DNA from: Cyanidioschyzon merolae
Lineage: Eukaryota
Assembly (NCBI GenBank): GCA_000091205.1
Contig: AP006497.2
DNA: 64,000 nucleotides
Strand: one strand, 5' to 3'
In this document: in pieces, positions 1-64,000 of the stretch
Layout of the letters: each line of letters opens with the position of its first letter
Position numbering within the stretch: the first letter of the stretch is position 1
Made by a program: the position numbers and the translations under genes
Notes under the pieces: generated by a model
Told to the model about the DNA's origin: nothing
Seen by the model: the letters and a program-made list of their open reading frames with translations, nothing else
Databases searched by the model: none

Positions 1-1602
1 AGTTGCAATCTACTTATCGCTTGCCATTTTCATCATCTTCTTCCACCAGCTCTGCATGTCAGTCGCAGCGGCGACACTCGACTGTAGTCAGGTGTTCATG
101 CCTTTCCACCCAACCACATCCTTCGAGTGCCAACTTGTAGCGCGTGAACATTTGTTTCATCGCATGGTACATGCCCTTTTCAGTTAAAGAGGGCTCGCCC
201 CGGTGCATTCCTCTGTTTCCGCGCCCGGTGACATTCCCCTACGAATGCTGACTTCCTGTAGGCAATCTCCACGAAGAGGACACTGTCAGCTGCAAGCGCA
301 GGTGCACACTGTCCTACTCTATAAAGGATTTGTGGGATGCGATACTTTCTGTGATGAAACAAGCACCGAAAGTACAACCCAAGCTGCAAAATTTTTGATT
401 CATCTGTGCTCCCTCCGTGCGAAGCTGTGATGCACTCACTGCAAGAGGGATTAGCTGCGATGAATGAGTTCCGAGTACAAGACCATTTTCAGGCAACTTG
501 AAGAGACGGGCACCTGCTGGAGCTTGTCACGTGTGAGGCGTCATGCTGGCCCCGAATGCCGTTTCGTCGATAGCCACAAAGAAATGAGATTTTTTTCTTT
601 CGGGCGTAATCGATTTTTTGACCTGGCAAGCTCAGGGAACTTTCGGCATGATTTTGTAGACAATTCATCAAGGGACGACGTCGAGTATTTTTCCTCCTCA
701 AGCGTTCAGCACGATCAGCTCCACCCACAATAACCCTAGAAACAGAAAGATCCAAAACCTGAAGAAGGCGTGATTTGAGCATATTATACGCACGGCACCG
801 GGCTGAATGGAGGCATGCATACATGAACGTTAAAATGACTTTGGTTACTTTTCGAAAGCTTTCTTGAGTGCGTCGCGTATCAGCCTCATCCCGGTAACGT
901 AACAGATATCTGCGCCAACAAGTCGAAGAAGCCACTCTGAAAACGCGGTCCAGATCCCTAAAAGTTCATCAGAATTCGTAATCCCTTATTGCTACAATGC
1001 GCATATCGAGTCTGTGCATGTAAGAAAAATTTGGAGAAATCGAAAAGCCGAGACACAGCGAGCAGTTCAGTGTTCAGTTTTAATCTTACACGGGTATGGT
1101 GAGATTTTTTCTCGCTGCCCGACGAGTATTCATGAATCTCCTCATCTGTTGCGCGAAGCAGTGAACTGGAAGTTACACGGACTACGGGATAGAGCAAAAT
1201 CCTTTCTGTAGCTCAACAAAACAACAACGTAGCTCCGAAACCCCAGAGTTCTTCACAGATATTTTCATCTCAGACCTAAGCCTGCGCTATGTACTGAAGG
1301 CATGTACCCGGAAACAGCGCTGCCAGCGAAGTCTAGTGTCTCAAGTTGCACCGTCGCTCGCGTCGACTTTTCCAGTCAAGAACGGGCAACAGCTGTCTAG
1401 GAGGCGCGCAACGTATGCATTTTCTGGGTTCGCACACCGGAGACAGTGCCTACTCGGCTTCAAGACGCGAACTGATCGTTGAATGCTCGTTTCTACCCAG
1501 TACTATTCACTATCTATCTCTCTTAACTTGACCGGTGCCACAAAAAGTGCGAGGACACTCTCTGTGCAGCTTACAGTTACGCCAGACACTGCTCCGCGTT
1601 CC

Positions 1603-1610
1603 AAAAAAGC
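1603..1610 (-). terminator. RNA polymerase III oligo-T terminator directly 3' of the tRNA
   Basis: Plus-strand 'aaaaaa' at 1604-1609 gives a T6 run on the minus strand 3-4 nt after the tRNA discriminator base. Confidence 0.6.
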
Positions 1611-1612
1611 TG

Positions 1613-1700
1613 TGGTGCTGCGCGGGCTCGAACCGCGGACCTTCGTGTGGCAGCTATCTGCTTATCAGCACGATGCGATAACCATCTTCGCCACAGCACC
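1613..1700 (-). tRNA. Nuclear tRNA gene with a 14-nt intron. The anticodon reads GAU (Ile) if the intron is placed canonically after position 37.
   Basis: The reverse complement folds as a cloverleaf. Acceptor stem GGTGCTG/CAGCACC with discriminator A. D-arm GCGA-AGATGGTTA-TCGC. Anticodon stem TCGTG/CACGA with 21 nt between the halves, so a 7-nt loop CTGATA-A plus a 14-nt insert AGCAGATAGCTGCC at the canonical intron position. Variable loop AGGTC. T-arm CGCGG-TTCGAGC-CCGCG. Folded by eye only, so the isotype is tentative. Confidence 0.72.
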
Positions 1701-1840
1701 TTCACTAGATCGCTTACAGCAATGGCGCCAGCGACGTAAGTTGGATTCAGGAGACCAAAAATTCTATATAAATCCCATGGCTTGGATGCGCATCTGGATT
1801 AGATCGCTGCTTCGTGATTTAGACGCCGAAGCGCTACAAC

Positions 1841-3745
1841 TTGGCGAATGCTTATAGTATAGAGCTTTGGCGGGGCTATCGTACCAGCTCAAAGCGGTTG
1901 GACTCTTTTGCTATTCTTCACATGCGGCGTGAGAACGCTTTCAGAGCGCTAGCTCTCTGCATAGCGCTCTGTATTCTAACGATAATTATTTGGGACCAGT
2001 ACTGGAACGTCCTGCTGCGACATGGCTACGGTACTACCTGGTTCCGGCGGCGTGCGGAACCGCATGAGCGCGCGCCGCATTCGCTCCAGGAAAACGACGA
2101 ATCCGTGGTTGAGCTTGAGGAATACGCGAGTCTCGGAGAACTGCTTTCAGCTGCAACGTGTACTTCGAATTCAGACTGCACCTATGGCCTAGTGTGTGTG
2201 AACGCCACTTGCACAGGGTGCTCTAGCACAGAACAGTGCAGCAATATTCAGCTTGACTGCGATGCCAACTCCAACAGATGTGTGCATAAGCCTCTCTCTA
2301 GATTTACTTGGCGCGATGGCCTTACTTTCGGTCTAATATTTGTTATCGCAGGGTTATCGAGCACAGGGGGCGTAGGAGGCGGCTTTTTATTCGTGCCTGT
2401 ACTCGTGCTACTCACTGGCTTTCAAGCAAGGCGCGCTGCTGCACTATCCCAAGCACTCGTAACTGGCGGCTCGGGTGCTAATGCCTTCTATGGTTTAATC
2501 ACACGCCACCCGTTTCGAGAACGCCCGCGAATCGACTATTACGTTGTGACTGTGTTCATGGCGACGATCCTCTGTGGGACGAGTGTTGGCGTCATCCTGA
2601 ATATACTCTTCCCGAATTTCTTCACGCTCTTCATGCTCGCGGTCCTCGTTGCGTACGTGTTTTACATTAGCATCAAGAAAGCCATTCAACTGTGGAAAGA
2701 TGAAAGAGCTGCATCGCGGAATGTTCGGGCCCAAGACCAAGGCGCCGATGCGGCTGCATCGAACGATGTGAACGCAGATGGCTCTTACGACGCATCGTGC
2801 CGTGGAACTGAGGCAGAGCATTGCACCGATGAAAGTTTCTCTATCCACAGTGACCAAATTGTAGACATGCAGGATACCGGTCACGAGCGTACATTTTCAG
2901 TCAAGTCCGAGTCAGTTCATTCTACCGAGGGCAATGAAGGCATGCGCACCTGGGCTTTCGGGCGCCTCTGGACCAGACTCATAGGTTTCTTTGATCCGAC
3001 ACTTCAATTCCACAGCGCAGACGAAATTATGAAGTATGAAAGTCGTCAGTATCCGCTCGGATCGCTTGTATATGTGCTCGCTATCTTTGCGTTTCTTGTC
3101 GTCTTGTCGGTATTCCGAGGTGGAGGCTCGAGCCGAGTGTCTGTGATAGGTGTGGAAAACTGCAGCGCAATTTTTATATTGCTATATATTGTTCAGGAAA
3201 TTGGACTTCTCTGTTTCTCGGTCGCCGCAGGTTTTCGTAATTTGCGCATGCATCTGGTCAAGTTACGTGTCGGTTATGAGTTTTACGAGCGCGACATGGA
3301 ATGGACGCGCAACAGAATTTTGTGGATTGCTCCGCTCATGATCTTTCTTGGAGCCGTTGGTGCATGGGTCGGCGCTGGTGGCTCTTTCATGTCGACTCCG
3401 ATTTTAATTGCTGGAGTCGGAATGGATCCGCTCGTGGTGCAAGCAACTGCGGGGTTCATGAACTTCGTGGCGGCTTTTTCCAGCGCGATTCAGTACTATG
3501 TGAATCATGAGCTACCGCTGGACTATGGCCTCGCGCTCGGGGGCACCGCTTTCCTTGGATCACTGTCTTTCGTTGTCTTTTTCAATAGGCTCGTGTACAA
3601 ATTCAAACTCCAAGCTATTCTTGTGTTTATCATGGCAGGGGTCATGTTCGGGGCCGCAGTTCTCAATATCTACGCGGGAGCGTTAGAGCTCAAAACAACA
3701 CTCAACCAAGGAAAGCCGTTCCCCTTCGGGAACATATGTGGGTGA
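1841..3745 (+). CDS. TauE/SafE-family (DUF81) anion-exporter-like membrane protein with two 4-TM repeats, a Cys-rich N-terminal segment and an acidic central loop.
   Basis: 634-aa ORF. Glycine-rich TM motifs 'GLSSTGGVGGGFLFVPVLVLL' and 'GAVGAWVGAGGSFMSTPILIAGVG' occur in two halves separated by a Ser/Asp-rich loop. A Cys-rich stretch 'CTSNSDCTYGLVCVNATCTGCSS' lies near the N-terminus. The true start may be the internal Met near 1922 (MRRENAFRALALCIALCIL). Confidence 0.65.
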   Translation: MANAYSIELWRGYRTSSKRLDSFAILHMRRENAFRALALCIALCILTIIIWDQYWNVLLRHGYGTTWFRRRAEPHERAPHSLQENDESVVELEEYASLGELLSAATCTSNSDCTYGLVCVNATCTGCSSTEQCSNIQLDCDANSNRCVHKPLSRFTWRDGLTFGLIFVIAGLSSTGGVGGGFLFVPVLVLLTGFQARRAAALSQALVTGGSGANAFYGLITRHPFRERPRIDYYVVTVFMATILCGTSVGVILNILFPNFFTLFMLAVLVAYVFYISIKKAIQLWKDERAASRNVRAQDQGADAAASNDVNADGSYDASCRGTEAEHCTDESFSIHSDQIVDMQDTGHERTFSVKSESVHSTEGNEGMRTWAFGRLWTRLIGFFDPTLQFHSADEIMKYESRQYPLGSLVYVLAIFAFLVVLSVFRGGGSSRVSVIGVENCSAIFILLYIVQEIGLLCFSVAAGFRNLRMHLVKLRVGYEFYERDMEWTRNRILWIAPLMIFLGAVGAWVGAGGSFMSTPILIAGVGMDPLVVQATAGFMNFVAAFSSAIQYYVNHELPLDYGLALGGTAFLGSLSFVVFFNRLVYKFKLQAILVFIMAGVMFGAAVLNIYAGALELKTTLNQGKPFPFGNICG

Positions 3746-3936
3746 TTTTCGAAACGAATTCGTACTGATTGGAGAGATACCGGCGTCGATGCAGGCGGAG
3801 ACATCTGCGACTCTCGTCGCAGCACGCTCTTATCTGGAACTCGACTCGCTGGCAAATGCCGTTCATCACGGAAGCCTAATGGTTGCGATCAAAAAGGCAC
3901 GATATGCGCTGCATATGCCGATATTCGGAGGCGAGA

Positions 3937-5322
3937 TTAACAGTGGTGCTTATTTTTGCTGAGTCTATGCAAATACGAGCACGTGATGCGATGTCCAAAG
4001 TCGGTGACAGAGTCAACGAATGCTTTTTCCTCTTTTAGCGGGAAAAAGCGGCATGAAAACAATCTGAATGAAGTAAGCGCCACTATATCAAGGGCGCTTT
4101 CGGAGATGGAAATGAGCCCTATGTCTCGAATCTTACCAGGCCGGCAGCGCTCCTCAGCGGATTCGACAGCCAGCCGGTCGATGACTTTGAAACTAGATTC
4201 TCCATCAGAATTCGAGATGCACTGAATAAGAAGAATTTCACCTCTGCTCGTTCCAAGAAAAGCGTACCGATTCCCTGAATTTGCGCCATACTCACGGACA
4301 AAGTAGACGCAGCTGATCAGAGCATCCGTAAGTTTTTCCGATGAGACAGCAGTGCCCGAGTTAAGGTCATACATTTCGAGAATACTGCGCCCTGCGAAGA
4401 AAAAGACAGCAGATTCCGGACACCATTCCACGCTTTCGGGCCGGAAACCGAGCCGGAATCGAAGCTCAGGAAATGCGAGGCTCTTGATGCTCTCGCGTCC
4501 ATTGGAGGTATTTCTCGGTCGACATCCTCTGTTTCGCTTTGATTCTAGCAACTTCTCCAAACTCCATAAAGTCAATTGCGGTCTTTCATCCAGCGTGAAA
4601 AACTGGGCTTTGTTTCTTGTCATAACGATATGGGTTATCGGCCATTTCCCAAGCGAAAGCGTTTTCTTTAAGAACCACTTTCTGAACGGCTGGCCTGTAC
4701 AAAGCCAAACTGCTAGTTTGCCTCTCGTTTTGCCCCCAGCCGCGAGCAGAAAAGTCCGGTCATGAAGCCGAACGAAAGCCAGATCGTTGACGCATTCTGT
4801 CTGGCTATCGAAAGTCTCAAGCAAAACGCTTCGGGAAACGTCTAGAAACGCAACTTCACCGTTAGAAGCCCCGAACGCAGCGAAAACTGCCGCTTCACCA
4901 GCATCTGCAGCACTATAGACAGCGACTTTACGAACGGAAGCGCTGAGCACGACCGATCCAAACGCTTTTATAACAGTTATAGGACTATTTTCGCTAGACA
5001 ACGAGCACTGTTGATGCTTTTCGCTGTCAACAGAGGCGAACTTTTCGCCGGGCAATATATTTTGAGCAAAGTTGAGCTTCGCAATACCTCCAGAGTACGT
5101 TCCTATAAAGGCCTCTGCTACTGTTATCCTAGAACTTGTTTCCGAGGTCCGCCCAGCGGCCTCCATAAGGAAGCAACAACCGAATACCCCGTGCCAACTC
5201 AGCACATCTGCTGGCAGGTCGGCGTCGACAGCGGCTTCGACATCAGCGACGATTTGCGCGCTGAAGTTTCTTGGTTGAGGTCGACCCATGGATTCGAAAC
5301 TGGGGCGTGAGCTGAGAATCAA
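3937..5322 (-). CDS. Hypothetical protein, possibly a beta-propeller (WD-like) repeat protein
   Basis: 461-aa uninterrupted ORF with recurring short beta-strand-like segments such as LAVW, TLWSL and EMYDLNSGT. No motif I can name with certainty. Confidence 0.35.
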   Translation of the reverse strand: MILSSRPSFESMGRPQPRNFSAQIVADVEAAVDADLPADVLSWHGVFGCCFLMEAAGRTSETSSRITVAEAFIGTYSGGIAKLNFAQNILPGEKFASVDSEKHQQCSLSSENSPITVIKAFGSVVLSASVRKVAVYSAADAGEAAVFAAFGASNGEVAFLDVSRSVLLETFDSQTECVNDLAFVRLHDRTFLLAAGGKTRGKLAVWLCTGQPFRKWFLKKTLSLGKWPITHIVMTRNKAQFFTLDERPQLTLWSLEKLLESKRNRGCRPRNTSNGRESIKSLAFPELRFRLGFRPESVEWCPESAVFFFAGRSILEMYDLNSGTAVSSEKLTDALISCVYFVREYGANSGNRYAFLGTSRGEILLIQCISNSDGESSFKVIDRLAVESAEERCRPGKIRDIGLISISESALDIVALTSFRLFSCRFFPLKEEKAFVDSVTDFGHRITCSYLHRLSKNKHHC

Positions 5323-5623
5323 ACTAGGCGTTGCGCTTCGTACTGCGAAAGATCTTGACTACTATGAGAAAGAGCTTGTGACGCTCCGAATGAGGATAGA
5401 AGAGGAAAGGAAAAACGGTTCGGATTGCTTGCGCCAACTGCAGGACGTTTTTAGTGAGACGGAGGCTATGATCCCGGACGCACGGTTCCGGCTTCAACGA
5501 GCTACCCAGGAGCTTGAAGTGGCACTAAATAAGGCCAGTTTTGCTGGTGCAGCTGATGAATCCGACACGAGCCGGGCGGAAGTCTTGTTACAAGAACTGA
5601 GAACGAAGCAGCTTGTCCGCTGA
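5288..5623 (+). CDS. Small hypothetical coiled-coil protein
   Basis: 111-aa ORF rich in E/R/L heptad-like sequence. It overlaps the 5' end of the 461-aa minus-strand ORF by 35 bp. Weak support. Confidence 0.2.
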   Translation: MDSKLGRELRIKLGVALRTAKDLDYYEKELVTLRMRIEEERKNGSDCLRQLQDVFSETEAMIPDARFRLQRATQELEVALNKASFAGAADESDTSRAEVLLQELRTKQLVR

Positions 5624-5874
5624 GATGTTTCGAGTACTAGAACGTGCGATACCCCCGACGTCAAGATAGATTTTCACACCGTATCAAAGTGCTCATTTGT
5701 TAGAGCTTGCCTGGATTCATTTTTATTCAAGGTAAACACGGAACCGTTTCGAATAGAACATGTGTGTCGAGTTGATTTTCTGTAAGTCGACTTGGGTTGC
5801 AGAGTTTGAAATAGGCATGAAACAGCGTAAGTCTAAGGGTATTCTTATGGGAGATTCTAAATGGCTGCTGCAAT

Positions 5875-6711
5875 CTAAAATGGAATGGGTTTCCCCAATC
5901 GCCAAAAATGCGGATAGCGAGAAGAGCAGCGCTCCCTTACGATGCGATGCTGAAGCTCAGCCAGTTGAAGGATATCTTTTGCTGCAGCGGAGGGTTCGCG
6001 CTGACCTCCAAGTGGATTCATGTTCGACTTCACGTCACCGGGGCAAATTGCATCTATTCGAATATGCGATGGCGCCGTCCGAGCTTGTAAAAGAGTTAGC
6101 CGGTTTAACAAAGCCTTTGACAGCCGATACGCAGGTTCGTCACCGTGGACGACTGCATATGGCTGAAGACCGGCCTGATCAACTCGCTCGACCACTGCGT
6201 GCATAAAATCGGTCAGCTCATCATAACTCTCCAACTGCTCGATAGCCCTGCGCCAGTATGAATTAAAGAAGCACAGTTCCCCGTCACCTGAGCTCACATT
6301 TATGACTGAACAGGGCTCAGGGTAGTGCCTCATGTCCAGATAGTGAAAAACCTCGTAGAGTCGCTGCGGAAACACGACATTGACAGAGAAAGTTTCCAAA
6401 AGTGTAAAGGCGTCCCAGTTTTTCGGGCATATGGCAGCAATATTTACTACGAGCTGAATGCGCGGAAACTTCTCCCAGGCAGACACTAGCAACGAAAGTT
6501 TGGAGTGAAAATCCTCTGAGGTTGCGGAACGAGCATCAAGTTCAAACAAGAATAGGTTTTGCGGACAGGGACCCCGCGTCGACTCCAGTGTCTTCCTTTG
6601 TCGCGTTAAACCGAGTACGATCCAGCCCTCGCGCAGTAAGTTGTTTACGGTTGACCATCCGATAGAGCCCCCGCAGCCTGTCACTAACGCGACTCTTGGT
6701 TGTGAGTCCAT
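5875..6711 (-). CDS. Short-chain dehydrogenase/reductase (SDR) family NAD(P)-dependent oxidoreductase
   Basis: N-terminal Rossmann motif 'VALVTGCGGSIGWSTV'. 'NIAAI' (NNAG-like). Catalytic YxxxK in 'AYRLSK'. 'ICPGDV' downstream. Confidence 0.7.
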   Translation of the reverse strand: MDSQPRVALVTGCGGSIGWSTVNNLLREGWIVLGLTRQRKTLESTRGPCPQNLFLFELDARSATSEDFHSKLSLLVSAWEKFPRIQLVVNIAAICPKNWDAFTLLETFSVNVVFPQRLYEVFHYLDMRHYPEPCSVINVSSGDGELCFFNSYWRRAIEQLESYDELTDFMHAVVERVDQAGLQPYAVVHGDEPAYRLSKALLNRLTLLQARTAPSHIRIDAICPGDVKSNMNPLGGQREPSAAAKDILQLAELQHRIVRERCSSRYPHFWRLGKPIPF

Positions 6712-7124
6712 CAGAGCTGCCCTGACACGAAAACACTACTGCGAGCGGAACGCTCGGAAAGCTCTTTGTGGACGCCCTCCAGAGTAGACACTCAAAAATA
6801 CGTCCAAGTCACAACCACGACGTCGTACGGACTAGACAAAAGAGGGCTCAAATGAAAATAAACATGCAGCCACTACAGTTTCTAAAGCTTTTCAACGACC
6901 AGACGAAATACACTGCGCTCTTATCTGTGCGAGGCGACTGGATGGTCGCTGTACACAGACAGTGCTCTCACAGAATTTTTTGACACCAATTTGTCGGAGG
7001 ATTAGTTGAATCAGCAGAGCCTTTCGCAGCGATGGAGACACCCTGATGACATCTAAGCAACTCTGGTGTGCGGGTATTGTAGTCAAGTCGAGTGTAGCTT
7101 CCATTTATACTCAGTAAAATAAAA

Positions 7125-8420
7125 ACATTCTACGACCATGGAGGGTATCGTGATACCCGCTACCAGATGCCTCCTAATCTCTTTTGACCTGCCGCCTGCT
7201 ATCAGTCTCATCCTCTCATTGTAAACGTCAAACCGGATGGGCTGCCTCACAAAATTCGCTCGCGTCAGCTCCTCCGGTCTCGTCTTCAGTACCCCACATT
7301 GTCTGGTATTGATGGCGGCATTGAAATCACGGTTAATGAACTCCGTGCGTTTGTTCCCTCTTGTGGAGCTCACTATTGGTAGAATTACTCGAACTCGTGC
7401 TTTCTGTGCCATTACAGTCTCGTCGTGCTCCCGCGGGACGAACACCTTTGTCTCACCTGCCTCCGCTCTTTTTATTCCACGTGATTTGCTCTTATTCGCT
7501 CGATGGTTGGCGATAAGAGGATTTTTTCGTTTTTTTCCGGCAGTCGGTGATGACGGGCCTCCAGGAGGATCGACTTCCCTGTCAATGCCTTCCCCACTGA
7601 TTGTTTTATTCTAAAAAATGGACACGCTTCTTTATGCTTTTATACGAAGATCTTCCCGAGAAAGAGGCACTGGTATAAGAAAGAGGAATCGTGCCCAGGC
7701 GTTACCATGCTGAAAGCTTCAGAGGTTCGCCCAGTGGAGCGACCATTACGTTCCACAATAGAAAACACTCGTACGATGGGGTTGAACCTCGGGCAGTGCG
7801 AAGGAGTAAAAAGCAGCTCTAGCCCTACAGAATCGGTAAAAGCTGGAACGCAAATGGAATGGTGCAATGTCATGTTGTCCAACTGAAAAACGTCGCCAGA
7901 GGTTAGGGAAAAGTCTCCGACGATTCGTCGAAGTGGCTGCTGTGTTATAAGTATTCTCTACGAGCGAAACTGAGGCCGCCAACACTATCTACTACAGCTA
8001 GAACAGATGATGGTGTCGTCTTTCTCTTGGAGATCCATCGTACACGCCTTGGGCTCCTTCTCCGCGAATACGCATATACGCCCCAACGGTTTCGTCCGAA
8101 GTTAGTCTCATCGACCGAAAAGACAAACCGATGTCCCTCTGCTTAATACCGGTCGCGCCGTTCCGGGAATTCGGTGGTTGCGATGTCCGTGGAAGATGGC
8201 GGAGCCTGAAACTGAAAAATTTTTGGGACTACATCCGAATTTTTTCAGGACAACACGCAAAAGCTGTTGAAAAAAGAGACGCTCGAGGCGGCTACCATCG
8301 ACACTTTTGCTCCCCATACCGTGACCAATGAGTCAGTTTCCACGATCGACCGCAAGCAGTCTTTTAGTATTTTGGTGTTTGGCGCAGAGCCCATGTTCTT
8401 GGTTCTTTCAGTGTTTCGTA
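7125..8420 (-). mobile_element. Degraded TnpB/Fanzor-like element, copy 1 (frameshifted; RuvC-III-like RDFNAAIN tail)
   Basis: Minus-strand ORF pieces 8108-8317, 7746-7985, 7640-7882 and 7083-7445 are homologous to pieces at 11775-12957 and 39431-40665. The tail reads 'EFINRDFNAAINTRQCGVLKTRPEELTRANFV'. Upstream is 'VPAFTDS...HCP', resembling the TnpB Y-T-S-Q/CxxC segment. The terminus is rc 'CTCCATGGTCGTAGAA' near 7129. Confidence 0.5.
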
Positions 8421-8500
8421 ATTATCTGAGTACTGTCGTATGACTCACCTCAAGGACGAATGCAAGTCCTCTTTGCACTGCGCGGTCAAGAATGTATTCA
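8421..8500 (+). repeat. Roughly 100-bp dispersed repeat, copy I1, abutting the 5' end of TnpB-like copy 1. Its mirror image is at 11587-11666.
   Basis: 'atctgagtactgtcgtatgactcacctcaaggacgaatgcaagtcctctttgcactg..aagaatgtattca' is about 75-85% identical to 40700-40820, 57000-57095 and 63040-63160. Confidence 0.6.
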
Positions 8501-9697
8501 TAGGAAATTCGCCTACGATCTAAACGGTACATCGCAAAGTTAGTTCGGTCGTCTGCAATACACTGTGTAGAACCACGCATTTACACTCAATGGGAGTGGC
8601 CCAGAACAGAGTTGAAAGAATAACCAAGACGCAACTTGGCGCCAGCAAATTTGGCACGCATTGTTTTCCAAGCGACTTCAGTCTTGTGCTGTCACTGGCT
8701 GTTGCCTTAATGAGGTTGATGGTATCGAAACCTCGTATATATATTAGCGCGCTTATTTTGGGAGTCATTGTCGTTGCAGTGGCCCTGCGCAGCTTGTCAA
8801 AGTTCTCCCATTCCACTCTAGTCTCGAGAGGGAACAGAGGGCTAGAGTTACACGCTTTTTATAACGTTTTCTGGAACTCAGGGACGCCACGTATAGCGCA
8901 AGAGCAACTATCCTGGCTCGAATCAAGCGGAATCAAAATCGATGCTCTGCACGTGTTCGCTTTCGGGACTAACCTGTCAGGGTTGGAAAGAATCGAGAAG
9001 TGGACAAGTGCACCAGTCGTATACGAGCAGTTGAGCCCGATCGGGAACGAGGAAGTTACGCTTGCGGCTCTACACAGGTTCTGCACAGTTGCGGAACTGA
9101 AAGGCAAAAGTGTCTTCGTTTTATACTTCCATCCAAAGGGTTCGTTTCATCCGAGCATTCGAAATGAAAAGTATCGACAAGCCGTTGGGCATTATGTGCT
9201 GCGAAAGCCCCAGGGTTGCCTGAGCGCCATGGCGCTTCAATCATGCGACGCTTGTAGTCTCCGCTTCTCAGAGTATCCGCACGCTCATTTTCCTGGGAAT
9301 ATGTGGTGGGCAAACTGTAGTTATATCTCCATGCTGTATGCGCCGGATATTCCGAGAACAGAGCTCAAGTCTGCAAAGCTTCCGGAATATTGCATAGGGC
9401 TCGGTCGGTTTGCTAGTGAACACTGGATTGGTTCGCACCCTCAACTAAGACCATGCGACTGCTTCCCCGTCACTGAGGACGCATTTTACTGGTATGGGTT
9501 CTCGGGTCTCGATGGTGTCCACCGTCTGATGAACAGTACGATGGACTGCAGGCGGGGGCCGCGTCCGAATATAATTGAGATTGCGCGAAAAAAAGGATAC
9601 GATGTCGAGCTTAACCTACGCTGCCGTGAAGTTTCGGCCGCAGGCGACAGACGCGCCTATGGCTTTGAAACTACGTCGAGCTAAGGCTCGCAATGGA
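8424..9697. repeat. Left arm of a perfect inverted repeat (arms 1274 bp, spacer about 692 bp, symmetry centre 10043.5)
   Basis: Every ORF in 8520-9684 has an identical mirror ORF on the opposite strand at coordinate 20087-x. My direct base comparison puts the arm boundaries at 8424/11663 (outer) and 9697/10390 (inner). Confidence 0.85.
8590..9684 (+). CDS. Type II membrane protein of unknown function, possibly a Golgi glycosyltransferase-like luminal domain. Copy 1 of 2.
   Basis: 364-aa ORF with an N-terminal TM anchor 'ISALILGVIVVAVAL' and a Cys-containing globular domain with 'HFPGNMWWANCSY'. An identical ORF is mirrored at 10403-11497. Confidence 0.55.
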   Translation: MGVAQNRVERITKTQLGASKFGTHCFPSDFSLVLSLAVALMRLMVSKPRIYISALILGVIVVAVALRSLSKFSHSTLVSRGNRGLELHAFYNVFWNSGTPRIAQEQLSWLESSGIKIDALHVFAFGTNLSGLERIEKWTSAPVVYEQLSPIGNEEVTLAALHRFCTVAELKGKSVFVLYFHPKGSFHPSIRNEKYRQAVGHYVLRKPQGCLSAMALQSCDACSLRFSEYPHAHFPGNMWWANCSYISMLYAPDIPRTELKSAKLPEYCIGLGRFASEHWIGSHPQLRPCDCFPVTEDAFYWYGFSGLDGVHRLMNSTMDCRRGPRPNIIEIARKKGYDVELNLRCREVSAAGDRRAYGFETTSS

Positions 9698-10389
9698 CAC
9701 GGTATAGAAAAATCAAACCGGTTTTGAAAATTGCGATCCGGTGCGCCGCTCGAATTATTCATCGACATTCGATTTTATGCTCAGTCGGAGTGCCGTTTTA
9801 CTCCTGTATTCTCTAAAACCTTGGTACGCTCGCTACGGGAAGTCTTTAATGCGTTTCTGGCGTGCAAGTCTTATTTCCTGGGGAGTAATTCCATTCCGAC
9901 ATCACTTAGACACACGCCTATTTTGCATCTTCGGATCACTCAAGACATCCACACGGGTCTCGTCCGTTCGCTACGGTGGCCTGCTCCGGTCTTCTTTTAC
10001 TGGAATAGGGCTGTTTTCCTCCATTAAAAATACTTTCCGCATGGATCCTCTGAGATATATATTCAAGGCTTTAAAACCCCACTTGGTAGTTGACAGGTTC
10101 AGTTTATGATACTCTCACTAGCGAGATTTCACACTCGGAAGCTGTTTCCTTCAAAGAGAACACTGGCTGCACCTTACGAGAGTGGGGCTTAGTCGCGCAA
10201 CAGCACTATGATTTGAAGCTCACCAACGTAGGGAAAGGCTGTAGCGCGCACTGTCAGCGCGACATAATTCCAAAACCTTACTCTTTTCGAACGCTTTGCT
10301 GGTTCCGAAAATATGAATTGCCCCATTCGAGTACGATCCCAACAACTGCTTTTGCACTTCAAAATACCTGAAGACGCAACTGCGCCGCA

Positions 10390-11663
10390 TCCATTGCGAG
10401 CCTTAGCTCGACGTAGTTTCAAAGCCATAGGCGCGTCTGTCGCCTGCGGCCGAAACTTCACGGCAGCGTAGGTTAAGCTCGACATCGTATCCTTTTTTTC
10501 GCGCAATCTCAATTATATTCGGACGCGGCCCCCGCCTGCAGTCCATCGTACTGTTCATCAGACGGTGGACACCATCGAGACCCGAGAACCCATACCAGTA
10601 AAATGCGTCCTCAGTGACGGGGAAGCAGTCGCATGGTCTTAGTTGAGGGTGCGAACCAATCCAGTGTTCACTAGCAAACCGACCGAGCCCTATGCAATAT
10701 TCCGGAAGCTTTGCAGACTTGAGCTCTGTTCTCGGAATATCCGGCGCATACAGCATGGAGATATAACTACAGTTTGCCCACCACATATTCCCAGGAAAAT
10801 GAGCGTGCGGATACTCTGAGAAGCGGAGACTACAAGCGTCGCATGATTGAAGCGCCATGGCGCTCAGGCAACCCTGGGGCTTTCGCAGCACATAATGCCC
10901 AACGGCTTGTCGATACTTTTCATTTCGAATGCTCGGATGAAACGAACCCTTTGGATGGAAGTATAAAACGAAGACACTTTTGCCTTTCAGTTCCGCAACT
11001 GTGCAGAACCTGTGTAGAGCCGCAAGCGTAACTTCCTCGTTCCCGATCGGGCTCAACTGCTCGTATACGACTGGTGCACTTGTCCACTTCTCGATTCTTT
11101 CCAACCCTGACAGGTTAGTCCCGAAAGCGAACACGTGCAGAGCATCGATTTTGATTCCGCTTGATTCGAGCCAGGATAGTTGCTCTTGCGCTATACGTGG
11201 CGTCCCTGAGTTCCAGAAAACGTTATAAAAAGCGTGTAACTCTAGCCCTCTGTTCCCTCTCGAGACTAGAGTGGAATGGGAGAACTTTGACAAGCTGCGC
11301 AGGGCCACTGCAACGACAATGACTCCCAAAATAAGCGCGCTAATATATATACGAGGTTTCGATACCATCAACCTCATTAAGGCAACAGCCAGTGACAGCA
11401 CAAGACTGAAGTCGCTTGGAAAACAATGCGTGCCAAATTTGCTGGCGCCAAGTTGCGTCTTGGTTATTCTTTCAACTCTGTTCTGGGCCACTCCCATTGA
11501 GTGTAAATGCGTGGTTCTACACAGTGTATTGCAGACGACCGAACTAACTTTGCGATGTACCGTTTAGATCGTAGGCGAATTTCCTATGAATACATTCTTG
11601 ACCGCGCAGTGCAAAGAGGACTTGCATTCGTCCTTGAGGTGAGTCATACGACAGTACTCAGAT
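10390..11663. repeat. Right arm of the perfect inverted repeat
   Basis: Reverse-complement identity to 8424-9697. Confidence 0.85.
10403..11497 (-). CDS. Type II membrane protein of unknown function, identical copy 2
   Basis: Identical 364-aa translation to 8590-9684, on the opposite strand. Confidence 0.55.
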   Translation of the reverse strand: MGVAQNRVERITKTQLGASKFGTHCFPSDFSLVLSLAVALMRLMVSKPRIYISALILGVIVVAVALRSLSKFSHSTLVSRGNRGLELHAFYNVFWNSGTPRIAQEQLSWLESSGIKIDALHVFAFGTNLSGLERIEKWTSAPVVYEQLSPIGNEEVTLAALHRFCTVAELKGKSVFVLYFHPKGSFHPSIRNEKYRQAVGHYVLRKPQGCLSAMALQSCDACSLRFSEYPHAHFPGNMWWANCSYISMLYAPDIPRTELKSAKLPEYCIGLGRFASEHWIGSHPQLRPCDCFPVTEDAFYWYGFSGLDGVHRLMNSTMDCRRGPRPNIIEIARKKGYDVELNLRCREVSAAGDRRAYGFETTSS

Positions 11664-12957
11664 GGTTGAACAATACTGGAAGAAATAGGGATATGCGTCC
11701 AGCGCAGTAAACCGATATTCTCGAAGACTGCCCGCTGTCAATGCTAGAAAACGACCCGTTGATTACCATACGGAATGCAGAAAGCGACGATAGTAGCCGC
11801 CACGAGTATCCCTGTTTCTCAACAGCGTGTTCGTGTAGTCCTCATAACACCAGGATTCAGTCGCAAAAAAGTCCGATTTACGTCACGGCCATCTTCCACC
11901 GAAATCGCAATGACAGCGTGCACGGAACGCCGCGATCGATATGAAGCAAAGGGATGTCGGTTTGTTTCAGTCGATGAAACTTCTTTGGTACGACACCCTA
12001 GGGGCGTCTATTGGTAATATGCGGAGAGGAAGCCCGTTGTTTGTACGATCGAACTCAAAGAGAATGAAGATATCTTTTTTTCTAGCTTCAATGGATTCAT
12101 TCGGTGGCCTCGGTTTTGCTCGTGGTGATGGCTCGTACAAGAGCACAAATCAATTCGGTGAATCATTGAAGAATTTCCCCTGACGTCTGGTGACGTCCAT
12201 CTATTGAAAAATGTGACATTGCACCATTCCCCTTGGGGGCGAGCTTTTGCCGATTCTATCAGGGAAGAGCTGCTTTTCATTGCTCCGTGCTCTACGTGTT
12301 CCAAACTATTCGAAAGAGTGTTTCCTATCGTGAAACGTAATGATCGCTCCACTGGCCGAGTCGCTGAAGCGTTCAGCGCACGGTGACTCCGGGGTGCATT
12401 CGGTTATTCTTGCGCAAGTGCTTCTCCGTCAGAGAAGGCCCTAACCTAAGGGCATGAGGAAGTGCTTTCATTTTCAAAAATAAAAAATCCAAGGGAAAGT
12501 TATGGAAATGGAACTCAAGTATCCTAGAAGCCCGATGTCGCCGGCAGCGTGAAAAATCGAAAAAATTCTTTCCTCGCTGACCATCGAGCGAAGAAGAGCA
12601 AGATATGAGGAGAAAGAAGAGGGAGATATGAGAGAAAAAGTATTTTCCCGACGGGAAAATCGCTAGACTGTAGTGACACCGAGGGCAAGAGTTCGAGGAC
12701 GCCTTCCACTGGTGTGTTCAAGCAGAGGCAAGAAACGCATGGAGTTCGCGACCCGAGACTTCGACGCCGCCATCAATATTAGGAGATGTGCGGTGCTGAA
12801 GAGGAGACCTGAGGAGCTGACGCGAGCGAACTTTGTGGGGCAGCCCCTCAAGCTCGAAGTGGACACGGAGAAGCTGAAACCGATAGCGAGGGTCGGTCAA
12901 AAAATGGCTCGGAGGCGTCTGCGGATGGGTAGATATATTTATCCTCCATGGTTATGA
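11664..12957 (+). mobile_element. Degraded TnpB/Fanzor-like element, copy 2 (frameshifted)
   Basis: ORF pieces 11741-11944, 11775-12017, 11941-12183, 12204-12386 ('IAPCSTCSKL', CxxC-like) and 12673-12957 ('EFATRDFDAAINIRRCAVLKRRPEELTRANFVGQPLKLEV'). Its 3' end 'cctccatggttatgaa' matches the other copies. Confidence 0.5.
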
Positions 12958-13892
12958 AATGCTTATTGTTTCAGTGACCGTTATGTGTACAATGCCGAGA
13001 ATATCATTGTCGGCTCTTTCTGGCAATGCGTTGCAGTTGAGTCAATCATACTGAACAACTACTACCCGTCGTAAAATAATGGAGAGAGCATATCTTTATC
13101 TTACAAGCAGAATCCAATGGATAGAACGAAAAACTCTAGAATAGGTCGAGCAATGCTGCATCTTTCGTTGCTTCCGAGTTGCTGCGAATGAGCTGTTTGT
13201 CGGCTCTTTGCATCACTGCAGATTCTCTGCAGCCGTCACGCCCGTCTGAGCCGAGTATTGACGTAGAGCAGCTATATTATCGACGAACCAGTCAAGGTTT
13301 TCGGTACTGGAAAATATCTTTTGCTACTTCGAGCGATCGGATGCACTCTGTTTGAAGAGCCTCACAGGTGGCTTTCCAGGATTTTCTTCTGAATGGCTCT
13401 CGGTTTCATTGTAGACTGACGCGTGACCGGACTCTAGCTATCCGAACCAATCGACTCTACGTGGGTATTTCAAACTTCAAATCTAAACTCGAAGAAGCTA
13501 AAAACATGCCAAAGAAAAACGTGACACTTGGTCAGGTCAGCTGAGTACCTGATCCCTTTGAGCGCACAGTTTTCTACAAGACCATCTCCAGAACCCAATT
13601 TTGTTGCTCAAAAAAACCCACTTTTTGGTTAAGAAGCTGCGAGCTTGACTGCAGACTGTATCGACGAACTGAGGAACTCTCACTTGTACAGCATGATAGC
13701 GCACAGCTTTCGATGCGCAGCGCTTTGAGCAGCCTAGAGCCGAGTGGATAGCCAGAAGCATGATGATTGCACGTTGCATCGCGCAATGATATTGGTAAAA
13801 TATTTGCTCTGTCTTTGTTCGTATAGTTTTGTTGTGGTCTAGTTTGTTTAATTCACCTGTATAAGAAAGCGTACGGATAGTTTCCGCAGTGG

Positions 13893-16148
13893 ATGGAAGC
13901 ATACCTCTCAGCACCTTCACGACCGAGTGTGACGCTTTCTGAATTCTCTGGTCGCCGGGTTTGCCAGACGAAACGGAACGATTCTCTTCTGGGCGCTCGG
14001 GGGAGGTTTGCACCGGGCACGTGGGAGCGCGTAGTGCTCGGGCGTCGCGGTGGTTCCCGTACAGTCAGTCGTTTGCCTCAAGTGCGTGCAACAGCTACTG
14101 CTGGGGTATCGCTAGTGAAGCCAAAGCAGACGGGGAACGCGTTCGCTGACCTCTGCATCAACAGCATTCGTTTCCTGGCTGTCGACGCCGTAGAGAAGGC
14201 GAACTCTGGACACCCTGGAGCGCCCATGGGTCAGGCCCCGCTCGCGTTTACTCTTTGGGACAAGTATCTGCGCTTTAACCCCAAGAATCCGAACTGGGTC
14301 AATCGCGATCGTTTTGTGCTAAGCTGTGGTCATGGGTCTATGCTTCAGTATGCTCTGCTTTACCTTTATGGATACGATCAACCAACAATGGACGATATCA
14401 AAACTTTCTGTGAATTTGGTTCTTGCGCTACGAGTCACCCCGAGAACTTTCTTCTTCCTGGCGTTGAAGTGACCACAGGGCCTCTGGGCTCTGGCGTGGC
14501 ACAGGCTGTTGGTCTCGCTATCGCCGAAGCGCACCTCGGAGCAATGTTCAACACCCCAGAGGAGAAGCTGATTGACCATTACACCTACTTCATTATGAGT
14601 GATGGATGCATGCAAGAAGGAGTAGCTGCAGAGGCCGCATCTTTGGCAGGCCATTTGGGACTGGGGAAACTAATCGGGTTTTTCGATGATAACAAGATAA
14701 CTTACGATGGACCAACAGACCTTGCGTTTAGTGAGGATGTCGTATCTAGATTCAAATCGTATAACTGGCAGGTAATTAGCATTGCAGATGGAAACACAGA
14801 CATCGACAACATCTCGAAAGCAATCGAGGAGGCGCAAAAAGATCTGACACGACCATCACTAATCATAGTTCCGACAACAATTGGTTTTGGCTCACCAAAA
14901 CACGCGAACAAAAGGACAGCACATGGAGAACCTTTCGGATCTGACGAAGTCAAGGCAACGCGGGAGAATCTTGGATGGAAATATGCTCCTTTCGAGGTCC
15001 CAGAGGAGGTGCTGAAACATTGTCGCCGCAAGATCCAAGAGGGGGCACGTCTTGAACAGGAATGGAATGAGCTCTTGCAGCGGTACAAGAGTAAGCACCC
15101 AGAACAGGCTGCACTATTCGAGCGGATGGTGATTCGCAAGGAGAAGAGCCCTGGTTGGGAAAAGGCCCTCAAGGATTGTGCGGCAAAGACAGGCTCCATG
15201 GCTACGAGGCAAGTCTCCGGCGCAATGCTCAATGCGCTCGCTGCGGTGATGCCGGAGATCATCGGGGGATCTGCAGACCTGGCCCCTTCGAACAACACGC
15301 TCCTGAAGGGCTTTGGCGATTTCTCTCGTAACAACTACAAAGCCAAGAATATGCGCTTCGGTGTCCGCGAGGCAGCGATGACTGCGATCACCGCGGGCAT
15401 CAAGCTCCACAACACTGGACTGTTTCCCTACTGCGCGACTTTTCTGATATTCACCGATTACGCCCGGGGCATGCTCCGCCTTGCTGCCCTCTCCGAGGCG
15501 GGAATCACGTTCATTACAACGCACGACTCCGTCGCCTTAGGCGAGGATGGCCCCACGCACCAGCCCATCGAGCATCTGGCTAGCCTGCGAGCTATGCCGA
15601 ATGTGTACACGTTCCGTCCGTGCGATGCGAACGAGTGCGCAGCTGGCTATGCGCTCTCGATCCGGCATGATGACAAAGTCGTTCTGTTGGCGCTCACGCG
15701 ACAGAAGACGAACAAGCTCGAGACATCCTCATACGATGGTGCCCTGCGCGGAGCGTACGTGGTTTCGGATAATAGCCCTGCGGGCAAGCACCCGGATGTG
15801 ATCCTTATCGGAACAGGCTCCGAGGTGGACGTCGTCGTGGAGGCCGCCGATCAACTACGAACTAGCGATGCTTTGAATGTGCGCGTGGTGTCGATGCCCT
15901 GCATGGAGCTCTTTGAGGACCAGGATGCAGCTTATCAAGAGTCTGTGCTTCCTGCTGCCGTGCCTCGCAGCCGGAGGGTCGTATGTGAGGCTGCCTCAAG
16001 CTTCGGCTGGTCGAAGTATGCGGATCACTTTGTGTGCATCGATCGCTTCGGAGCGTCCGGCAAAGGGCCTGACCTGATGAAGTACTTTGGGATCACGCCG
16101 TCGAACGTAGCGAAGAAGGCGCGAGAGGCTGCAGGAAAAGGCGTTTGA
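13893..16148 (+). CDS. Transketolase-like protein, copy A, with substitutions at catalytic and cofactor residues in aa 145-345 and an N-terminal extension
   Basis: 751-aa ORF, identical to copy B outside aa 145-345. Within that patch 'SMLQYALLYLYGY' has Tyr where His is conserved, 'IMSDGCMQEG' replaces the GDG motif with SDG, and 'ITYDGPTD' has Pro where His is conserved. Confidence 0.8.
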   Translation: MEAYLSAPSRPSVTLSEFSGRRVCQTKRNDSLLGARGRFAPGTWERVVLGRRGGSRTVSRLPQVRATATAGVSLVKPKQTGNAFADLCINSIRFLAVDAVEKANSGHPGAPMGQAPLAFTLWDKYLRFNPKNPNWVNRDRFVLSCGHGSMLQYALLYLYGYDQPTMDDIKTFCEFGSCATSHPENFLLPGVEVTTGPLGSGVAQAVGLAIAEAHLGAMFNTPEEKLIDHYTYFIMSDGCMQEGVAAEAASLAGHLGLGKLIGFFDDNKITYDGPTDLAFSEDVVSRFKSYNWQVISIADGNTDIDNISKAIEEAQKDLTRPSLIIVPTTIGFGSPKHANKRTAHGEPFGSDEVKATRENLGWKYAPFEVPEEVLKHCRRKIQEGARLEQEWNELLQRYKSKHPEQAALFERMVIRKEKSPGWEKALKDCAAKTGSMATRQVSGAMLNALAAVMPEIIGGSADLAPSNNTLLKGFGDFSRNNYKAKNMRFGVREAAMTAITAGIKLHNTGLFPYCATFLIFTDYARGMLRLAALSEAGITFITTHDSVALGEDGPTHQPIEHLASLRAMPNVYTFRPCDANECAAGYALSIRHDDKVVLLALTRQKTNKLETSSYDGALRGAYVVSDNSPAGKHPDVILIGTGSEVDVVVEAADQLRTSDALNVRVVSMPCMELFEDQDAAYQESVLPAAVPRSRRVVCEAASSFGWSKYADHFVCIDRFGASGKGPDLMKYFGITPSNVAKKAREAAGKGV

Positions 16149-16447
16149 GGACGCCGCGGAAGCAGCGGTTCTGTGCCGGGCAAAGATTTTCAAGCGGCGT
16201 TTGCTGCGGCAACGCTCTGCGGAATGGGAACGCTTTGGAAGAGAGTATTCTTGCAGGGTCTAAACACGGCTGTAGTATCCCGCGTGATCACGTTGGGCCT
16301 CATCGTTCTCGTTCGCAAATGCGTTCCGTAGAACGTGCTGTTCTCTAGGGTAACAACGGCTGGGTACGCGGCAGCTGCATCGCCTCTGGGCTGGAGCGGG
16401 TCCTGCGGTTTTGAACCGTTGTCCACCTCGAAGGTTTTCTCCCGCCG

Positions 16448-16963
16448 ATGGCGTCCGGGTTGGAGCACCTCCAACGGGCGCTCTGGAGACGGGGCCTTCC
16501 GTGCTTCAGCCTTGACTGGCTCACGCAAGCACACGAACGTTACCCAGACGTTGAAGAACTCGTAACGTTTGCTCTGGAAACAGTCGACTTTGAGGACCGG
16601 CGCGTCGTCGAGAGAGGCAGCCTTCCTGCGGAGGCACAGCCAGCGCTGCTCTCCAAGGAAGACGGCGTGGTCGTTCCCATACGCGGGGAGCTTCTCGTTT
16701 TTCAGGTGCTGGACGTTGCGGACGTCAGCGCCGCTGAGGAAAAAGCGGATCTTCCAAGCGGGCCCGAGCGCACTCTGAAGCTTCTGCTGACGGACGGTCG
16801 CCTCGAGTTGGCCGCTATCGAGGACGCTCCGATACCGGACCTCGGAACGAGTCTCCCTCGTTGCACGAAAGTCTGTGTGCGGAAACCTATGCTGCTGCAC
16901 GGGTTGCTGGTGCTGCGTCCCGAGAACACGTCCGTAGTGAGGCCTCGGCCGAGCTGCATATAG
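16448..16963 (+). CDS. RMI1-like DUF1767/OB-fold protein, copy A. Possibly only part of the gene.
   Basis: 'LKLLLTDGRLELAAIEDAPIPDLGTSLPRCTKVCVRKPMLLHGLLVLRPENTSVV' resembles the RMI1/TDRD3 OB-fold signature. The region is GC-rich with long ORFs on both strands, so the exact gene model is uncertain. Confidence 0.4.
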   Translation: MASGLEHLQRALWRRGLPCFSLDWLTQAHERYPDVEELVTFALETVDFEDRRVVERGSLPAEAQPALLSKEDGVVVPIRGELLVFQVLDVADVSAAEEKADLPSGPERTLKLLLTDGRLELAAIEDAPIPDLGTSLPRCTKVCVRKPMLLHGLLVLRPENTSVVRPRPSCI

Positions 16964-17641
16964 AAGGAGTGGCTGCGGCTGCCGCTTGGGCGTATCGCAA
17001 ACGAGTTCTTGGTGATGCATCGGGCGAGCAGCTGCCGCGTCCAGCTCGAGTGTCGGACCGAATATCGCCTGTTTGATGATGTATCTGCGTGGAGCTTTCG
17101 AGATGGATACGCTTGTACGAAAAATGATCGTAGGTGTGGCATGCCTGCATGCTCGAGACACCGGCAGGATGCGTTCTACGACTGTGCCTCGGAGGCTCGT
17201 GCAGAACGCTGCCGAGACGTGCACACTGGCGCTGTGGCGCTTTCGGGCTACGGAAGTCTGGAAAGAGCGTTCTCCAAGCTTTGCACAACGCCTATGCCGG
17301 TACCTGCAAGACCACGCTGTGTCGTGAGGCACCCCTGGTTCCCATGGGTCATGCTTCAGAGCGCGAGTGAAGCGCCGCGGATGCTGCTCCATAGCAGAAT
17401 AGGTGCGGTGCTAGATCGAACTAGCGGCCTGATCTAATATGCACGCTGGTGCGTGAAAGTCTTCCATGCACATTTTGGGATATGGAATCGAGTGCGTAGC
17501 AGAAGATTGCGCAAGACTGTTTCGATGCATGCGAGTGCGCACGCTGTGACGCAGCAGGGGATTTGCGAGCCTCGGCTGGCAGGGCCCCCAGCCGGCGTCC
17601 ACGAGGGAATAGCTGAGCTGTCCCGTCTGTGTGTGGCGTTC

Positions 17642-17646
17642 GCAGT

Positions 17647-17685
<39 letters not shown>

Positions 17686-17687
17686 GC
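17642..17687. repeat. (GCAACA)n / (GCAGYA)n hexanucleotide microsatellite
   Basis: 'gcagtagcagcaacagcaacagcaacagcaacagcaacagcagcg'. Copy B (31942-31987) differs by two substitutions. Confidence 0.9.
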
Positions 17688-18714
17688 GCTCGACTCCAGA
17701 GCAAGCGCTCACTGAAGAAACGCCACCGGGTAGGGCATCTATGCAGCGAACCATAATCCTCAGAGCGAAGTCTGGAGACTGGTGTGTGGAACACGGTGGA
17801 TCTGGTGCGGAATGATATCTGCTTCCGTAAATGCCGATTGGAATCGAGACATTTAGGGATCCCCTATAAGATTCAAGGATCCTGCGCTACTGAAGAACAA
17901 CTTGCGGGGACTCACCGAGGATCCATCGTCGTGTCCGAACGATCGCGGCGAAGGATGCAAACGCATGATCTCCCCAGTCACGCATAATGCCACGGACGGA
18001 AGGTGCATAAGATATTTCGATTCCAGTTCTATTCGTGCACGCATGAGCTCCCTAGTCACGCATAATGCCACGGAGTAAAAGTACACAACGTATCTAGATT
18101 CCGGTTTACTTCTTGCGCTTCTTGTTCATACTGTTGCAAGGCGAAATCGTCGGTGTTCGCAGTTATTCACGGGTATAACGCCGAAATTTGCGATACCCTG
18201 ACGCTTACCGGTGGGCGGGAGCCCTCCTGTGGACACACTCGGCGATACTCGGTGCATGGGCTGTAGATCACAGGCGGACGATCGTTAAAGGTCGCTGTGA
18301 TTTTAGTGTTGCCCATACCTCTACGCGTGGAAGTCATCCCCAGAGGGCGGCTCTCGAGCGCGCTGCCCTCGGTGACTCGGAGCGGCGCATGGTCTCCGCA
18401 CTGGTAGCGATGATGCAGGAGCATCACTCGAGCGCAACCTGTGTACGCCCCTCTCGGGCACCAGTCTGCGTAAATCTACCAGAAAAATATTCGATCGTCT
18501 CTGCCGTAGGTGTCTTGCTCGACAGTGCGGTCAGCGCGGTGCATTGGATGCGCGGAGCTGCCCCTGGGATGGTCCGCTTGGTTTCGGGTTGTGCGCGGGT
18601 CTTCCAGTGACCCCTCGCGTCCACAGAAGCATCAGGCCGGTGTCACGTAGAGCGCTCCAGTTGCTGCGAGCCTGTGGATCCTGCACTAGCCGAGCACCGA
18701 CTGGGCGCTCAAGG

Positions 18715-21036
18715 TTACAGCGGGGATCGTCCAGTGTCTGTATCACGGTGGTAGTCGAAGGGCTCATTGAAAACGCATCCAACTTGACCCCGTAGATATC
18801 TCTCCATGAGATCCCTGGTTGAAGCGTTGAACTCTTCCGAAATGGGGCGGCCGAAGTAGCGGCTTTCGTTCAGCTGCTTTCGGACACGCTTTGCGAGCAC
18901 CTTTCCGAGTTCGACGCCCCACTGGTCGAATGAATTGATGTCCCAGATGAAACCCTGGACTGCCGTGCGATGCTCATAGAGCGCGAGCAACTGGCCAGTG
19001 GCGTACGGATCCAGCCTCTGCAGCAGCAGCGTCAGACTCGGCCTGTTGCCAGTCGTCACGAGATGCGGAATCAGCCATTCGGGGCGGCCCTCTGCACGAC
19101 ACTCCGCCGCTGTTTTGCCGTACGCCAGAGCATCTGGCTGGGCGAAAAAGTTCGCCATGAGCTCGTCTGCATTGCTGACCGGCTCACCCTCGATGCACAG
19201 CGGGTACTGGGACTCGATGAAGCCAATAAAATCGCAGGGTACCGTCTGCCCCATATGCAGCAGCTGGAAAAACGAGTGCTGGCCGTTGGTGCCGGGCTCT
19301 CCAAAGTCGATCTCACCGACCGCGTAGTCGACGTCGTCGCCGCGCAGCGTCACGTGCTTACCGTTGCTCTCCATGTCAACCTGCTGGATATGAGCGGGGA
19401 ACTTGAGAAGCGCCTCTGCGTAAGGATGCAGCGCCCGGCTCTTGTAGCCGAGAAAAGACAGGTTCCAGACGCCGAGAAGCCCCATGATCACCGGCAAGTT
19501 CCCCGCCAGCGGACTAGCAACGTCGTAAAAGTTCGCATCAACAGAGCGCGCGCCCTCTAGAAATCGCAGGAACGTGGGGAAGCCGTACTGAATCGAGAGC
19601 GGCAGCGCTCCGACCGCAGAGCACACGGAATACCTACCCCCGACCCAGTCCCAAAACTCAAAAGTGTTCCGCGGGTCGATCCCGAACTTCTCCACCATCG
19701 GCACGTTGCTGCTGCAGGCAACCATGTGGAGCCGCACGACCTCATCCGAGCGCCCCATTTCGGACCAGAGCCATTCGCGCATCGCCCGTGCATTCAGAAG
19801 CGTCTCCGCGGTTGTGAACGACTTGCTCACGATCACTATCAGCGTCTCCTCCGCCGACAGATCCTGCGTGCAGCGCTTGATATCCACAGGATCCACGTTG
19901 CTGAGAAAATGAAGGTGCCGCCCCCGCGCCGCCTCAAACGCCTCCGGATCCGTCCGAAACGCCTCGTGCACAAAGTCTGGCCCCAGATACGAGCCGCCAA
20001 TCCCCACAGCGATGACGCTGCGAAGCGGCTTCCCCGTGGCGCCGCGATGCTCCCCGCTGCGCACCCGCTCGCTGAACTCACGCACGTGATCGAGCACCCG
20101 CCACACGTCACGAACAACGTCCGTACCGTCGACAACAAGGCTTGCGTTCCGCTCCGCGCGAAGCGCCGTATGCAGCACGGCGCGCCGCTCGGTCACGTTT
20201 ATGTGCGCGCCGGACTGCATCGCGCGGATCTTATCCACCAAACGCGCACGACGCGCTAGCGCGAAAAGTAGCTCAATCGTATCCTTCGTCACCCGCTGCC
20301 GCGAGTAGTCGAGGTAGATCCCGTCATACTCAGCGCGCAGAGAACGCACGCGATCGACGTCCTGCATCAGCTCCCGCAGGTGCAAACGATCGATCTCAGA
20401 TGCATGCTCCACCAGCCGTCTCCACTCGGCAGTCTCCGAGATGAGGACGTAGTCGGTCGGCACCGGCAGTGGTGGCGGCGTTTCCGAAGGAAGCCGCCTC
20501 CCAACGGTGTAGCTCCCGCGAACGTCCCCCGCTGTGCAACGCGGAAACGCACGTCTCCGCAAAAGCCCAGCAGACCCGTGGTGCGGGTACAGCGCCCTGG
20601 ATCGGCGCGATCCAGCTACCCCACCCCGAAGCGGCCACCCAGGCACGACAAAGGCGCTCATCAGGCGAACACTCTCCCAGCAAGCAAAGACCAGGTGCAC
20701 ACTATTGCGCACTGCACCGCGCAGCGAGCTTTCAACTGGCGTCCGCTTCTTGGGCGATTCGCCTCCGGCACGCGCGGCAGGCGGGTGCAGCTGCGAGGGC
20801 GCGGCCAACGGATCAGCGACTCGTTGATAGACTTTCACCTGAATTGCGTTCCATACGCAGGTGCGTGCCATCAACTGCTCTTTCGCCGCTGATGAGAGAC
20901 GCGTTCCGCGTGCGTGCCTTAGCAGAAATAAAAAATCTAGGGGAAGGTATGGGCATGGAAGTCGGAGATCAAAGGCGGTCGCCATGGCCGGCTTCTTGAG
21001 GGAAAGGACGAAAGAAATCCTGGTCTCGCCGACCAT
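18715..21036 (-). CDS. Glucose-6-phosphate isomerase, copy A. The ORF start is probably too far upstream.
   Basis: PGI core from about aa 195 ('[51 protein letters not shown]...'). The first ~35 aa of the ORF (20930-21036) are antisense to a TnpB-like element fragment. The true start is likely an internal Met (aa 56 or 126), followed by an Arg/Ser-rich presequence-like stretch. Confidence 0.85.
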
Positions 21037-21413
21037 GGAGCGAAGAAGCGCAAGTGACGAAGAAGAAGAGAGGCACAGGGGCGGCAGGCGAGAAGAGGGG
21101 TTCGCCCGATGAGACTGCGACGAGACTGTACTGGGAGAGGGGGCACGAGATCGAGGAACTCTCGCAATATCGAGTTCATGCAGAGGAAATATAGAGATGG
21201 AGTTCGTGACCTGGGACCTCTATGCCGCCATCAATATCAGGGAATGTGCGGTTCTGGAGACGAGGCCCGCAGAGCCGACGCGATCCAGCATTGTGGGGCA
21301 GCCCCTGAGGCTTGAAGTGCACAAGGCGAAGCTGCAGCCGATGGCAGGGGCTGGTCAGGAACTGCTGGGAGGCGTCTGGGACTGGATATATATTTACCTA
21401 CCATGGTTGTGGA
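20930..21413 (+). mobile_element. 3' fragment of the TnpB/Fanzor-like element, copy 3A. Its terminus is exactly the right boundary of the 7.5-kb repeat.
   Basis: DNA homology to 12470-12957 ('agaaataaaaaatctaggggaaggtatgg...', 'ctcgccgaccatggagcgaagaagcgcaag'). The tail ORF reads '[36 protein letters not shown]' and the end is 'tatatatttacctaccatggttgtgga'. Confidence 0.55.
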
Positions 21414-24400
21414 TTATTGCGCGTGAGGCAGCGCGATATTTCTTCCACCTCGTTGATTGGGCGCTTCTCCCAGCGCGCATACATTCACACCGACGCATTC
21501 GATCACGCACCATTCTCTTCCTCGCCACCCTTCGTTCCCGGTACAATACTTTTCACAAAACGTGTAGATTATTACGAAATTCATTGCGGCACTTTGCACT
21601 GTCGCGGGCATATCGTACAGGACTTTCTGCTGAGTGCGATAACGCCTCCAAGGCTTCTAAGACATCATTGCGTTTGGCCTGCACGTTTCTGGATTATTCG
21701 CCCAGTCATTACTCTCTGCTGAGATAAAGATGAGACGTATGTTAGTAGGTCTTACAGCTGTTGGTTGAAGTCCGATGGTTCACCAACGATTCCTCCAGTG
21801 CGTCGTCGTTTACCACAGGCAGGCGGACTCCTCCTCGAGCCTCAACGAAGCGCTGGTGTATGGAGTCTCTTTCCCTGGCTTCAGGCCGACGCACTGTGCA
21901 TAGCGGAGAAGATTCACGAGGACATGCTTCTGCATTGCTTGATGTTCCACCGTGTCTTACCTCATCTGAGCAGAGGAGCGTTTGGGCTCTCAGTGGGCCG
22001 TGTACCGTGCAAGACGCCCGCGTTTGATGATTTTGGATGCAGCTACGTCATTGGTCTCGAAGGAGGACGCTACGTCTTGTCGTGATGGTGCGAATTCTTT
22101 GTTCCTTCTTTATTTCTTTCCCATACGCATCTATCTTTGCTTTCATTGACTTGTCGCTCCTCCTCCCGTTTTTGCGTTCCTTCGAAGCTTCGGGCCAAGA
22201 GCGCACAATTTCTTCCATGCACTCCAGGCAGTCGATAAGCTCCTCTTCTGCTTTGATGCTCTTCGTGTTGTGCATCAGAAGCATCTACGCCGCCTGTACG
22301 GAGGCGCCCCACTCAATCAAATTGGAAAAAAGCCTCATATCGAGGTGCTGGTAGGAGCGACTTAAAGATTCGATTGGAAAAGTAGAAAATTTCTTCCCTT
22401 CAGGGACACGGTACAGCACCCCAAATGCAGAAGCATCATCCCTTTCTTTTGCTGGTTACTCACAGGCGACAGCTGAATCATTTCTTTGGCGTATTCGTCT
22501 CGGAAAAGCATTCGACGGAGGTTTACAATGCTCCCTCTCTTTCCAGTCGATGGGCTTCGACGAAACGCCGATAACGAAGAGCTCCTTCATGTCGCCCGGA
22601 CTTGAGACCGACTCGTGGTTTTTTCGTTTCAACATCAACGAATACATCACCCGAGGGTGGAAGTGAACGCTGACGTGTTTCAGGCTCGCCGTGCATACTT
22701 TTCGTCCCAAGTGCCTCTTTGTTTTTCTGGAACGCTTTGAGTCTCGCAACGAGTGAAATCCTCGGCATCCGCAAATTTGTTCAGCTGAAAGACCGAAGAG
22801 CGTTCGGCGTCGATGAAAGCTCAGAGCGAGAGAGGAGTACTCGGCATGTACTCTGGAAGAGTGAGGGCATAGAAGGCGGTCGGTGTCAATAGTCTCTCAA
22901 AGAAATTCATCACTTTCACAAGGTCCTTGAAGTGAGGAATGTCCGCAGTCTTGTGCGAAAGGCAAGCATGTTGCTGGAGCTTGCTGAAAGAAATGCATAT
23001 TTACATGCGCAGGATGTGTGCTCCGGCAAGAGCAAGCACGCTCAGATGAATCCCTTTATGAGTGTAGCGTCGCAAAGTAGCGACACGCAAAGCTCCTCGT
23101 TCGCGTAGCTGCCCGAGCGTTGAGGTTCGTACAGCAAGGCGATCCGTCGAAAGGTGGCGACGTTCTCTGGGACGGGTATGCACCTCTGTTCGAAATGCTC
23201 TAGGATTTCTTTTTAGTCCTTAAACAGCTGTTTCCCTCTCTCACATGGTGTGGTTGGGCTGTGTGCCTCTGTTGACGAACCAGCAATTTATTGTCATTCT
23301 CAATTCATCTTTCAACTTTTTCCCTCACGTCTCTTCAGAAATCCGCCAACCTAAAACTTGGAAACCTTGTGCGAAACAAACCCTGGCAGGCCGGGCGGTT
23401 TCAATTGCGGCCTCTAAAGCGACGAGCACCAGTTCGTATTGAGGACAATCCAAGGTATTGACATGTGCATCCGCTTCCCCAGGTCAGTGCCTCGCGGAAC
23501 CGGAAGACGTTCTTCATTTGGCGAAACTATGGAAAATAAGTTCGAATGCATAAAATGATCCATCCTCTGGTCTCTACTCATTACCAACGGAAAAGTATTT
23601 GTGGAACGCGATTTTTCCACGAAGAAGAATATACTGGGGCGAAAATCCGGGTTTGAGGACGAGTTGAGAAATTTCGATATTTGCAAGCTCCCTTCTTGTG
23701 AAGATCTGATGCGCTCTTCGTGGAAAGCGATCGCTGGGATGACTGACGTCCGAGTCTTAGATACTTTTCTCTCCAAACAGAGGAGGTCGGAGCCTCTGAG
23801 AGCTTCTCTCGATTTTGGTACTATGCTGCTATCGAATGCCGTTTCATCGATGGCAGGACGGAGTAGGGGACCCTCCTTTTGAACAGAATCTATTGTATTA
23901 CCCTAGATGGTCAGTTACGTTCTAGAGTGATCTTGTCAACGAGTCTCCAACGAGCAGCCTCGAGTAATTTTTGTCGTCAACCCAGCAGTAAGCGAGACCT
24001 GCTGCGCCCACGACTTGTCTTGAAACATAAAGATAGAAAACTTGAAACATGCATGATTTGAGCACCCAACTCGTAAGGAAGGAGGAAGAAAGGAGGCTTA
24101 TAAATACAAAATCGATCATGATACCGGGTATTTTACAATTGCTTGTTTGACAGCGTCGAGAATCAGCTTGATTTCAGTGACGCATGGAACTCCAGCGGCA
24201 GACTGTCGAAAGAGCCGCTCAGAAATGCCAACCGAGTGTTCTAAAATTAAGTATGAAACCATATGCCCTTATGGCTGATAGTCGAACGTTGACGCTGTAC
24301 ATCTAGAAAGAGTGCATAAAAACGAAAGACAAGAGAAGACCGAGCAGTTCATTATTCCATTGTGTTCGGCATTGGCGGAGGCACAAGCATTCGCTCCACA

Positions 24401-24893
24401 GTGGCAAATCTCGAGCGAGTGCGTTTCTGGAGTTCTTCCACAGGCAAAAAGACCCGACCGCGTGTAACAATTTCCTCTGCTAGAAATAATCGATTACGTG
24501 CGTGGACTCCTCGGTGACCCTGCAGCAGTCGAATTTCTGCGTGCTTCGTGCGTATCGGCGCCCAAAACGCCCTTAGGCTGTGACTGGGCTGGACACGCTA
24601 AGGACTGACACGGGAGCCAGAGGCTGGGATCCAGCCTGGGCAGTTTGGGTTTGCTGGTCGCGTGGAATTATAAGCAGTGTAAATCACTTGTTCGGACTGA
24701 GGTGAGTGCCTTAAGTAACTTGGCTGTTTGCTGAACCAGCTCTCGTGCGTGCTGTTGGCGACTTTGGCTGGGTTGCACAAGCTTGGTGCCCAAGTTCGTA
24801 GCCCCCAAACGCCAGGTTCGAAGTGCACATTGGCCACGGTCTCGGCTTGTTTACTGACTTTGCGCTCTATGAAACCCGCAGTAGCTCAACAGG

Positions 24894-25787
24894 ATGGTCC
24901 GAGGCGAAGCCAGCTCCAGCAGCATGCCACGCGCTTTGAGCATCGCAGGCTCGGACTCGGGAGGCGGTGCCGGCATCCAAGCCGATCTGAAGACTTTTGA
25001 AGCCCTCGGCGTGTACGGCATGACCGTTATCACAGCGATCACGGCCCAGAATACGGTTGGAGTGCAGGCCGTGGAGGGTGTGTCTCCCGCTTTGGTTCGC
25101 GCCCAGTTACAGAGCGTTCTGAGCGACATCGGCGTTGACGCCATAAAGACTGGTATGCTTTTGGACTGCGGCACCATCAACGTGGTGGCAGATACCATAG
25201 AGAGCAGCGAACCAGCTGCCATGGCGCCTCTGGTCGTCGACCCAGTCATGGTGGCAAAGAGCGGCGACCGCTTGCTTGCCGCCGATGCAGTAGCGGCCTT
25301 GAAGACTCGTCTTGCACCGCTGGCAACGGTTCTAACGCCAAACATCCCCGAGGCCGAACAGCTGCTAGGTAGGCGCCTCACAATCGATAGCATGGATTCA
25401 ATGCGACGTGCACTTGTCGAGCTCATGGAGGAGTTGCCTGAAACGCGCGCAGTTCTTCTCAAGGGCGGCCACCTAGACTCCACTGGCAACGTCTGTGTTG
25501 ACCTGTTTAGCGATCGCGTACACGGCGGTCTAACTGAGCTTACACTTTCAAGACTTAGCTCGAGGAACAGTCACGGAACGGGCTGCACCACTGCATCGGC
25601 GATAGCTGCTGGCCTCGCTAAGGGCTACCCCTTGCTTAAAGCAGTTTACCTGAGCAAGCGATATGTGCACGGGTGCATTGAGCATGCCTTGCCGTTGGGC
25701 GCTGGGTGTGGTCCGCTCTTCCACGCACACCTTCAGGCAGCAGATGGTGCTCTCGATGCTAAGCTGAAGGAGCTTATCGGAGACTGA
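24894..25787 (+). CDS. Hydroxymethylpyrimidine/phosphomethylpyrimidine kinase (ThiD/PdxK family)
   Basis: 'SIAGSDSGGGAGIQADLKTFEALGVYGMTVITAITAQNTVGV...DAIKTGML', the hallmark N-terminus of the ThiD family. 297 aa. Confidence 0.8.
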   Translation: MVRGEASSSSMPRALSIAGSDSGGGAGIQADLKTFEALGVYGMTVITAITAQNTVGVQAVEGVSPALVRAQLQSVLSDIGVDAIKTGMLLDCGTINVVADTIESSEPAAMAPLVVDPVMVAKSGDRLLAADAVAALKTRLAPLATVLTPNIPEAEQLLGRRLTIDSMDSMRRALVELMEELPETRAVLLKGGHLDSTGNVCVDLFSDRVHGGLTELTLSRLSSRNSHGTGCTTASAIAAGLAKGYPLLKAVYLSKRYVHGCIEHALPLGAGCGPLFHAHLQAADGALDAKLKELIGD

Positions 25788-26293
25788 GGCGACATCCCAG
25801 CAATCTTTCTGATTGGACTCAGAAGGATTGCCTCGGGCGCTGCAGCTACTTGCCGCGGTAAAGTAAACAGGAGAGAACAACCGTCCTTTCATGGAGCATC
25901 CACGGTGACCGGCCGCAAAGTGTGGGAGTGACTTGTCAGCGTCCCAAAGGTATGAAGGCCTCTTGCGGCTTTAGGCCACGAGTGATCCTCTATAGGCACC
26001 GACAGAAGAACCAACCCTGGACAGGGAGCACTTCATCGAGTTCGCTATTCGAGCAGTCCATTCCTTGCGGGTTTCAGGGTTCTGAATCGCGCGAGGCCCC
26101 CACCGCCCGGTTGCCTCCGACAAGAACCGCTCGCAGCACTGAGGGCCACCCGCGTATTGTTCGTGCTGTAGCGCGTCCCGAGAAGCTCCAGATCCAGCAC
26201 ACAGATGGGGGCATAGAGCGCATGCGCCTCATTCGTGTCATATCCTCGCCTGGAGAATATCTGTACGACACGAACCAGACAGAGCGTGATGTT

Positions 26294-26761
26294 CTACCGG
26301 CCGGTGCTCCCGAAACCCTTGCAGCCGCGTTGCGTTTCCTCCAGCTCGGCCACCTCCACAACTGGTGGTGTCTCGATCCGTTCCAGAATAAGCTGAGCAA
26401 TCCGCATCCCAACTTCGACCTGGAAGCATTCCTCGCCCAGGTTGAAAATCACAACACCGAGGTTCCCGCGGTAGTCCTGATCCACTACTCCAGCGCCGAG
26501 ATCGATACCGTGCTTCAGAGCCAGCCCGCTACGAGGTGCAACACGGCCATACGTGCCGACAGGTACGGCAACTGCTAGGTCAGTGCGGACGAGCGCGCGG
26601 CCTCCTGGTGGAATCTCGACGCTCTCAGCGGCAAAGAGGTCGTAGCCCGCCGCGTGCTCTGAAGACCGGAGAGGCAACGTAGCGCACTCACTCAATCGTT
26701 TCACACGTAATGCACCAGACTCTTGATTGCTTTCCGTTTGGCACATGGTGAACCTCTTCAC
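26294..26761 (-). CDS. dUTP pyrophosphatase (dUTPase)
   Basis: 'AAGYDLFAAESVEIPPGGRALVRTDLAVAVPVGTYGRVAPRSGLALKHGIDLGAGVVDQDYRGNLGVVIFNLG...RIAQLILERI' carries canonical dUTPase motifs 1-5. Confidence 0.88.
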   Translation of the reverse strand: MKRFTMCQTESNQESGALRVKRLSECATLPLRSSEHAAGYDLFAAESVEIPPGGRALVRTDLAVAVPVGTYGRVAPRSGLALKHGIDLGAGVVDQDYRGNLGVVIFNLGEECFQVEVGMRIAQLILERIETPPVVEVAELEETQRGCKGFGSTGR

Positions 26762-28192
26762 GCACTAGCAGCGAAGCAGTAGTACGGAAATGCAAATTCC
26801 CGCCAGATATGTTACCGATGCGCGAGCGCATATGGCCAGATTCATGGGTGGCGCGCGCTCAAGCCACACGAGACCATGTTTGCGTGCCGCGCGCGCAAAA
26901 TGCTACGAACAGCGTCCTAGTCAGCTGTATACTGCGCGGGAAATCATCCCTCAAATAGCTGCCTGAGTCGCGTCCAGTGAACGAGTCGGGAGCATGCTAT
27001 CTTGTGGTCTCGCAGCGCGGGAACGCTAGAGCCGCTGCTGGTGGGGCTGTATACGCTGACGCAGTTATTTAGGTGCGCTATTGTCTAATCGAATGTGGAT
27101 CCCACCGGCTGCACACAAGCACCTGAGGACGAGAGGAGCACCTGCCGTATCCGTTTGAGTACGCATATGTTCCAACAGCGTGAGAATGATCGCACGAAAG
27201 GGAATGGTCGCCAGATTGTGCTAATGACGAGCTGTCTCCGAGTGCTGAGCCTGCCTCGTGCGCCCACTGTAAATCTCTGTTTGCCGCCGGCGCGCCTGAG
27301 GCAACCGCTAGGTGCAGACGTAATGGCCTCGTGATTCCTTGTGGGCATCATCTCGAGGACGCAGGCGGTTTCATACTATTTGCATTCGTTTCCGAGTGCG
27401 CTCCTAGGCGTTTAAACACGGCACTGGCAGGTTGCGCTCTGCGCGAGGCGCCGCTGCAGTTCGTGCTGGCTCGAACGGGCTCGTTTCTTTCTCGCGCAAC
27501 GTGTGGCTACTGCAATTTGTGATTTGTAATTGCTTATTGCTGCATGAAGCCGCGTCCGAGGCATACTCTATGGAACTCGAGCCCGAGCACCGAGAGGATT
27601 GGTGCAAAACTCGAGCGAGCTTAGCAGATTTCGAGCTATACCTTCGTGGCGATGTTTGATGAGGGGACCTGGCATACGTTCCCGCAGCATCAGCTTCTTG
27701 CATAAATGTCCAATGGTTTGAGCATGCAATATCGCCTGTTATCTTTTTATTCTGAAGCAGCACGCGGCGATTGATTGTTGAGTTCACATCGGAGCAATTT
27801 AGGCGCTTGCCTCGTATTTGCGCCGGCTTGCATCTATTTTCAGAAAGTTGGCTTCTTGGGACCCTATAGCATCTGTACAACCGACTCCGCATCAAGTGGT
27901 TTCAGTTTTTTCCCATTGTGAGGAAAACATGCTTGCATTGGATCCGTTTCGGTAATGCATGCCCGGAGGCGCACCTGATGATGCAGCCGCGATTAGCTCT
28001 CGTGCGTTGCGGTCGTTGGCAGGATGCGTATCAACGTGTGATGTTCAAGTTGATCCTTAGTTGTACATAAAATTCTAATTCAGGTCAGCGCAATCGACAA
28101 CCATGCGTTTCGCACGCGTTGACGACGACGACATCAAACATTCATAAGTTTTTGGGGAACGACTTTCAAGAAGCTTACCTTTCTGCAAAATA

Positions 28193-30448
28193 ATGCTCGC
28201 ATACCTCTCAGCACCTTCACGACCGAGTGTGACGCTTTCTGAATTCTCTGGTCGCCGGGTTTGCCAGACGAAACGGAACGATTCTCTTCTGGGCGCTCGG
28301 GGGAGGTTTGCACCGGGCACGTGGGAGCGCGTAGTGCTCGGGCGTCGCGGTGGTTCCCGTACAGTCAGTCGTTTGCCTCAAGTGCGTGCAACAGCTACTG
28401 CTGGGGTATCGCTAGTGAAGCCAAAGCAGACGGGGAACGCGTTCGCTGACCTCTGCATCAACAGCATTCGTTTCCTGGCTGTCGACGCCGTAGAGAAGGC
28501 GAACTCTGGACACCCTGGAGCGCCCATGGGTCAGGCCCCGCTCGCGTTTACTCTTTGGGACAAGTATCTGCGCTTTAACCCCAAGAATCCGAACTGGGTC
28601 AATCGCGATCGTTTTGTGCTAAGCAGCGGCCACGGGTCAATGCTATTATATGCTTTGCTTCACCTCTATGGGTATGATCGTCCAACAATAGAAGATATCA
28701 AACAGTTTCGGCAGCTTGGTGCGGTAACCGCGGGTCACCCCGAGAACTTTCTTCTTCCTGGCGTTGAAGTGACCACAGGGCCTCTGGGCTCTGGTGTGGC
28801 ACAGGCTGTTGGTCTCGCTATCGCCGAAGCGCACCTCGGAGCAATGTTCAACACCCCACAGGAGAAGCTGATTGACCATTACACTTACTTTATCATGGGT
28901 GACGGATGTGCGCAGGAAGGTGTTGCCTCCGAGGCATCGTCTCTTGCAGGGCATTTACGACTGGGGAAGCTGATCGGTTTCTATGATGATAACAAAATAA
29001 CGATTGACGGGCACACTGATCTTTCATTCAGCGAGGATGTGGGTGCACGCTATGAGGCGTACGGTTGGCAGGTCCTGAGGGTTCCCAACGGTAATGAGGA
29101 TCTCGGAGCAATTGAGCAGGCCATCCTCACAGCAAAAAGCGATACAACGCGTCCATCACTGATAATTGTCTCGACTATTATTGGCTTTGGATCCCCTCAC
29201 AAAGCAGACACGCATGATGTTCACGGAGCTGCCCTCGGTGCCGACGAAGTCAAGGCAACGCGGGAGAATCTTGGATGGAAATATGCTCCTTTCGAGGTCC
29301 CAGAGGAGGTGCTGAAACATTGTCGCCGCAAGATCCAAGAGGGGGCACGTCTTGAACAGGAATGGAATGAGCTCTTGCAGCGGTACAAGAGTAAGCACCC
29401 AGAACAGGCTGCACTATTCGAGCGGATGGTGATTCGCAAGGAGAAGAGCCCTGGTTGGGAAAAGGCCCTCAAGGATTGTGCGGCAAAGACAGGCTCCATG
29501 GCTACGAGGCAAGTCTCCGGCGCAATGCTCAATGCGCTCGCTGCGGTGATGCCGGAGATCATCGGGGGATCTGCAGACCTGGCCCCTTCGAACAACACGC
29601 TCCTGAAGGGCTTTGGCGATTTCTCTCGTAACAACTACAAAGCCAAGAATATGCGCTTCGGTGTCCGCGAGGCAGCGATGACTGCGATCACCGCGGGCAT
29701 CAAGCTCCACAACACTGGACTGTTTCCCTACTGCGCGACTTTTCTGATATTCACCGATTACGCCCGGGGCATGCTCCGCCTTGCTGCCCTCTCCGAGGCG
29801 GGAATCACGTTCATTACAACGCACGACTCCGTCGCCTTAGGCGAGGATGGCCCCACGCACCAGCCCATCGAGCATCTGGCTAGCCTGCGAGCTATGCCGA
29901 ATGTGTACACGTTCCGTCCGTGCGATGCGAACGAGTGCGCAGCTGGCTATGCGCTCTCGATCCGGCATGATGACAAAGTCGTTCTGTTGGCGCTCACGCG
30001 ACAGAAGACGAACAAGCTCGAGACATCCTCATACGATGGTGCCCTGCGCGGAGCGTACGTGGTTTCGGATAATAGCCCTGCGGGCAAGCACCCGGATGTG
30101 ATCCTTATCGGAACAGGCTCCGAGGTGGACGTCGTCGTGGAGGCCGCCGATCAACTACGAACTAGCGATGCTTTGAATGTGCGCGTGGTGTCGATGCCCT
30201 GCATGGAGCTCTTTGAGGACCAGGATGCAGCTTATCAAGAGTCTGTGCTTCCTGCTGCCGTGCCTCGCAGCCGGAGGGTCGTATGTGAGGCTGCCTCAAG
30301 CTTCGGCTGGTCGAAGTATGCGGATCACTTTGTGTGCATCGATCGCTTCGGAGCGTCCGGCAAAGGGCCTGACCTGATGAAGTACTTTGGGATCACGCCG
30401 TCGAACGTAGCGAAGAAGGCGCGAGAGGCTGCAGGAAAAGGCGTTTGA
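28193..30448 (+). CDS. Transketolase, copy B (canonical catalytic residues), with an N-terminal presequence-like extension
   Basis: Contains '[19 protein letters not shown]', '[13 protein letters not shown]', '[11 protein letters not shown]', '[13 protein letters not shown]' and '[15 protein letters not shown]', matching conserved TPP-transketolase residues. 751 aa. Confidence 0.9.
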
Positions 30449-30747
30449 GGACGCCGCGGAAGCAGCGGTTCTGTGCCGGGCAAAGATTTTCAAGCGGCGT
30501 TTGCTGCGGCAACGCTCTGCGGAATGGGAACGCTTTGGAAGAGAGTATTCTTGCAGGGTCTAAACACGGCTGTAGTATCCCGCGTGATCACGTTGGGCCT
30601 CATCGTTCTCGTTCGCAAATGCGTTCCGTAGAACGTGCTGTTCTCTAGGGTAACAACGGCTGGGTACGCGGCAGCTGCATCGCCTCTGGGCTGGAGCGGG
30701 TCCTGCGGTTTTGAACCGTTGTCCACCTCGAAGGTTTTCTCCCGCCG

Positions 30748-31263
30748 ATGGCGTCCGGGTTGGAGCACCTCCAACGGGCGCTCTGGAGACGGGGCCTTCC
30801 GTGCTTCAGCCTTGACTGGCTCACGCAAGCACACGAACGTTACCCAGACGTTGAAGAACTCGTAACGTTTGCTCTGGAAACAGTCGACTTTGAGGACCGG
30901 CGCGTCGTCGAGAGAGGCAGCCTTCCTGCGGAGGCACAGCCAGCGCTGCTCTCCAAGGAAGACGGCGTGGTCGTTCCCATACGCGGGGAGCTTCTCGTTT
31001 TTCAGGTGCTGGACGTTGCGGACGTCAGCGCCGCTGAGGAAAAAGCGGATCTTCCAAGCGGGCCCGAGCGCACTCTGAAGCTTCTGCTGACGGACGGTCG
31101 CCTCGAGTTGGCCGCTATCGAGGACGCTCCGATACCGGACCTCGGAACGAGTCTCCCTCGTTGCACGAAAGTCTGTGTGCGGAAACCTATGCTGCTGCAC
31201 GGGTTGCTGGTGCTGCGTCCCGAGAACACGTCCGTAGTGAGGCCTCGGCCGAGCTGCATATAG
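30748..31263 (+). CDS. RMI1-like DUF1767/OB-fold protein, copy B
   Basis: Identical to 16448-16963. Confidence 0.4.
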   Translation: MASGLEHLQRALWRRGLPCFSLDWLTQAHERYPDVEELVTFALETVDFEDRRVVERGSLPAEAQPALLSKEDGVVVPIRGELLVFQVLDVADVSAAEEKADLPSGPERTLKLLLTDGRLELAAIEDAPIPDLGTSLPRCTKVCVRKPMLLHGLLVLRPENTSVVRPRPSCI

Positions 31264-31952
31264 AAGGAGTGGCTGCGGCTGCCGCTTGGGCGTATCGCAA
31301 ACGAGTTCTTGGTGATGCATCGGGCGAGCAGCTGCCGCGTCCAGCTCGAGTGTCGGACCGAATATCGCCTGTTTGATGATGTATCTGCGTGGAGCTTTCG
31401 AGATGGATACGCTTGTACGAAAAATGATCGTAGGTGTGGCATGCCTGCATGCTCGAGACACCGGCAGGATGCGTTCTACGACTGTGCCTCGGAGGCTCGT
31501 GCAGAACGCTGCCGAGACGTGCACACTGGCGCTGTGGCGCTTTCGGGCTACGGAAGTCTGGAAAGAGCGTTCTCCAAGCTTTGCACAACGCCTATGCCGG
31601 TACCTGCAAGACCACGCTGTGTCGTGAGGCACCCCTGGTTCCCATGGGTCATGCTTCAGAGCGCGAGTGAAGCGCCGCGGATGCTGCTCCATAGCAGAAT
31701 AGGTGCGGTGCTAGATCGAACTAGCGGCCTGATCTAATATGCACGCTGGTGCGTGAAAGTCTTCCATGCACATTTTGGGATATGGAATCGAGTGCGTAGC
31801 AGAAGATTGCGCAAGACTGTTTCGATGCATGCGAGTGCGCACGCTGTGACGCAGCAGGGGATTTGCGAGCCTCGGCTGGCAGGGCCCCCAGCCGGCGTCC
31901 ACGAGGGAATAGCTGAGCTGTCCCGTCTGTGTGTGGCGTTCGCAGTAGCAGT

Positions 31953-31985
<33 letters not shown>

Positions 31986-33014
31986 GCGCTCGACTCCAGA
32001 GCAAGCGCTCACTGAAGAAACGCCACCGGGTAGGGCATCTATGCAGCGAACCATAATCCTCAGAGCGAAGTCTGGAGACTGGTGTGTGGAACACGGTGGA
32101 TCTGGTGCGGAATGATATCTGCTTCCGTAAATGCCGATTGGAATCGAGACATTTAGGGATCCCCTATAAGATTCAAGGATCCTGCGCTACTGAAGAACAA
32201 CTTGCGGGGACTCACCGAGGATCCATCGTCGTGTCCGAACGATCGCGGCGAAGGATGCAAACGCATGATCTCCCCAGTCACGCATAATGCCACGGACGGA
32301 AGGTGCATAAGATATTTCGATTCCAGTTCTATTCGTGCACGCATGAGCTCCCTAGTCACGCATAATGCCACGGAGTAAAAGTACACAACGTATCTAGATT
32401 CCGGTTTACTTCTTGCGCTTCTTGTTCATACTGTTGCAAGGCGAAATCGTCGGTGTTCGCAGTTATTCACGGGTATAACGCCGAAATTTGCGATACCCTG
32501 ACGCTTACCGGTGGGCGGGAGCCCTCCTGTGGACACACTCGGCGATACTCGGTGCATGGGCTGTAGATCACAGGCGGACGATCGTTAAAGGTCGCTGTGA
32601 TTTTAGTGTTGCCCATACCTCTACGCGTGGAAGTCATCCCCAGAGGGCGGCTCTCGAGCGCGCTGCCCTCGGTGACTCGGAGCGGCGCATGGTCTCCGCA
32701 CTGGTAGCGATGATGCAGGAGCATCACTCGAGCGCAACCTGTGTACGCCCCTCTCGGGCACCAGTCTGCGTAAATCTACCAGAAAAATATTCGATCGTCT
32801 CTGCCGTAGGTGTCTTGCTCGACAGTGCGGTCAGCGCGGTGCATTGGATGCGCGGAGCTGCCCCTGGGATGGTCCGCTTGGTTTCGGGTTGTGCGCGGGT
32901 CTTCCAGTGACCCCTCGCGTCCACAGAAGCATCAGGCCGGTGTCACGTAGAGCGCTCCAGTTGCTGCGAGCCTGTGGATCCTGCACTAGCCGAGCACCGA
33001 CTGGGCGCTCAAGG

Positions 33015-35336
33015 TTACAGCGGGGATCGTCCAGTGTCTGTATCACGGTGGTAGTCGAAGGGCTCATTGAAAACGCATCCAACTTGACCCCGTAGATATC
33101 TCTCCATGAGATCCCTGGTTGAAGCGTTGAACTCTTCCGAAATGGGGCGGCCGAAGTAGCGGCTTTCGTTCAGCTGCTTTCGGACACGCTTTGCGAGCAC
33201 CTTTCCGAGTTCGACGCCCCACTGGTCGAATGAATTGATGTCCCAGATGAAACCCTGGACTGCCGTGCGATGCTCATAGAGCGCGAGCAACTGGCCAGTG
33301 GCGTACGGATCCAGCCTCTGCAGCAGCAGCGTCAGACTCGGCCTGTTGCCAGTCGTCACGAGATGCGGAATCAGCCATTCGGGGCGGCCCTCTGCACGAC
33401 ACTCCGCCGCTGTTTTGCCGTACGCCAGAGCATCTGGCTGGGCGAAAAAGTTCGCCATGAGCTCGTCTGCATTGCTGACCGGCTCACCCTCGATGCACAG
33501 CGGGTACTGGGACTCGATGAAGCCAATAAAATCGCAGGGTACCGTCTGCCCCATATGCAGCAGCTGGAAAAACGAGTGCTGGCCGTTGGTGCCGGGCTCT
33601 CCAAAGTCGATCTCACCGACCGCGTAGTCGACGTCGTCGCCGCGCAGCGTCACGTGCTTACCGTTGCTCTCCATGTCAACCTGCTGGATATGAGCGGGGA
33701 ACTTGAGAAGCGCCTCTGCGTAAGGATGCAGCGCCCGGCTCTTGTAGCCGAGAAAAGACAGGTTCCAGACGCCGAGAAGCCCCATGATCACCGGCAAGTT
33801 CCCCGCCAGCGGACTAGCAACGTCGTAAAAGTTCGCATCAACAGAGCGCGCGCCCTCTAGAAATCGCAGGAACGTGGGGAAGCCGTACTGAATCGAGAGC
33901 GGCAGCGCTCCGACCGCAGAGCACACGGAATACCTACCCCCGACCCAGTCCCAAAACTCAAAAGTGTTCCGCGGGTCGATCCCGAACTTCTCCACCATCG
34001 GCACGTTGCTGCTGCAGGCAACCATGTGGAGCCGCACGACCTCATCCGAGCGCCCCATTTCGGACCAGAGCCATTCGCGCATCGCCCGTGCATTCAGAAG
34101 CGTCTCCGCGGTTGTGAACGACTTGCTCACGATCACTATCAGCGTCTCCTCCGCCGACAGATCCTGCGTGCAGCGCTTGATATCCACAGGATCCACGTTG
34201 CTGAGAAAATGAAGGTGCCGCCCCCGCGCCGCCTCAAACGCCTCCGGATCCGTCCGAAACGCCTCGTGCACAAAGTCTGGCCCCAGATACGAGCCGCCAA
34301 TCCCCACAGCGATGACGCTGCGAAGCGGCTTCCCCGTGGCGCCGCGATGCTCCCCGCTGCGCACCCGCTCGCTGAACTCACGCACGTGATCGAGCACCCG
34401 CCACACGTCACGAACAACGTCCGTACCGTCGACAACAAGGCTTGCGTTCCGCTCCGCGCGAAGCGCCGTATGCAGCACGGCGCGCCGCTCGGTCACGTTT
34501 ATGTGCGCGCCGGACTGCATCGCGCGGATCTTATCCACCAAACGCGCACGACGCGCTAGCGCGAAAAGTAGCTCAATCGTATCCTTCGTCACCCGCTGCC
34601 GCGAGTAGTCGAGGTAGATCCCGTCATACTCAGCGCGCAGAGAACGCACGCGATCGACGTCCTGCATCAGCTCCCGCAGGTGCAAACGATCGATCTCAGA
34701 TGCATGCTCCACCAGCCGTCTCCACTCGGCAGTCTCCGAGATGAGGACGTAGTCGGTCGGCACCGGCAGTGGTGGCGGCGTTTCCGAAGGAAGCCGCCTC
34801 CCAACGGTGTAGCTCCCGCGAACGTCCCCCGCTGTGCAACGCGGAAACGCACGTCTCCGCAAAAGCCCAGCAGACCCGTGGTGCGGGTACAGCGCCCTGG
34901 ATCGGCGCGATCCAGCTACCCCACCCCGAAGCGGCCACCCAGGCACGACAAAGGCGCTCATCAGGCGAACACTCTCCCAGCAAGCAAAGACCAGGTGCAC
35001 ACTATTGCGCACTGCACCGCGCAGCGAGCTTTCAACTGGCGTCCGCTTCTTGGGCGATTCGCCTCCGGCACGCGCGGCAGGCGGGTGCAGCTGCGAGGGC
35101 GCGGCCAACGGATCAGCGACTCGTTGATAGACTTTCACCTGAATTGCGTTCCATACGCAGGTGCGTGCCATCAACTGCTCTTTCGCCGCTGATGAGAGAC
35201 GCGTTCCGCGTGCGTGCCTTAGCAGAAATAAAAAATCTAGGGGAAGGTATGGGCATGGAAGTCGGAGATCAAAGGCGGTCGCCATGGCCGGCTTCTTGAG
35301 GGAAAGGACGAAAGAAATCCTGGTCTCGCCGACCAT
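33015..35336 (-). CDS. Glucose-6-phosphate isomerase, copy B
   Basis: Identical 773-aa ORF to 18715-21036. Confidence 0.85.
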
Positions 35337-35713
35337 GGAGCGAAGAAGCGCAAGTGACGAAGAAGAAGAGAGGCACAGGGGCGGCAGGCGAGAAGAGGGG
35401 TTCGCCCGATGAGACTGCGACGAGACTGTACTGGGAGAGGGGGCACGAGATCGAGGAACTCTCGCAATATCGAGTTCATGCAGAGGAAATATAGAGATGG
35501 AGTTCGTGACCTGGGACCTCTATGCCGCCATCAATATCAGGGAATGTGCGGTTCTGGAGACGAGGCCCGCAGAGCCGACGCGATCCAGCATTGTGGGGCA
35601 GCCCCTGAGGCTTGAAGTGCACAAGGCGAAGCTGCAGCCGATGGCAGGGGCTGGTCAGGAACTGCTGGGAGGCGTCTGGGACTGGATATATATTTACCTA
35701 CCATGGTTGTGGA
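35230..35713 (+). mobile_element. 3' fragment of the TnpB/Fanzor-like element, copy 3B (duplicate of 20930-21413)
   Basis: Identical to copy 3A. The sequence diverges from copy A immediately after 'ccatggttgtgga'. Confidence 0.55.
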
Positions 35714-36897
35714 ACATTTTTTTGTTTCGCTTATCTTACACAGTGCGAATTCCGTGATTAGAATTGGGATTCCTGGGCTGCGCAATAGCGGCCGAGGTTC
35801 TGGGGAGTGCCCACAGTTGCGCTCCGCGTATGGGTATGTTCCGCAAAACGGCTGATGCCATTCTTGCCGTTGAAATTTAGGGTTTGGTTAATTCCAACGG
35901 CGTCTTATTTCTGAGTGCCGAACGCGACGATTGCGCTCCCTGTGGCGCTGGGTACGCCATTTTCGCATCGGAGCTGTGCTCTACGATGCTTTGCGAGCAA
36001 ATGGACCTTGGCGGGACCCATATTCATAAACTTCGAATACTTTATATTCTGCACGCGAGTTCCTGATGGTTTTATCTGTTGGCGCGCGATTTGAGTTACG
36101 CGTTCCCAGGCTACTCGCTTGGCTCTAATTTCCGAAAAGACCTGGAATAGCTTTCGTTCATGAGAGACCCAAGCTTCTAGATTAGATCCTCTTTTCCTTT
36201 GACGAGAGCGTCGCTTGCAGTGTTTGAATCTTAGGGGACATATTCTGGTGCACGATGCTGTAGCTTCTGAACTCCCCGCCCCGAGCGCGGGCAATCGCCA
36301 TGACAGCAGATCACAGAACTTCGGAACCTAACAAGTTTTAATCTCTTTCTACTCATTCTTAACCAACGCGTCAGAGGTTTGAAGGCCTGCAGCAGCGAGA
36401 ATTTCTGGTGACGGGGCGCCCCGTTGTCTGAACACAAATGTCCCGCTACGTCCAAGATTTCACGCTCAATGGCTTTGTATGTGTTTCGTCGTGCATGGTA
36501 GGTGCCTTCCACGAGGTGCCTTCCACGAGGTGCCTCCGCAAACTCGAACATTATTCCATATTCATGGAGGAGAAGCGTCCAGGCAACCTCTCTTCTTTCC
36601 ATAAGCTCATAAATTCCGCCACCCTTCGGCGGTTGTCTATCCTTCTGATCAAACTGCAGAACTAGCTTGCGGACCACATATCCGTTTTCCTAATGTCTAT
36701 TTGAGGCTCAGACAAATATTCCGAAAACGCTTGAAAAGCATTCTCTGTGATGAGTGTTACGTACACAATTTCGCGCAGAGGGCTCTCTCATGCAGACGCT
36801 GCCGATCGTTGGAATCATTGCGATTACCTCCTCAAGAAGTTTTTTCCTCTGTTGCTCTATTGAATCGGGAGCGTGAGCTTAGAGTTCGAACAGAGAT

Positions 36898-38922
36898 ATG
36901 ATCTGGGTCGTGGGAGCAGGTTTACTTGCAATATTCGCAGGAAGAAGCCTCTCGAGAAGGGGAAGGGAAAAAGATGATATCGCTCTGAGTACCGAGGAGC
37001 TTCACAAAGCGCCTCCGGCAGTTTTCCTCGAGTGGGGGGACGTGCGAGTGAAAGTTAAAGACAAGCGGCATCCTGCTGGACGCCTCATCTTATCCCATGC
37101 AAGAGGGGTTGCTCGACCAGGTCGAATTCTCGCAATAATGGGTGCTTCAGGTAGTGGCAAGTCCACGCTGTTGCGGGTACTGGCGGGCCGGCTCCCCAAC
37201 TCTGGTGCTTATTCCGTTCAAGGTTACTTGCGGATTCGCATTCGACAAGCCTCTCAGGCAAGGGAGCTCGTGGGGAATACTTCGAACACGGGAAATAGCG
37301 GCAGCACTCAAGCTCCTTTTCGGACTGCGTTTATCGAGCAGGAGGAAAGTTTCTTCTCGCAACTGACAGCTCGCGAGACGCTCGAATTTTATGCGGAGCT
37401 CTTGCTGCCCCGACGACTCAGCAAGAGCGCACGCCAAGCTTTTGTGGAGAATCTTATTTCTGAGCTTGGTCTCGGGCGCTGTGCTGAAACACGTATTGGT
37501 GATGCTCGGAATCCTGGTTTGTCTGGAGGCGAGCGGAAGCGCCTCGCCATCGGCTGTGAGCTTTTTGGTAGCCCGAGTCTCATTTTTGCGGATGAACCTA
37601 CAACGGGCTTAGATGCGAGTCAGGCGCTAAAAGTGATGGAGGTGTTTCGAAGACTTGCCGATGAAAGCCGGACTGTGATTGTGACCTTGCACCAGCCGAG
37701 GAGCAGCATTCTCGATCTCATTGATGATCTCATAATCCTCTGCGATGGTGAGATCGTATATGCTGGTGAGTACAGATTGGCTGCAGAGCACTTTGAACAA
37801 GTTCTTGGCCAACAGCGGCCTGCCGAGTCATCCGTGGCTGAGTGGCTTATAGATGAGGTTTCACCAGACCAGCTTCAACCTGAGCACTCACGTCGAAAAG
37901 TGTCGAAACTTATCGCAGCGGTTCCGATACATCTTTCGATCCCGTCTAATGAACTGGAAGGAACGAAAGCAGTTTCCGAGAGAGCTTTAAAGGTAAGGCT
38001 GCGGCCTGTGGTTCCGCTTCGGACACAAGCCCGGTTGCTGTTGCAGCGCGCCTGGCGACAGGTTTCGAGGGACTGGAAAACAAATTTGGCACGCTTGGGG
38101 TCAACAATTTTCTCAGCGCTTCTTTTCGGATCGATCTATTATCGCCTCGGTCTCAGCCAAGCCGCAGCTCAAGACAGGCTTGGTCTCTTGCAGGTTTCTA
38201 CCATCAATACAGCCATGTCTGCGTTGGTTAAGACATTGTATATTTTCACAGAGGAGCGTTCGATTGCATCGAAGGAGCGCGCGAGGGGAATGTATGATCT
38301 CTCTGTATACATAGCGACGAAGCTGTTGGCAGAAGCTCCCATAGCCGCGGCCTTTCCTGTGCTGTTTGGAATTTTGACGCACCGTCTCTGTGGTTTGCGA
38401 GCCACCCAGGGACGTTTAGGTCGATTCCTTGGCATGCTCACGCTCGAGTCATTCGCCAGCGCGGCCTTCGGGCTCTGCGTTGGCGCTATTGCACCCACAA
38501 CTCAGGCTGCAGTTGCAATTGGACCGGCACTGATGGTTATTTTCATCGTTTTCGGTGGCTTTTTTGTAACAAACCCCCCCTCGTGGGCGCGCTCTATTCC
38601 CGAGATCAGTCTTATTCGATGGGCGTTTCAGGGTCTCGCAGTGAATGAGCTTCGTGGACTCCGTCTGCAGAAGTCAAACACTGTTGGAGAGGCAGATACC
38701 GGTGATGCAATCCTGGCTCGAATGCAGATGAATAACGTCTCTCTAAGCAAAGCGTTCCGGCGGGAGAGCCAAATTCTCTTGGGGTTGTACGCGTTGACGC
38801 TCTCCATGCTGATGCTGCGGGAGAAGTTTGCATCAGAGAGCAAGCAGCTGTTACGTATTCAGATATCGAGTCCCGTGGATCAATTTATATCTGAGAGCGG
38901 CCCTTCAGACACTCGGAATTGA
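36898..38922 (+). CDS. ABCG-family (White-type) ABC half-transporter: N-terminal nucleotide-binding domain followed by a transmembrane domain
   Basis: Walker A 'IMGASGSGKSTLL'. ABC signature and Walker B 'LSGGERKRLAIGCELFGSPSLIFADEPTTGLD'. H-loop 'IVTLHQP'. C-terminal multi-TM region. 674 aa. Confidence 0.88.
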   Translation: MIWVVGAGLLAIFAGRSLSRRGREKDDIALSTEELHKAPPAVFLEWGDVRVKVKDKRHPAGRLILSHARGVARPGRILAIMGASGSGKSTLLRVLAGRLPNSGAYSVQGYLRIRIRQASQARELVGNTSNTGNSGSTQAPFRTAFIEQEESFFSQLTARETLEFYAELLLPRRLSKSARQAFVENLISELGLGRCAETRIGDARNPGLSGGERKRLAIGCELFGSPSLIFADEPTTGLDASQALKVMEVFRRLADESRTVIVTLHQPRSSILDLIDDLIILCDGEIVYAGEYRLAAEHFEQVLGQQRPAESSVAEWLIDEVSPDQLQPEHSRRKVSKLIAAVPIHLSIPSNELEGTKAVSERALKVRLRPVVPLRTQARLLLQRAWRQVSRDWKTNLARLGSTIFSALLFGSIYYRLGLSQAAAQDRLGLLQVSTINTAMSALVKTLYIFTEERSIASKERARGMYDLSVYIATKLLAEAPIAAAFPVLFGILTHRLCGLRATQGRLGRFLGMLTLESFASAAFGLCVGAIAPTTQAAVAIGPALMVIFIVFGGFFVTNPPSWARSIPEISLIRWAFQGLAVNELRGLRLQKSNTVGEADTGDAILARMQMNNVSLSKAFRRESQILLGLYALTLSMLMLREKFASESKQLLRIQISSPVDQFISESGPSDTRN

Positions 38923-39419
38923 CAAGTCCTCTGGAATACACTTATCCAGATCGCATACAATCGGAATCAGCTGATCACTGGCGGACTGTTTTGGAAACGA
39001 TTGTTTCTATTTCGCTCCAAATGGACGCGCTTGAAGAATCCGACCAAATCGGTTGCATCAATGTAATCACCAAATGCTTGTGGAACGGAGAAGCAACTGA
39101 AAGGGAGCTGAGATTTCTGACTGGTAACCAGCGATATTGGTGCGACAGGCGGAATCCAGGTTATTTCACCCAACCACAAAAACATAAACAGATTCTTGCT
39201 CTGTGTGAGCGACCTTCACCCGATCCCACTGTGCGGCTTTTGCCGAGCTTCAACGAGATTCCTGCATTCTAGATGGTGACTGTTGGACGTGAGCAACGGA
39301 ATAGAGACTTCAAACTCCAGCGACAGTGGTCACGAGCGTGGTGCTCCGGAAGCGAAAGGTCCATGTGATGCTGGAATTTTTCATGGCCTTTGATCCAAAA
39401 CACATGTCAGTAAACGGAA

Positions 39420-40670
39420 AAGTTTCGCTATCAAGGAGTGCGTGCATATGCCGACGCGCAGAAGCCTCCCAGCCTTTTTGCCCGACACTCTGCAAATGGC
39501 TTCAGTTTCACCACAGACACTTCGAGCCTGAGACGCTGTCCCACAAAGTTTGCTGTCGTCTGCTCCTCGAGTCTCGTCTTCAGCATCGCATACCGTCCGA
39601 TGTTGAAGGCGAGGATGAGGTCTCGGTTCATGAACTCCTTGCGTTTATTGCCTCTTGTGGAGCTCAACTTTGTAGGGATTCCTAGAGACGACGCCCTTGG
39701 TGCCACTGCAGTTTTGTTATCGTCCCGTTGGGCAAACACTTTTTTCTCGCCTATCTCCCTTCATCATCTTCTGCTCCTTCGTCACTTGCTCTTCTCCGTT
39801 CGATGGTCGGCGAGAAGAGGAATTTTTCGTTCTTTTTGCCCTACTCGGGGATTATGGCTTCTCAGGATCCTCTACTTACGTTTCCGTCACTTTCCCTAGG
39901 ATTTTTCATTTCGTCAAATGAACGCAGTTGTCTATGCCCTTGGGTTGGTACATTCCCCGAGCGAGAAGGACTTGAGGAGGATGGACGACTTGTGTCCAGG
40001 CGGCACCGTTTGGTAAGAGCGTCACCGATTGGTCTTTGAGCGATCATTATTTGTCACGATAGAAAGCACTGATTTGATGGGGTTGAACCTCGAAGCGGAC
40101 AGAGGGATCAAAAGCTGCTCTAGCCCGATATAATCGACATAAGCTCGTACGCAAGATGGAATGCGAAGTGTCACGTGGTTCAATAGAGAAACGTCTGCAG
40201 ACGTGAGGAAAAGTCTTCAGTGATTCGGCAAAGTGGGTTCTGTTGTATGAGTCCTCTGAACGAGCGAAACTGAGGCCGCCATTTGGATCCACTTCATCTA
40301 GAGAAGAATACGATATCGTTGTTCTCTGCGCATCCGATTGTACATATACCGGGCTGCCTACTCCGCGAATACGCATATATGCTCCGACAGTTTCATCCGG
40401 AGAAATTCTCTTCGACTGAAGAAACAAACCGACGTCCTCATACCTCATTCCGATCGCAAAGTTCCAGAAACGCTGAAGTCGCGATTCGCTGGAAGGTGGC
40501 CGTGCTTGAACCAGAACTGTTATCTTCTTGGCTGTATTCCAGTGTTCTCAGGACAAGAAAAACACGCTGATGAGACAAAATGACGTCCGTGGCGGATACT
40601 ATCGTCGCTTCTGCTTTTCCTAAAGTGATCAACGGGTTGTTCTGTAGCATAGACCGCAACTGCACTTTGA
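39420..40670 (-). mobile_element. Degraded TnpB/Fanzor-like element, copy 4
   Basis: Minus-strand ORFs 40438-40665 ('NNPLITLGKAEATIVSATDVILSHQRVFLVLRTLEYS'), 40047-40448 ('DVGLF...GGLSFARSEDSY...FAESLKTFP...YRARAAFDPSVRFEVQPHQISAFY') and 39431-39739 ('EFMNRDLILAFNIGRYAMLKTRLEEQTTANFVGQRLRLEV') align with copies 1 and 2. Confidence 0.5.
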
Positions 40671-40699
40671 GAGCATGGCGTTTTCGCGCAGAACGAATG

Positions 40700-40820
40700 C
40701 ATGCTTTTTTCAGTGCTCCTCACCCATCTGAGTACTGCAATATGACTGATCTGACGGAGAAATGCAGCCTTAGTTGCAATATTCAGGAAAAAATATCCTA
40801 CGGGCAATTCGTCTTCGATC
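40700..40820 (+). repeat. Roughly 100-bp dispersed repeat, copy I4, abutting the 5' end of TnpB-like copy 4
   Basis: 'catctgagtactgcaatatgactgatctgacggagaaatgcagccttagttgcaatattcaggaaaaaatatcctacgggcaattcgtcttc' matches I1, I2 and I3. Confidence 0.6.
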
Positions 40821-42417
40821 TATAGGGTTATATCGCATCGTAATCTCGATCTCCTGCGATACACCACAGCGGGGTCGAACAAAACTGAGTTGAAAGACAA
40901 TAATAAAACAGTGATCGTATCAGATCAACATGGAATGCAGAACTCATTGCTCTGTTCCTGCCTTACCATTCTCTTCCGAACATTTGTTTGTATGTTAACC
41001 CTCGACATTCCAAGTGTATCGATCAAGGCTTCCGCATTCGCGAACAGTTTCAGGATCCTAAGTCGCCTCCTCGGAGTGGCTCCAACGCTTTCGCGCTGAT
41101 ACTCGTTACCTCAACTGATTCAAAATGATTCGAGGCGCATTCTAAAACTGGTTCTTCATATAAGCCACACTATTATCCATCTCATAAGAACAAACATGTA
41201 GTCTTCGCTTTTCTGTATGAGAAAGACGCTCAAATCAGGGATTCCTAAAATTTTCGATCGCTCCACTTCAAGGCAACTGTCGGGCTTTGCAATGCGCTTC
41301 GCAAAATTGACGAGGAAAATAATTCGACATCATTCTTTGACGACTTTTTCATAAGCTCATGCCAAAGGCTCACAGAAATATGCACATCAAGTAACCGATT
41401 CCGTCCAACGGCAAATTATCCGCTCTTTGTTACCACCCACGAGAAGGAACTCGACACTGGTACGGCACCTCTCGTGGGATATGCTCTCAGAGGCTACCGT
41501 CTGTTGAGTTTACTTGGAAATGGTTCTTGGACTCTGAAGTGAAGAATCGCAGCGATTTCTTCCAGTGGAGTGGTCGTCATCTTTTTGCTCGAACGGAGCC
41601 TAGACGGATCGAAACATCTCGACTTTTTCTGTAACTTGGATATTCCTTTTGGTACTTGTTTAGACAAGGACAATTTCTAGCTCCACAAATCCTCTTTCGA
41701 GTGGACGGCGTTCACATCAGTATACATGGAACAACGCACTCGCCGAAGGGAGTCGCCCAGAAGAAGCCCGTGATCGTAGTGCACGGCGGCGAAGGCGAAA
41801 ACGGTATGGGACACCAAGTGCAGTCTTCTGTGCCAATTACAAGCATGCACTGTGTAATGAAAGAAGCCCTAGAGCGCCACAAGGCGCCTACTGTCCCCGA
41901 GGCGGAGTGGTGGACAGTTTTGAAAACCCGATAACATTCAAGAGTTATCCCTAACAGGGTCGCATGAACACTGTACGCGAAATGGACGAAAATGGCAAGC
42001 GAAGCGTGAATCGCTTGCTCTAGCTGTTTATGAAATGCGTCGACAACATCTTGGAGCGGTGAGATCGCGATATGAACGTGGTCATCAACATCCATCTACT
42101 CATGGCGAGGGCGCTGGAAGGAAAGGAGATACTGGCGCGTTTCAGACTGGATGTATGAGATAGAAAAAGAAACCAGTGGCTCTAAAGGCCTAAAATGACT
42201 TTTGTTGATTAGGATGGGACGTGGAACAGACTTAAGAGTGTGCGCCTACGTTAGAGAATATGTTTCGTTTCATTCTGGAAAGCGTCTAGTTCGAAATCCA
42301 CTCAAATCGTCAATTCGGTATCCAATTTGACCGCCTCAGTAACGCTGGCTACGCCGCGGCGCTGTGTAGAGATTCAACTTTGTTTCGATACTGTCGCTTG
42401 AAACGCTCACGAGAAAG

Positions 42418-43635
42418 ATGAAGCGCTCAGCGTCAAAACGCTCCACTGCCTGCAGACTCTGCATTTTTTATCTTTTGATATCTATGGTTATTCAGCACGC
42501 GCTGCTTTTACAGCAGCCCGTCTCTGCTACAGAAGGAGCTGGACTATTGGGGAGTCCTCGTGTTGCGGCTGAGTCGCAGCCGGCAGAGAACCCCCACACG
42601 CCGCACTCGGGGCAAACTGCCAGTGGCCAGTCTCAACAAGCTGAAGCAGCTCAGCGTCTCGGTCGTGAAAATGCTAGCGAGGGCTCTTTAGAGGAAAGTG
42701 ATGAAGATGAACTCGATGGAGAGCTATGGCGCCTGCGTGAGAAGACGAAGGAACTAGAGCAGCAACTTGCGCGTCTCCAGAAAATTATTGAGGAGAAAAG
42801 CAGTTCGGAAAACTCTCTTCTGGAACAACTCACGCGGCTGACAGAAGATAGGAAAAATCAAGAACAGAACCGGCTCGATCTTGAGGCACAACTGGAGCAC
42901 GTTAGAGCTGAACTAGCTGAGCTTCAGGCGCGACCCACTCCGGAACCAGATCTGGCTCGTTTAGACCTGATTGCTGTGGTCCGAGCGAAAGCCCATTATC
43001 GTTCAAAGCAAATTATGGGAGCGCTCGAGCGACGCGGAGTTTCCGGACGTGCGCGGAAGTTGCGGCGTCTAGTGGCTCGGACTGGCCGTCACGCTGCGCG
43101 CAGTCTTCGTGCACTGAGGAAAAAGGCCAAGCCCCATTTGAAACGTCTTCGGCGTTTGTTACGTGCGACGGGCCGGGTGACATCCCGCCGAATCCGAATC
43201 GTAGCGTATAAGCTTGAGCCGCATTTGAGGGTCATATTCGCACGTGGCGCCGTCCTGTTTCACAAAACCGCAGCGAAGGTTAGCCGCTCTGTCCCTCCAA
43301 GCCAGCTACAACGCCTCCAGAATATTTACCACACCGTTTTGGCGCGTTTGCTGGACTTTAGACGTTGCTATAGGAAGCAAATGAAACTCGTCCCAGAATA
43401 CACAACAGCTGAGCACGGGAATGGCTACGCATCCACCTTTGAACGCGCGGTCTTCCTCAAAGAGAACGCGCGAATTGCAGCATGGTGCTTCTGGCAAGCA
43501 GACTCGACATCTCGAGTGATTCTTATGGGCGCTTTCTGGATGTCTATGATGTTCGTCTGGATGAGTATGGTCATTCTGGTTGTGATTGGACGCCTGGCAT
43601 CCAAAACTTTGCGCATACTTATCCCCGGGAGATAG
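42418..43635 (+). CDS. Hypothetical protein: signal peptide or anchor, coiled-coil region, Arg-rich region and a C-terminal TM helix
   Basis: 405-aa ORF. N-terminal hydrophobic stretch 'LCIFYLLISMVIQHALLL'. Heptad-like 'ELWRLREKTKELEQQLARLQKIIEEK'. C-terminal 'VILMGAFWMSMMFVWMSMVILVVIG'. No family assignment. Confidence 0.4.
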   Translation: MKRSASKRSTACRLCIFYLLISMVIQHALLLQQPVSATEGAGLLGSPRVAAESQPAENPHTPHSGQTASGQSQQAEAAQRLGRENASEGSLEESDEDELDGELWRLREKTKELEQQLARLQKIIEEKSSSENSLLEQLTRLTEDRKNQEQNRLDLEAQLEHVRAELAELQARPTPEPDLARLDLIAVVRAKAHYRSKQIMGALERRGVSGRARKLRRLVARTGRHAARSLRALRKKAKPHLKRLRRLLRATGRVTSRRIRIVAYKLEPHLRVIFARGAVLFHKTAAKVSRSVPPSQLQRLQNIYHTVLARLLDFRRCYRKQMKLVPEYTTAEHGNGYASTFERAVFLKENARIAAWCFWQADSTSRVILMGAFWMSMMFVWMSMVILVVIGRLASKTLRILIPGR

Positions 43636-45709
43636 AGCGTGCACGTTGCATAGGCTTGAGGATCCAAATTATAGGCGAGCAGCAAGCGCTATGAATGCCC
43701 TGTTCATATAAATGCGTGATGCATGCTGCAGCAAAAGTGAAACCGGGCATGGATGCGGCATGTCGACTCTTGCGTGCTCCTCACACAACTGAGTTTGATC
43801 AGACTCCTGAATAGCCCGGGCGAAAGTTGCGCTCTCTTGAGTAGAGGAACTGGCGAATCGATTAGGGTCCAAGTTCACCCTTGAAATTTAGCTCAGTACT
43901 CACAGCTCAGCTCGCACTCGTTGCAGTCGCCTTTCTTGGGCCATCATGGAGCATTGATGAGTCTCGCCACTCTTCATCTGGCGCGCGTTCCCTGTCAGTG
44001 GCGCGAATACGTACCTGACCTCCTTCGCGGGCAAGAGCGCGATCTAGCAATGAAGCGGTGCGTTTCCGTGGATTGGTCGCCGGATTCATGGACCCTGCGT
44101 GTTCCATCCGCTGACGGAAACGCGTTTCCATTCTTTCAAGAATCTCGATTCGGAGCGTGGGTTTAGCAGCGCAAAATCAGCGCTCGTCGTCGGTCTGAGC
44201 GCCCGCAAACCAGTTTCCGCAGCGTGCCAGCGACGTGGAACAACACGCGTGAGGGATTCGACGGTCAGGTCCAAGTCTTGGGACAGGAAGTCCCGTCGAA
44301 GCTCCCAAAGCATTGTATTTTATCCGTTACAGTGGTAGCCACCGACGCATCTGCATGCAGCTTTGGCCAGGAGGGCGCTTCCGGCGTACGCACCATCTAT
44401 CTGAAAGGTGGCATTCAGGCTTGGCCACCACCATTGCACGACTAAATTGGCGAAAGCATCTTCTGATGTGCCGTATCAAAGCTCTGTTACTTTTCGCCCA
44501 TGCCAGGGGTACCCCGTCGGGCGCACATGCTTCGATGCCCCTGATCCGTGAGCATGTTTGAACTCGATGTTCAGGGAGACAAATACCGAAGCTGAAATAC
44601 TGCTGTTGCGACCATGTCGCTGTTGACGGTTGTATCCGGCACTGGTGACCTTGGCGGCGTCGGAAGCTCGCACTGAACCGGAATTCTTGGATGCACGATT
44701 GCCGTTTGCTGCTATGAGAGCGAGCCAAACAGGCCGGTCAGGCCTTTAGGATCTAAGATGCATGCATAGAACCATTAGACTCAGACGCTAGGTCACGTTT
44801 TGCATCCTGGAAACAGAGCGAAAGAGGTCTGAGTGATAGCTAGGGTCTGAGATTCACGCAGCTAACCAGAATACTCGAATACTCGATTGCTGTTTGCATG
44901 CGGGAAGGGGACCCCGGAGGCTTGTTGAGTATTGAGGCAGTAAGAGTCATGAATCTTACGAGAATCCTCGGATACACAAGTACTGTTTGCGGACAGCGGC
45001 CTAGAATCACCGCTCTTTTCCCGCGGAGCCGCCTCGATATGCAAGGTGCATTCCACGCGCTATAAAGAGTGCGTTGATCGAATGCCGTTAAATGAGGCGT
45101 GCAAATGCCGGATACTGGACCTTTCTTTTGTCAAGATGAGCACGGAAACATCTGGTTAGTAATGTCAAACATGAATATAGCAATCTGTTTCTACATCGAA
45201 AGCCGCGAGTCAGCAACGCAGCATGCTCGTTGCTGCGGACGGGGGTTTATTTTAGTGAGGCGTAGAACACATGCTACGCAGATCATGGACGTCGCTATCA
45301 TTGGCATTACCATCTTGACATCCTGCATAAAAGTAAGTTGCATTCAGTTGGCGGCCTCTCTATTTCCAAGAGCACGATCACGGTCCGGCAGGAAGTTGTA
45401 GGCGCTAAAGTGGTGGTCAATTCTCTCCGATCGCATTCAACTTCGCTGTTTCGCAACACGCCGTCCATGTTGTAGAGTCTTTACTAGCCTTAATCTCTTG
45501 TCTTTAAAAGACGGTTTGCAGGCAAGTTATCAGGTGGCAAAGTCACCTGTCTGTGTTGGAAACGACAATTTGCCGTCGAAGGTGGCGGAGCGTTGCTTCT
45601 AGATATTACGAACGGAAACAAATACCTCCCTTCTTGCCAGAGATCACACTGGAGGTAGAAAAACGCTTTCTCCGTTCCTGCTACGAATCTGCAGCCCCTG
45701 CTGGCTCCG

Positions 45710-48700
45710 ATGCTAACACGAAGCTTGCTTGCGGTCACGGCTAGCGTCAAATATAGAGCACCTTTTGCCAGCAGGTGTCCGTTGGGCAGCAGCCCGTGTC
45801 ACTGCGTTCTCCGTCCAAGAATACTCCGATTTTTTGCTCTAGATCGCAATCAGGATGGTTCGCAACTAAGAAGTTCAACGCCCTTACTGCGGCACTGGGA
45901 GAGGATCAGGCGTAGATATCCCCAACACATTCTTTTATACCAAGTTGGCGACTTCTTTGAGTGTTTTAAGGAAGATGCTGTTACGCTCTCCGAGACGCTC
46001 GGCATAACGCTTACCCGCCGTGGCGTCGGCAAAGACGCGACTCCCATGGCGGGCATTCCTGTTCGCTCTTTGGACGCTCACTTGCATCGCCTTGTACAAG
46101 CGGGACATCGAGTAGCCTTATGCGAGCAAGTTGAGCCAGCCTCGTCAGGGAGTCGCCGCCTCATAGATCGGCGTGTAACACGCCTTGTAACACCGGGAAC
46201 TCTGGTGGAGTCTATCCAGCAAGCCAATGAGAATAATTACCTTGTAGCGGTTTCCTTGCCGGCGAACTCAGCTTTGGACGGGAATGAAGCGAACAACGCC
46301 ACGTGTCGCATAGCTCTGGATCGTACAAGCGCATCAAATCAATTGGACACGACATATCTAAGCGAAGTGCATGATGCATGCGTCTATTATGGCGTTGCCT
46401 GGGTAGATTTGAGCACCGGACAGGAGGTTCAGTGCAGCCTCGAGAGCTTCGAGACGATTGGCGAATGCCTCAGTAGGCTCCAGCCGCGAGAGATTCTCGT
46501 GCGGGGAACTCTTCCTGATGATGCAGAGGCTTGTTTCGCATACACCCTGCTGCGCAGAGTAGTTTCAGATAAGTGCCTCATGACCTGCCATGATGAGCGC
46601 TTCCGATACCAGCTCCCAGACCAGACTGGAAATGGAACCTTGACCCCCCAGGAACGACGCGCTGTCGAAACCTTGTTTTCCTACATCGAGCAAACACGCA
46701 ATCCAATGGAGGACAATGCTGAGGGCGTCGCATCCTCTGCTGAGAGACTGTTATGCCTGCGACCGTTGCCATTAGAACTCTGGCCAATCGTACGGCGCTT
46801 TGACGCCGGAGGTTTCATGCGCATCGATGCTTCTACACGGCGAGCTCTAGAGCTGCACAGATCCCTGCGAGACCCGTACTCGCGCAGAGGCTCACTATTG
46901 GCTGCTATCGACGCTACCGTGACGGCGCCAGGTGCTCGTCTGCTTTCGCTGCGACTTGCGTGCCCTTTGGTGGATTCGGCCGCCATCGAGCGCCGGCTTG
47001 ACGCGGTGGAGTTTTTCGTGAAGCACCGTGCAATAGCGCGCGAAACGCGAAGGAGCCTCCAGCACGTGCTCGATATTGAACGAATCGTTCAGCGAATCTT
47101 TCTCACAACTGGGCAAGCGGTTCGAGAGGGCCGCTTCACGGACTTTGAAAGAGTAGAAAATACGAACGAGCATTTGTTGAGCTCGCCCGCAATTGCCCGT
47201 ATACAAAATTTGATTCGGGACCTTGTTGCCCTAGGTGAAAGCCTGGGGCATGCCCAGCGTCTACGTGATCATATCTGGAAACGCTTTGCTTCAAAGGAGA
47301 GCCATCATGACCCGTGTTTCGAGGCCGTCCAGCGACAAATGGATCGCATTCGCTGTGACAACATTTATAATGTTTTATCAACCGCCCTGGAGGGTGTCTT
47401 GGGTCCAGGCACGACAGTCGTTGGCGTTTCACCTCCAGATTCGGAAGCACGGGTGCGTTCCGGAGACATCACGTGGCCTCCGGACTCGAACGCGGATGGT
47501 CAGGAAGCACGAACATCAGACGGTACCCGAGCTGCGGCTACTGGCCCAGCAAGCACTCAAGCAGGGGCGATACGTCCAGGATACTCTGCGGAGCTTGATG
47601 CAGCAGTGGTAGAGTACGAGCGCAGCTTGCAAGCAGTGGGTGCACTCGAACAGGTGTATCGTGAGGTGCTAGGTCTGAAAACTCTCAAAGTTAGAAGCAA
47701 TAATCTGTTAGGATGGCACCTGGAACTAACCCGAAGAGAGGCCAGCCGCCATCAGCTGTTCCAAAAGGCCCAAACTCACGGCAAGTGGGAGCCACTCGGG
47801 CTCCCCGTATCCGCTGCTAATCCATCGCCCTCTGATATTGATCATCACAACGTGCCTTCCTTGATGATGCGGAACAAACTTACTGATGATGCTGTTAGAC
47901 GAATCAATGAGACCCAACACACTGTTCGATTTCGAAGTAGATTATTGGAACACTATGTGGCCAATCGTCTTCAAGCTGAGGCGCGCTTCCTCCGTATTCA
48001 GCAGAACATCCTACTCGAACTGACTCATCGGTGTGCAGGCGACCCACATGCACGTGAGCAAATACGTGAAACTGTCGCAGCGTTGAGCGAGCTCGATGTC
48101 GCAGCAGCGCTTGCTCAGGTCGCTCATGAACACAACTATTGCAGGCCAGTTCTGCATCGACCTGCTTCGGAGAAACCTCGCTACATGATTCGCATCGAGA
48201 ATGGCCGACACCCAACGGTTGAAAGAGCAGTGCGGAATTTCGTTCCGAATTCTTGCTATTTGGAGATCGCTGAGGATAGCAAGATCGCGTCTCCTTCTCT
48301 GCTCGTGCTGACCGCAGCGAATGCTTCAGGAAAATCCACATTTTTACGACAGATTGCTCTTATAACGATTCTGGCACAGACCGGGAGTTTCGTGCCGGCT
48401 GATCATTGCGAATTACATCCTGCAGATAGAGTTTTCGCCCGCGTCGGTGCCGCATCAGGTGATGATCTTCTCTCTGCGCGTAGCACGTTCTTCCTCGAGA
48501 TGGAGGAGACGGCGGCAGTACTGCAAAAAGCTACGCGACAATCCCTAGTCGTTCTGGACGAAGTCGGTCGAGGAACGTCCGGCGAGGACGGGCTCGCAAT
48601 TTGTGAGGCCGTTGCAACGGCTCTTGCCCCCCGGTGCCGCACCATACTCGCCACCCATTATCTCGAAATACCGCGTAGAATTCTGGAGAGAACGCACCCT

Positions 48701-48919
48701 GCTGCAAAACACACCAGGTGCTTCACCGCGAAAGTCGAGCACGATGCCACGAAACGGGCGCTCAAGTTCTCCTATCGACTCAGCGAAGGAGCAGCAAGCT
48801 CCAGCTTTGGTATCGAGGTTGCACGGCTCGCCGGGGTCCCGGAGCCCGTCTTGCGTCACGCAGAAAGCATCGTCCAGTCGAGGAACGCTCAAAAGCTAGG
48901 AACTCGTTCCGGCAGCTGA
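45710..48919 (+). CDS. MutS-family DNA mismatch repair ATPase with an N-terminal organellar-presequence-like extension (MSH1-like)
   Basis: Mismatch-recognition domain 'YPQHILLYQVGDFFECFKEDAVTLSETLGITLTRRG'. Walker A 'LTAANASGKSTFLRQIALITILAQTGSFVPAD'. 'STFFLEMEETAAVL' and 'LVVLDEVGRGTSGEDGLAI'. 1069 aa. Confidence 0.88.
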   Translation: MLTRSLLAVTASVKYRAPFASRCPLGSSPCHCVLRPRILRFFALDRNQDGSQLRSSTPLLRHWERIRRRYPQHILLYQVGDFFECFKEDAVTLSETLGITLTRRGVGKDATPMAGIPVRSLDAHLHRLVQAGHRVALCEQVEPASSGSRRLIDRRVTRLVTPGTLVESIQQANENNYLVAVSLPANSALDGNEANNATCRIALDRTSASNQLDTTYLSEVHDACVYYGVAWVDLSTGQEVQCSLESFETIGECLSRLQPREILVRGTLPDDAEACFAYTLLRRVVSDKCLMTCHDERFRYQLPDQTGNGTLTPQERRAVETLFSYIEQTRNPMEDNAEGVASSAERLLCLRPLPLELWPIVRRFDAGGFMRIDASTRRALELHRSLRDPYSRRGSLLAAIDATVTAPGARLLSLRLACPLVDSAAIERRLDAVEFFVKHRAIARETRRSLQHVLDIERIVQRIFLTTGQAVREGRFTDFERVENTNEHLLSSPAIARIQNLIRDLVALGESLGHAQRLRDHIWKRFASKESHHDPCFEAVQRQMDRIRCDNIYNVLSTALEGVLGPGTTVVGVSPPDSEARVRSGDITWPPDSNADGQEARTSDGTRAAATGPASTQAGAIRPGYSAELDAAVVEYERSLQAVGALEQVYREVLGLKTLKVRSNNLLGWHLELTRREASRHQLFQKAQTHGKWEPLGLPVSAANPSPSDIDHHNVPSLMMRNKLTDDAVRRINETQHTVRFRSRLLEHYVANRLQAEARFLRIQQNILLELTHRCAGDPHAREQIRETVAALSELDVAAALAQVAHEHNYCRPVLHRPASEKPRYMIRIENGRHPTVERAVRNFVPNSCYLEIAEDSKIASPSLLVLTAANASGKSTFLRQIALITILAQTGSFVPADHCELHPADRVFARVGAASGDDLLSARSTFFLEMEETAAVLQKATRQSLVVLDEVGRGTSGEDGLAICEAVATALAPRCRTILATHYLEIPRRILERTHPAAKHTRCFTAKVEHDATKRALKFSYRLSEGAASSSFGIEVARLAGVPEPVLRHAESIVQSRNAQKLGTRSGS

Positions 48920-51900
48920 GTGCGCGGTAGTGCTCGGCTCCGTCTCTGCACCGTGGTGCTCGGCGCCTTTCAAGAACGGCTTACTGAAACGAGGGTTCAC
49001 CGACCTGCGATAGTCCTCTTCCCCAACTCTGCCGTAATATCCAGCTAAAAATAGAACGACACCGAAACCTATGGCGAAAGGATATGTTTCCGGTTTACGG
49101 ACCTCCGAAATCACTGCTCGAAAGTACTGCCACGACATGATTAAGAAGGGAGCGCCACAGCCAACTACAAGTGCGGATCGTAGGAGCGAATGTTCGAGCG
49201 AATCGCCCCAACCCGTCGTGCATGCTCGGCCTGCCTATGTCCTTTATGTATATTTATGTCCAAAAGCATGGACAAGTAATGGATGCGCTCCAGAATCAGA
49301 GAATTCCACGAGTGACGCTTTTTCATGTGAAACGAGCGAAATGGACCGGACGGTCCCAACATACTGCGAAGCTCGAGCGCATTTCTTGGTGCGCCAGAAA
49401 CGGAACCTTACTGATTTGCCGCACATCGCAGGTAGAAGTTGCATTGCGCTTATCTACTCCTCGTGAGAGGTGCCCGCACGAGCTCATCGGGCCGTTCAGG
49501 TGGACAAGTACCGCGCTGTGAACGGCTCTAATTGGTGAAGCCTGACAAAGAGCGACATAGACCGGTTGGTTACGAGGTCAGCCGCTTTATACGCATGGCA
49601 GGATGTTCTGAAATAGGCCTAACAGCACGTTTCATTGTTTTTGCTCGTTTTCTTGCATGTGTTCAACAAAAGTAATGGATCCTGTACATTGGAGCGAGGT
49701 CGCAGAAAGACTTGATGCTTTCATTTCTCGTTCGCGACAAGTTGCTTTAATCTTCAAGTCAATCAGTCTCCGTTCATGAGCAAGATGAATCTTCCTACTC
49801 GTGGTACCCGTACTGGACTTCGTGCATCCAAATAAAGGACTAATAAGACTCTGTGTAAACGACGGTTTCCCCTGCAACCCTCTCCACTCTATGAATTTGC
49901 TGAAAAGTATTATAAAAAATGTGCAGGATGTCACGTTACCGACTTGTTGATACGAACGGCAATGAAGAGACGCGGATACTCGCTGGAAATGGCGCGCCTG
50001 CCTGGGAGATGGTAGCGCGTTGAACAAAACGCTTTCGGTCTCGTCAGGAGTCTCGAACATATGTCTCAAGGGCGACTGATATTCCTCTGGCTTGATGAAA
50101 CTTTATTCGGGGAGGTGTGGTAGACCTGTATATGGATATTCAAAGAAGGCAAACCGTTGTTCGTAAACAAGAGACAATTGACTGGGAGGACAACATCAGC
50201 TCGTAAGAAGATTCAATCGTATAGTCGCCTACAATTGCCTGAAGGGCTGGATCGTTCACCAACTCTTCCATCCTTGCAGCAAGTCGTGGCTCTTCTTTGC
50301 GTATTTCTTCTGTCCAGGTCTTAGACAACCTCGCTTTCAATCCTTGAAGAACGGCCGAGGAGAGCGCGGCTGAGACTGGCGTCGAGATGCTCGTCGTGTC
50401 ACTTTGTTCTTCCAGGTTCAATCCAGCCGGTGGCATCTTCCCTGATATCGAGCTTCATTTTTATGCTAATGGACCAACAGATGAGTTCTTAACATCCTCG
50501 CCAACGTTCTTCGGCATATCCTCTTCTACCGTTACCAGCCCTGAACTGCTGTACTGCTCCTTTGCTAGGTCGTGGGAAGCATGGTAAAGGTGCGATTCAG
50601 TCAGTGGTCGTGCCAGCGACGGAAAAAGTACCGAGCTCGAATTCTACAATAGTAGATTCATTTCTTGATAGAGAGAGCATCGGGCCCAGTATCCATCCAG
50701 TGCATTTGAGCCCTGAGGAAAAACGCACGAATATAGAGTATAAAGACCAAATCTATGAAACCCCGCCGAGCAAATGAGGAGGCGGACACACTTTCAGACG
50801 AAAAAAAAGAATGATCCCCCTTCTCTCAAACGCGGACGAGGGCGGACGGGAAGTATACATCCTCAGAGCGCAAAGATCCGTCTGAGACAATTTTCACGAT
50901 CCTTTACTATAACACGTCAACGGGAAGAATCCTCCATTAAGTGAGTTGCCGGAAGCCAAGCAGGATCGCCTGGCTCCTTACTCGATGGAGGTTCAGCTTG
51001 CTTCCCTCGCTATGGGACATCTCATCGAGTACCTGGGTGTATCAGTTCCGGGCTCACGACTAACAGCTGTCCTCGTTCGTTTGGTATATTCTGTCTAAAC
51101 TTCCTGCGACATCTGATGCTAGGGCCAGGAGAAACAACGCAGCCGAAACGAAGGATCAGCGGGTTGCAGGGAAGCTTCCTGGAACACTTTGACGGATGAC
51201 CGTGCCGCGTCACCATCACGACCTCAACAGCGCAGGAGCCAGGAATATCAGACCTGCCTCAAAAATCGTATCGGGATCACTCCCGTGCGTTACATGTGAT
51301 ATACCCTGTAGAGGTTGTAACCGTATTTCGCTCACCTTAGAGGCACAGAAAAAGGCGGACTCAGGGAAGGAATCTTAGAGGTTTCGATGGATGTACGTGA
51401 TGATCAGATGGTGCCGGAATAGATCGAAATGATAACGACTTGTAATAAGGCGCCTGATTGAGAGCAAGGGTCGCCTCAGATCGTACAAACCCGTCGTGTT
51501 GTTTCAGGCCTCGGCCCGAAGGACCCCGTTCCCATAGTATGGATGAAACCTGATGTCAGAAGTCCATGCATATTGCGCTACAATTTTTCCTAAATAGAGC
51601 GCTCCAGGGCGAAAGATTCCATTCCAGAATGCGGGCGCCCTCGCCGTTCAAGCTTGTACTCGGTATGGTCCGCATTCGTCATATCTATGCCGACTATATC
51701 GCTGTAGACGTTTGGCTTCCGTACTGTATGGCTTCCTGGCCGCAACAGTTTGTCTCTGCGAGCGCGCTCGAAGCTTTCGAACAACTTCGCGAAGAGCATC
51801 AACAGATATCGTATAAGACTTCTCGTTGACATGGGGAAATGGAAATTAGTTACAGGGACGACAGAGGTCGACTGAACACAAAGCTACATGCATTTTAGGA

Positions 51901-53254
51901 AACTTAGACGTGGGTCGCGCAGCGAGACCTCATTCCAGAATTTCGAGGTAGATGATCGGACAGATTTCATTTTGCACGCGCACTTGGGGTTGAAAAACAT
52001 CATGGCTGTCGCCCGACATCTCAGTCCAAAGGACGAGGTAAAAGACTTGAACTGATGGCTCATGAAGCTGCTCAAATTTTCCAGGGCATCGCAAGATCGA
52101 CATTTGGGCATGATGGACGCCCGGAGACTACCCGCAAGTGGAATGGCGGCTTCAGGCATATCTCAGCATTCTGTGCGCCGGGTCGAGCAGATGAGAGGAC
52201 TTGGTACGCTTCATTCAGAGAGAACATAAGCATCCGAATGGCTCACGCGGACCGTCTCTGACATGGGTGCATGAGATCGCGCTGGTGCTTCTAAAATTTT
52301 CGGACGCAGGGAGCCAAGAATTGATAATTCGAGGACCTTTTCAATCGGTTAGAAAAGGAACTGCGTGATGAGTTGCGTCATTTGATGAGAGCCTGTGGTG
52401 CTCGGCGTGCTGCTGCGCGGAAAGGCCGTACTCGTGGTCCTTCGAGGAGAGCATGGGTGAAGCACGGGAACCGATTCAGCTCGATGTCCACTGATAAATG
52501 CAGAACGATACTCACATCAGAGTTACGTGTGCATGCCGGAACTACTAGAGAAGAAGAAGAAAGTGAAAGAGATACGTATACACGAGATGGTGTCTAGTAG
52601 GCCGACGGAACGTCAACTGGCGATTCAATCGAAAGCGAGACACCTGCTCTGGTTCGATTCCACCAGCGACCTCGCGGGCGAGCATCCTCTGCACCCAGAC
52701 TTGAGTGCCCCTGTCAACGTAGGAAAGTATCTCGTGCTTCGGGAGCGTGCAGTAGCTTTCTTTCAAGCCGACATTCGAATAAATCGTTTGGAACTGGATG
52801 TGGACATTAAGCTGTGTCGCTAAATAGTTCCGATGAAAAAATCAGCGGCTAGGAGAAGGGAATTGGATTCCCACTCAGAGCAAAGCAAACGTGAGTGACG
52901 TTTCCGCAACACAGCATGAGTTGAGCGCCATGTGCCTACACGGGGAGCCGTTTTACTGGGCAATCGGTTAGCGACAACAGGGTTCCATTTTCCGATATTA
53001 CAGAGCATACGGCAGTGTAAAACGCCAAAGCCCAAATTTTTCCGCGTCCTGCTGACGTGCTGTCAGGGATAGACCAGGGCTGTTCGTTGTTGATCTGTGC
53101 TCCAGTGCGATGCATGCCTCTCCTTGACGGAAGCTATTCGAGGTTCGCGCCAGGAACGGACACAAGCCCCGGGGAAAAGACGGTGGAGTAGCGTACCCCG
53201 GTATCGACGCCCCGGCGACGCATGGAACGGCACCCAGTGTGATGGGATCGTCGC

Positions 53255-54337
53255 GTGCGCAACGCGCGCAACGTAGTATGCCACGCTTTTCAAGTCGGGA
53301 GCGGCACACTGAAAGAAAGCGCTGAAGTTTTGGCCCCCAAGGGCACCAAAAGCGCTCCGCTGCTCGTCATGGCGGGAGATGCAGCGCGTGCAGCTCCGCA
53401 AACTGGTAAAGAGCGACCGCCACCGAGGTTCATAGAAGTTTTCCACGACAACCTTGAGCGAGAGCTTGACGTAATTTCGTCACTTGTTGCGCTTGGCAAG
53501 TACAAGTTGGTTGCCATGGATGCAGAGTTCCCTGGCGTCGTCGTGCGACCTCTTGGAAACTTTGACTCACCAGAGGACTTTCAGTACCAGACCATTAGGT
53601 GCAATGTCGACCTTTTGAAGGTTATTCAAATTGGGATCTGCCTGGCCGACACGGAGGGCAGTCTGCCAACGACAGAGGAAGCGCCCGCCGGCAACGTATG
53701 GCAGTTCAACTTCGAGTTCTCTCTCGCACGTGATATCTATGCACAGAGCTCCGTAGAGATGCTTCAGGAAGCTGGAATCAAGTTCGACGTGCTTCAAGAG
53801 CGCGGCATCGATCCGATCTATTTTGGAGAGCTCCTGATCACATCTGGGCTCGTAATGAATCCGGATGTAACCTGGATTACGTTTCATTCAGGATATGACT
53901 TTGGTTATCTGGTGAAGACATGCACAGCAGACTTGATGCCCGCGACAAGGCAAGCGTTCTACGAGCTTCTTAGCATTCTTTTCCCAAACTTTTTGGATAT
54001 CAAGAGTTTCATGCCGTCTCTGCAGCTGCATGGCGGCCTCAATAAACTTGCAGAGACGCTGCGAGTGCGTCGACATGGCCCCGCACATCAAGCGGCAAGT
54101 GATGCGCTGCTCACGCTGGATGTTTTCAACCGTTTGGCGAGAGTGCATGCGAACTTTATTGCGTTCGATCAATTTCTCAACAAACTATACGGGCTAAGCT
54201 TTCCGACCAGCGTAGACGTGACCAACACAAGCATGCAGGCTCAGCCTCAGAACGCGCTGGAGATGAATGCGTTGCTGGAGGATACAGACCGAATACGCTC
54301 GGAAGATGGGTCAGGTTTCGCAAAGCCCGCGGTCTGA
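53255..54337 (+). CDS. CCR4-NOT complex CAF1/POP2-type deadenylase (DEDDh exonuclease). The start is probably the internal Met near 53369.
   Basis: 'VAMDAEFPGVVVRPLGNF...YQTIRCNVDLLKVIQIGI...ITFHSGYDFGYLVK...' matches the CAF1 family DEDD motifs. Confidence 0.88.
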   Translation: MRNARNVVCHAFQVGSGTLKESAEVLAPKGTKSAPLLVMAGDAARAAPQTGKERPPPRFIEVFHDNLERELDVISSLVALGKYKLVAMDAEFPGVVVRPLGNFDSPEDFQYQTIRCNVDLLKVIQIGICLADTEGSLPTTEEAPAGNVWQFNFEFSLARDIYAQSSVEMLQEAGIKFDVLQERGIDPIYFGELLITSGLVMNPDVTWITFHSGYDFGYLVKTCTADLMPATRQAFYELLSILFPNFLDIKSFMPSLQLHGGLNKLAETLRVRRHGPAHQAASDALLTLDVFNRLARVHANFIAFDQFLNKLYGLSFPTSVDVTNTSMQAQPQNALEMNALLEDTDRIRSEDGSGFAKPAV

Positions 54338-56999
54338 GCGTCTCGAGACCTGTTGAGCTTCGTTATGGCGAGATTCATGCCTGCAAATATATGTTAGAAA
54401 TGTTTCTAACGAAATATGCGCAGTTGAAGCCATAAGCTTGAGTTTTGACTGGAGCCAGAAGATAGAAACAAAGGCGCTGGTTACCGCAGCAAGCCTGAAT
54501 ATGCATTTGTGACCTGATTTTTCTGAGCTGTATTCTCTAGGTGCGCTGCGTCCGTATGCGATTTTTCAGCTGCGACATTTCCGGCGATGGGCGCGGAGTG
54601 TGTGTGACCGAGTTAAAAATCAGCGTGGCAACAGATTCCGTTCGAAACTTGTAGAAGGAAGAAACTCATTGTGAAGAATCGGTAGAGGAACAGCAGGGGG
54701 GTGGATGGCGCGTATGAGCTTTGAAACGGTGTGCGATGCAGCTCCCAAACAAGCACAATACTTAATCCAATCGGCTGGATCGCTTGGCTTCACAAGCTTT
54801 CGCAAAAAGCTTGGAATGGACACTGAACAGGATTCACCAAATCGTGGTGGACGAAAGCAGCCTCGTGTTCCAAACACAAATGTTCGCAGTTTTAAGGTAA
54901 CATGTCGTACATGTAAGCAGAATTCTATGCCGAATGATAAACTCGACACCTGTAGGAAAATGGCAGGGCACGTAAGCAGTCTCATATGCGTAAGGAGAGG
55001 GTTGTCACTTTGAAGAAATAGATTGTTTGACGAAAGCAGGTTTGGGTGCTATATGCTAGGCTTGAAATTTTAAGGAACTAGATCGTGGACAGATTCTGTC
55101 TTGTTCACCAAGGGGGAAGCGGAACATTTTGAGGAAAGAGATAAGATCGTCAAGACGAAACAGATGTCTCGCTGTTGGACTCGCACGATGAAAGCATACC
55201 AAGCATTGGTTTCAAAGTGCGAAACAAAACATCAGATGAGTCGCAAGCGTGGAATGCAATACCTTTGAATATGTTGTAATCTGCAAAGGGCTTCCATTCC
55301 CATGGCAGAAAAAATGGACCAGGCCCTTCGACACGAGCGCACACGCTAAAGTCTGGTTCGCTTCTCAACGTTGCCAACATCAGCTGTTGTGGATTTGTTC
55401 TGCGACTGCTTCCCTCATCTCTCTGATCTCTCCAGCTTTCAATACGCCGGTCGCTCCTGTCGCCAAGGTCCATTGTCACACGTCGACAGATGTTAATGGC
55501 AGCACGCAAGTATCGATGCCGCTGCCTACGGCTATTGTGGATGCATTTCACTCGCAGATCGTAGTTGTGATGGTACTTCGCTTGCCATTTTTGTCTTCTT
55601 CGTATACCGTCGCGATGGGTTTTCGTGACGGAGGCATATGACTGTAATCGGCGTGGTCCCGTGTACTCACCAAACCCTCTCCGGGCGCCCGGCTACGGTG
55701 CGTGAAGGCTTGCCTCATCGCTCAGTTCATGATCTTGCTGGATATAGAAGGCTCTCCTTGATGCCCTCCATTACAGCTGCGTCCGGCGCCTTACCCTAAA
55801 CTCGCGAACTTCTTCTGTTCGATCTCCTTTGCGCGTACTCTGTCCGCTGCACGTGGAAGCGCACGCTAGTCCTTTCGACGGGGGATTTGCGGAACGCGGT
55901 ATTGTATACGATTGAACCAGAACTAGAACGAAACTCCGGACTGGGGTGAAAGTCGAAAAATGTCGATCCGAGTAAGCGCCTCGCATGCAAATAGGTGACA
56001 CAGTCTGAATGAGGTGCAATCGCTGAAGTTCGAGTCCGCAACTGTTTGCCATGCAAACGGAAGCGACGAGAGCCCTTGAGAGCATATTCTATGAGCGGTA
56101 TCATGCCGATGTCGAATGCCATGTATTCTATGGCCACAAAATGATGAGGTGTTATGCTCGAATGGGGTCGATCATCAGACGTGAGAAGCTCAGTGCTGCC
56201 CTGGGCATGAGCTTATGGAGACCTGGCACCAGGAAGTCGTCTGTTCTCTATTCGTCGTCAGGCCAGCAGTGCAAATCGCTGCGCCCACGAGTTGGCTTGA
56301 GAAAGAAAGGTCGAAAACTTGAGGAACGCATGATTTGAGCATGCAACAAGTAACGGAAGGAGAAGGTTTGAGTCTTGCGTGAATGTTTTGGATCATAATA
56401 TGGTTTACTATTCGAACCCCTATTCAAAGGCGTAGGAAATCATCATGATTCTATTGACGCACCAAATTCCAGCGGCAAGTTGTGAGTGCTCAACTCCGAA
56501 ATGATCGAGCGTTTCAAAATCATCTATGACTCCATACGCCCGTATTCCTTCACTTCAAATCTTGAGGCTGAGCAACTAAAATAAGTACGGAAAATATCGA
56601 ATAGCTGAACAGAATGAGCAATTTAATATTCCATTTAAAAGCAACAAGCTGTACTTGACAAGGTCTCACGCACGAAGTAATTGAAGGGTTCTTCCAGATC
56701 TGGATAAAATGGCACTCACATCAATCGTTAGGTCGAACACCACGTCTCATTTTGCTCCGCCGATGGGTTCATGGCGAACAACACCAGTACTCTCCGTAGA
56801 AGGTGCTCTGTCGTGTCACAGTAAACACTCACATTAGGCAAGGGGATGCTACGCTATTCGAGCGACGATGTGATCTACCAGCGGAAGTCGATGTGCCCAG
56901 TGCCACCGTTGAAGTTAGACAGATGGGAGGCTAAACTTCTATTCGAAGCCTCGATTCGAGCGTATAACTTGCCAAAGTGTCGTTCTGGTCTTCCATCTC

Positions 57000-57095
57000 T
57001 ATTTTTTTCCTGGGTACTGCGGAAAGACTGACCTGGGAGAGGAATGCAGTCCCCCTAGTACTGTCCAGGAAAGAATATATCCTGCAGGCAATTCT
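57000..57095 (+). repeat. Roughly 100-bp dispersed repeat, copy I2 (solo)
   Basis: 'cctgggtactgcggaaagactgacctgggagaggaatgcagtccccctagtactgtccaggaaagaatatatcctgcaggcaattcttc'. Confidence 0.55.
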
Positions 57096-57471
57096 TCAAA
57101 GATCTATGGGCTACATCGCACACTGTTTTCGATCTCCTGCTCGATACCGTATCGGAGATGGAACAAGAGTAAGTTGGAAGACCATAAGACCGCTTTCTTT
57201 CGAGTGCTTCCTAGCAACGACATGTCGAAGCGTGATCTGGCGCGCACCAGCGCTGTGATCCTGCCAGCGAATGAGCGCGCATCGGCGCGGGTGTGCTGTC
57301 GCGGAGCGCGTCGTCCGTCGACTGCTTCCGCAGATCATTTTCCGGGGGTACACCTGGGCACGAGCTTCGAGACTCCGGTGCCATACGTGCAACACGGAAT
57401 CCTAGAAGAAAAGCGTCTGATATCCTAGGATAGGGCTGCGTATCGCTGTAAACGATTCTGTCAATCTTTCC

Positions 57472-58692
57472 ATGGCGCCTCTGTGTTTTACAGTTGCGCC
57501 TGCGAGGAAAAACGGGTCAGAACGCTTGCGCCGGTTGGGGGCCGAGCGAGCGGACGGCGCGTTCCTGGCGGCTTTATGCAAGTCTAGATGGGCGCGCTTC
57601 GGGCGCAGAACACAAGTCTCAGGTCTCCACTGGAAACTTACCTGCATTAGCACGCATGAGAATGTGTCTGAGGCACCGAACTCACTATTACGTGAGGAAG
57701 ACCTTCAGAGTGGCCCGCTGACGACCGAGCACCAGAGACATATTCAAGGTGTGCCTCCGGTACACCCCAGAATGCGGGCGAATTTTGAGAACATGATAAG
57801 AGCTGCTCAGAACTCCATCTGTCTTGCGTTAGAGAACGTCGATGGTTCCGGAAAGAAGTTTCGTGAGGACGCATGGGTACGCGGCGCTGATGGCGGTGGC
57901 GGCATTTCCCGCGTTCTCCAAGACGGTCATGTTTTTGAAAAGGCCGGTGTTAACGTGTCCATTGTTTACGGCACCATGCCTCCCGAAGCCTTGCAGGCAG
58001 CCTCTGCCGGCGCTGTCGCTCGTAATGCGGGATACGCCCGGGACGAACGAGTCCCGTTCTTTGCGGCCGGAATCTCATCCGTCATTCATCCATGGAATCC
58101 GCATGTTCCGACGATGCATTTCAACTATCGGTACTTTGAAACCGACAAGGGCATGTGGTGGATGGGCGGGGGCACCGATCTCACGCCGTCCTACCTTTAC
58201 GTCGAGGATGCGCAGCATTTCCATGGCGTTCTGAAATCAGTCTGTGATCGCCACGATGCCGCGTTCTATCAAAGATTCAAAAAATGGTGCGATGACTATT
58301 TCCTCATTCGTCATCGGGGCGAGCGTCGCGGCATTGGAGGCGTGTTTTTCGATGATTTGAATGATCGCCCGGCAGAGGAACTGTTCAAATTTAGTTCAGA
58401 TATGGTGGGCCATGTGGTTGAGGCGTACGTCCCCATCGTTGAACGCCGCAAGCACATGCCATACACTGAAGAGCAAAAACGTTGGCAGCAGTTGCGTCGA
58501 GGTCGATATGTGGAGTTCAACCTCGTCTATGATCGCGGCACCGTCTTTGGTCTCAAGACCGGCGGTCGTATCGAAAGCATTCTTATGTCGCTGCCGTTGA
58601 CGGCACGATGGGAGTACGATCATCAACCAGCAGAAGGGACTCCAGAATGGGATCTTCTAGATGCGTGCAGACATCCTCGTGAATGGGTGTAG
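57472..58692 (+). CDS. Oxygen-dependent coproporphyrinogen III oxidase (HemF/CPOX) with an N-terminal targeting-like extension
   Basis: '[33 protein letters not shown]', '[15 protein letters not shown]', '[13 protein letters not shown]', '[15 protein letters not shown]' and '[34 protein letters not shown]'. Confidence 0.9.
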
Positions 58693-59363
58693 TGCGATGC
58701 CTTTCAGGTCGCAGGCGGTGTACGTGCCGAATTCTAGACAGGAAATGAAAGTTCCACTTACAAAACAAGGCGGAAACTCTCCAGCGTACATAGCAACCAC
58801 ATGTCATCTAGCGCATCTCGGATCCACTGCATGGTTTGGCTTCCGCAGGATGGCGCACTTGCATGGAATTCACTCCGGGGATTCCACTGCTTGCTGCATC
58901 GCTCCAGGATAACAATGGTTGAGCAAGCCATGGCGATGCTGTTCGGTGACCGACGCGCTGCGTTACGAGTGGCGACTCGCACATGCCGTTCAAGGCGCCA
59001 CCAGTTTCGTTCCGGCTCGTAGCATAAGTGTCAGCCCGCATCTCGTATACGCGTATGGCAGGATGTTCTATGTAGCGCGTTGGCCTCCATGCAGCGTCGT
59101 GTTCCGGGGAGAACATCCGATTCGACAACAGGTGGGGATTCCGAGGCATCGGATGGGTCGCACCTCCGATACGCATGTAGTGGCGAACCGGACGCCTAGC
59201 GCTGATATCCCAAGGAATGAGACCTGCATCGATCTGTGCAGGTTGAACTTCGCGACGGAATAATGCACCAATCTGTATATACATACTGCAGTGGGGTGCA
59301 GGGAGAAACGGGGTTTGGCGGTTTGTCGTCAAGATGCTGCCGTGGTAAAGCACGAGATTTGCA

Positions 59364-61871
59364 CTATGAGGGACCGAGGCTCGCTGCCCAGCTTCCCAGC
59401 GATGCGTCGGTGAGGAATCGACTCTCGATGGCATCGAAGTCGAAGTCGTCCAGTGCACGTTCGACAAATGTTTTTTCGCCACCCTGTTGATCGTTCTCAG
59501 ACAAGGTTTCAGTCGCTGACGGCTGCCACAGTGGTTCGACAGCAGGCGCCGCAGCTTCAGAATCCGGCTGAGGATGCTCTCCGGGTCGTGCTGGCTGAAG
59601 AACGGGCTCTTTCTGCACCGTTTCGTTTCTTGATGGTTGCCAACTCGTTTCAGGGTTCAGGTCGAGCCCTGAATGGATTGGCAAGCCTTCTTCCATATGA
59701 ACTTTGGATTCGATGCCGAGCTTCTGGAGAACGAGCTTGGCATAATCAAGGTAAGCGTTGTCGGGATCCGATGAGAAATCCGATTGACGCGGATCCCCGC
59801 CTCCCGTCAAGAAGTGTTCCACAAAATCCGGATCTACGACAACTATGGCGAAGATGGCATCCTGGACGACAGCGCGCTTGCGATACATCAAGCGAGCGTG
59901 GGCCTGCGTTAGTCGAACGAGCGATTCCAGGAGGCGCACCGTTGTGCGAGCAGCGCTTCGCTCCGAGTTCGTCCTTCGCAACGCATAGTACGCGCCAAGC
60001 ACGCACTCGGATGCGGGAGACAGCGTCGGGCGAAAAGTGCCTCGCACATGGTGCAGGTACTGACGCAGTTGTTCGAGGCTCCAGTCCAGCGATGGAATGG
60101 GATTGTCGAACACGTCATCTGGAGGTCTTCGGAATGGACTTTTTTTCTCAGCGTAATCATTGAGCACGAAGTCAGCGACTCGTTCATCCCATTCATCATC
60201 CTGTTTGTCTGTCAGGATGAGAATAACGTCGAAGCGACTGAGTAGCGGTGACGCAACTCCCAACGCAATGGACAAACTGTTGCCTGTCTCGCCTGATTTC
60301 CTTAAATGCTGCAGTGAGGCCTTTGTTGCTTTTGGATTAGTTGCCGCGAACACGGTTGCTCTCGTGTTCAAACGACAAACAAGACCGGCTTTTGCGACGC
60401 TCACAGTCTGCTGTTCCATCGCTTCGTGGATCGCCGCTCGATCATGTTCGCGTATTGAGTCAAATTCATCAATGCAGCAGAGCCCGCCATCAGCGAGCAC
60501 CAGGGCACCGGCTTCGAGAGCCCATTCGCCGGTCGCTGGTTCGCGTACAGCGGTGACTGTGAGGCCTGCGCCGCTCGTTCCAATGCCGGTTGTTAATACG
60601 GCGCGCGGGCTCAGAAGTGCTGCGTAACGCAAAAGGCGGCTCTTTGCCGTACCAGGGTCGCCGACCAGGAGCAAATGAGATTCACCGCGAACGCGTGCGC
60701 CGCTAGAGTCTTCCTGGGGAACGCCACCGATAAGCGAGAGCAGCACAGCCAATTTCACGATGAACATACCATACGTTTGCGGACAGACCGCTCGGATAAT
60801 GCGATCTCTAGCTCGGAGGATAACTCCATCACGCTTAGCTAGGCGCCAAAAATGCCCAAATGCATCTAAGAGATCTGGGCTGATATCGACGATCGCTTTG
60901 CGTTCATTGTTGATCTGGACGTAGTTTGCCTCCAAAATTACATCCATATCGCAACGTGTACCGGGTACGAGAGGGCGAAGCCACCGGCGCTGCAAAATGC
61001 CGGTCACGGTTATCTCATCTCCGGCTTTGCAAGACCCCGCCAATTCATCTGTAAGCACGACAAGGATCGATCGTGGTATGGAGCCCATTCCGAGATGCTG
61101 TACGGATTCCTGAAGGCGAATTTCCTGGTAATCTCCACAGGCGCAGGTGCCAGCGTCGCCGTTGCTTCGAGTCACAGGGGCGAAGCGTGTACCCGAACAC
61201 GGAGCATTACATCTCTTGAATCTTTTCCAGGGTCTTCCTCGAGTCGTTGAGGTCGCCTCAGACGTTTCTGAGTCTTGCAACTCGTTTCCAGATGGACAAC
61301 GGAGTGGCAACTCAAATACAACAGATTTGCTGACCGGCGTCGCTTGGGCTCGAAACTGATACCCACACTTCAAACATTCGTACTCGCGTTCCTTTTCGCG
61401 TACCATAACGCTCCCGGTTCGCGTAACGGTTCCCGATAGTACGATAAGGCGTCCCATGTCTGCCGATCTTAGGCCCGAAATCGTCGGCTTCGTTACTTCC
61501 GCACATTGCGGCAAGTTTGATATCCTCACATGTACAAGTGGTTTGAACGACAAACGCTGTTCTTGCGTTTCCGAAGCATGCGAAGATTCTCTCTCCGTTA
61601 AAAGTCTTGTTTGAGCATCACGAAGGGCCTCGTCCAGAATAGGGAGAAACGTCGTGGGCCTCGCCAAGATAAGAGCCGCGAGATCGCTATGAAAACAGGC
61701 CAAATCCAGAAAGTTCACCCGCACGGCAGCGTATTTGGATACGTCCGGCTGTGCTAGGATTCGTTCGATTTCCTGAAAATGCTGGGATAGAAGAAAACTC
61801 GAGAAAGTGAAGATATACTCGCTAAGACAGGGTTCGGTGCCCGCGGGGCCCGCAACTGGAGGCAGCTCCAT
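59364..61871 (-). CDS. MCM-family AAA+ helicase, most similar in motif pattern to MCM9
   Basis: Zn-finger/OB region 'CLKCGYQF...CPSG'. Walker A 'LLVGDPGTAKSRLLRYA'. 'TSGAGLTVTAVREPATGEWALEAGALVLADGGLCCIDEFDSIREHDRAAIHEAMEQQTVSVAKAGLVCRLNTRATVFAATNPK'. Arginine finger 'SRFDVILILTD'. The 'IDEFDSI...EHDR' variant of the MCM box is what I recall for MCM9. Confidence 0.8.
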   Translation of the reverse strand: MELPPVAGPAGTEPCLSEYIFTFSSFLLSQHFQEIERILAQPDVSKYAAVRVNFLDLACFHSDLAALILARPTTFLPILDEALRDAQTRLLTERESSHASETQEQRLSFKPLVHVRISNLPQCAEVTKPTISGLRSADMGRLIVLSGTVTRTGSVMVREKEREYECLKCGYQFRAQATPVSKSVVFELPLRCPSGNELQDSETSEATSTTRGRPWKRFKRCNAPCSGTRFAPVTRSNGDAGTCACGDYQEIRLQESVQHLGMGSIPRSILVVLTDELAGSCKAGDEITVTGILQRRWLRPLVPGTRCDMDVILEANYVQINNERKAIVDISPDLLDAFGHFWRLAKRDGVILRARDRIIRAVCPQTYGMFIVKLAVLLSLIGGVPQEDSSGARVRGESHLLLVGDPGTAKSRLLRYAALLSPRAVLTTGIGTSGAGLTVTAVREPATGEWALEAGALVLADGGLCCIDEFDSIREHDRAAIHEAMEQQTVSVAKAGLVCRLNTRATVFAATNPKATKASLQHLRKSGETGNSLSIALGVASPLLSRFDVILILTDKQDDEWDERVADFVLNDYAEKKSPFRRPPDDVFDNPIPSLDWSLEQLRQYLHHVRGTFRPTLSPASECVLGAYYALRRTNSERSAARTTVRLLESLVRLTQAHARLMYRKRAVVQDAIFAIVVVDPDFVEHFLTGGGDPRQSDFSSDPDNAYLDYAKLVLQKLGIESKVHMEEGLPIHSGLDLNPETSWQPSRNETVQKEPVLQPARPGEHPQPDSEAAAPAVEPLWQPSATETLSENDQQGGEKTFVERALDDFDFDAIESRFLTDASLGSWAASLGPS

Positions 61872-63039
61872 CGCTTACCCGTAAACCTTTGGGTCAGACG
61901 TTCAAGCGCCCGCACTCACGATGCCTGCACGACGCGGGGGGCGCAAACCAGGTTCCTGCCGTCTACCTCCTGATGCCCTGTCTTCAACAAAGTTTCCTAC
62001 CTTGGCACAACGTAGGTGCTCTCTCCGATCCTTAAGTCGGTGCAGTGGACGTATCAGCACCGGTTGGTCGCGGATGGAGCTGGACCCCAAACCGTGCGGA
62101 AACACGCCGGAGCACGTCGAGTCTGAGGGATATTCGGGCGTGACTTGACCAACCGCAAATTGATCCAAAAAGCGCAAACTCTCACACACCGCGGAATTCC
62201 AAGAATTTTGCATGAAAGCACTTAATCGCACGCCTAGCGAAACTGGTGCGGGCGACACCAAAGCGCGCTTTTTCGCGCCCAGTCGCGTGCCGCAAAGACA
62301 CGCAGTGAGGGGCAACACGCATGCGCATGTCCGCTGACTACGTGTCCGCATTGTGGCGCGCGCTTTTTCCCGCTGCTTCCCGAGCGTGTCGATTCATTCG
62401 CTTCACGAACTTGGAAAAATTGGCAGAAAAGAACCATTACCTGGCAACCCGATAACAATTTGCTTCCCCCTATACTATAAGCGTTCATAAGAGAAAGTTT
62501 CCGTATTTTAGAAAGATCATGGTCCAGACGGACAGTTCCGCGAGCCGAACGAGTCTGCCGGGTAAGTGCTCCGTGTCGCCAATGGCGAAGGCTGTAACGA
62601 GACACGGGCAGCCCGTCCGCAAGCTGGTTTATTCTGGGACTAGGGTAGTTAGGCTGCGTCTGGGAATCGCGTTTAGCGCGGTGGCCTCCTAGCATATCGT
62701 TTCGCGCTGCCGCAGGTGATACGGGTGTCTATGCAGCTTGCACGCTACCAGAATGCTGATAAACCTGACCCCATGTCTGGTGAACTACCTGTCGAGCTGA
62801 CGCTCTCAGTGGTATGACAAAGCCATACTGTCTCTGTGCCGCATCCGCGCCTACGGTAAAAGTGCTATGGTGGGGTACTCACGATAGGCACTTGGCGCTC
62901 GATAGAGCGTATGAAACGTTCAGTACATCTGAAAGGAAGCATAAGTAATGCAGCTTGGAAATGGGAGGAACGGCGAATGTGTTGCCGTGTGCTGATATCA
63001 AGCCCACAGTCGCGCATCTCTGCCGTGTGTAAACTTTTT

Positions 63040-63160
63040 GTCAAATTATAATCGTCTTTGTTTCATCCTTCTCCAAATATCTGAGTACTGTGGGATCACT
63101 CAAAATTGAAGGAGGAATGTAGTCCCCCTTGCACTGTTCCGTAAAGAATATATTCGTACA
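63040..63160 (+). repeat. Roughly 100-bp dispersed repeat, copy I3 (solo)
   Basis: 'aaatatctgagtactgtgggatcactcaaaattgaaggaggaatgtagtcccccttgcactgttccgtaaagaatatattcgtacacgc'. Confidence 0.55.
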
Positions 63161-64000
63161 CGCATTTCATTTACCATCTAAAGGGTACATTGCATCGTGA
63201 TTTCGGTCTTCCGCTATACATTGCGAAAAAGCACTTTATTGCACTCCGTGGGGTGAGTTAATGTTGATTTCAAAGACCATAGGCGTTACAGGCTGCGTTG
63301 CTGCATCCGGGAATAGAATAGGACCATATTTGCCAACAGGCTGTAGCAGCGATTTTCGCAACCAGCTACTCGATGAACTTTACTGAAGCCGCGTATTCAT
63401 GCGGCATCAGAGTGGAGCTCACGCACCTCGTATATCGCAAGGCGATGCGACTCGGATACAAAAATGACAGAGAAAAATGAAACTTCTTCCTTTTGATAAA
63501 TGGGATGTACGCATTATAGTTTGCGCCTTTTCTAATTGTCCTCAACATCAGCCTTTTGCAAGCTTATTCTTCGACCGTTCTTTTCTTCTATATCCGGCTT
63601 TGAACACTTCTTTCTCTCCTTTCCCTCCGGTTTCGTCGTCAGCAGTCCATGGGTGAAGGACGCAGGGGTAAAGTACCGAATTCGCAGCTTCCGGCTGTTA
63701 TTATTCATGCATTTCATGCACAGGTGGCAGTTGCTCTTGATCGATCGCTTGCAGTCGGCAAATACTTCGGAGACAGCCTCTGTGCGCCGGCTGCAGCTGT
63801 GCCAATGGATTGCGGTTGAGCGTTCCCACTCGTCCACCATATGTCGTCCACGGAGTGCCACCCGGTGGCACCTCAATGATTGCTTTATCCTCGGTATATG
63901 TCCATGAAGGGTAAAGACGGCTCCTCAGGAAACCGTACACAGTTTCCCGGTCCCGCAACGTGCCCCACGCTCACCTGCTTCCTCAGGGCGATCCTTCGGA

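Follow-up and report, generated by a model that had tools for sequence, protein, structure and literature searches.

On primate sex chromosomes, ampliconic and gene-bearing palindromes are kept alike by arm-to-arm gene conversion. Breaks at transposon ends can be repaired by copying ectopic sequence, as in P-element and Tc1 gap repair, and alternative transposition makes inverted duplications, as described for Ac/Ds in maize. Cloning in E. coli destabilises long palindromes that have a short spacer, and these undergo asymmetric deletions near their centre. Cyanidioschyzon merolae, for its part, is prized for its minimal, low-redundancy and finished eukaryotic genome and for its efficient homologous recombination. 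This alga harbours CMe-1A, a Fanzor1 element (Fanzor1 being a eukaryotic TnpB homologue) whose copies are old, and Mariner/Tc1 elements carrying a Fanzor1 gene, such as PUl-1, have also been reported (Bao & Jurka 2013, PMC3627910). The locus described here adds a genuine case to a known type of structure and reveals no new mechanism.

The locus belongs to nuclear chromosome 15 of C. merolae 10D and was analysed within a window of 64,000 nucleotides. In the reference, the left arm (8424-9697, + strand) and the right arm (10390-11663, - strand) are exact reverse complements over 1274 of 1274 bp, and they enclose a 692-bp spacer (9698-10389) that displays no internal symmetry and within which no homology was detectable. 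A perfect inverted match of 1274 bp cannot be of chance origin. Outside the arms, positions 7165-8423 are collinear with 12921-11664, the register being kept to within 2 bp, with an identity of about 64-84% per 50-bp bin and about 70-72% overall, and this homology becomes undetectable beyond about 7130 and 12955. The identity drops from 100% to about 70% in a single step, at 8423/8424 on one side and at 11663/11664 on the other. A previous sequence-only reading of this DNA had reported identical inverted arms around a 692-bp spacer, each encoding the same 364-aa membrane protein, and flanks that are homologous but diverged beyond an abrupt step; these observations are all borne out, the same 364-aa ORF being present in both arms. 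Rfam and tRNA scans of the 6-14 kb region gave no matches, and a promoter and terminator scan stayed at chance level, its bacterial models being irrelevant to a eukaryotic host.

The diverged flanks correspond to two decayed chimeric transposon relics facing each other, E1 (7121-8423 for the part left unhomogenised in 10D, - strand) and E2 (11664-12959, + strand, with homology to CMe-1A). Their layout consists of an IS630/Tc1-type transposase pseudogene of about 1 kb and of a last 0.5 kb derived from Fanzor1, in which the middle of the ORF has been deleted. More precisely, E1 contains a DDE_3 pseudogene at about 7600-8420 (- strand), detected by Pfam in E1 only (PF13358, E=6.9e-7, 29.7 bits against a gathering cut-off of 28.6), and an internally deleted Fanzor1/CMe-1A tail from 7121 to about 7600 (- strand), while the element consensus exhibits HTH motifs, DETSF and a DD35E-like spacing. 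By blastn (E down to 1e-47), E1 positions 7523-7594 and 7249-7395 align with nt 898-969 and 2849-2998 of the CMe-1A consensus, and E2 positions 12460-12564 and 12681-12922 with nt 869-969 and 2840-3084, at 77-79% identity in the case of E2. In the same line, the element tail matches at the protein level (E 1e-32) a family nearly identical to the published CMe-1 protein. The Fanzor1 link is based on these published CMe-1/CMe-1A sequences and not on profiles, searches for TnpB with Pfam, NCBIfam and two profile searches of PDB sequences (using the tails, the consensus and full-length relatives) having returned no matches; the AlphaFold model of a 479-aa relative reached a pLDDT of 43.9. Stop codons are numerous in all frames of E1, no copy within the window has an intact ORF, and the Fanzor remnant comprises only the equivalents of the C-terminal 110 aa or so and the N-terminal 45 aa or so, themselves interrupted by stop codons, with no ORF combining the split RuvC residues (D...E...RD) and the zinc finger of Fanzor/TnpB proteins. 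The term TnpB-like, used in the sequence-only reading, is therefore appropriate for the last 0.5 kb of the elements and inappropriate for the DDE_3 transposase pseudogene of about 1 kb.

When the ends of five copies are aligned, no terminal inverted repeats and no TA or target duplications are seen. E1 and E2 share about 70% identity and are no closer to each other than to the other copies of the window, the relationships between copies being star-like. The possibility that they are sister copies of an old duplication was considered and rejected, not a single derived site being shared. Since their identity is no higher than with other copies and no derived sites unite them, E1 and E2 look like independent old insertions rather than the outer parts of an old duplication. 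The idea of an older palindrome of elements, in which the perfect one would be nested, is thus unsupported; the ancestral repeat stops exactly at the element tips (see below). A neighbouring, near-perfect 7.5-kb duplication running from transketolase to PGI likewise stops exactly at an element end.

The two copies of the gene carried by the arms lie at 8590-9684 (+ strand) and 10403-11497 (- strand) as ORFs of 364 aa. The encoded protein, a DUF8361 member, corresponds exactly to both CMO119C and CMO120C, two annotated genes of C. merolae 10D, each arm carrying one of the two. The first 40 codons of the ORF are probably not translated, the start being more likely M41 (8710 in the left copy, 11377 in the right one, for a product of 324 aa), because orthologues are 325-326 aa long and the left copy of other strains has no upstream ATG. 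The protein associates a type II membrane anchor with a GT-A-like domain of Rossmann-like fold. Among 43 aligned homologues, no DxD motif is invariant, and the conserved residues are Y179, H181, K183, G184, R196, N237, E277, W279, D290 and several cysteines. The gene can be regarded as encoding a putative Golgi/ER glycosyltransferase of the GT-A type, present as two identical transcribed copies. Its expression, which the sequence-only reading had proposed to check, is attested by the poly(A) tails found in contigs L013 and L014 at position 10083, where contig L001 also ends. A literature search did not find any paper naming CMO119C or CMO120C.

In C. merolae as in its sister species, the DUF8361 gene is located between the genes for transketolase and a short-chain dehydrogenase. 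Cyanidiococcus and another species have a single copy at this syntenic locus and are devoid of E elements there, and when the E element was compared by tblastx with the syntenic loci of four relatives, no match was obtained. The right copy has kept the ancestral orientation, with its 5' end toward transketolase as in the sister species, whereas the left copy is in the derived one, as judged against the synteny in contigs L002-L005. For comparison between strains, 21 independent contigs of 10D-like algae were used, seven being anchored in E2 (L001, L007, L010-L013, L025) and six in E1, so that gene copies flanked by E1 and by E2 were each recovered repeatedly. A fold-back of the assembly over one true gene copy, put forward in the sequence-only reading as the case that would refute the palindrome, draws only on the general risk attached to such structures; it is excluded by the repeated recovery of both kinds of copies in independent assemblies, and its residual probability is negligible given, besides, that the two flanks are distinct and syntenic with the sister species and that the hairpin centre (D-X-D', see below) is found within single contigs. 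At this locus, a nuclear gene that is normally single-copy has genuinely been duplicated in inverted orientation. Being built from short reads, the contigs are unable to establish that a single wild genome has both E1-type and E2-type copies, and none of the listed samples yielded both. The caution expressed earlier about misassembly, unneeded for the duplication itself, is still justified for the centre of the palindrome, since the arm/spacer junction of 10D is absent from all 21 other contigs.

The structure common to the 10D-like wild strains runs from the element tip through the gene and a 500-bp segment, called D, to a 192-bp core spacer, called X (9698-9889), with arms of about 1.58 kb and the repeat boundary lying exactly at the element tips. 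X makes up the entire spacer in these strains, and three contigs (L010, L020, L023) contain the complete D-X-D' arrangement. In 10D, D is present only downstream of the right gene copy (9890-10389, - strand), where the 3' UTR and its poly(A) site at 10083 lie within it; the left arm lacks these innermost 500 bp. The junction between gene and D is found in all 21 contigs and that between gene and X in none of them. Both the boundary and the spacer of the palindrome thus differ between strains. At the end of the left arm, a 9-bp sequence, CGCAATGGA (9689-9697, + strand), marks the junction of the 500-bp difference and forms a direct repeat with CGGAATGGA, the sequence at the end of segment D in the other strains; the two junctions, in which CGCAATGGA and CGGAATGGA are each followed by CACGG, fit a deletion between direct repeats. 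A flip-flop inversion of the spacer was also considered and is not inferable, any D-X-D' hairpin having both D-to-X junctions, which short-read contigs cannot phase.

The second difference concerns the left end of the repeat. The 5'-terminal 200 bp or so of the left element (8424-8625, - strand) lie inside the arm of 10D and are identical there to the E2 version (11462-11663, + strand), the latter being identical in the seven E2-anchored contigs. By contrast, the six E1-anchored contigs (L008, where it occupies 9855-10033, and five others) all display a native left module, which shows 52 differences, among them a 25-bp indel; identity to the 10D arm is about 69% over 8424-8615 and reaches 100% from 8626 onward. 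The remaining E1 sequence is 99.8% the same in 10D and in the other strains. At site 8625/11462, both arms of 10D have a C where the 16 contigs covering it, from either side, all have an A. Two arms that agree with each other within a lineage and differ from those of other strains, together with a 202-bp module homogenised only in 10D, are the signature of concerted evolution. At its outer end, the homogenised segment stops in a 13-bp identity block, ACAGTACTCAGAT, one of the six longest identical runs between E1 and E2. Based on this comparison, the step at 8423/8424 is inferred to be the end of a recent, 10D-specific gene-conversion tract directed from the right to the left arm. The sequence-only reading had suggested such a tract and the comparison of isolates, and the cross-strain data now support it through the native left module and the shared C, the repeat of the other strains starting at the element tip.

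The same reading had also mentioned a recent inverted duplication beside elements already in place. Taken as one event without subsequent conversion, it would make the step the duplication breakpoint. Although E1 and E2 are indeed old and related only by family membership, and the arms are identical, this explanation leaves the in-register homology straight through 8423/8424 unaccounted for, and it is contradicted by the boundary of the other strains, located 200 bp further in despite an E1 that is 99.8% the same. It is very unlikely for the step, while it may well describe the first origin of the palindrome.

The 10D state appears to be derived rather than ancestral, by a parsimony argument made without an outgroup. 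A reversed polarity would make the boundary at 8424 ancestral, the left end of the wild strains having been overwritten from a third E copy and their arms extended by copying D. With a donor at another site, homology would end at the element tip, which would account for the wild difference stopping at 8615-8625, and the family is multicopy, with about 150 CMe-1A copies (PMC3627910). This scenario is nevertheless improbable: two independent tract ends would have to coincide within 14 bp at 8424-8436, an extra conversion would be needed to bring the A to 11462 without moving the differences 10 bp away (8608-8615), and the native left module is 69-75% identical to E2, E3 and a solo copy, which is typical of any pair of copies, and no donor came to light.

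For both 10D-specific features, the tract and the missing left D, the evidence comes from a single reference sequence, and the absence of D could reflect either a true deletion or a cloning artefact. This reference was produced from Sanger shotgun data and finished by PCR on BACs and subclones, an earlier assembly having contained more than 20 kb of misassembled sequence (PMC1955436). Considering that long palindromes with short spacers suffer asymmetric central deletions in E. coli, the left D could have been lost during cloning or PCR. An artefactual origin could even be extended to the step at 8424 and the C at 8625, with a real palindrome whose true 10D version would be the wild structure (1.58-kb arms from the tips, 192-bp spacer). 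In favour of this, the 10D junction between gene and X and the E2-type module next to E1 occur in none of the 21 other contigs, and if the left arm were a chimera made from the right one, the shared C would follow as well. However, ordinary 2-3 kb clones running from E1 into the gene exclude the palindrome centre, the native module is 31% different from the E2 type, so that an assembler could not confuse the two, and a PCR chimera by template switching at a 13-bp block within 70%-identical DNA is unlikely. An artefact is more plausible for the deletion of D than for the 202-bp module and, as an explanation of all three features, is rather unlikely.

Taken together, a real inverted gene duplication followed by a conversion and by the loss of the left D, both specific to 10D, is the probable account of the locus. 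Each DUF8361 copy abuts the 5' tip of a dead relic, and a purely inferential origin would be a break at the E1 tip, whose repair, primed on the inverted homeologous tip of E2, would have copied the adjacent gene and D before end-joining at X. Such a course would account for the exact coincidence between the start of the ancestral repeat and the element tips. In 10D, a right-to-left conversion would then have replaced the terminal 202 bp of E1 by those of E2, bringing the C to 8625, and its resolution in the 13-bp identity block would have generated the step from 100% to 70%. The left D would have been lost between the two 9-bp direct repeats, shortening the arms to 1274 bp and lengthening the spacer to 692 bp. 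That the relics themselves created the palindrome, through a break made at the E1 tip by the transposase or by a Fanzor-type nuclease of the then-active family and repaired on E2, is a speculative extension that is more probably wrong than right by some distance. If true, dead Tc1/Fanzor1 elements would have seeded a self-homogenising gene palindrome, and the same process may have shaped the neighbouring 7.5-kb transketolase-to-PGI duplication.

The locus indicates that, even in the low-redundancy genome of C. merolae, a host gene can be duplicated as a palindrome, and that conversion tracts would extend into 70%-identical flanking DNA and halt at short identity blocks. In practical terms, none of the other available sequences of the locus agrees with the reference, the discrepancy being a 500-bp segment and the replacement of 200 bp, which makes it advisable to check the locus before targeting CMO119C/CMO120C or mapping reads, the two copies being indistinguishable by short reads in 10D.

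With respect to the elements, E1-E5 resemble CMe-1A in that their 3' 0.5 kb matches nt 869-969 and 2840-3089 of its consensus at 70-79% identity, in that their copies are old as well, and in that their translated tail keeps the RDFNAAINI motif (RuvC-III). They differ from it by the deletion of about 1.9 kb of the Fanzor ORF, including the RuvC-I and RuvC-II regions, and by their 5' 1 kb, which is a Tc1/IS630-type transposase pseudogene. This arrangement, with a DDE transposase in 5' and Fanzor1 in 3', is that of PUl-1, except that terminal inverted repeats and TA duplications are unrecognisable and that both genes are dead. As in gap repair and in the Ac/Ds cases, the breakpoint coincides precisely with a transposon terminus, and what has been duplicated is the DNA flanking the homologous end of another copy in inverted orientation; unlike them, no active transposase is evident in C. 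merolae, the link being drawn from the geometry only. Compared with the primate sex-chromosome palindromes, the arms are roughly a thousandfold smaller (1.3-1.6 kb), contain a single gene and sit in a compact genome described so far as haploid and with very few repeats. Support for repeated rather than one-off conversion is thin in C. merolae, where one tract and one linked substitution may reflect a single event. The likeness to the primate palindromes lies in the nearly 100% identical inverted arms, the unique spacer, the expressed gene and the substitution common to both arms within a lineage. What sets the C. merolae palindrome apart is that homeologous transposon relics form its outer flanks, which makes the spread of a conversion tract into them visible.

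In the C. merolae 10D reference, a gapless comparison of 8424-9697 with 10390-11663 shows one segment to be the exact reverse complement of the other (1274 bp, 0 mismatches), with 692 bp between them. Outward of these arms, the two sides can still be aligned globally in the same register at ~70% identity, on the left from 8423 to ~7165 and on the right from 11664 to ~12921, where the homology ends. The 692-bp spacer has no internal symmetry. Both arms contain the same 364-aa ORF, whose product corresponds by exact look-up to BAM81491.1 and BAM81492.1, the hypothetical proteins CMO119C and CMO120C of C. merolae 10D, meaning that the annotation of the finished genome already included both copies. 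Together with the ORF check, these comparisons bear out the description of the arms, spacer, ORFs, and diverged flanks made in the sequence-only reading. A literature search by name found no paper on CMO119C or CMO120C, and palindromes or inverted duplications are not mentioned in the completed-genome paper (PMC1955436).

A protein-guided scan of JGI metagenomes, complemented by exact look-ups of cluster members, recovered 21 distinct contigs, whose identity to the window is 99.1-99.9%. They may come from a Yellowstone study in which "10D-like" Cyanidioschyzon was reported in JGI poly-A metatranscriptomes. E2 anchors seven of these contigs and E1 another six, E2 and E1 being the decayed transposon relics that flank the palindrome on the right (11664-12959) and on the left (7121-8423), respectively. 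Both copies therefore exist outside the reference, which excludes the fold-back assembly artefact envisaged in the earlier reading. Besides, several contigs carry poly(A) tails ending at position 10083, identifying them as transcript assemblies and the gene, whose expression had been left to be checked, as transcribed. Two transcript contigs with poly(A) tails, and the end of a third, place the poly(A) site at 10083 (-), which gives a 3' UTR of ~320 nt, and right-copy transcript contigs begin as far upstream as 12217, within E2. At 8779/11308, several environmental contigs have A in the E2-side copy versus G in the E1-side copies, a non-homogenised arm-to-arm difference if both copies come from one genome.

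Downstream of the gene, each of the 21 contigs continues with D, the 500 bp that in 10D are found beside the right copy only (10389 down to 9890), and three contigs run uninterrupted from D through the 192-bp core spacer X (9698-9889) into inverted D. The wild structure is thus E1 - gene - D - X - D' - gene' - E2, its arms measuring ~1.58 kb and its spacer 192 bp. The 10D gene-X junction, CGCAATGGA joined to CACGG, occurs in none of the 21 contigs, the wild D-X junction being CGGAATGGA joined to CACGG. The 10D state hence corresponds to a deletion of left D between two 9-bp direct repeats, which match at eight of nine positions, and the palindrome centre in the reference is atypical. Palindromes with a short spacer are prone, in E. 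coli, to asymmetric deletions near their centre. The 10D genome was sequenced by the Sanger shotgun method, and PCR with BACs as template served to close its gaps (PMC1955436). The missing left D could therefore be an artefact, with a roughly even chance of being a cloning or finishing error rather than a real deletion.

The E1-anchored contigs are 99.8% identical to 10D through E1 up to 8423, then show 52 differences, including a 25-bp indel, over 8424-8615, and are again identical to 10D from 8626 on. Their left copy hence keeps a native element end, which aligns at 69-75% with the 5' ends of E2, of E3 (another copy in the window), and of a solo copy. The two copies in these strains are identical from 8616 onwards, a position that is the 5' tip of the element as judged from the end of homology to E3 and to the solo copy. 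In addition, both arms of 10D have C at position 8625/11462, where 16 of 16 covering contigs, from either side, have A. The simplest account is that the ancestor had A in both arms and native element ends, that C would then have been gained on the right arm in the 10D lineage, and that a right-to-left conversion tract would finally have extended over 8424-8625 or more. Such a tract has an invisible inner end, as the arms were already identical there, and an outer end at the margin of ACAGTACTCAGAT, a 13-bp block identical in E1 and E2 and among their six longest identical runs in 1.5 kb. Such a block is the expected resolution point for a recombination intermediate in 70%-identical DNA, which supports conversion. 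The reverse polarity, with ectopic conversion in the wild lineage instead, is possible but requires a larger number of events, and two tract ends that coincide. The converted module, which is the element's 5'-terminal ~200 bp inside the left arm (8424-8625; E2 counterpart at 11462-11663), is much less likely than the missing left D to be an artefact, given that clones covering it need not span the palindrome centre and that its native and E2-type versions differ by 31%. On the basis of the native module in the contigs, the C/C site, and the 13-bp block, the gene-conversion origin earlier proposed for the step at 8423/8424 holds for the outer 200 bp.

The closest homologues of the duplicated gene, of 325-326 aa and 68-69% identical, come from Cyanidiococcus yangmingshanensis and another cyanidiophyte, in whose genomes it is single-copy. 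Its neighbours in both are transketolase on one side and, on the other, a short-chain dehydrogenase, with TBCA, a WD-repeat gene, and TauE next in line, an arrangement that recurs unchanged in the window. As the right-hand copy, 10403-11497 (-), has the ancestral orientation, the copy added is the left-hand one. A cyanidiophyte that is more distant has two tandem direct copies of this DUF8361 gene, with 67% aa identity, at the same locus, representing an independent, older, and non-homogenised duplication. Nearby, a 98-aa ORF, an unrelated TnpB/Fanzor fragment, matches Pfam Cas12f1-like_TNB (E 2.5e-7). On this contig, the gene pair and the ORF take up L006:287-583 and L006:8535-10969.

The repeat family of the diverged flanks, here named E, has a length of ~1.5 kb, and its other copies are full-length at 39457-40907, restricted to the 3' part at 20910-21413 and 35210-35714, and restricted to the 5' ~180 bp at 63075-63252 (the solo copy). 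Stop codons are abundant in every copy. E1 in one frame exceeds the gathering score of Pfam DDE_3, and in the majority consensus helix-turn-helix motifs can be read along with DETSF and with a DD35E-like spacing that ends in NPIE, so that the 5' kilobase is an IS630/Tc1-mariner-type transposase pseudogene. The RDFNAAINI motif that gave rise to the "TnpB-like" label, for which profile searches brought no confirmation, is located in the 3' 0.5 kb. A protein search with the consensus tail led to a large cyanidiophyte ORF family, whose longer members show GADPGNTN, VDEFRTS, and NRDFNAAINI, and which is nearly identical to the published Fanzor1 protein CMe-1 (Bao and Jurka 2013, PMC3627910). When the published CMe-1A consensus was compared directly with the window by blastn, it matched E only at consensus nt 869-969 and 2840-3089, with 70-79% identity. 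E is thus a chimera, in which a Tc1-type transposase pseudogene is joined to a Fanzor1 element lacking ~1.9 kb of its ORF; the former label fits the tail, but not the main part of the relic. No terminal inverted repeats of E were seen, nor was any E found at the syntenic loci of the relatives. An old inverted pair had also been proposed, and a duplicated origin of E1 and E2 is rejected: they are 68-75% identical by segment, similar to either versus E3, E4 (a further window copy), or the CMe-1A consensus, and have no derived sites in common. A 76%-identical copy of the CMe-1A 5' region (nt 90-630, the TE-N2_CMe part) at 62424-62959 sits 115 bp from the solo module, which therefore also occurs beside internal sequence of another kind and may represent a terminus that transposons share.

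Other repeats were observed in the window. A 7.5-kb direct duplication (13899-21413 and 28199-35713, copies 14.3 kb apart) holds transketolase, an RMI1-like gene, and glucose-6-phosphate isomerase, and its right end falls together with the 3' end of an E relic (21413/35713). Its copies are 100% identical except for two mismatches and one patch within transketolase (14273-14990; ~64-86% identity per 250-column bin), both transketolase ORFs being intact (751 aa), and this mosaic identity suggests conversion there too. Each copy includes two tandem 78-bp units that are 78% identical mutually (17961-18116 and 32261-32416). Another dispersed family, of 66-75% identity, is found at 718-816, 24001-24099, and 56278-56376, and at 23970-24361/56251-56635. 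Finally, a 96-bp block at 1605-1700 is 89.6% identical to the sister species, far above nearby coding DNA, and ARAGORN reports an odd tRNA at 1612-1700 (-), its anticodon undetermined in the output. Intron-containing or permuted tRNA genes are known in C. merolae, and this block may be one of them.

Regarding the origin of the palindrome, the wild, ancestral repeat has one limit at the tips of E1 and E2, which are inverted and homeologous, and the other at a site that is arbitrary. The E1 and E2 tips have nine identical terminal bases. A hypothetical break at the E1 tip, with repair primed on the E2 tip, copying outward through the gene and D, and rejoining by end-joining, would yield exactly the wild geometry. 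Alternative transposition with two element ends is a related possibility. The locus is a real feature, and adds a further example to a known kind of structure.

Follow-up and report, generated by a model that had tools for sequence, protein, structure and literature searches.

The repeat family and its copies

The window analysed here, a stretch of 64,000 nucleotides from chromosome 15 of Cyanidioschyzon merolae 10D, holds four independent copies of a dispersed repeat and one mirror copy, which lie among remnants of transposase and Fanzor1 nuclease genes. The copies of the repeat are the following:

8385-8622, minus strand: c1, with a leader at 8533-8622, a start codon at 8532-8530 and about 49 N-terminal transposase codons to 8385
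11465-11702, plus strand: c2, mirror of c1 at 97% identity, with its ATG at 11555
40685-40900, minus strand: c3, with the start codon decayed to ATA at 40833-40831
56975-57184, minus strand: c4, a solo 5' stump, with its ATG at 57116-57114 and about 36 codons open in one frame
63048-63282, minus strand: c5, a solo 5' stump, with its ATG at 63190-63188, frameshifted

The initial annotation had placed a repeat at these five positions, and BLASTN and nhmmer bore this out far beyond chance: a profile of the repeat found exactly five copies and no other match in the 64 kb. Pairwise BLASTN within the window gave 72% identity over 179 nt for c1-c5 (E 1e-19), 71% over 182 nt for c3-c4 (E 7e-16), 74% over 104 nt for c4-c5 (E 1.5e-11) and 68% over 165 nt for c1-c3. 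The mutual identity of the independent copies is therefore 68-74%, not the 70-85% first given, and the unit measures 210-240 bp in each copy instead of about 100 bp, the earlier coordinates having covered its inner part only. Significance requires the full unit: the short seed ATCTGAGTACTG by itself gave 7 matches in the window versus 3.8 expected, which is not significant. Copies c1 and c2 lie in an inverted duplication (8305-9702 / 10385-11782), and the mirror copy stems from inverted duplication or gene conversion spanning c1 and the neighbouring host gene. The single orientation ascribed to all copies holds inside the window except for this mirror, but not outside it: a further copy (L032), some 6 kb beyond its right edge, has the opposite orientation.

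The repeat as the start of a transposase gene

Read on the minus strand, each copy of the repeat presents a leader of 65-90 nt followed by an ATG and about 48 codons, which give a transposase N-terminus, MYPLDRRRIA...LQVSHTTVLRWL. Judged from its coding content, the repeat is the leader and the N-terminal, putative helix-turn-helix codons of a transposase of the IS630/Tc1-mariner type (Pfam DDE_3). The conserved block GATCTAWAGGGTACAT is the reverse complement of ATG TAC CCT xTA GAT (MYPLD), and the reverse complement of ATCTGAGTACTGT codes for TVLRW. Intact relatives found in other assemblies, Logan SRR34294542 and ERR9973196 among them, are 293-300 amino acids long and start with MYPLDRRK.A.H...LQVSHTTVSRWL; the repeat-encoded peptide aligns with their N-termini residue for residue. 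By BLASTX, c1 matched residues 1-45 of the intact transposase P0059 (46% identity, E 1.9e-9) and c4 matched residues 1-36 of P0057/P0058 (39-42% identity, E 4.5e-5). When an HMM of the intact N-termini was run on the six frames of the window, the only significant matches were repeat copies, with i-Evalues of 9e-10 (c2, at 11555-11686), 1e-8, 4e-5 and 3e-3.

In the elements numbered 1, 2 and 4, which contain c1, c2 and c3, the repeat runs on for about 790 bp more into a frameshifted transposase pseudogene:

7599-8532, minus strand: DDE_3 (IS630/Tc1-mariner) transposase pseudogene of element copy 1, its first ~148 nt being the coding part of c1
11555-12489, plus strand: DDE_3 transposase pseudogene of element copy 2, beginning at the position of the c2 ATG
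39900-40833, minus strand: DDE_3 transposase pseudogene of element copy 4, beginning at the decayed start codon of c3

The repeat had been described as abutting the 5' ends of element copies 1 and 4; its 5' position is correct, but instead of merely adjoining the element it is the start of the pseudogene. A single fragment, 7640-7882 on the minus strand, already matched Pfam DDE_3 (31.2 bits, E 2e-7; cut-off 28.6), and a frame-repaired consensus of 280 amino acids, built from element copies 1, 2 and 4, reached 48.9 bits (E 8e-13). Alignments with the intact transposases covered 99-100% of this consensus (E 1e-32 to 1e-37). It retains the motifs DET, LNN/LDN and NPIE, whereas single copies have NPIV or NPIK and frameshifts; the intact relatives P0057-P0061 have DETSF, LLDN and NPIE. 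The likeness to IS630/Tc1 elements of the DD34E type comprises the DDE_3 match, a putative helix-turn-helix ending in TV.RWL and, in the intact relatives, a spacing of 34 residues from the second D to the E. The MYPLDRR... subfamily differs in having no curated name in the libraries searched and in matching HTH_Tnp_IS630 below the Pfam cut-off (18.9 bits versus 21.3, E 1.6e-3). Every C. merolae copy of the transposase seen is a pseudogene, and we infer that the transposon was active in the past and that its remains are now without function.

Fanzor1 remnants and the two-gene layout

Directly 3' of each pseudogene, on the same strand, lies a remnant of a Fanzor1 gene, and one more remnant stands apart:

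7121-7594, minus strand: Fanzor1 (CMe-1) remnant of element copy 1, internally deleted, matching CMe-1A positions 898-969 and 2849-2998
12460-12960, plus strand: Fanzor1 remnant of element copy 2, matching CMe-1A 869-969 and 2840-3084 at 77-79% identity
39420-39929, minus strand: Fanzor1 remnant of element copy 4, matching CMe-1A 869-930 and 2889-3089
21000-21430, plus strand: isolated Fanzor1 remnant without the repeat, with a duplicate at 35300-35730 produced by a 14.3-kb tandem duplication

CMe-1A is a Fanzor1 family of C. merolae with about 150 copies, which Bao & Jurka left unclassified; it was described without TIRs and with TSDs undetermined, and its consensus, which we took from their Additional file 2, has no transposase gene (PMC3627910). 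The nuclease remnants of element copies 1, 2 and 4 are 70-79% identical to it at positions 869-969 and 2840-3089, and the remnant peptides DREVDPPGGPSSPTAGKKRK and NRDFNAAINTRQC resemble MEKEVEDPGGPVSPAAGKKRK and NRDFNAAINIRRC of CMe-1. In element copy 1 about 20 N-terminal and about 80 C-terminal codons are kept, the latter with RDFNAAIN. About 1.9 kb of the Fanzor1 ORF is missing from the window elements, which leaves no complete RuvC-like ORF in them, and Pfam found no match in the raw ORF fragments of the Fanzor-like tail, whose homology was seen with the CMe-1A consensus. In the window elements, the DDE_3 gene stands in place of CMe-1A positions 1-784. The repeat and its pseudogene share their strand with the nuclease remnant and are not antisense to it as first annotated. 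The idea that the repeat forms the left end of the TnpB-like element was largely right, in that it is the 5' end of a composite element with a Fanzor1 remnant as its 3' half, but the coding content and the intervening transposase pseudogene had been missed.

The same order of genes is found in intact form elsewhere. In the relatives L037 and L038, on two contigs, the transposase gene is followed after 41-76 bp by a Fanzor1 homologue in the same orientation, which matches CMe-1 by BLASTP (32% over 541 amino acids, E 2.5e-81; 26% over 370 amino acids, E 7e-17). This two-gene layout is that of elements such as PUl-1 of Pythium ultimum and PGv-1, in which a mariner-like DDE transposase of about 300 amino acids is followed by Fanzor1 on the same strand; Tc1/mariner-type Fanzor1 elements code for both proteins and have a TA TSD on either side (PMC3627910). 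With the 'Mariner' transposase of PUl-1, the consensus transposase shares 27% identity over 264 amino acids (E 2e-12). Unlike PUl-1, which has 24-bp TIRs, the C. merolae copies are pseudogenes with Fanzor1 mostly deleted, and neither TIRs nor confirmed TA duplications were found in them.

Scanning metagenomes with a pattern specific to the repeat gave 24 stretches, which reduce to the window loci and at least five more; as a census from metagenome contigs, this is a lower bound. All the additional loci have the repeat, a DDE_3 pseudogene and a C-terminal Fanzor1 remnant, and keep the same 5' boundary.

Given the observed homology, coding content, gene order, common 5' boundary and structure of the copies, the repeat is very probably what remains of the 5' end of a C. 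merolae DNA transposon that had two genes and has since decayed. In its ancestral form the element would have carried a DDE_3 (DD34E-type) transposase gene and, behind it in the same direction, a Fanzor1 gene belonging to the CMe-1 family; it would have moved by cut and paste. Shortened forms of about 1.45 kb, from which most of the Fanzor1 ORF had been lost, would then have spread to at least 10 loci and decayed through frameshifts and stop codons to 68-82% identity; element copies 1, 2 and 4 of the window would be fossils of these shortened forms. Copies c4 and c5 would be 5' stumps of the element, the remainder of the gene having been displaced at c5 by a TE-N2_CMe / CMe-1A fragment.

Element termini and solo copies

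Nine loci have in common a sharp 5' boundary, (TA)TG-GTCTTTCAAC. A TA dinucleotide lies 3-4 nt outside GTCTTTCAAC in five of the nine and within 5 nt in seven. As the 3' junction is fuzzy, this 5' TA is no more than suggestive of the target-site duplication expected for Tc1/mariner, and the termini of the transposon are likewise putative. To search for TIRs, nine loci were aligned at their 5' ends and seven copies, 20-30% decayed, at their 3' ends, and the inverted 5' terminus was sought by fuzzy matching up to 330 nt from the 3' anchor. This yielded no TIR, and inverted GTCTTTCAAC was absent at or near the 3' ends of the seven copies. As a separate observation, when the 3' end of the CMe-1A consensus, TTTTGAAAGGCG, is inverted, 8 of 10 core positions match the 5' terminus, which in our own reading is the sole hint of a TIR.

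The solo copies c4 and c5 had been proposed as left-end remnants, and 5' stumps of the composite element that have lost the rest of the gene are indeed what they are. The 63 kb copy, c5, is not entirely solo, since its inner end adjoins the 5' end of another fragment:

62311-63043, minus strand: 5' fragment of TE-N2_CMe / CMe-1A, consensus positions 3-744

This fragment of about 730 bp matched by BLASTN at 76% over 544 nt (E 3e-106), with a local alignment score of 621 versus 46 +/- 8 for shuffles, and c5 ends where it does because the fragment cuts the repeat there. Consensus element positions 37-260 align with c5 at 80% identity. The inner flank of c4 gave no match to the transposase gene. 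We considered for c4 the same junction with the 5' end of CMe-1A and dropped it, the flank scoring 48 against CMe-1A 1-900 versus 41 +/- 7 for shuffles. The inner ends of c4 and c5 lie within about 20 nt of each other, which is not well explained by simple random truncation; a recent duplication of one into the other was ruled out, as they are 74% identical and differ in a 23-nt leader insertion, present in c5 and c1 and absent from c4.

These near-coincident inner ends, in two copies without the rest of the transposase gene, are what would be expected if the repeat were an independent short non-autonomous element (MITE- or SINE-like), inserted beside or captured by Fanzor elements, with c4 and c5 as complete copies; the sharp outer boundary of all copies and the TA a few bases outside it in five to seven of nine loci would also fit. 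Such an origin, part of which the initial annotation had raised, is nonetheless very improbable. The inner end has no inverted partner, and the solo copies, only two among at least 10 loci, still code for the transposase N-terminus from the ATG (36-49 codons in the unit), whereas all other loci recovered have the full gene. Moreover, the inner end of c5 is accounted for by the TE-N2 / CMe-1A fragment, and c4 and c5 belong to different sublineages, without and with the leader insertion. According to the P-MITE survey, every plant examined has MITEs but C. merolae, which likewise speaks against it (PMC3964958).

Conservation of the repeat and the neighbouring host genes

Reading the repeat as the 5' end of a transposon also accounts for its conservation, which is strongest in the minus-strand codons rather than in the outer portion closest to host genes. 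A promoter or leader module had been suggested, and a 5' leader or bidirectional promoter used by the plus-strand host ORFs at 8590, 57472 and 63536 was considered here; three copies are indeed followed by a plus-strand ORF at a distance of 0-270 bp, and the ATG annotated for CMO119C/CMO120C even falls inside the c1/c2 leader. The outer part, for its part, probably served the transposon's own gene as promoter and leader, or 5' UTR. We regard a host function as very improbable: the repeat is conserved because its minus strand is coding, the three downstream genes are unrelated, and c3 is without any ORF for 1.5 kb. CMO119C is one of the C. merolae 10D proteins to which ORFs of the window are identical. 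Its metagenome orthologues have 324 amino acids, a length that fits translation from Met41, which lies downstream of the repeat, in which case the annotated start would be an artefact. In compact genomes transposons persist chiefly in intergenic, promoter-proximal DNA.

Least probable of all is a small RNA gene, for instance the guide (omega) RNA of the Fanzor nuclease, to which the non-random conservation beside a Fanzor remnant and negative folding z-scores (-3.4 for the minus strand of c4, -2.2 for that of c1) might have pointed: guide RNAs of Fanzor and TnpB reportedly (Saito et al. 2023; Karvelis et al. 2021) come from the nuclease gene's 3' end together with the right end of the transposon, whereas the repeat stands at the other end and precedes another gene, and its conservation is explained by coding. 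A structured RNA was also rejected on its own terms, Rfam having no family above the gathering threshold in the whole window (at the relaxed threshold of E<=1, applied to c5 only, a single match at E=0.73 was not relevant), the RNAalifold consensus fold being weak (-9.5 kcal/mol, covariation term -0.6) and the MFE z-scores against dinucleotide shuffles disagreeing between copies (-3.4 to +1.3).

Possible origin of CMe-1A and implications

The transposon origin of the repeat bears on CMe-1A as well. In its consensus, the stretch shortly before the Fanzor1 ATG (906), positions 785-862, shows homology to the leader of the repeat, with a score of 52 versus 28 +/- 3 for shuffles (49 versus 26 +/- 3 for c5). 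A leader of this kind upstream of the Fanzor1 ORF suggests, as a modest new point, that CMe-1A arose from a mariner-type two-gene element. On a fuller scenario our opinion is evenly balanced: CMe-1A would descend from the IS630/Tc1-mariner two-gene transposon described above through a clean deletion of the transposase ORF, which would have left the leader, with its TAT-G/A-GT boundary, at 785-862 as promoter and leader of Fanzor1, the first ~784 bp (TE-N2-like) having been acquired later. Were this scenario true, the orphan Fanzor family would be mariner-derived and would once have been mobilised in trans by the DDE_3 transposase.

For the window itself, a candidate small-RNA or promoter module can be struck off, and the repeat becomes transposon debris. 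These results refine known biology and do not introduce a new kind of system. The Fanzor1 lineage of C. merolae can now probably be placed in the Tc1/mariner-IS630 superfamily and gains a gene order for its ancestor, and the intact relatives having both transposase and Fanzor1 offer material for work on the cooperation between a DDE transposase and an RNA-guided nuclease.

Extent and distribution of the repeat

Sequence related to the repeat of about 100 bp described in the initial annotation was found at all five places (c1 to c5), but the unit had been drawn too short, the homology being longer than reported. Searched with nhmmer, a profile of the four independent copies recovered these four and the mirror copy c2, with no other match below E=1 in the window. 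By pairwise BLASTN, the independent copies are 68-74% identical over 104-182 nt (E 3e-7 to 1e-19). Nine loci have a sharp outer boundary in common, GTCTTTCAAC on the minus strand.

Copies of the repeat and associated elements (window coordinates unless a contig is named)
8385-8622 (-): c1, from boundary alignment and mapping
11465-11702 (+): c2, mirror of c1 in the 97% inverted duplication
40685-40900 (-): c3, from boundary alignment and mapping
56975-57184 (-): c4, solo copy
63048-63282 (-): c5, solo copy
62311-63043 (-): TE-N2_CMe / CMe-1A 5' fragment, 76% identical to consensus positions 3-744
L032 10273-11565, opposite orientation: composite X5 (repeat, DDE_3 pseudogene and Fanzor1 C-terminal remnant), outside the window, past position 64000 and about 6.1 kb from c5

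A scan of metagenome sequences for a pattern specific to the repeat, with 21 fixed bases, gave 24 stretches, which were annotated with the repeat profile, a 1.05-kb consensus and CMe-1A (the published Fanzor1 consensus), and their flanks compared. These stretches reduce to the window loci, the L007-type and L009-type loci also recovered via pseudogene ORFs, and three further loci (X1, X2, X5); this census is a lower bound because an exact-pattern scan misses diverged copies. All copies found outside the window are full composites. X5, in contig L032, lies some 6 kb past the right edge of the window and in opposite orientation, which makes three repeat copies in a region of about 13 kb that surrounds the CPOX-MCM genes.

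The repeat as the start of a transposase gene

Copies of the adjoining TnpB-like element (7121-8385, 11702-12960 and 39420-40685) are 68-75% identical over about 1.3-1.5 kb. A minus-strand ORF fragment at 7640-7882 passed the Pfam DDE_3 threshold, and three-frame translation revealed IS630/Tc1 motifs dispersed across frames (SVDETNF; LDNMTLHHS...LELLFTPSHCPRFNPI). The frame-repaired consensus of 280 aa scored 48.9 bits against DDE_3 (E 8e-13), with a weak match to HTH_Tnp_IS630. Intact transposases of 293-300 aa from a 5.8-billion-protein collection align with 99-100% of its length (E 1e-32 to 1e-37; 33-36% identity). The N-terminus of these relatives reads MYPLDRRK.A.H.Y..F.SLRKTA..LQVSHTTVSRWLKNP.

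On the minus strand, every repeat copy translates into M-Y-P/R-L/I-D-R-R-R-I-A ... Q-V-S-H-T-T-V-L-R-W-L. The most conserved blocks of the initial description thus turn out to be codons: the reverse complement of GATCTAWAGGGTACAT reads ATG TAC CCT xTA GAT, and that of ATCTGAGTACTGT encodes TVLRW. As an independent check, an HMM built from only the first 48 residues of the intact transposases was run against all six frames of the window, with significant matches at 11555-11686(+), 8532-8398(-), 57116-57009(-) and 40774-40706(-). In BLASTX, c1 matches residues 1-45 of the intact transposase at 46% identity (E 2e-9); for the solo copy c4 the match covers residues 1-36, at 39-42% identity (E 4.5e-5), and c5 keeps MYPLD in a frame disrupted by frameshifts. 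The repeat therefore consists of a 65-90 nt leader and the first ~48 codons of the transposase gene. The proposal that it forms the left end of the TnpB-like element largely stands, but not the size, strand relationship and content first given for it.

Association with Fanzor1

CMe-1A is the one Fanzor1 family described in C. merolae (3,169-bp consensus, about 150 copies); it was reported to lack TIRs, with its TSDs undetermined and its class unknown, and the 635 bp at its 5' end are the same as TE-N2_CMe, present in about 70 copies (Bao & Jurka 2013, PMC3627910). Compared with this consensus (Additional file 2 of the same article), the composites carrying c1, c2 and c3 match only positions 869-969, which comprise 37 bp before the Fanzor1 ATG and about 20 codons, and about 2840-3089, which encode C-terminal residues including RDFNAAIN. 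The matching sequence immediately follows the DDE_3 pseudogene on the same strand, so that the element is ordered as leader, transposase, internally deleted Fanzor1 and 3' end. Isolated Fanzor1 C-terminal pieces occur at 21197-21306 and 35497-35606. Two deletion classes recur, one joining the transposase gene to CMe-1A at about position 2737, the other keeping CMe-1A 881-968 and about 2840/2905-3084; their recurrence suggests that derivatives of roughly 1.45 kb spread after the Fanzor1 deletion.

In two contigs with intact transposase relatives, a large ORF 41-76 bp downstream on the same strand is a CMe-1 homologue, 32% identical over 541 aa (E 2.5e-81) in one contig and 26% identical over 370 aa (E 7e-17) in the other; the transposase plus Fanzor1 layout is ancestral rather than a local accident. 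These contigs, L037 (Logan SRR34294542) and L038 (Logan ERR9973196), hold apparently intact pairs of both genes, possibly active relatives of the fossil copies in C. merolae; the Fanzor-like ORF of L037 (at least 868 aa) runs past the contig end. The consensus transposase also resembles the 'Mariner' transposase of PUl-1, a Pythium Fanzor1 element (27% over 264 aa, E 2e-12), whose class encodes both proteins and is flanked by TA duplications (Bao & Jurka 2013, PMC3627910).

Termini and solo copies

A TA lies 3-4 nt outside GTCTTTCAAC in five of nine loci and within 5 nt in seven of nine. Because conservation on the 3' side fades about 35-45 nt past CMe-1A position 3090 and a search for an inverted copy of the 5' terminus found none, no TIRs or TSDs could be assigned to the element, as in the literature on CMe-1A. 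The repeat leader is homologous to CMe-1A 785-862, ending 43 nt upstream of the Fanzor1 ATG. The consensus scored 52 against CMe-1A 1-868 (shuffles 28 +/- 3, maximum 39), and the c5 leader, compared with both strands of the whole CMe-1A, was best at 785-862 (49; shuffles 26 +/- 3, maximum 34); the c1 and c3 leaders match best at the same place, not individually significantly. CMe-1A also has, immediately ahead of its Fanzor1 ATG, sequence that matches the last part of the composites' transposase region. The simplest reading, drawn mainly from one copy and the consensus, is that CMe-1A would be the two-gene element minus its transposase ORF.

In both solo copies the homology ends inwards about 145 nt after the ATG, the c4 end lying at most about 20 nt from the corresponding c5 point. 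In c5, CMe-1A 3-744 (TE-N2 and about 100 bp) starts there on the same strand, with an alignment score of 621 (shuffles 46 +/- 8); a 153-aa ORF in this fragment (62234-62695) is probably spurious. The inner flank of c4 matched neither CMe-1A nor the transposase gene. The two belong to different sublineages, since a 23-nt leader insertion is common to c5 and c1 and absent from c4. We read both as 5' stumps, which does not account for their near-coincident break points.

Genomic setting and alternative explanations

Five long ORFs in the window exactly match annotated C. merolae 10D proteins (CMO119C/CMO120C, transketolase, ABCG transporter, coproporphyrinogen oxidase, MCM helicase), and hot-spring metagenome contigs contain the same loci. 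Judged from the CMO locus tags, the window would belong to chromosome 15. Gene density is high and introns are few. C. merolae is known for unusual tRNA gene structures, and the one tRNA gene here, with an intron (89 nt, 1612-1700 (-)), scored 53.9 bits in Rfam and received no isotype from ARAGORN.

An inverted duplication (8305-9702 / 10385-11782; 1,398 bp, 97% identical) spans both the repeat (c1/c2) and the paired host genes CMO119C/CMO120C. Transposon sequence just beyond it (7164-8211 versus 11877-12921) is only 72-77% identical, as if an older inverted duplication had recently undergone gene conversion or homogenisation in its inner part. A host promoter function for the repeat would fit the annotated ATG of CMO119C/CMO120C (8590/11497), which falls within the leader. 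However, their first ~17 annotated codons are antisense transposon sequence, and this start is probably an annotation artefact, since metagenome orthologues have 324 aa (364 minus 40), fitting a start at Met41; moreover, the plus-strand neighbours are unrelated genes and c3 has none nearby, so that this function is not supported.

Other duplications are present. A tandem duplication of 14.3 kb (13.9-28.2 kb and 28.2-42.5 kb; e.g. 13899-14198 = 28199-28498, spacing 14,300) contains transketolase, a 400-aa ORF and glucose-6-phosphate isomerase. Its two transketolase copies are identical at either end but diverge centrally, in a block of residues ~145-330, a pattern suggestive of a mosaic or of partial conversion, and both duplicates carry a tandem pair of 78-nt units, 78% identical to each other (17961-18116 and 32261-32416). 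A second dispersed repeat family (400-670 bp, 63-81% identity; 302-816, 23687-24361 and 56251-56635 (+), 41228-41715 (-)) is unrelated to CMe-1A or the transposase element; two members sit at most 300-400 bp from c3 and c4.

A small RNA gene is not supported either: at the gathering threshold Rfam found only the tRNA in the window (c5 resembled a Salmonella sRNA at E 0.73), the RNAalifold consensus had an energy of -9.5 kcal/mol and a covariation contribution of -0.6, and MFE z-scores (-3.4 to +1.3) disagreed between copies and strands. The expected place of a Fanzor guide RNA is the element end opposite to the repeat. A MITE is unsupported, since no TIRs were found, coding remnants are present and, according to the P-MITE survey, C. 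merolae is the only one of 41 species surveyed without MITEs (PMC3964958).

The repeat forms the 5' end of a mariner-type fossil transposon that carries Fanzor1, and is a real but ordinary feature. What is new is limited to setting the C. merolae Fanzor1 lineage in a Tc1/mariner-IS630 context.

Follow-up and report, generated by a model that had tools for sequence, protein, structure and literature searches.

The segment at 12387-12960 of the analysed DNA, a stretch of 64,000 nucleotides referred to here as the window, is very probably the 3′ third of one copy (copy A) of a dead, repeated composite DNA transposon of Cyanidioschyzon merolae 10D. The approximately 280 bp without a sense ORF, for which a first-pass annotation had suggested an intron or frameshifted coding sequence, resolve into the C-terminus of a transposase gene, a spacer and the start of a Fanzor gene with a stop-broken N-terminus, in series. 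Copy A is an ordinary fossil, its Fanzor part belonging to the published Fanzor1 family CMe-1/CMe-1A (Bao & Jurka 2013).

Four independent copies (A, B, C and D) and one 5′ fragment (E) were located in the window (Table 1). Copy B and its counterpart B′ sit in a near-identical tandem duplication of 14,300 bp and therefore represent one locus, not two copies. Over their full length the family copies are 61-75% alike; the first 316 bp of copy C, which lie within an inverted repeat, are 97% identical to copy A, while the remainder is 72-75% identical. The neighbouring ORF at 5875-6711 matches BAM81490.1 / XP_005537526.1 of C. merolae 10D exactly, and copy B is adjoined by the glucose-6-phosphate isomerase gene. 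From a match of that isomerase, an oomycete, alveolate or kinetoplastid source of the window had been entertained; the exact C. merolae match excluded it. Exact-protein look-ups for additional copies returned mostly one locus across many metagenome samples and yielded three new independent copies.

Table 1. Positions of the composite element, its copies and its parts in the window.
Feature	Position	Strand	Basis
Copy A, composite element: DDE_3 transposase pseudogene, spacer, gutted Fanzor1	11467..12981	+	
Copy C, same composite element as A	7110..8620	-	
Copy D, same composite element as A	39405..40898	-	
Copy B, deleted Fanzor module, no transposase part, 5′ side CMe-1A-like	~20827..21413	+	
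Copy B′, second unit of the tandem duplication, same locus as B	35127..35713	+	
Fragment E, only the 5′ end of a transposase-bearing element	63079..63278	-	
Possible target-site duplication, TA directly left of copy A	11465..11466	.	
Left terminal region, consensus GGTCTTTCAACTCAATTTTGTT...	11467..11511	+	Alignments of 8-10 left ends
DDE_3 (IS630/Tc1-mariner type) transposase pseudogene	11507..12432	+	Three-frame translations, Pfam, BLASTP
Spacer between transposase and Fanzor ORF, ~70 bp	12433..12501	+	
Fanzor leader, A-rich, TTTTCAAAAATAAAAAATCC...GTT; holds the first motif of the first-pass annotation	12460..12501	+	blastn to CMe-1A
Fanzor1 ATG (12502) and ~57 N-terminal codons, K/R/E-rich, NLS-like	12502..12672	+	Consensus ORF, BLASTP
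Internal-deletion junction, CMe-1 ...RRQYDEMVVKA (~aa 57) joined to RAKVRG (aa 646)	12673..12681	+	blastn, protein alignment
Fanzor1 C-terminal remnant, 94-codon ORF	12673..12957	+	ORF list, blastn, BLASTP
Right terminal region specific to deleted elements, consensus ...GTGGGTATATATTTACCCTCCATGGTCGTGAAATGTTTATCGTTTTACTGAY	12923..12981	+	Alignments of 12 right ends
Possible target-site duplication, TA directly right of copy A	12982..12983	.	

The part upstream of the spacer was identified as a transposase gene of the DDE_3 type. In copy A this pseudogene, which carries stop codons and frameshifts, begins with an HTH-like N-terminus followed by FVSVDETS with the first D, by HLLKNVTLHH with the decayed second D and then by LFIAPCSTCSKLFERV, which is the decayed LPPYSPxLNPIE motif of DDE_3 transposases. 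A stitched translation of copy C matched the Pfam profile PF13358 (DDE_3) over positions 4-136 of its 146 with a score of 37.6 bits, the gathering cut-off being 28.6, and a BLASTP alignment with the Mariner transposase of Pythium PUl-1 (E 3e-6) reached the last PUl-1 residue. Among the catalytic residues, the second D is replaced by K in copy A, and A retains the third acidic residue (FERV), which C and D have lost. No intact relative of the transposase was found among 5.8 billion proteins searched, the sole match being a fragment of 170 aa. The "CxxC-like piece" (APCSTCSK), earlier taken for a TnpB motif, belongs to the LPPYSPxLNPIE motif according to both PF13358 and the PUl-1 alignment. Since this piece is transposase, the argument from the 30-50 aa that separate the two motifs in intact TnpB proteins is void, and no intron is needed to account for the distance.

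Downstream of the transposase the sequence passes into the Fanzor gene. By blastn, positions 869-969 of CMe-1A correspond to window positions 12460-12564 (79% identity, E 7e-19), and in the consensus of the four copies one frame stays open from the start codon at 12502 up to and including the RDFNAAINI tail; residues 1-40 of this consensus are 58% identical to residues 1-36 of CMe-1 (E 2e-8, BLASTP). The N-terminal Fanzor part of copy A contains two in-frame stops and a compensated frameshift, with the frame otherwise in register, and stops or frameshifts occur in this stretch in all window copies. The stretch thus lacks a sense ORF in the copies as they stand, but it is coding in origin; the fallback of frameshifted coding sequence came close to this, although two genes and a spacer are spanned. 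At another locus (L055), which shows the parental arrangement, the same transposase-spacer junction is followed by a full-length Fanzor gene.

All three strings that had been quoted, two as signs of a conserved non-coding segment and one as the terminus, are real, occur at the places given and are far above chance (0.00 expected in shuffles). 'aaataaaaaatc...' is present in A, B and B′, and 'ctcgcYgacc...' in A (12573), B (21025), B′ (35325) and, on the minus strand, D (39785). The latter motif, at 12573-12602 in copy A, reads ...SSRRPSSEEEQV in the consensus and represents approximately codons 25-35 of the Fanzor N-terminus; the other non-coding motif is the Fanzor leader together with its start codon. 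Special conservation was not borne out, as the mean pairwise identity in 60-nt windows ranged from 0.61 to 0.71 over 12387-12667 versus 0.64 to 0.77 elsewhere in the element, which is a flat profile. The flagged segment is conserved no better than the rest of the element and its conservation is that of the repeat family; the motifs are alike across copies only because of shared ancestry.

The Fanzor gene of the window copies is internally deleted. The deletion is in frame and comprises about 1.76 kb (Fanzor codons ~58-645) with the WED/REC, RuvC-I, RuvC-II and zinc-finger regions. When copy A was compared by blastn with full-length copies at more than 70 loci, nearly all HSPs started at 12674-12692, mostly at 12681, and CMe-1A 2840-3084 corresponds to window positions 12681-12922 with 77% DNA identity, position 2840 aligning with 12681. 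That the RDFNAAINI tail derives from TnpB/Fanzor, as proposed in the first-pass annotation, was confirmed by BLASTP, in which the consensus tail was 70% identical to CMe-1 646-728 (E 3e-36); no match was obtained between the N-terminal and the C-terminal part. Relatives of the tail carry ...VVAYGAGRW...IPVDEFRTSYTHH...NRDFNAAINI and are the published Fanzor1 CMe-1, whose family profile aligned by hhalign with the RuvC-II region of the canonical Pythium PUl-1 Fanzor1 (95.5% probability, E 1.5e-8). The alignment runs unbroken across the deletion junction at ten loci (A, B, C, D, L008, L010, L023, L084, L090 and L100). One junction common to ten independent loci indicates that the deleted element spread and subsequently decayed neutrally. 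Divergence at the three codon positions was 0.26/0.30/0.33 in the tail of the deleted form, a neutral pattern, versus 0.16/0.14/0.27 in 32 full-length copies; the full-length CMe-1 copies, which are located outside the window, are under purifying selection. A second deletion variant exists as well (L045 and L074; proteins P0007 and P0023).

For the assignment of the remnant the Fanzor1/TnpB motif of Bao & Jurka (2013), D-X(125,275)-[TS][TS]-X-X-[C4 zinc finger]-X(5,50)-RD, was used. None of the three frames of copies A-D contains the RuvC-I aspartate (GxDPG; VVGADPGNTN in CMe-1), which lies within the deleted interval, and the RuvC-II glutamate with [TS][TS] (DEFRTS) and the zinc-finger region are likewise deleted from the window copies. 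The RuvC-III RD motif (RDxNAAxNI) is the only catalytic motif kept, in copy A as RDFDAAINI at 12754-12780. Judged by their sequence, the copies in the window represent pieces of a Fanzor1 family member and not functional members, and the remnant cannot act as a nuclease. A Pfam scan of the tail gave no match; full-length relatives matched PF07282 at motif level only (E 0.2-0.3, non-significant) and gave no match against PDB sequences. An AlphaFold2 model of a 676-aa relative (P0139), computed from an alignment of 11 sequences, had a pLDDT of 46 and was too poor for a fold search.

Homology between copies starts at 11467, with unrelated flanks upstream. On the right, conservation among 12 copies ends with ...TTTTACTGAY at 12981 in copy A, about 21 nt past the terminus at 12932-12958 that had been regarded as the common end of all copies. 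That terminus is exact in B and B′ and present with three mismatches in A, whereas C and D contain no match within three mismatches, and it does not mark the end of conservation. Homology to CMe-1A ends earlier, at 12922, and the final 85 nt of CMe-1A including its terminal hairpin are replaced by an unrelated terminus of about 60 nt. In 6 of 12 copies the next two letters after the right terminus are TA; on the left, a TA is found 0-2 nt from the conserved block in about 7 of 10 copies. No inverted repeat joining the two ends of the element was found by a repeat search; the left consensus and the reverse-complemented right consensus agree at 17 of 44 positions in register versus 6-12 at most other offsets, a weak similarity. 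TA target duplications and terminal inverted repeats of the element are only weakly indicated. It was considered whether the right terminus is simply the right TIR of a mariner element; the right end of the deleted Fanzor module is also found on transposase-free copies (B and L008), and at L055, the full-length copy linked to the transposase, the 3′ end is of the CMe-1A type instead. The L055 end together with the transposase-free deleted modules characterizes the family as a mosaic, for which the order of events and the mobilising agent are inferred.

Other explanations of the stretch were weighed against these data. A spliceosomal intron in a TnpB/Fanzor gene, located between zinc finger and RuvC-III, would agree with the lack of a continuous ORF in every window copy, with the GT at 12383-12384 and the AG at 12665-12666, and with the introns borne by some Fanzor genes of other eukaryotes (PMC10530073). 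However, the supposed upstream exon is DDE_3 transposase and not TnpB, so that the flanks are two different genes, and the stretch itself shares homology with the CMe-1A leader, ATG and N-terminal codons and extends to the deletion junction. In full-length relatives the approximately 66 codons from DEFRTS to RDFNAAINI form one frame with no insert, and position 12387 begins with CT, not GT. The whole genome of C. merolae has only about 27 introns, which also counts against this explanation. CMe-1 is moreover listed as single-exon (Bao & Jurka 2013, PMC3627910), and an intron at this place is rejected as extremely improbable. Hardly more credible is the idea that the fusion ORF of about 150 codons, which joins Fanzor N- and C-terminus, encodes a small protein that has been domesticated and is kept by selection. 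The deletion is in frame, and in several copies elsewhere a frame of 120-216 codons has stayed open and was called as a protein by gene-prediction programs. Such a protein would nevertheless be deprived of two of the three catalytic motifs and of all nucleic-acid-binding domains, its frame is broken by stops or frameshifts in 4/4 window copies, and the divergence of about 30% is nearly equal at the three codon positions.

The remaining alternative concerns RNA. The guide RNA of those Fanzor systems that have been characterised overlaps both the gene's 3′ end and the end of the transposon (PMC10530073), as the first-pass annotation had correctly stated, and tail and terminus of the deleted copies might still encode such an omega/guide RNA, the copies being guide-only riders for intact CMe-1 Fanzor proteins acting in trans. 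The last 245 nt of the ORF are still present in the deleted form, which went on to multiply once the deletion had occurred, and the purifying selection on full-length CMe-1 copies would be in line with such a supply in trans. Against it stands the loss of the last 85 nt of CMe-1A with the terminal hairpin from window-type copies, and the tail is conserved no better than the transposase pseudogene. Folding the 3′ region across copies, as had been recommended, gave no structured RNA: RNAalifold on 12 window-type 3′ ends returned -0.72 kcal/mol and no supported helix, the fold z-score of copy A was -1.58, and Rfam produced no match beyond chance level, all of these tests being limited in power by the decayed state of the copies. 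For 32 full-length 3′ ends RNAalifold returned -6.1 kcal/mol with no covariation. A terminal hairpin (...GAAAGGCG) was observed in 30 of 32 full-length CMe-1A-type copies and is missing from window-type copies; it goes unseen in the 32-copy RNAalifold result because it occurs in two registers and is hidden by the fixed alignment. On sequence grounds a functioning omega-RNA gene in the tail of copy A appears unsupported, and guide-only copies are considered very unlikely. The same low likelihood is given to the wider proposal that the deleted copies may be non-autonomous riders with a cis-acting and guide-coding 3′ part, moved in trans by CMe-1 Fanzor and/or by a mariner-type transposase.

The reading as a dead composite element suggests the following history. 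The element would have started as a Tc1/mariner-IS630-type (DDE_3) transposase gene followed by a spacer of about 70 bp and a CMe-1-family Fanzor1 gene. An in-frame deletion would then have taken Fanzor codons ~58-645, leaving the leader, the ATG, the NLS-like N-terminus and the last ~90 codons, and the native Fanzor 3′ end would have been swapped for a different terminus of about 60 nt. The deleted form would subsequently have multiplied, presumably moved by a DDE transposase, and its copies would have decayed neutrally since. The metagenome copies P0001, P0002 and P0004 have an open frame of 120-216 codons over the deleted gene, an observation that counts against this reading.

The nearest described element is CMe-1A, with 3169 bp, a single-exon ORF of 734 codons, a 5′ region of 635 bp corresponding to TE-N2_CMe, no TIRs and a class given as unknown (PMC3627910). 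It resides in the same genome and resembles the window copy in the leader and first codons (79%) and in the last 245 nt of the ORF (77%). It differs in that copies A, C and D carry the DDE_3 pseudogene upstream of position 869 in place of the CMe-1A 5′ region, and in that the window copies are without codons ~58-645 and the last 85 nt. PUl-1 of Pythium ultimum is an intact Mariner element of 3620 bp with Fanzor1, 24-bp TIRs and TA duplications (Bao & Jurka 2013, PMC3627910). The order of DDE transposase, short spacer (94 bp in PUl-1, ~70 bp in copy A) and Fanzor1 is the same, and the transposases align over the catalytic domain; in the family of copy A, by contrast, both genes are decayed, Fanzor is internally deleted, and TIR and TA signals are weak. 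Compared with TnpB/Fanzor omega-RNA (fRNA) modules such as those of ISDra2 TnpB and ApmFNuc (PMC10530073), the tail of copy A is the part of the gene over or beyond which such guide RNAs lie, but it is without conserved structure, Rfam match or special conservation, its nuclease is gutted and its native end replaced. With non-autonomous internal-deletion derivatives of cut-and-paste transposons the copies share a single junction at at least ten loci; unlike in those derivatives, the passenger Fanzor gene was lost and not the transposase, and the deleted module also exists transposase-free.

Taken alone the finding matters little, as the element is a deleted and decayed offshoot of a Fanzor1 family reported from C. 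merolae in 2013. It illustrates that short motifs such as CxxC and RDxNAAxNI can mislead where two unrelated transposon genes adjoin. Some members of the Fanzor1 family of C. merolae, for which no transposon class had been settled, lie downstream of a Tc1/mariner-type transposase, an arrangement also seen in oomycete elements; if the deleted copies were riders after all, this unclassified family would gain a transposase partner of the TA-targeting Tc1/mariner type. A red-algal omega-RNA is best sought in the full-length relatives, which are under purifying selection and have a conserved 3′-terminal hairpin, and not in the remnants of the window.

The pattern flagged at 12387-12960 by the first-pass annotation is real and ordinary in nature. 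The flagged segment consists of the junction and tail regions of a composite transposon, now decayed, that combines a mariner-type transposase pseudogene with an internally deleted Fanzor1 gene, and the Fanzor1 family of this element has already been published for the C. merolae genome. All three strings quoted in that annotation were found in place (chance expectation of 0.00 in shuffles), and by self-comparison of the window they proved to be parts of a repeat, whose copies are listed in the table. Copy B' owes its existence to a 14.3-kb tandem duplication, in whose second unit it sits, and is not an independent copy. The near-identical units of this duplication (~13900-22000 and ~28200-36300, period 14,300 bp) contain a glucose-6-phosphate isomerase gene of plant/apicomplexan type (18715 to about 20450, minus strand), a 78-nt tandem repeat pair (17961-18116) and copy B, into which the mechanical PGI ORF of 773 codons extends. 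The ORF at 5875-6711 is BAM81490.1 / XP_005537526.1 of C. merolae 10D (identical across 278/278 residues).

Coordinates of element copies, duplicated genes, folded intervals and related loci (A-E, copies of the element in the window; L-numbers, loci on metagenome contigs; P-numbers, predicted proteins)
Feature	Position	Strand	Remark
Copy A	11467-12981	+	self-comparison
Copy C	7110-8620	-	self-comparison
Copy D	39405-40898	-	self-comparison
Copy B	~20827-21413	+	shorter copy; self-comparison
Copy B'	35127-35713	+	exact duplicate of B; self-comparison
Fragment E	63079-63278	-	5' fragment only; self-comparison
DUF8361 gene, first	8590-9684	+	duplicated 364-codon ORF
DUF8361 gene, second	10403-11497	-	duplicated 364-codon ORF
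Fold of copy A	12681-12985		z = -1.58
Fold of 'non-coding' stretch	12387-12680		z = -0.52
Second deletion variant	L045:109-1402	-	also in protein form as P0007, P0023
Second deletion variant	L074:10913-12151	-	also in protein form as P0007, P0023
Full-length CMe-1A 3' ends, examples	L068:2200-2236, L025:6825-6861, L059:990-1027		

Copies C and A form the outer parts of a large palindrome (7110-12981), in which two DUF8361 genes are separated by a 682-bp spacer. The duplicated 364-codon ORF gave no match in the Pfam copy searched; the JGI call for it is a protein of 321 aa with PF27674 (DUF8361). The inner arms of the palindrome (8305-9702 and 10385-11782) are 97% identical and span the first 316 bp of copies A and C, beyond which identity is only 72-75%. 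The identity break thus falls within the element, and this suggests that two old inverted copies recombined or underwent gene conversion.

Three-frame translation of copies A, C and D revealed an HTH-like N-terminus, FV(F)SVDET, QLDNMTLHHS and then LLFTPSHCPRFNPIVRVFS, which are landmarks of IS630/Tc1-mariner transposases. Stitched together, the translated frames of copy C matched Pfam DDE_3 (PF13358) with 37.6 bits (cut-off 28.6 bits) and the Pythium PUl-1 Mariner transposase with an E-value of 3e-6, the latter alignment reaching the final residue. What had been taken for a CxxC-like piece is the LPPYSPxLNPIE motif of this transposase, decayed to LFIAPCSTCSKLFERV in copy A. As the transposase frame stops near 12430, the start of the flagged segment (12387) lies within the final ~15 transposase codons. 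A search for an intact transposase of this type yielded none, the sole match being a 170-aa fragment.

The tail had been described as TnpB/Fanzor-like, and this was borne out. In the majority consensus of four copies, one frame stays open for about 154 codons; it starts at an ATG (12502 in copy A), includes RDFNAAINI and reaches the end. Among 5.8 billion proteins 41 relatives of the tail were detected, none annotated and mostly from JGI metagenomes; the predicted protein P0003 equals the ORF of copy C bar one substitution. Longer relatives read ...VVAYGAGRWxxQKGxTPAPTTRxYKECARRFVTIPIDEFRTSYTHHELGCTLQRVEMEKCQRSPEDIKKYGPLTEEQMERRAKVRGLLALVSTTNDGKKRMEFVNRDFNAAINIRRCAVLEKRPPELTR, a layout of RuvC-II (DEFRTS) and RuvC-III (RD..NAA.NI); a scan of metagenome contigs located genes of such relatives at 79 loci, and longer predicted proteins (650-750 aa) also carry GxDPG of the RuvC-I block. 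All of these motifs are present, exactly, in the published protein CMe-1. According to Bao & Jurka (2013, PMC3627910), its element CMe-1A is a Fanzor1 family of C. merolae with about 150 copies, which match a 3169-bp consensus at about 80% identity each, and a single-exon gene for 734 aa; it has no TIRs, its 5' 635 bp are identical to TE-N2_CMe, and TSD and transposon class were left open by the authors. Comparison of the CMe-1 family profile with Pythium PUl-1 Fanzor1 by hhalign (95.5% probability, RuvC-II block) ties the family independently to canonical Fanzor1. Pfam and PDB sequence searches of the family were uninformative, and its AlphaFold model was too poor for use.

The stretch between the supposed CxxC piece and RDFNAAINI had been read as a candidate intron or as frameshifted coding sequence, and it matches the leader, ATG and N-terminus of the Fanzor gene. 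In a blastn comparison of the CMe-1A consensus with the window, positions 869-969, comprising a 37-nt leader, the ATG (position 906) and the first 21 codons, aligned with 12460-12564 of copy A (79% identity), and positions 2840-3084 with 12681-12922 (77% identity). At the protein level, consensus residues 1-40 matched CMe-1 residues 1-36 (E 2e-8) and residues 64-145 matched residues 646-728 (70% identity, E 3e-36), while ...RRDNDETVVAP of the consensus corresponds by eye to CMe-1 RRQYDEMVVKA (about residue 57). Given these matches at both ends, residues ~58-645 (about 1.76 kb) are gone and the deletion is in frame; lost with these residues are the WED/REC region, RuvC-I, RuvC-II and the zinc-finger region. 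Of the motifs quoted as conserved non-coding DNA, one (12478-12505) is the A-rich leader with the start codon and the other (12573-12602) codes for ...SSRRPSSEEEQV... within the K/R/E-rich N-terminus. The pattern is real, but special conservation is absent: mean pairwise identity among 12 copies in 60-nt windows was 0.61-0.71 at 12387-12667 versus 0.64-0.77 elsewhere. The ATG at 12502 and the tail ORF at 12673 of copy A share one reading frame, which two stop codons and a frameshift, itself compensated, interrupt. Since the flanks belong to two different genes, 12387 begins with CT and the published gene consists of a single exon, an intron is neither needed nor plausible. Of the HSPs between copy A and full-length copies, nearly all start in 12674-12692, most at 12681, which fixes the 3' breakpoint of the deletion. 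At locus L055 the same transposase remnant and spacer as in copy A are followed by a full-length Fanzor, presumably the parental arrangement.

Continuous alignments cross the junction in A, B, C and D and at L008, L010, L023, L084, L090 and L100; as the flanking genes of these six loci differ, the deletion came before amplification. In a second, independent deletion variant (L045, L074) the transposase spacer runs straight into CMe-1 codon ~609 (ELGCTLQ...). Copy B and L008 share the deleted module and right end of A-type copies and carry CMe-1A-like sequence, not transposase, upstream of CMe-1A position 869; together with the CMe-1A-type 3' end of L055 this makes the family a mosaic, as Bao & Jurka noted for Fanzor elements generally (PMC3627910). 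One more mosaic of these repeat families is a TE-N2_CMe copy (62424-62959, minus strand; 76% identity to CMe-1A 90-630) ~120 bp away from fragment E, the 5' part of a DDE_3 element. Full-length copies (L005-L083) start either at CMe-1A position 1, including the TE-N2_CMe part, or at about 640-672, so that the 'core' Fanzor element measures about 2.5 kb, to which the TE-N2 part has been added. Many of the full-length copies lie at contig ends, a sign that they break metagenome assemblies.

In window-type copies CMe-1A homology ends at 12922 (...GGAGGCGTCTGC); CMe-1A continues for 85 nt (ACGTCAGTTGGAGACG...TTTTGAAAGGCG), in place of which the copies share about 60 other nucleotides (...GTGGGTATATATTTACCCTCCATGGTCGTGAAATGTTTATCGTTTTACTGAY). 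The terminus reported as common to all copies was exact in B and B', had three mismatches in A and no match in C and D, and its end at 12958 was placed 21 nt short, as the copies diverge only from 12981 (A). TA directly follows the right terminus in 6/12 copies and lies 0-2 nt from the left homology start, GGTCTTTCAACTC (11467 in A), in about 7/10; copy A has TA on both flanks. With these counts and a weak inverted-repeat similarity between the ends (17/44), ends of Tc1/mariner type are possible.

An omega-RNA had also been proposed for the 3' region, an expectation reasonable in kind, as the guide RNA of characterised Fanzor systems lies downstream of the ORF and overlaps the right inverted repeat of the transposon (PMC10530073). 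For the window copies this reading is unsupported: RNAalifold of 12 window-type ends gave -0.72 kcal/mol and no supported helix, and Rfam gave chance-level matches only. The 3' 330 nt of the CMe-1A consensus fold with z = -2.15, and in 30/32 full-length copies the last 24-26 nt fold as a 7-10-bp hairpin, either AACGUUUUUC-UUUU-GAAAGGCGUU or, in a different register, GUCGUUCGA-CUU-UCGAACGGC. This hairpin, precisely the portion lost from the window copies, was missed by RNAalifold and was not significant in a fixed-register covariation test; one true compensatory change (G-C to U-A) was observed in L009. As a candidate, it could be either a cis element of the red-algal Fanzor1 family or the 3' stem of an omega-RNA; no mention of it was found in the part of Bao & Jurka (2013, PMC3627910) considered.

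What is new is limited to one deletion-derivative member and the link of part of the CMe-1 family to a DDE_3 transposase. Divergence at codon positions 1/2/3 was nearly equal in the tail of window-type copies (0.26/0.30/0.33), indicating neutral drift of the deleted copies, and 0.16/0.14/0.27 in the 32 full-length copies, the third position diverging about twice as much as the first and second, which shows that the full-length Fanzor1 genes have been under purifying selection. Open frames in L005-L083 reach 574 and 505 codons at most, and related proteins predicted by gene callers measure 650-750 aa. Such selection agrees with the long-lasting coding capacity of the CMe-1A family noted by Bao & Jurka (PMC3627910), and the divergence and open frames together point to long-term purifying selection on Fanzor1 in an alga that has very few transposons.

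What the first reader, a model, noticed from the sequence alone, without database searches (positions are those of the whole stretch)
13899..35713. 7.5-kb direct repeat bounded on the right by the TnpB-like element terminus and on the left by the transketolase start codon
Two copies, 13899-21413 and 28199-35713, each carry transketolase, an RMI1-like gene and G6PI, and are separated by 6.8 kb of unique DNA (ThiD, dUTPase). Identity begins at codon 3 of transketolase. The two copies keep different ATG contexts and therefore different promoters (MEAYLS vs MLAYLS). Identity ends at the last base of the element terminus 'ccatggttgtgga'. A repeat edge coinciding exactly with a transposon end suggests transposon-mediated duplication or transduction of flanking host genes. 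An assembly artefact is unlikely because the copies differ at the microsatellite and in a 610-bp patch.
Basis: seen in the sequence. Interest (0 to 1): 0.65.

Follow-up and report, generated by a model that had tools for sequence, protein, structure and literature searches.

The report
Old duplication homogenized by gene conversion

Summary
The window is Cyanidioschyzon merolae 10D. The repeat is exactly as described: 13899-21413 and 28199-35713, gapless, with 178 mismatches. Of these, 176 lie in TK codons 145-350 and 2 in a CAG/CAA microsatellite. Independent metagenome contigs span three of the four junctions, so it is not an assembly artefact.

The sister genus Cyanidiococcus has the same locus with the same two-copy structure. 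Its left edge is also at the TK start codon, and its divergent patch sits at the same place. It has no transposon there, and its unit runs on through ThiD and dUTPase.

Inside the patch the copies group by paralog (Cm1+Cy1 and Cm2+Cy2, both 100% bootstrap). Everywhere else they group by species (100%). GC3 is raised in the identical parts but not in the patch.

The duplication therefore predates the genus split and has been homogenized by interlocus gene conversion ever since, except for the patch.

The right-end element is a 587-bp internally deleted relic of the published Fanzor1 family CMe-1A. It was acquired later in the C. merolae lineage. It marks where homology now stops because copy 2 lost ThiD-dUTPase there.

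This is a clean new example of a known process, not transposon-mediated duplication.

The parts
13899..21413 (.). Repeat copy 1 (7515 bp)
   Evidence: Gapless identity to 28199-35713 at offset 14300, with 178 mismatches
28199..35713 (.). Repeat copy 2 (7515 bp)
   Evidence: Junctions 28199 and 35713 are spanned by metagenome contigs L004 and L084-L086
13893..16148 (+). Transketolase TK1 (751 aa, BAM81493.1), carrying the derived 'type 1' patch
   Evidence: Pfam Transketolase_N, Transket_pyr and Transketolase_C. 100% identical to P0001. Patch groups with Cyanidiococcus TK1
28193..30448 (+). Transketolase TK2 (751 aa, BAM81498.1), carrying the canonical 'type 2' patch
14325..14942 (+). Divergent patch in TK1 (TK nt 433-1050, codons 145-350). 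It has two divergent blocks split by a near-identical block at about 14434-14584
   Evidence: 176 of the 178 mismatches. pS 0.63 and dN 0.20 against TK2. 23 paralog-pattern sites against 3 species-pattern sites. GC3 0.44 against 0.65 in the rest of the gene, p=3e-7
28625..29242 (+). Divergent patch in TK2
   Evidence: Same calls as for the TK1 patch. Several metagenome contigs break exactly at 29243/14943, the patch's right edge
16448..16963 (+). RMI1-like ORF (171 aa), copy 1. Copy 2 is at 30748-31263
   Evidence: PF08585 RMI1_N_C, E 9.4e-11. The Cyanidiococcus orthologue (177 aa) is in the same position. The 400-aa antisense ORF 16190-17392 has no family match
17642..17685 (.). CAG/CAA microsatellite holding the only two non-patch differences (17652, 17654). 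The copy-2 equivalent is 31942-31985
   Evidence: Its length varies among the wild contigs
18715..20661 (-). Glucose-6-phosphate isomerase PGI1 (648 aa, BAM81495.1). PGI2 is at 33015-34961
   Evidence: Pfam PGI, E 2.9e-183. Start at Met126 of the mechanical ORF, matching the Cyanidiococcus N-terminus
20827..21413 (+). R1: internally deleted, non-autonomous relic of Fanzor1 element family CMe-1A. It begins 166 bp upstream of the PGI1 start, and its 3' end is the repeat edge
   Evidence: 20827-20970 aligns to consensus 787-927 and 21134-21306 to consensus 2834-3010. About 70% identical to copies A, B and C over about 500 bp
35127..35713 (+). R2: the same relic in copy 2, 100% identical to R1
21414..28198 (.). 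Unique spacer with ThiD (24894-25787 +) and dUTPase (26294-26761 -). Cyanidiococcus has these genes in both copies
   Evidence: Cyanidiococcus layout
35714..36897 (.). Right flank of copy 2 up to the ABC transporter gene (36898-38922). It has no ThiD or dUTPase and no detectable similarity to 21414-28198
11493..12958 (+). Element copy B: a decayed IS630/Tc1-like transposase remnant joined to the same mini-CMe-1A module. It was used to define the shared 3' end. Sister copies are A 7129-8594 (-) and C 39424-40864 (-)
   Evidence: Pfam DDE_3 E 8.8e-8. NCBIfam IS630 transposase E 4.7e-10 and 6.8e-5. CMe-1A consensus 869-969 and 2840-3084. Alignments

Best explanation
The two copies are the surviving, still-converting core of an old tandem segmental duplication. 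The original unit was TK-RMI1-PGI-ThiD-dUTPase. It arose before Cyanidioschyzon and Cyanidiococcus separated.

Since then, non-crossover interlocus gene conversion has repeatedly copied one unit onto the other. Coding, synonymous and intergenic positions therefore stay identical within each species while drifting between species.

Two things escape conversion:
1. The DNA upstream of the TK start codon. TK1 keeps the original promoter side. TK2 faces the dUTPase gene across a shared intergenic region.
2. A ~0.6-kb segment of TK covering codons 145-350. By my alignment this is E. coli TktA residues ~64-267 (numbering from memory). It is the part of the PP domain that holds the diphosphate/metal-binding motif and three active-site histidines.

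In this patch two paralog-specific versions have persisted in both genera. That is best explained by selection against converting it. Once it had diverged by ~30%, mismatch-dependent rejection of heteroduplex would reinforce the escape. This step is inferred.

The right edge in C. merolae is secondary. After the genus split, a non-autonomous deletion derivative of the Fanzor1 element CMe-1A landed upstream of PGI. It was copied to the other unit by the same conversion process. The ThiD-dUTPase part of copy 2 was then lost by a rearrangement whose breakpoint is the element's 3' end. The most simple route is ectopic recombination with another same-orientation copy downstream, or an element-end-associated deletion. 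This step is also inferred.

Homology, and therefore conversion, now stops at that base.
For: Shown here:
1. Same locus and same structure in Cyanidiococcus, in two independent assemblies. The order is TauE-WD40-TBCA-adh-DUF8361-[TK-RMI1-PGI-ThiD-dUT]x2-ABC.
2. In Cyanidiococcus the copies are 9.4-9.5 kb long. 138 of 141 mismatches lie in TK nt ~507-1041, against nt 433-1050 in C. merolae. Identity starts 1 nt before the ATG.
3. Patch tree: Cm1+Cy1 100% and Cm2+Cy2 100% bootstrap. Rest of TK: Cm1+Cm2 100% and Cy1+Cy2 100%.
4. Site patterns: 23 paralog-type against 3 species-type sites in the patch; 0 against 78 outside it.
5. Patch dN: 0.12 and 0.06 between orthologous types, against 0.15-0.20 between paralogous types. 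Between-genus pS is 0.75-0.85, which is saturated. Within-species divergence outside the patch is 0.
6. Identity covers intergenic DNA and synonymous sites, so protein-level constraint cannot explain it.
7. There is a signature consistent with GC-biased conversion. Within TK, patch GC3 is 0.44-0.50 and the rest is 0.58-0.67 in both species (p=3e-7 for TK1, 2e-4 for TK2). Repeat genes PGI and RMI1 have GC3 0.69-0.73, against 0.52-0.54 in single-copy neighbours. Intergenic GC is 0.57-0.66 inside the repeat and 0.45-0.53 outside.
8. C. merolae ThiD and dUTPase, now single-copy, still show raised GC3 (0.62). This fits former membership of the converting unit.
9. The element is absent from both Cyanidiococcus loci and from the outgroup contig L003, which has a single TK-PGI.
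10. No third TK paralogue from either species appears among the top homologues, so there is no outside donor for the patch.
11. Four differences between 10D and all wild contigs (17410, 18748, 18865, 20167) occur in contigs joined to either copy's flank. This suggests homogenization continued within the species. The caveat is that short-read assemblers may have collapsed the repeat.
12. C. merolae is known for efficient homologous recombination (gene targeting, PMC3764038, abstract).
Against: - The steps that explain the right edge are inferred, not observed. Intergenic DNA is unalignable between the genera. No remnant of a second ThiD-dUTPase or of a downstream partner element is detectable.
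- The direction of change is decided only by parsimony. C. merolae may have lost ThiD-dUT from copy 2, or Cyanidiococcus may have gained it. The GC3 result favours loss.
- Raised GC3 could partly reflect codon bias of highly expressed genes. Only the within-TK contrast controls for this.
- Selection on the patch is inferred from its persistence and from dN/dS of about 0.15. No functional difference between TK1 and TK2 has been measured.
- Only two genera plus one unidentified metagenomic outgroup were available.
Confidence: 0.85

Rival explanations
1. First reader's view. A TnpB/Fanzor-type transposon recently duplicated or transduced TK-RMI1-PGI, so the repeat edge is the transposon end and the high identity reflects youth.
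For: The repeat edge falls within 1-2 nt of the shared 3' end of four element copies. The element is a CMe-1A (Fanzor1) derivative, a family with about 150 copies in this genome. Identity outside the patch is essentially 100%.
Against: The same duplication, with the same left edge, the same patch and the same order of patch types, exists in Cyanidiococcus without any element copy. The patch is as old as the genus split. R is a 587-bp relic with no transposase and no second end flanking the 7.5-kb unit. Nothing element-like lies at either left junction.
Confidence: 0.04
2. Independent recent duplications in each genus. One copy's patch was later overwritten from a third, divergent TK gene present in both genomes.
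For: It would explain 100% identity outside the patch without long-term conversion.
Against: No third TK from C. merolae or Cyanidiococcus appears among the closest homologues. The model needs the same left breakpoint at the ATG, the same patch limits, and type 1 upstream with type 2 downstream to arise twice. The GC3 contrast between patch and flanks points to a long history of conversion in the flanks.
Confidence: 0.03
3. Assembly or haplotype artefact. There is a single locus in reality and the assembler duplicated it.
For: Perfect identity over kilobases is what a collapsed-then-expanded repeat can look like. Metagenome contigs break at the repeat and patch borders.
Against: Contig L004 runs continuously from R1 through ThiD, dUTPase and TK2 to R2. 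L005 and L089 cross junction 21413. L084-L086 cross junction 35713. Two Cyanidiococcus assemblies show the same two-copy layout. The two patch types are conserved across genera. Strain 10D is described as a haploid clone (PMC13353863).
Confidence: 0.01
4. The core model is right, but the coincidence of the right edge with the element end is chance. An ordinary deletion removed ThiD-dUTPase from copy 2 and happened to end there.
For: No direct trace of a transposon-mediated mechanism is left. The element is long dead and lacks a transposase.
Against: A random breakpoint anywhere in the ~4.2-kb PGI-ThiD interval would fall within ±2 nt of the element end roughly once in a thousand trials (my estimate from the coordinates). 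Ends of repeated elements are known sites of ectopic recombination and of element-end-initiated deletions (general knowledge).
Confidence: 0.1

Closest known systems
Long-lasting concerted evolution of duplicated protein-coding genes by gene conversion. Examples are tuf, and tkt in Vibrionales (Wang & Chen 2018, PMC6053082)
   Same: Paralogues within a species are more alike than orthologues between species. Synteny shows that the duplication is older than the species. Identity holds at synonymous sites. A transketolase pair is among the published prokaryotic cases.
   Different: This case is in a eukaryote. The converting tract is a 7.5-9.5-kb multi-gene block that includes intergenic DNA, not a single gene. 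The block contains an internal island that has escaped conversion in both lineages.
Selection-limited gene conversion 'islands' in duplicated genes. Examples are primate red/green opsins, RHD/RHCE and gamma-globins, with theory by Walsh 1987 and Teshima & Innan 2004.
   Same: A small region of paralog-specific sequence sits in an otherwise homogenized pair, with sharp borders.
   Different: The island here is conserved across two genera whose synonymous sites are saturated. It covers the cofactor-binding part of a central metabolic enzyme. Its functional meaning is untested.
CMe-1A, the Fanzor1 (eukaryotic TnpB-like) element family of C. merolae (Bao & Jurka 2013, PMC3627910)
   Same: R1/R2 and the 3' modules of copies A, B and C align to the 3169-bp consensus at positions ~787-969 and ~2834-3089. 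This includes the Fanzor1 C-terminal 'NRDFNAAINI' region.
   Different: The window copies lack consensus ~970-2833, so nearly all of the 734-aa ORF is gone. They end in a different ~35-nt tail from the consensus last ~85 nt. In A, B and C the module is fused to a decayed IS630/Tc1-like transposase remnant.
Transposon-mediated gene capture or transduction (Helitron read-through, Pack-MULEs, L1 3' transduction). Recalled from general knowledge
   Same: A block of host genes has one border at a transposon end.
   Different: Here the host block was already duplicated before the element arrived. There is no second element end, no target-site duplication around the block and no transposase.
Plastid transketolase of Chlamydomonas reinhardtii (PDB 5ND5/5ND6)
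   Same: It is the best solved relative of both TK copies (E 7e-243). Both window proteins have an ~85-residue N-terminal extension typical of plastid targeting.
   Different: TK1 carries 14 derived, genus-conserved substitutions in the patch. Several sit next to active-site or cofactor residues: S181 before the HPE histidine, S236 in the GDG motif, and E346-P347 after the HG histidine.

Membership tests
Concerted evolution by interlocus gene conversion | Paralogues within a species are more similar to each other than to their orthologues in another species | tested here: met
   Outside the patch, Cm1+Cm2 and Cy1+Cy2 each have 100% bootstrap. There are 78 species-pattern sites and 0 paralog-pattern sites
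Concerted evolution by interlocus gene conversion | The duplication predates the species split, shown by synteny and by paralog-specific markers shared across species | tested here: met
   Same gene order and same left edge in both genera. Patch tree Cm1+Cy1 100% and Cm2+Cy2 100%
Concerted evolution by interlocus gene conversion | Identity extends to synonymous and non-coding positions, so it is not explained by protein constraint | tested here: met
   Zero differences in TK synonymous sites outside the patch, against between-genus pS of 0.75-0.85. Intergenic segments are identical
Concerted evolution by interlocus gene conversion | Compositional signature of GC-biased conversion in converted tracts | tested here: met
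   GC3 is 0.44-0.50 in the patch and 0.58-0.67 in the rest of the same gene, in both species. Repeat genes and intergenic DNA are more GC-rich than their neighbours. Expression-linked codon bias is not fully excluded for the between-gene comparison
Concerted evolution by interlocus gene conversion | Direct observation of conversion events | not testable with these tools
   There is only indirect support. Four differences between 10D and the wild contigs are shared by contigs joined to either flank. Repeat collapse in short-read assemblies cannot be excluded
Fanzor1/TnpB-type element (CMe-1A family) | DNA homology to the published family consensus | tested here: met
   B matches consensus 2840-3084 with E 1e-47. 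R1/R2 match 2901-3010 with E 1.6e-14, and 787-927 plus 2834-3010 by local alignment
Fanzor1/TnpB-type element (CMe-1A family) | Encodes a TnpB-like protein (RuvC-like D..E..D with zinc ribbon) | tested here: not met
   Only about 20 N-terminal and about 85 C-terminal codons remain in the window copies. They give no Pfam, NCBIfam or PDB match, and hhalign to a PF07282 fragment gives E 0.14. Even the 734-aa consensus ORF gives no Pfam or PDB hit at E<=0.01. Its Fanzor1 assignment rests on Bao & Jurka 2013
Fanzor1/TnpB-type element (CMe-1A family) | Structured guide-RNA scaffold at the 3' end | tested here: inconclusive
   The consensus fold of the last ~200 nt of four copies has a covariation term of about 0, with 4 of 42 pairs showing compensatory change. 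There are too few sequences to decide
Fanzor1/TnpB-type element (CMe-1A family) | A defined 3' terminus shared by copies | tested here: met
   A, B, C and R lose similarity within 1-2 nt of the same base. This tail differs from the published consensus tail
IS630/Tc1-mariner DDE transposon (5' module of copies A, B, C) | DDE transposase domain | tested here: met
   PF13358 DDE_3 scores 32.6 bits, above the 28.6 cut-off. NCBIfam IS630 matches profile positions 18-275 of 299, but below the curated cut-off because of frameshifts
IS630/Tc1-mariner DDE transposon (5' module of copies A, B, C) | Terminal inverted repeats and TA target-site duplication | tested here: inconclusive
   No convincing inverted repeats or TA duplications are seen at the aligned ends of these ~70%-identical copies
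Transposon-mediated duplication or transduction of host genes | The element is present wherever the duplication is present, or older than it | tested here: not met
   Cyanidiococcus has the duplication without the element
Transposon-mediated duplication or transduction of host genes | The mobilised block is bounded by element ends or a target-site duplication | tested here: not met
   Only the right side has an element end. The left junctions show no element sequence (the 13-mer near 28094 is a chance match)
Transketolase (ThDP-dependent) | Three TK domains with the cofactor and catalytic residues retained in both copies | tested here: met
   Pfam domains. Histidines at 107, 147, 182 and 344, D237 and N267 are conserved in both types in the alignment. 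Correspondence to E. coli TktA H26, H66, H100, H261, D155 and N185 is from my own knowledge of that sequence

The most novel reading that the evidence does not exclude
The Fanzor-derived right end may not be a passive landmark. R1 and R2 keep the 3' region that in TnpB/Fanzor elements gives rise to the guide RNA. Bao & Jurka report that some CMe-1A copies elsewhere in the genome still encode intact Fanzor1. RNA-guided or structure-dependent breaks at the element end could have done three things. They could have spread the relic from one paralogous unit to the other ('paralogous homing'). They could have triggered the deletion of ThiD-dUTPase from copy 2. They could still seed the conversion tracts that keep the 6.5 kb to its left identical. 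A second, independent novel reading is that TK1 is a functionally distinct transketolase whose cofactor-domain patch has been defended against conversion since before the genus split.
Probability: 0.07. Interest if true: 0.75.

Novelty: new member of a known kind. Interest (0 to 1): 0.4.

Why it matters
1. Evolution. This is a very clean eukaryotic example of long-term concerted evolution of a multi-gene block. Between-genus synonymous sites are saturated. The block contains a sharply bounded island that has resisted conversion in two genera. [quoted passage not shown]

2. Interpretation. A 100%-identical repeat ending at a transposon end looks like a young transposon-driven event but is not. 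Identity-based dating of duplications fails here.

3. Practical use. C. merolae is a genetic model that relies on homologous recombination.
- TK, RMI1 and PGI each exist as two identical copies, so single knock-outs will be masked and targeting constructs can land in either copy.
- TK1 and TK2 differ only in promoter side and in codons 145-350. That gives a ready-made pair for testing what this part of the enzyme does.

4. Transposon biology. The locus places a dated, non-autonomous CMe-1A derivative at a rearrangement breakpoint. The window also shows that module fused to an IS630/Tc1-like transposase remnant. This bears on the unresolved classification of CMe-1A.

Tried and rejected
- Exact-protein look-ups of the window's TK, ABC transporter, ThiD and P0001 returned no contig. 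Organism identity came from the homologue search instead.
- Direct tests of TnpB-likeness on the element's C-terminal peptide all gave no significant match: Pfam, NCBIfam, PDB phmmer, a PDB profile search, and hhalign to a PF07282 fragment from L003. The link to Fanzor came only through the published CMe-1A consensus.
- The consensus Fanzor1 ORF also gives no Pfam or PDB hit.
- I looked for element sequence continuing past 21413/35713. Flanks are not significantly similar among copies, except B-R2 at 8/500 shuffles, uncorrected for 10 comparisons. They are also not similar to the consensus tail.
- I looked for terminal inverted repeats and TA duplications and found nothing convincing.
- The 13-mer resembling the element end near 28094, just upstream of copy 2, is a chance match (170/300 shuffles).
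- I looked for a remnant of a second ThiD-dUTPase, or of the unit's tail, to the right of R2 and found none.
- The 20 nt right of each element end occur nowhere else in the window.
- The consensus RNA fold of the element's 3' end shows no useful covariation.
- Literature searches found no paper describing this duplication, or two TK genes, in C. merolae.
- Unequal crossing-over was rejected as the homogenizing process. It would delete or triplicate the unique ThiD-dUTPase spacer and would not preserve the fixed order of the two patch types.


Full report
**What is there**

The window comes from Cyanidioschyzon merolae 10D. The first TK ORF is 100% identical to the annotated transketolase on the 902,900-bp chromosome. 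Both TK copies (BAM81493.1, BAM81498.1) and both PGI copies (BAM81495.1, BAM81500.1) are already in the public annotation.

At a fixed offset of 14300 the sequence 13899-21413 matches 28199-35713 without a gap. The flanks on both sides fall to about 25% identity. Of 178 mismatches, 176 lie in 14325-14942 inside TK. The other two lie in a CAG/CAA microsatellite.

Each copy carries three genes:
- TK, 751 aa.
- An RMI1-like ORF of 171 aa on the plus strand (PF08585). The 400-aa antisense ORF has no family match.
- PGI. Its real start is the Met at 20661 (648 aa), as shown by the Cyanidiococcus N-terminus and by one of the two GenBank models.

The 6785-bp unique spacer holds ThiD and dUTPase. Identity begins at the first base of TK codon 3, and the upstream DNA of the two copies is unrelated.

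**Not an artefact**

Metagenome contigs from natural samples, 99.5-99.7% identical to the window, cross three of the four junctions.
- L004 runs from R1 through ThiD, dUTPase and TK2 to R2.
- L005 and L089 cross junction 21413.
- L084-L086 run from TK2 across junction 35713 into the ABC transporter and beyond.

Several of these contigs stop exactly at 14943/29243, the right border of the divergent patch. That is what an assembler does when it meets a true two-copy repeat.

**The decisive comparison**

The closest TK homologues after C. merolae are two proteins from Cyanidiococcus yangmingshanensis. They are identical to each other outside residues ~145-350. Inside that segment one resembles TK1 and the other resembles TK2.

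Their loci, from two independent assemblies, show the same neighbourhood as the window: TauE, WD40, TBCA, adh_short, DUF8361, then [TK-RMI1-PGI-ThiD-dUTPase] twice, then the ABC transporter.

The Cyanidiococcus copies are 9.4-9.5 kb long at an offset of 10067. They have 141 mismatches, of which 138 fall in TK nt ~507-1041. The C. merolae patch is nt 433-1050. Identity starts one base before the ATG.

A more distant cyanidialean metagenome contig (L003) has the same genes clustered but only a single TK-PGI.

**Phylogenetic signal**

- In the patch, Cm1 groups with Cy1 and Cm2 with Cy2, both at 100% bootstrap. In the rest of TK, Cm1 groups with Cm2 and Cy1 with Cy2, again at 100%.
- Site patterns switch from 23 paralog-type against 3 species-type sites inside the patch to 0 against 78 outside it.
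- Between the genera, synonymous sites are saturated (pS 0.75-0.85). Within each species the copies show zero differences outside the patch, including intergenic DNA.
- No third TK gene from either species appears among the homologues, so the patch was not imported from elsewhere.

This is the classic signature of a duplication older than the genus split that has been homogenized continuously by interlocus gene conversion, apart from one island.

Unequal crossing-over is not a good alternative. It would delete or triplicate the unique spacer, and it would not keep the type-1/type-2 order.

**Composition supports a long history of conversion**

- Within TK, GC3 is 0.44-0.50 in the patch and 0.58-0.67 elsewhere, in both species (p = 3e-7 for TK1 and 2e-4 for TK2).
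- PGI and RMI1 have GC3 of 0.69-0.73, against 0.52-0.54 for single-copy neighbours.
- Intergenic DNA is 57-66% GC inside the repeat and 45-53% outside.
- C. merolae ThiD and dUTPase are now single-copy but still have GC3 of 0.62. This fits with their having belonged to the converting unit, as they still do in Cyanidiococcus.
- Four differences between 10D and all wild contigs occur in contigs attached to either copy's flank. This suggests that homogenization continued within the species. The caveat is that short-read assemblers may have collapsed the repeat.

**The patch**

It covers TK residues 145-350. By my alignment to E. coli TktA (numbering from my own knowledge), this is about residues 64-267. 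That is the part of the PP domain with H66, H100, the GDG...N metal/diphosphate motif and H261.

All these residues are kept in both types. dN/dS between the types is about 0.15, so both copies look functional.

Type 1, the upstream copy, is the derived one at 14 of 23 diagnostic sites, against 4 for type 2. Several of its changes sit next to active-site residues: S181 before H182, S236 in the GDG motif, and E346-P347 after H344-G345.

I infer that selection keeps the two versions apart. At ~30% divergence, heteroduplex rejection would then keep conversion tracts from crossing the patch, which would explain the sharp borders shared by both genera. No functional data exist.

**The element**

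The right ~590 bp of each copy (20827-21413 and 35127-35713) is about 70% identical to the 3' module of three other copies in the window, A, B and C.

Direct family searches on its short ORF found nothing. Bao & Jurka 2013 describe a C. merolae Fanzor1 family, CMe-1A. It has about 150 copies, a 3169-bp consensus, no inverted repeats, and an unknown class. I took the consensus from their supplement.
- R1 aligns to consensus 787-927 and 2834-3010.
- B aligns to consensus 869-969 and 2840-3084.

So R is an internally deleted, non-autonomous CMe-1A derivative that keeps only the first ~20 and last ~85 codons of the Fanzor1 ORF.

In copies A, B and C this module follows a decayed IS630/Tc1-like transposase (DDE_3 above the Pfam cut-off; NCBIfam IS630).

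All four copies lose similarity within 1-2 nt of the base equivalent to 21413. The repeat edge therefore does coincide with the shared end of this subfamily. The published consensus ends in a different ~85-nt tail.

**The right edge**

The element is absent from both Cyanidiococcus loci and from L003. It therefore arrived in the C. merolae lineage after the duplication and cannot have caused it.

In Cyanidiococcus the repeat continues through ThiD and dUTPase. In C. merolae copy 2 lacks them, and the ABC transporter follows 1.2 kb after R2.

The most economical history has three steps:
1. The relic entered one unit upstream of PGI.
2. It was copied to the other unit by conversion while homologous DNA still lay on both sides of it.
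3. The ThiD-dUTPase part of copy 2 was lost by a rearrangement ending at the element's 3' end. This could be ectopic recombination with a same-orientation copy downstream, or an element-end-associated deletion.

A random breakpoint in the ~4.2-kb interval would hit this position about once in a thousand trials. These steps are inferred. Intergenic DNA does not align between the genera, and no remnant is detectable.

**Comparison with known systems**

- The process is ordinary concerted evolution with a conversion-resistant island, as known for opsins, RH genes and globins (my own knowledge).
- Long-lasting cases have been catalogued in prokaryotes, including a tkt pair in Vibrionales (PMC6053082).
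- What is unusual here is the combination of four things: a eukaryote, a multi-gene 7.5-9.5-kb tract that includes intergenic DNA, persistence past synonymous saturation between genera, and an island with the same borders in both genera.
- I found no paper describing it, although both gene pairs are annotated.

**Verdict**

The reading as a transposon-mediated duplication is not supported. The transposon end is the present limit of homology, not the origin of the repeat. This is a new, tidy member of a known kind, of moderate interest.

Noticed in passing
window 8424-9697 and 10390-11663 (arms of inverted repeat 8305-9702 / 10385-11782): A perfect 1274-bp inverted repeat. Each arm carries a 364-aa DUF8361-family gene (8590-9684 plus, 10403-11497 minus) together with about 170 bp of the adjoining element. 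The element copies A and B outside the arms are only ~72% identical. Cyanidiococcus has one copy of this gene and the outgroup contig L003 has two in tandem. It looks like a second, inverted case of conversion or recent duplication with a sharp border inside a transposon.
   Followed up: partly
window 7129-8594 (-), 11493-12958 (+), 39424-40864 (-): Three ~1.45-kb composite elements. Each is a frameshifted IS630/Tc1-like transposase (HTH plus DDE_3) followed directly by the internally deleted CMe-1A (Fanzor1) module. All three share the same junctions, so the composite multiplied as a unit. Bao & Jurka left CMe-1A unclassified, and this association may bear on its classification.
   Followed up: partly
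window 63075-63252 and 57039-57141: Two further fragments that match only the 5' end of the composite element.
   Followed up: no
window 62424-62959 (-): A 76%-identical match to positions 90-630 of the CMe-1A consensus. This is the part that Bao & Jurka equate with the separate element TE-N2_CMe.
   Followed up: no
window 18715-21036 and 33015-35336 (minus strand): The two PGI genes have identical DNA but are annotated differently in GenBank: 648 aa (BAM81495.1) and 773 aa (BAM81500.1). The 773-aa model starts inside the transposon relic. The Cyanidiococcus protein supports the 648-aa start.
   Followed up: yes
window 718-816, 23970-24361, 56251-56635: An unclassified repeat family, 66-75% identical and 100-400 bp long. 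Each copy lies roughly 0.5-1.1 kb upstream of a gene start.
   Followed up: no
window 17961-18116 and 32261-32416: Two tandem 78-nt units, 78% identical, in the RMI1-PGI intergenic region of each repeat copy.
   Followed up: no
L003 16252-16548 (-): The outgroup cyanidialean contig carries a 98-aa ORF that matches PF07282 (the TnpB/Cas12f zinc-ribbon region). It lies between the WD40 and TauE genes of the same conserved neighbourhood. In that contig the DUF8361-TK-PGI block is inverted relative to Cyanidiococcus, and there is no RMI1 ORF between TK and PGI.
   Followed up: partly
window 16448-16963 and 30748-31263: The repeat, which is maintained by non-crossover recombination, itself contains an RMI1-like gene. 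RMI1 is part of the complex that dissolves double Holliday junctions into non-crossovers (general knowledge). This is probably a coincidence. The ORF has only the N-terminal OB-fold region.
   Followed up: no
window 14943 / 29243: Five independent metagenome contigs (L005, L006, L084, L085 and the TK end of others) begin or end exactly at the right border of the TK patch. Repeat-induced assembly breaks therefore mark the conversion tract boundary in public data.
   Followed up: yes

What the first reader, a model, noticed from the sequence alone, without database searches (positions are those of the whole stretch)
14320..14930. Mosaic transketolase paralogue: a 610-bp divergent patch in copy A removes conserved catalytic and cofactor residues
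The two transketolase genes are base-for-base identical outside aa 145-345. Inside that stretch they drop to roughly 60-65% amino-acid identity. Copy B (28620-29230) keeps the canonical residues (SSGH; His in 'ALLHL'; 'GDGC'; 'IDGHTD'). Copy A has Tyr for the conserved His ('ALLYL'), Ser for the first Gly of the TPP/Mg 'GDG' motif ('MSDGC'), Pro for the conserved phosphate-binding His ('YDGPTD'), and 'FCEFGSCATS' in place of 'FRQLG...'. A sharply bounded divergent tract inside otherwise identical DNA looks like gene conversion or recombination from a third, divergent transketolase-like sequence. It is predicted to give an inactive or altered-specificity transketolase-like protein, comparable to a TKTL-type pseudoenzyme.
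Basis: partly seen in the sequence, partly recalled or inferred. Interest (0 to 1): 0.7.

Follow-up and report, generated by a model that had tools for sequence, protein, structure and literature searches.

The report
Ancient transketolase variant surviving gene conversion
Two neighbouring transketolase genes of the hot-spring red alga Cyanidioschyzon merolae are kept identical by gene conversion except for a small, ancient island that gives one copy a differently built active site, and the same arrangement is preserved in a sister genus, so the odd copy looks selected rather than broken or mis-assembled.

Summary
The window is C. merolae 10D chromosome 15. A 7,515-bp unit holding transketolase, an RMI1-like ORF and PGI occurs twice (13899-21413 and 28199-35713). 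The copies are identical apart from two bases in a microsatellite and 176 differences inside transketolase copy A. These lie in two tracts, 14325-14433 and 14585-14942.

The patch was not recently imported from a third gene. Cyanidiococcus yangmingshanensis has the same syntenic tandem pair, with the same A-type patch in the upstream copy. Patch trees group A with A and B with B (bootstrap 100 and 99). Flank trees group the copies by species (100 and 100). So the patch is old and the flanks are what gene conversion homogenises.

All canonical catalytic and cofactor residues are kept.

The real anomalies are Arg173Cys, Gly181Ser and Ile271Tyr/Phe. Arg173 matches E. coli R91, the salt-bridge partner of D469. 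Ile271 matches E. coli I189, which contacts the ThDP thiazolium. The A patch has dN far below a saturated dS.

Best reading: a selected transketolase isoform with an altered active site. Its biochemistry is untested.

The parts
13893..16148 (+). Transketolase copy A. It is the A-type and upstream copy (BAM81493.1 / XP_005537529.1), probably CMO121C. 751 aa with an N-terminal presequence of about 80 aa.
   Evidence: (PF00456, PF02779, PF22613), and 66 (TIGR00232 820 bits, cut-off 682). The locus tag is inferred.
14325..14433 (+). Divergent tract 1 (aa 145-181). Its 3' part, 14403-14433 (aa 171-181, 'TFCEFGSCATS'), is the A-specific loop just before catalytic His182. It holds Arg173Cys (E. coli R91) and Gly181Ser.
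14434..14584 (+). Homogenised central stretch (aa 182-230) inside the patch. It has only 2 differences from copy B (14495 synonymous; 14559 E/Q). It includes His182 and the GPLG motif.
14585..14942 (+). Divergent tract 2 (aa 231-350). The core that groups by paralogue across genera is 14598-14931 (aa 236-347). It includes the SDG variant of the Mg/ThDP motif and cofactor loop DDNKITYDGP. In that loop Ile271Tyr corresponds to E. coli I189 and His274Pro to E. coli H192. It also holds Pro327, His337 and HGEPFG.
28193..30448 (+). Transketolase copy B. It is the B-type, canonical, downstream copy (BAM81498.1 / XP_005537534.1), probably CMO128C. Its counterpart of the patch is 28625-29242.
   Evidence: TIGR00232 859 bits.
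13899..21413 (.). Repeat unit 1 (7,515 bp): transketolase A, RMI1-N-like ORF, PGI.
28199..35713 (.). Repeat unit 2 (7,515 bp): transketolase B, RMI1-N-like ORF, PGI.
18715..21036 (-). Glucose-6-phosphate isomerase, copy in unit 1. The identical copy in unit 2 is at 33015-35336.
21414..28198 (.). Single-copy spacer between the units. It holds ThiD/HMP-P kinase (24894-25787 +), dUTPase/DCD-like (26294-26761 -) and a 163-aa ORF (27404-27895 -). Its 3' end is the separate upstream region of copy B.
   Evidence: Synteny with Cyanidiococcus.

Best explanation
A tandem duplication of the transketolase-RMI1N-PGI(-ThiD-DCD) block arose in the common ancestor of Cyanidioschyzon and Cyanidiococcus. This was after the split from Cyanidium caldarium, which has one copy at the syntenic locus.

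Since then, interlocus gene conversion or unequal exchange has kept the two units virtually identical within each species. Two short segments of the ThDP-binding (PP) domain of transketolase are the exception: aa 171-181 and aa 236-347. These have stayed distinct in the upstream ('A-type') and downstream ('B-type') genes.

The A-type island is kept by purifying selection. It encodes a full-length, correctly folded transketolase with all canonical catalytic and cofactor ligands but a remodelled active-site rim:
- It lacks the otherwise invariant Arg (E. coli R91) that salt-bridges the stereo-determining Asp469 of the partner subunit.
- An aromatic residue replaces the Ile (E. coli I189) that packs on the ThDP thiazolium.
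- A Pro sits at the E. coli H192 position of the cofactor-binding loop.

Both proteins carry the same presequence, so they act in the same compartment, but from unrelated promoters.

Shown: the mosaic, its age, the concerted evolution of the flanks, the purifying selection and the residue mapping.

Inferred: the A-type is an active isoenzyme with altered acceptor/cofactor handling and/or a more rigid, heat-tolerant cofactor loop, and this difference is what selection protects from conversion.
For: (1) The window is C. merolae 10D. Both genes are in GenBank. An independent metagenome contig, L002, carries the A patch at 99.4-100% identity.

(2) Two Cyanidiococcus assemblies have the same order: TauE ... 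TKT(A-type)-RMI1N-PGI-ThiD-DCD-TKT(B-type)-RMI1N-PGI-ThiD-ABC. Their two genes are identical from CDS nt 1042 to the end. They differ in nt 507-1041. The repeat is at least 9.4 kb at 98.5% identity.

(3) NJ bootstrap. In the patch, (CmA,CyA) gets 100, (CmB,CyB) 99, and all Cyanidiales together 99. In the flanks, (CmA,CmB) gets 100 and (CyA,CyB) 100.

(4) Site patterns. All 41 A|B-specific sites lie in CDS nt 511-541 and 706-1039. The 453 species-specific sites lie essentially outside these segments.

(5) Selection. Patch dN is 0.149 for CmA-CyA, 0.068 for CmB-CyB and 0.277 for CmA-CmB, with dS saturated. The flanks between genera give dN 0.063 and dS about 4. The A-type is about twice as far from the outgroup as the B-type (dN 0.27-0.31 against 0.16-0.17).

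(6) The A signature is shared by both genera: C173, E174, F175, A179, T180, S181, S236, M240, F264, Y/F271, P274, P327, R341, E346, P347.

(7) Conservation in other transketolases. Position 173 is R in 100% of 237 and 99% of 148. Position 181 is G in 100% and 99%. Position 271 is I or L in 100%, never aromatic.

(8) Mapping to E. coli, with all landmarks verified. R91 salt-bridges D469 of the other monomer in the active site (PMC5073344 and PMC3657141). I189 contacts the thiazolium. I189H is more stable but has 40-fold lower kcat. H192P is stabilising and active (PMC5286519).

(9) Both copies pass the transketolase equivalog model TIGR00232. AF2 models of A and B are equally confident (mean pLDDT 87.1 and 87.3). 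The A model has TM 0.95 to plant and algal transketolase.

(10) GC3 is lower in the patch (0.40-0.50) than in the flanks (0.60-0.66) in every duplicated lineage. It is uniform (0.91) in the single-copy outgroup. This fits GC-biased conversion of the flanks.

(11) In a third lineage (contigs L015 and L016) the only two amino-acid differences between two near-identical haplotypes are R173Q and I271F.
Against: There are no expression, protein or activity data for copy A. Published qPCR primers named for CMO121C and CMO128C match both copies.

Loss of an invariant active-site Arg, plus an I189-type change that costs 95% of activity in E. coli, could mean strongly reduced canonical activity.

The A-type evolves about twice as fast as the B-type.

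Among environmental C. merolae-like contigs, 8 of 9 carry a B-type patch. Four of these have a short stretch of copy A's upstream sequence. The one A-type contig has copy B's upstream context. Either these assemblies are chimeric across the 426-bp identical 5' segment, or the A island is polymorphic or lost in some wild strains.

Lineage Y shows no full A-type patch.

dS is saturated, so dN/dS is only bounded, not measured.
Confidence: 0.7

Rival explanations
1. A recent segmental duplication was followed by gene conversion of about 0.6 kb into copy A from a third, divergent transketolase-like gene, giving a TKTL-like dead enzyme.
For: The borders are sharp, and the tracts differ at many synonymous sites, as expected for a diverged homologous donor.
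Against: The 90% cluster holds only the two C. merolae proteins. No third C. merolae or Cyanidiococcus transketolase appears among the homologues. The same A-type patch sits in the syntenic upstream copy of Cyanidiococcus, and the patch tree is orthologous. The patch nests inside Cyanidiales (99% bootstrap), so it is not foreign. Catalytic residues are retained.
Confidence: 0.03
2. The patch is an assembly chimera in the reference genome.
For: It lies inside a 7.5-kb perfect repeat, a typical site of mis-assembly. Metagenome contigs link patch types and upstream contexts inconsistently.
Against: The A patch is recovered independently in metagenome contig L002. Its orthologue is in two independent Cyanidiococcus assemblies at the same position. 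The ORF is intact, with a coding pattern of divergence.
Confidence: 0.01
3. The A-type is a selected but catalytically crippled subunit. It would be a pseudoenzyme or regulatory partner that forms homo- or heterodimers with B. That is possible because the presequence, the dimer-forming Pyr domain and the C-terminal domain are identical. It would modulate flux rather than catalyse it.
For: The invariant R91-equivalent is lost, and an aromatic sits at the I189-equivalent. I189H costs 95% of activity in E. coli. Purifying selection is nevertheless evident. The interface domains are identical.
Against: All ThDP, Mg and catalytic ligands are retained, which is unexpected if catalysis were dispensable. 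It scores well above the equivalog cut-off. E. coli I189H regains much of its activity at 60 C, and the alga lives hot.
Confidence: 0.15
4. Passive escape. The island persists only because it became too divergent for homologous conversion. Copy A is redundant, evolving under relaxed constraint, and is being lost in some lineages.
For: The A-type evolves about twice as fast. Most environmental contigs are B-type, and lineage Y lacks the full A patch.
Against: dN of the A patch between genera (0.149) is far below a saturated dS, and there is no stop codon or frameshift in either genus. Fifteen signature residues are conserved between genera. The same two protected segments and the same homogenised middle stretch recur in both genera. 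Point changes recur at 173 and 271 in lineage Y.
Confidence: 0.1

Closest known systems
Plastid/cyanobacterial-type transketolase (EC 2.2.1.1), e.g. maize 1ITZ and Chlamydomonas 5ND5/5ND6
   Same: Three-domain architecture, about 53% identity, model TM 0.95, and all catalytic His, Asp/Asn metal ligands, Glu and phosphate-binding residues. Copy B is an ordinary member.
   Different: Copy A replaces the invariant Arg (E. coli R91) with Cys, the Gly before catalytic His182 with Ser, and the ThDP-contacting Ile (E. coli I189) with Tyr/Phe. None of these was seen in about 385 other transketolases.
   Same: A paralogue of a housekeeping transketolase with changes in the PP domain.
   Different: From my own knowledge, TKTL1 is defined by a 38-residue deletion that removes cofactor and catalytic residues. 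Copy A has no indel relative to copy B and keeps all these residues. The origin is unrelated.
Concerted evolution of tandem paralogues with a few selected differences, e.g. ATP1A1 duplicates of Leptodactylus frogs (bioRxiv 10.1101/2020.08.04.234435; abstract seen)
   Same: Tandem duplicates are homogenised by gene conversion, while functionally important differences are kept by selection. Flanks group by species and the selected sites group by paralogue.
   Different: Here the protected part is two contiguous islands (about 30 bp and about 330 bp) saturated at synonymous sites, in a metabolic enzyme of a unicellular alga. The homogenised block is 7.5-9.4 kb and includes neighbouring genes and intergenic DNA.
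Engineered E. coli transketolase variants H192P, I189H and D469T (Dalby laboratory; PMC5286519, PMC5073344)
   Same: The A-type naturally carries Pro at the H192 position, a bulky ring at the I189 position, and a broken R91-D469 salt bridge. In E. coli these changes rigidify the cofactor loop and raise thermostability, or open new acceptor pockets.
   Different: The salt bridge is broken from the Arg side (R to C), not the Asp side. The residue at 271 is Tyr/Phe, not His. The combined effect is untested.

Membership tests
Transketolase (TIGR00232 / PF00456 + PF02779 + PF22613) | Three-domain architecture and a score above the curated cut-offs | tested here: met
   Copy A: PF00456 450 bits, PF02779 154 bits, PF22613 124 bits. 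TIGR00232 820 bits against a cut-off of 682; copy B scores 859. Model TM 0.95 to 5ND6 and 1ITZ.
Transketolase (TIGR00232 / PF00456 + PF02779 + PF22613) | ThDP/Mg motif G-D-G...N with metal ligands (E. coli D155, N185, I187) | tested here: met
   D237, N267 and I269 are kept. The first Gly is Ser (SDG), as in 22-34% of other transketolases.
Transketolase (TIGR00232 / PF00456 + PF02779 + PF22613) | Catalytic and substrate residues (E. coli H26, H66, H100, H261, R358, S385, E411, H461, D469, H473, R520) | tested here: met
   All are present in copy A at 107, 147, 182, 344, 439, 466, 493, 544, 552, 556 and 603.
Transketolase (TIGR00232 / PF00456 + PF02779 + PF22613) | Invariant Arg (E. coli R91) pairing with D469 across the dimer interface | tested here: not met
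   Cys173 in CmA and CyA. Arg is found in 100% of 237 and 99% of 148 other sequences. The role is taken from PMC5073344 and PMC3657141.
Transketolase (TIGR00232 / PF00456 + PF02779 + PF22613) | Aliphatic residue (E. coli I189) packing on the ThDP thiazolium | tested here: not met
   Tyr271 in CmA and Phe271 in CyA. The position is Ile or Leu in all others. The role is taken from PMC5286519.
Transketolase (TIGR00232 / PF00456 + PF02779 + PF22613) | Ketol-transfer activity | not testable with these tools
No copy-specific data were found in the literature.
TKTL1-type transketolase-like pseudoenzyme | Internal deletion that removes cofactor and catalytic residues of the PP domain | tested here: not met
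   Copies A and B are collinear, 751 aa each, with no indel. The residues are retained.
Concerted evolution by interlocus gene conversion with a selected island | Flanks more alike between paralogues within a species than between orthologues | tested here: met
   There are 0 differences in 1,200 nt of the 3' CDS within each species, against 270 of 1,200 between genera. Bootstrap 100/100.
Concerted evolution by interlocus gene conversion with a selected island | The island groups by paralogue type across species, at syntenic positions | tested here: met
   Bootstrap 100 and 99. 41 A|B sites are confined to two segments. The A-type is upstream and the B-type downstream in both genera.
Concerted evolution by interlocus gene conversion with a selected island | The island is under purifying selection rather than decaying | tested here: met
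   dN is 0.149 with dS saturated. The ORFs are intact. Signature residues are shared. dN/dS can only be bounded.

The most novel reading that the evidence does not exclude
Thermoacidophilic red algae have maintained a second, naturally re-engineered transketolase active site since before Cyanidioschyzon and Cyanidiococcus split. It has no R91-type Arg to hold the stereo-determining Asp, and an aromatic residue on the ThDP thiazolium.

This site confers a distinct catalytic specificity or temperature/cofactor regime in the plastid. The advantage is strong enough to hold a 0.4-kb island against continuous gene conversion. It is also strong enough to re-create changes at the same two positions (R173Q, I271F) by point mutation in a lineage where the island was overwritten.
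Probability: 0.3. Interest if true: 0.7.

Novelty: new variant of a known kind. Interest (0 to 1): 0.5.

Why it matters
It corrects a tempting misreading. The divergent patch is the old part and the identical DNA is the young part.

It gives an unusually clean, two-genus example of selection holding a small functional island against concerted evolution in a eukaryote with a tiny genome.

It also points enzymologists to a natural transketolase that breaks two rules of the family, the R91-D469 pair and the aliphatic I189. These are exactly the sites that protein engineers mutate to change stability and acceptor range.

C. merolae is genetically tractable, so swapping the patch or single residues and measuring growth, Calvin-cycle/pentose-phosphate flux and heat tolerance is feasible.

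Practically, existing qPCR data for 'CMO121C' and 'CMO128C' cannot distinguish the two genes.

Tried and rejected
- Exact look-up of copy A in the contig index found nothing, although the protein is in the cluster table.
- The search with the 226-aa A patch returned only proteins of at most 396 aa, with a best identity of 64%. It missed even the self hit, so it says only that no short A- or B-type fragments are on record.
- The metagenome scan for a degenerate pattern encoding FCEFGSCATSH found nothing. A control pattern shared by both copies found only 2 contigs. That collection therefore barely samples these algae, and the negative result is uninformative.
- Literature searches for CMO121C/CMO128C, and for gene conversion or transketolase in Cyanidiophyceae genome papers, found no prior description and no copy-specific expression data.
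- dN/dS could not be computed as a ratio because synonymous sites are saturated.
- AF2 models of A and B do not discriminate. The same interface and cofactor loops are low-confidence in both monomers.
- I considered an A-specific redox switch (Cys173...Cys178) and downgraded it. Cys178 also occurs in Cyanidiococcus B and in lineage Y, and lineage Y replaces Arg173 with Gln, not Cys.
- I rejected horizontal origin of the patch, because it nests within Cyanidiales.
- A first Biopython bootstrap run timed out and was replaced by my own NJ script.
Full report
WHAT THE WINDOW IS. The two ORFs translate to proteins that are exactly BAM81493.1/XP_005537529.1 (13893-16148) and BAM81498.1/XP_005537534.1 (28193-30448). 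Both are annotated 'transketolase' on the 902,900-bp chromosome of Cyanidioschyzon merolae 10D. Each has the three transketolase domains and an N-terminal extension of about 80 residues. The extension is identical in the two copies except for residue 2. qPCR primers published under the names CMO121C and CMO128C both map to both genes. Because the adjacent ORF is CMO122C, I infer that copy A is CMO121C and copy B is CMO128C.

CHECK OF THE OBSERVATION. A direct repeat of 7,515 bp (13899-21413 = 28199-35713, offset 14,300) holds transketolase, a small RMI1-N-like ORF and glucose-6-phosphate isomerase. Its ends are sharp. The left end is six bases after the transketolase ATG, so the two genes have unrelated upstream DNA. 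Outside the patch the units differ at only two bases, in a (CAGCAA)n microsatellite.

The divergent region runs from 14325 to 14942 and is really two tracts: 14325-14433 and 14585-14942. They are separated by 149 bp with two differences. There are 176 nucleotide differences, with third codon positions ahead of first and second (102/49/25), and 60 amino-acid differences.

NOT AN ARTEFACT. A JGI metagenome contig (L002) carries the A-type tracts at 100% and 99.4% identity. More importantly, the A-type has an orthologue in another genus, as described next.

THE PATCH IS THE OLD PART. A full-length search found two Cyanidiococcus yangmingshanensis proteins. P0160 has the A signature: FCEFGSCATS, MSDGCM, ITFDGPTD, HGEPLG. 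P0161 has the B signature. Each type is present in both available assemblies.

The genes lie in the same order as in C. merolae. The A-type is upstream, next to DUF8361/adh/TBCA/TauE. The B-type is downstream, before the ABC transporter. The tandem repeat is at least 9.4 kb at 98.5% identity and there also includes ThiD and a dUTPase-like gene. The two Cyanidiococcus genes are identical from CDS nt 1042 to the stop, and nearly so before nt 507, yet they differ from C. merolae at about 22% of those positions.

Neighbour-joining with bootstrap gives discordant trees. In the patch, (CmA,CyA) gets 100%, (CmB,CyB) 99%, and all Cyanidiales together 99%. In the flanks, (CmA,CmB) gets 100% and (CyA,CyB) 100%. 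At the nucleotide level, all 41 sites with the pattern A|B fall in CDS nt 511-541 and 706-1039 (window 14403-14433 and 14598-14931). The 453 species-specific sites fall essentially everywhere else.

Cyanidium caldarium (the cluster of P0162) has a single transketolase-PGI pair in a syntenic neighbourhood, with a B-like patch. No third C. merolae transketolase exists in the protein collection.

The simplest history is therefore as follows. One tandem duplication occurred before the Cyanidioschyzon/Cyanidiococcus split. Homogenisation of the units has continued within each species. Two segments have escaped it in both genera. Lower GC3 in the patch (0.40-0.50) than in the flanks (0.60-0.66) in all duplicated lineages, against a flat 0.91 in the single-copy outgroup, is what GC-biased conversion of the flanks would produce. 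This point is suggestive only.

SELECTION ON THE A ISLAND. Synonymous sites are saturated between paralogous patches and between genera, so only bounds are possible. Even so, dN in the patch is 0.149 for CmA-CyA, 0.068 for CmB-CyB and 0.277 for CmA-CmB. The flanks between genera have dN 0.063 and dS about 4. The A-type is about twice as far from the outgroup as the B-type. The A island is thus faster-evolving but clearly constrained. Both genera keep an intact ORF and share about fifteen A-specific residues. The same middle stretch (aa 182-230) is homogenised in both genera. The first half of tract 1 (aa 145-169) is homogenised in Cyanidiococcus only. The minimal protected core is therefore aa 171-181 plus aa 236-347.

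WHICH RESIDUES MATTER. I aligned both copies to E. coli TktA. I measured residue frequencies in 237 cyanobacterial/algal transketolases and in 149 representatives of 50%-identity clusters.

- Position 157 is Tyr in 56% and 18% of the two sets.
- Position 236 is Ser in 22% and 34%.
- Position 274 is His in only 12% and 7%, and Pro in 7% and 28%.
- Position 145 is variable.

All canonical residues are retained: E. coli H26, H66, H100, D155, N185, I187, H261, R358, S385, E411, H461, D469, H473 and R520.

The real anomalies, shared by both A-types, are:
- R173C. This is E. coli R91, with Arg in 100% and 99% of the two sets.
- Q174E.
- T179A and P180T.
- G181S. Gly is in 100% and 99%.
- I271Y/F. 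This is E. coli I189. It is Ile or Leu in all others and never aromatic.
- S327P.
- K337H/Y.

According to the literature, R91 forms a salt bridge with D469 of the other subunit inside the active site, and exposing it reshapes acceptor binding (PMC5073344 and PMC3657141). I189 contacts the thiazolium ring. I189H raises kinetic stability 8-fold but lowers kcat 40-fold at 22 C, with much of the activity regained at 60 C. H192P raises Tm by about 4 C without loss of activity (PMC5286519).

The A-type thus combines a broken Arg-Asp pair with two changes in the heat-sensitive cofactor loop. It still passes the transketolase equivalog model, about 40 bits below the B-type in both genera. Its AF2 model is as confident as that of B and superposes on plant and algal transketolase at TM 0.95.

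MECHANISM PROPOSED. Shown: ancient duplication, concerted evolution of the flanks, an orthologous and constrained island, retention of the catalytic machinery, and loss of two family-invariant contacts. Inferred: the A-type is a working isoenzyme whose acceptor pocket and cofactor loop differ from the housekeeping B-type. It is targeted to the same compartment but driven by a different promoter. Conversion tracts that overwrite the island are removed by selection. Transketolase active sites are built from the PP domain of one subunit and the Pyr domain of the other, and the Pyr and C-terminal domains of A and B are identical. Any dimer containing A therefore has at least one A-type site, and heterodimers are plausible. 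I put about 0.7 on this overall picture. The evolutionary part is near-certain. The biochemical part is open. A selected but catalytically weak subunit gets about 0.15, and passive escape with relaxed constraint about 0.1.

CAVEATS FROM ENVIRONMENTAL DATA. There are nine contigs 99-100% identical to C. merolae. Four have B upstream DNA with a B patch. Four have 63-102 bp of A upstream DNA with a B patch. One has 7.9 kb of B-side context with an A patch. None has A upstream DNA with an A patch. The 426-bp identical 5' segment cannot be phased by short reads, so these may be chimeric. Alternatively, the island may be shuffled or lost in some wild strains.

A third lineage ('Y', sister to Cyanidiococcus) is represented by contigs L015 and L016. 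It has a B-type patch in the upstream context. The two contigs differ at 7 of 16,220 bases. The only two amino-acid differences are R173Q (CGA/CAA) and I271F (ATC/TTC), exactly the two key sites. By chance this would be expected at roughly 1e-4. Whether these are two collapsed paralogues or alleles is unknown.

COMPARISON AND NOVELTY. Copy B is an ordinary plastid-type transketolase. Copy A is a transketolase by architecture and catalytic residues, but it fails two invariant-contact tests. It is not TKTL1-like, because it has no deletion. The evolutionary mechanism, tandem paralogues homogenised by conversion with selected differences retained, is a known kind; the frog ATP1A1 case seen is an example. 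I found no description of this case in Cyanidiophyceae papers. I rate it a new variant of a known kind, with interest 0.5.

Noticed in passing
window 16190-17392 (-) and 30490-31692 (-); 16448-16963 (+) and 30748-31263 (+): The annotated 400-aa 'hypothetical protein' (CMO122C/CMO361C, minus strand) has no domain hit. The 171-aa plus-strand ORF inside it matches the RMI1 N-terminal OB-fold (PF08585, E 9e-11). That plus-strand ORF is the gene called at this position in Cyanidiococcus and in metagenome contigs. The reference annotation is probably on the wrong strand.
   Followed up: partly
L015 10001-11923 and L016 10001-12415 (JGI contigs Ga0438750_00035 and Ga0531430_00059): In a third lineage of the clade, two 16-kb haplotypes that are 99.96% identical differ in transketolase only by R173Q and I271F, plus one synonymous site. 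These are the two most anomalous A-type positions, here on a B-type background. A further protein (P0280) has R173 with F271.
   Followed up: partly
L002, L003 and L009-L011 compared with window 13797-13898 and 27900-28198: Environmental C. merolae-like contigs join copy A's upstream DNA to a B-type patch (4 contigs) and copy B's upstream DNA to an A-type patch (1 contig). None shows the reference combination for copy A. This is either chimeric short-read assembly across the 426-bp identical 5' segment or real shuffling or loss of the island.
   Followed up: partly
window 15169-15212, 15745-15786, 29469-29512, 30045-30086: Published qPCR primer pairs named CMO121C and CMO128C (supplement of PMC4586181) both lie in the identical part of the genes. 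Each pair matches both copies, so they cannot report copy-specific expression. The CMO124C (PGI) primers also match both PGI copies.
   Followed up: yes
window 8305-9702 and 10385-11782: A 1,398-nt inverted repeat, 97% complementary, with 682 nt between the arms. Each arm holds a 364-aa ORF (8590-9684 + and 10403-11497 -). The ORF is 69% identical to the single DUF8361 gene that precedes transketolase A in Cyanidiococcus. This is another young or converting duplicate next to the transketolase array.
   Followed up: partly
window 7164-8250 (+), 11888-12921 (-), 39457-40575, and partial copies at 20910-21413 and 35210-35714: A dispersed element of about 1.1 kb, with copies about 70% identical. 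The right end of each 7.5-kb repeat unit lies inside a partial copy, and a full copy sits about 1 kb upstream of transketolase A. It may have mediated the original duplication. Its nature (gene or repeat) was not determined.
   Followed up: no
window 14000-22000 and 28000-36000 compared with neighbouring DNA; CDS of both transketolase copies: The duplicated units are more GC-rich (0.55-0.60) than the flanking single-copy DNA (0.47-0.51). Within transketolase, GC3 drops from about 0.66 in the homogenised parts to 0.40-0.49 in the patch. The single-copy Cyanidium caldarium-like gene shows no such dip (0.91 throughout).
   Followed up: partly
window 24894-25787 (+); Cyanidiococcus L005 7019-7930 and 17086-17997: The thiamine-pathway kinase ThiD (HMP-P kinase) lies directly beside the ThDP-dependent transketolase in Cyanidioschyzon, Cyanidiococcus and the Cyanidium-like contig. 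It is part of the repeat, and so present twice, in Cyanidiococcus, but is single-copy in C. merolae.
   Followed up: no
window 17961-18106 and 32261-32406: A 78-bp unit repeated 1.9 times between the RMI1-like ORF and PGI. Several metagenome contigs end here.
   Followed up: no
window 18715-21036 (-): The PGI ORF has about 240 residues before the PGI domain. GenBank annotates the two identical copies with different lengths (773 and 648 aa), so at least one start codon is mis-set.
   Followed up: no
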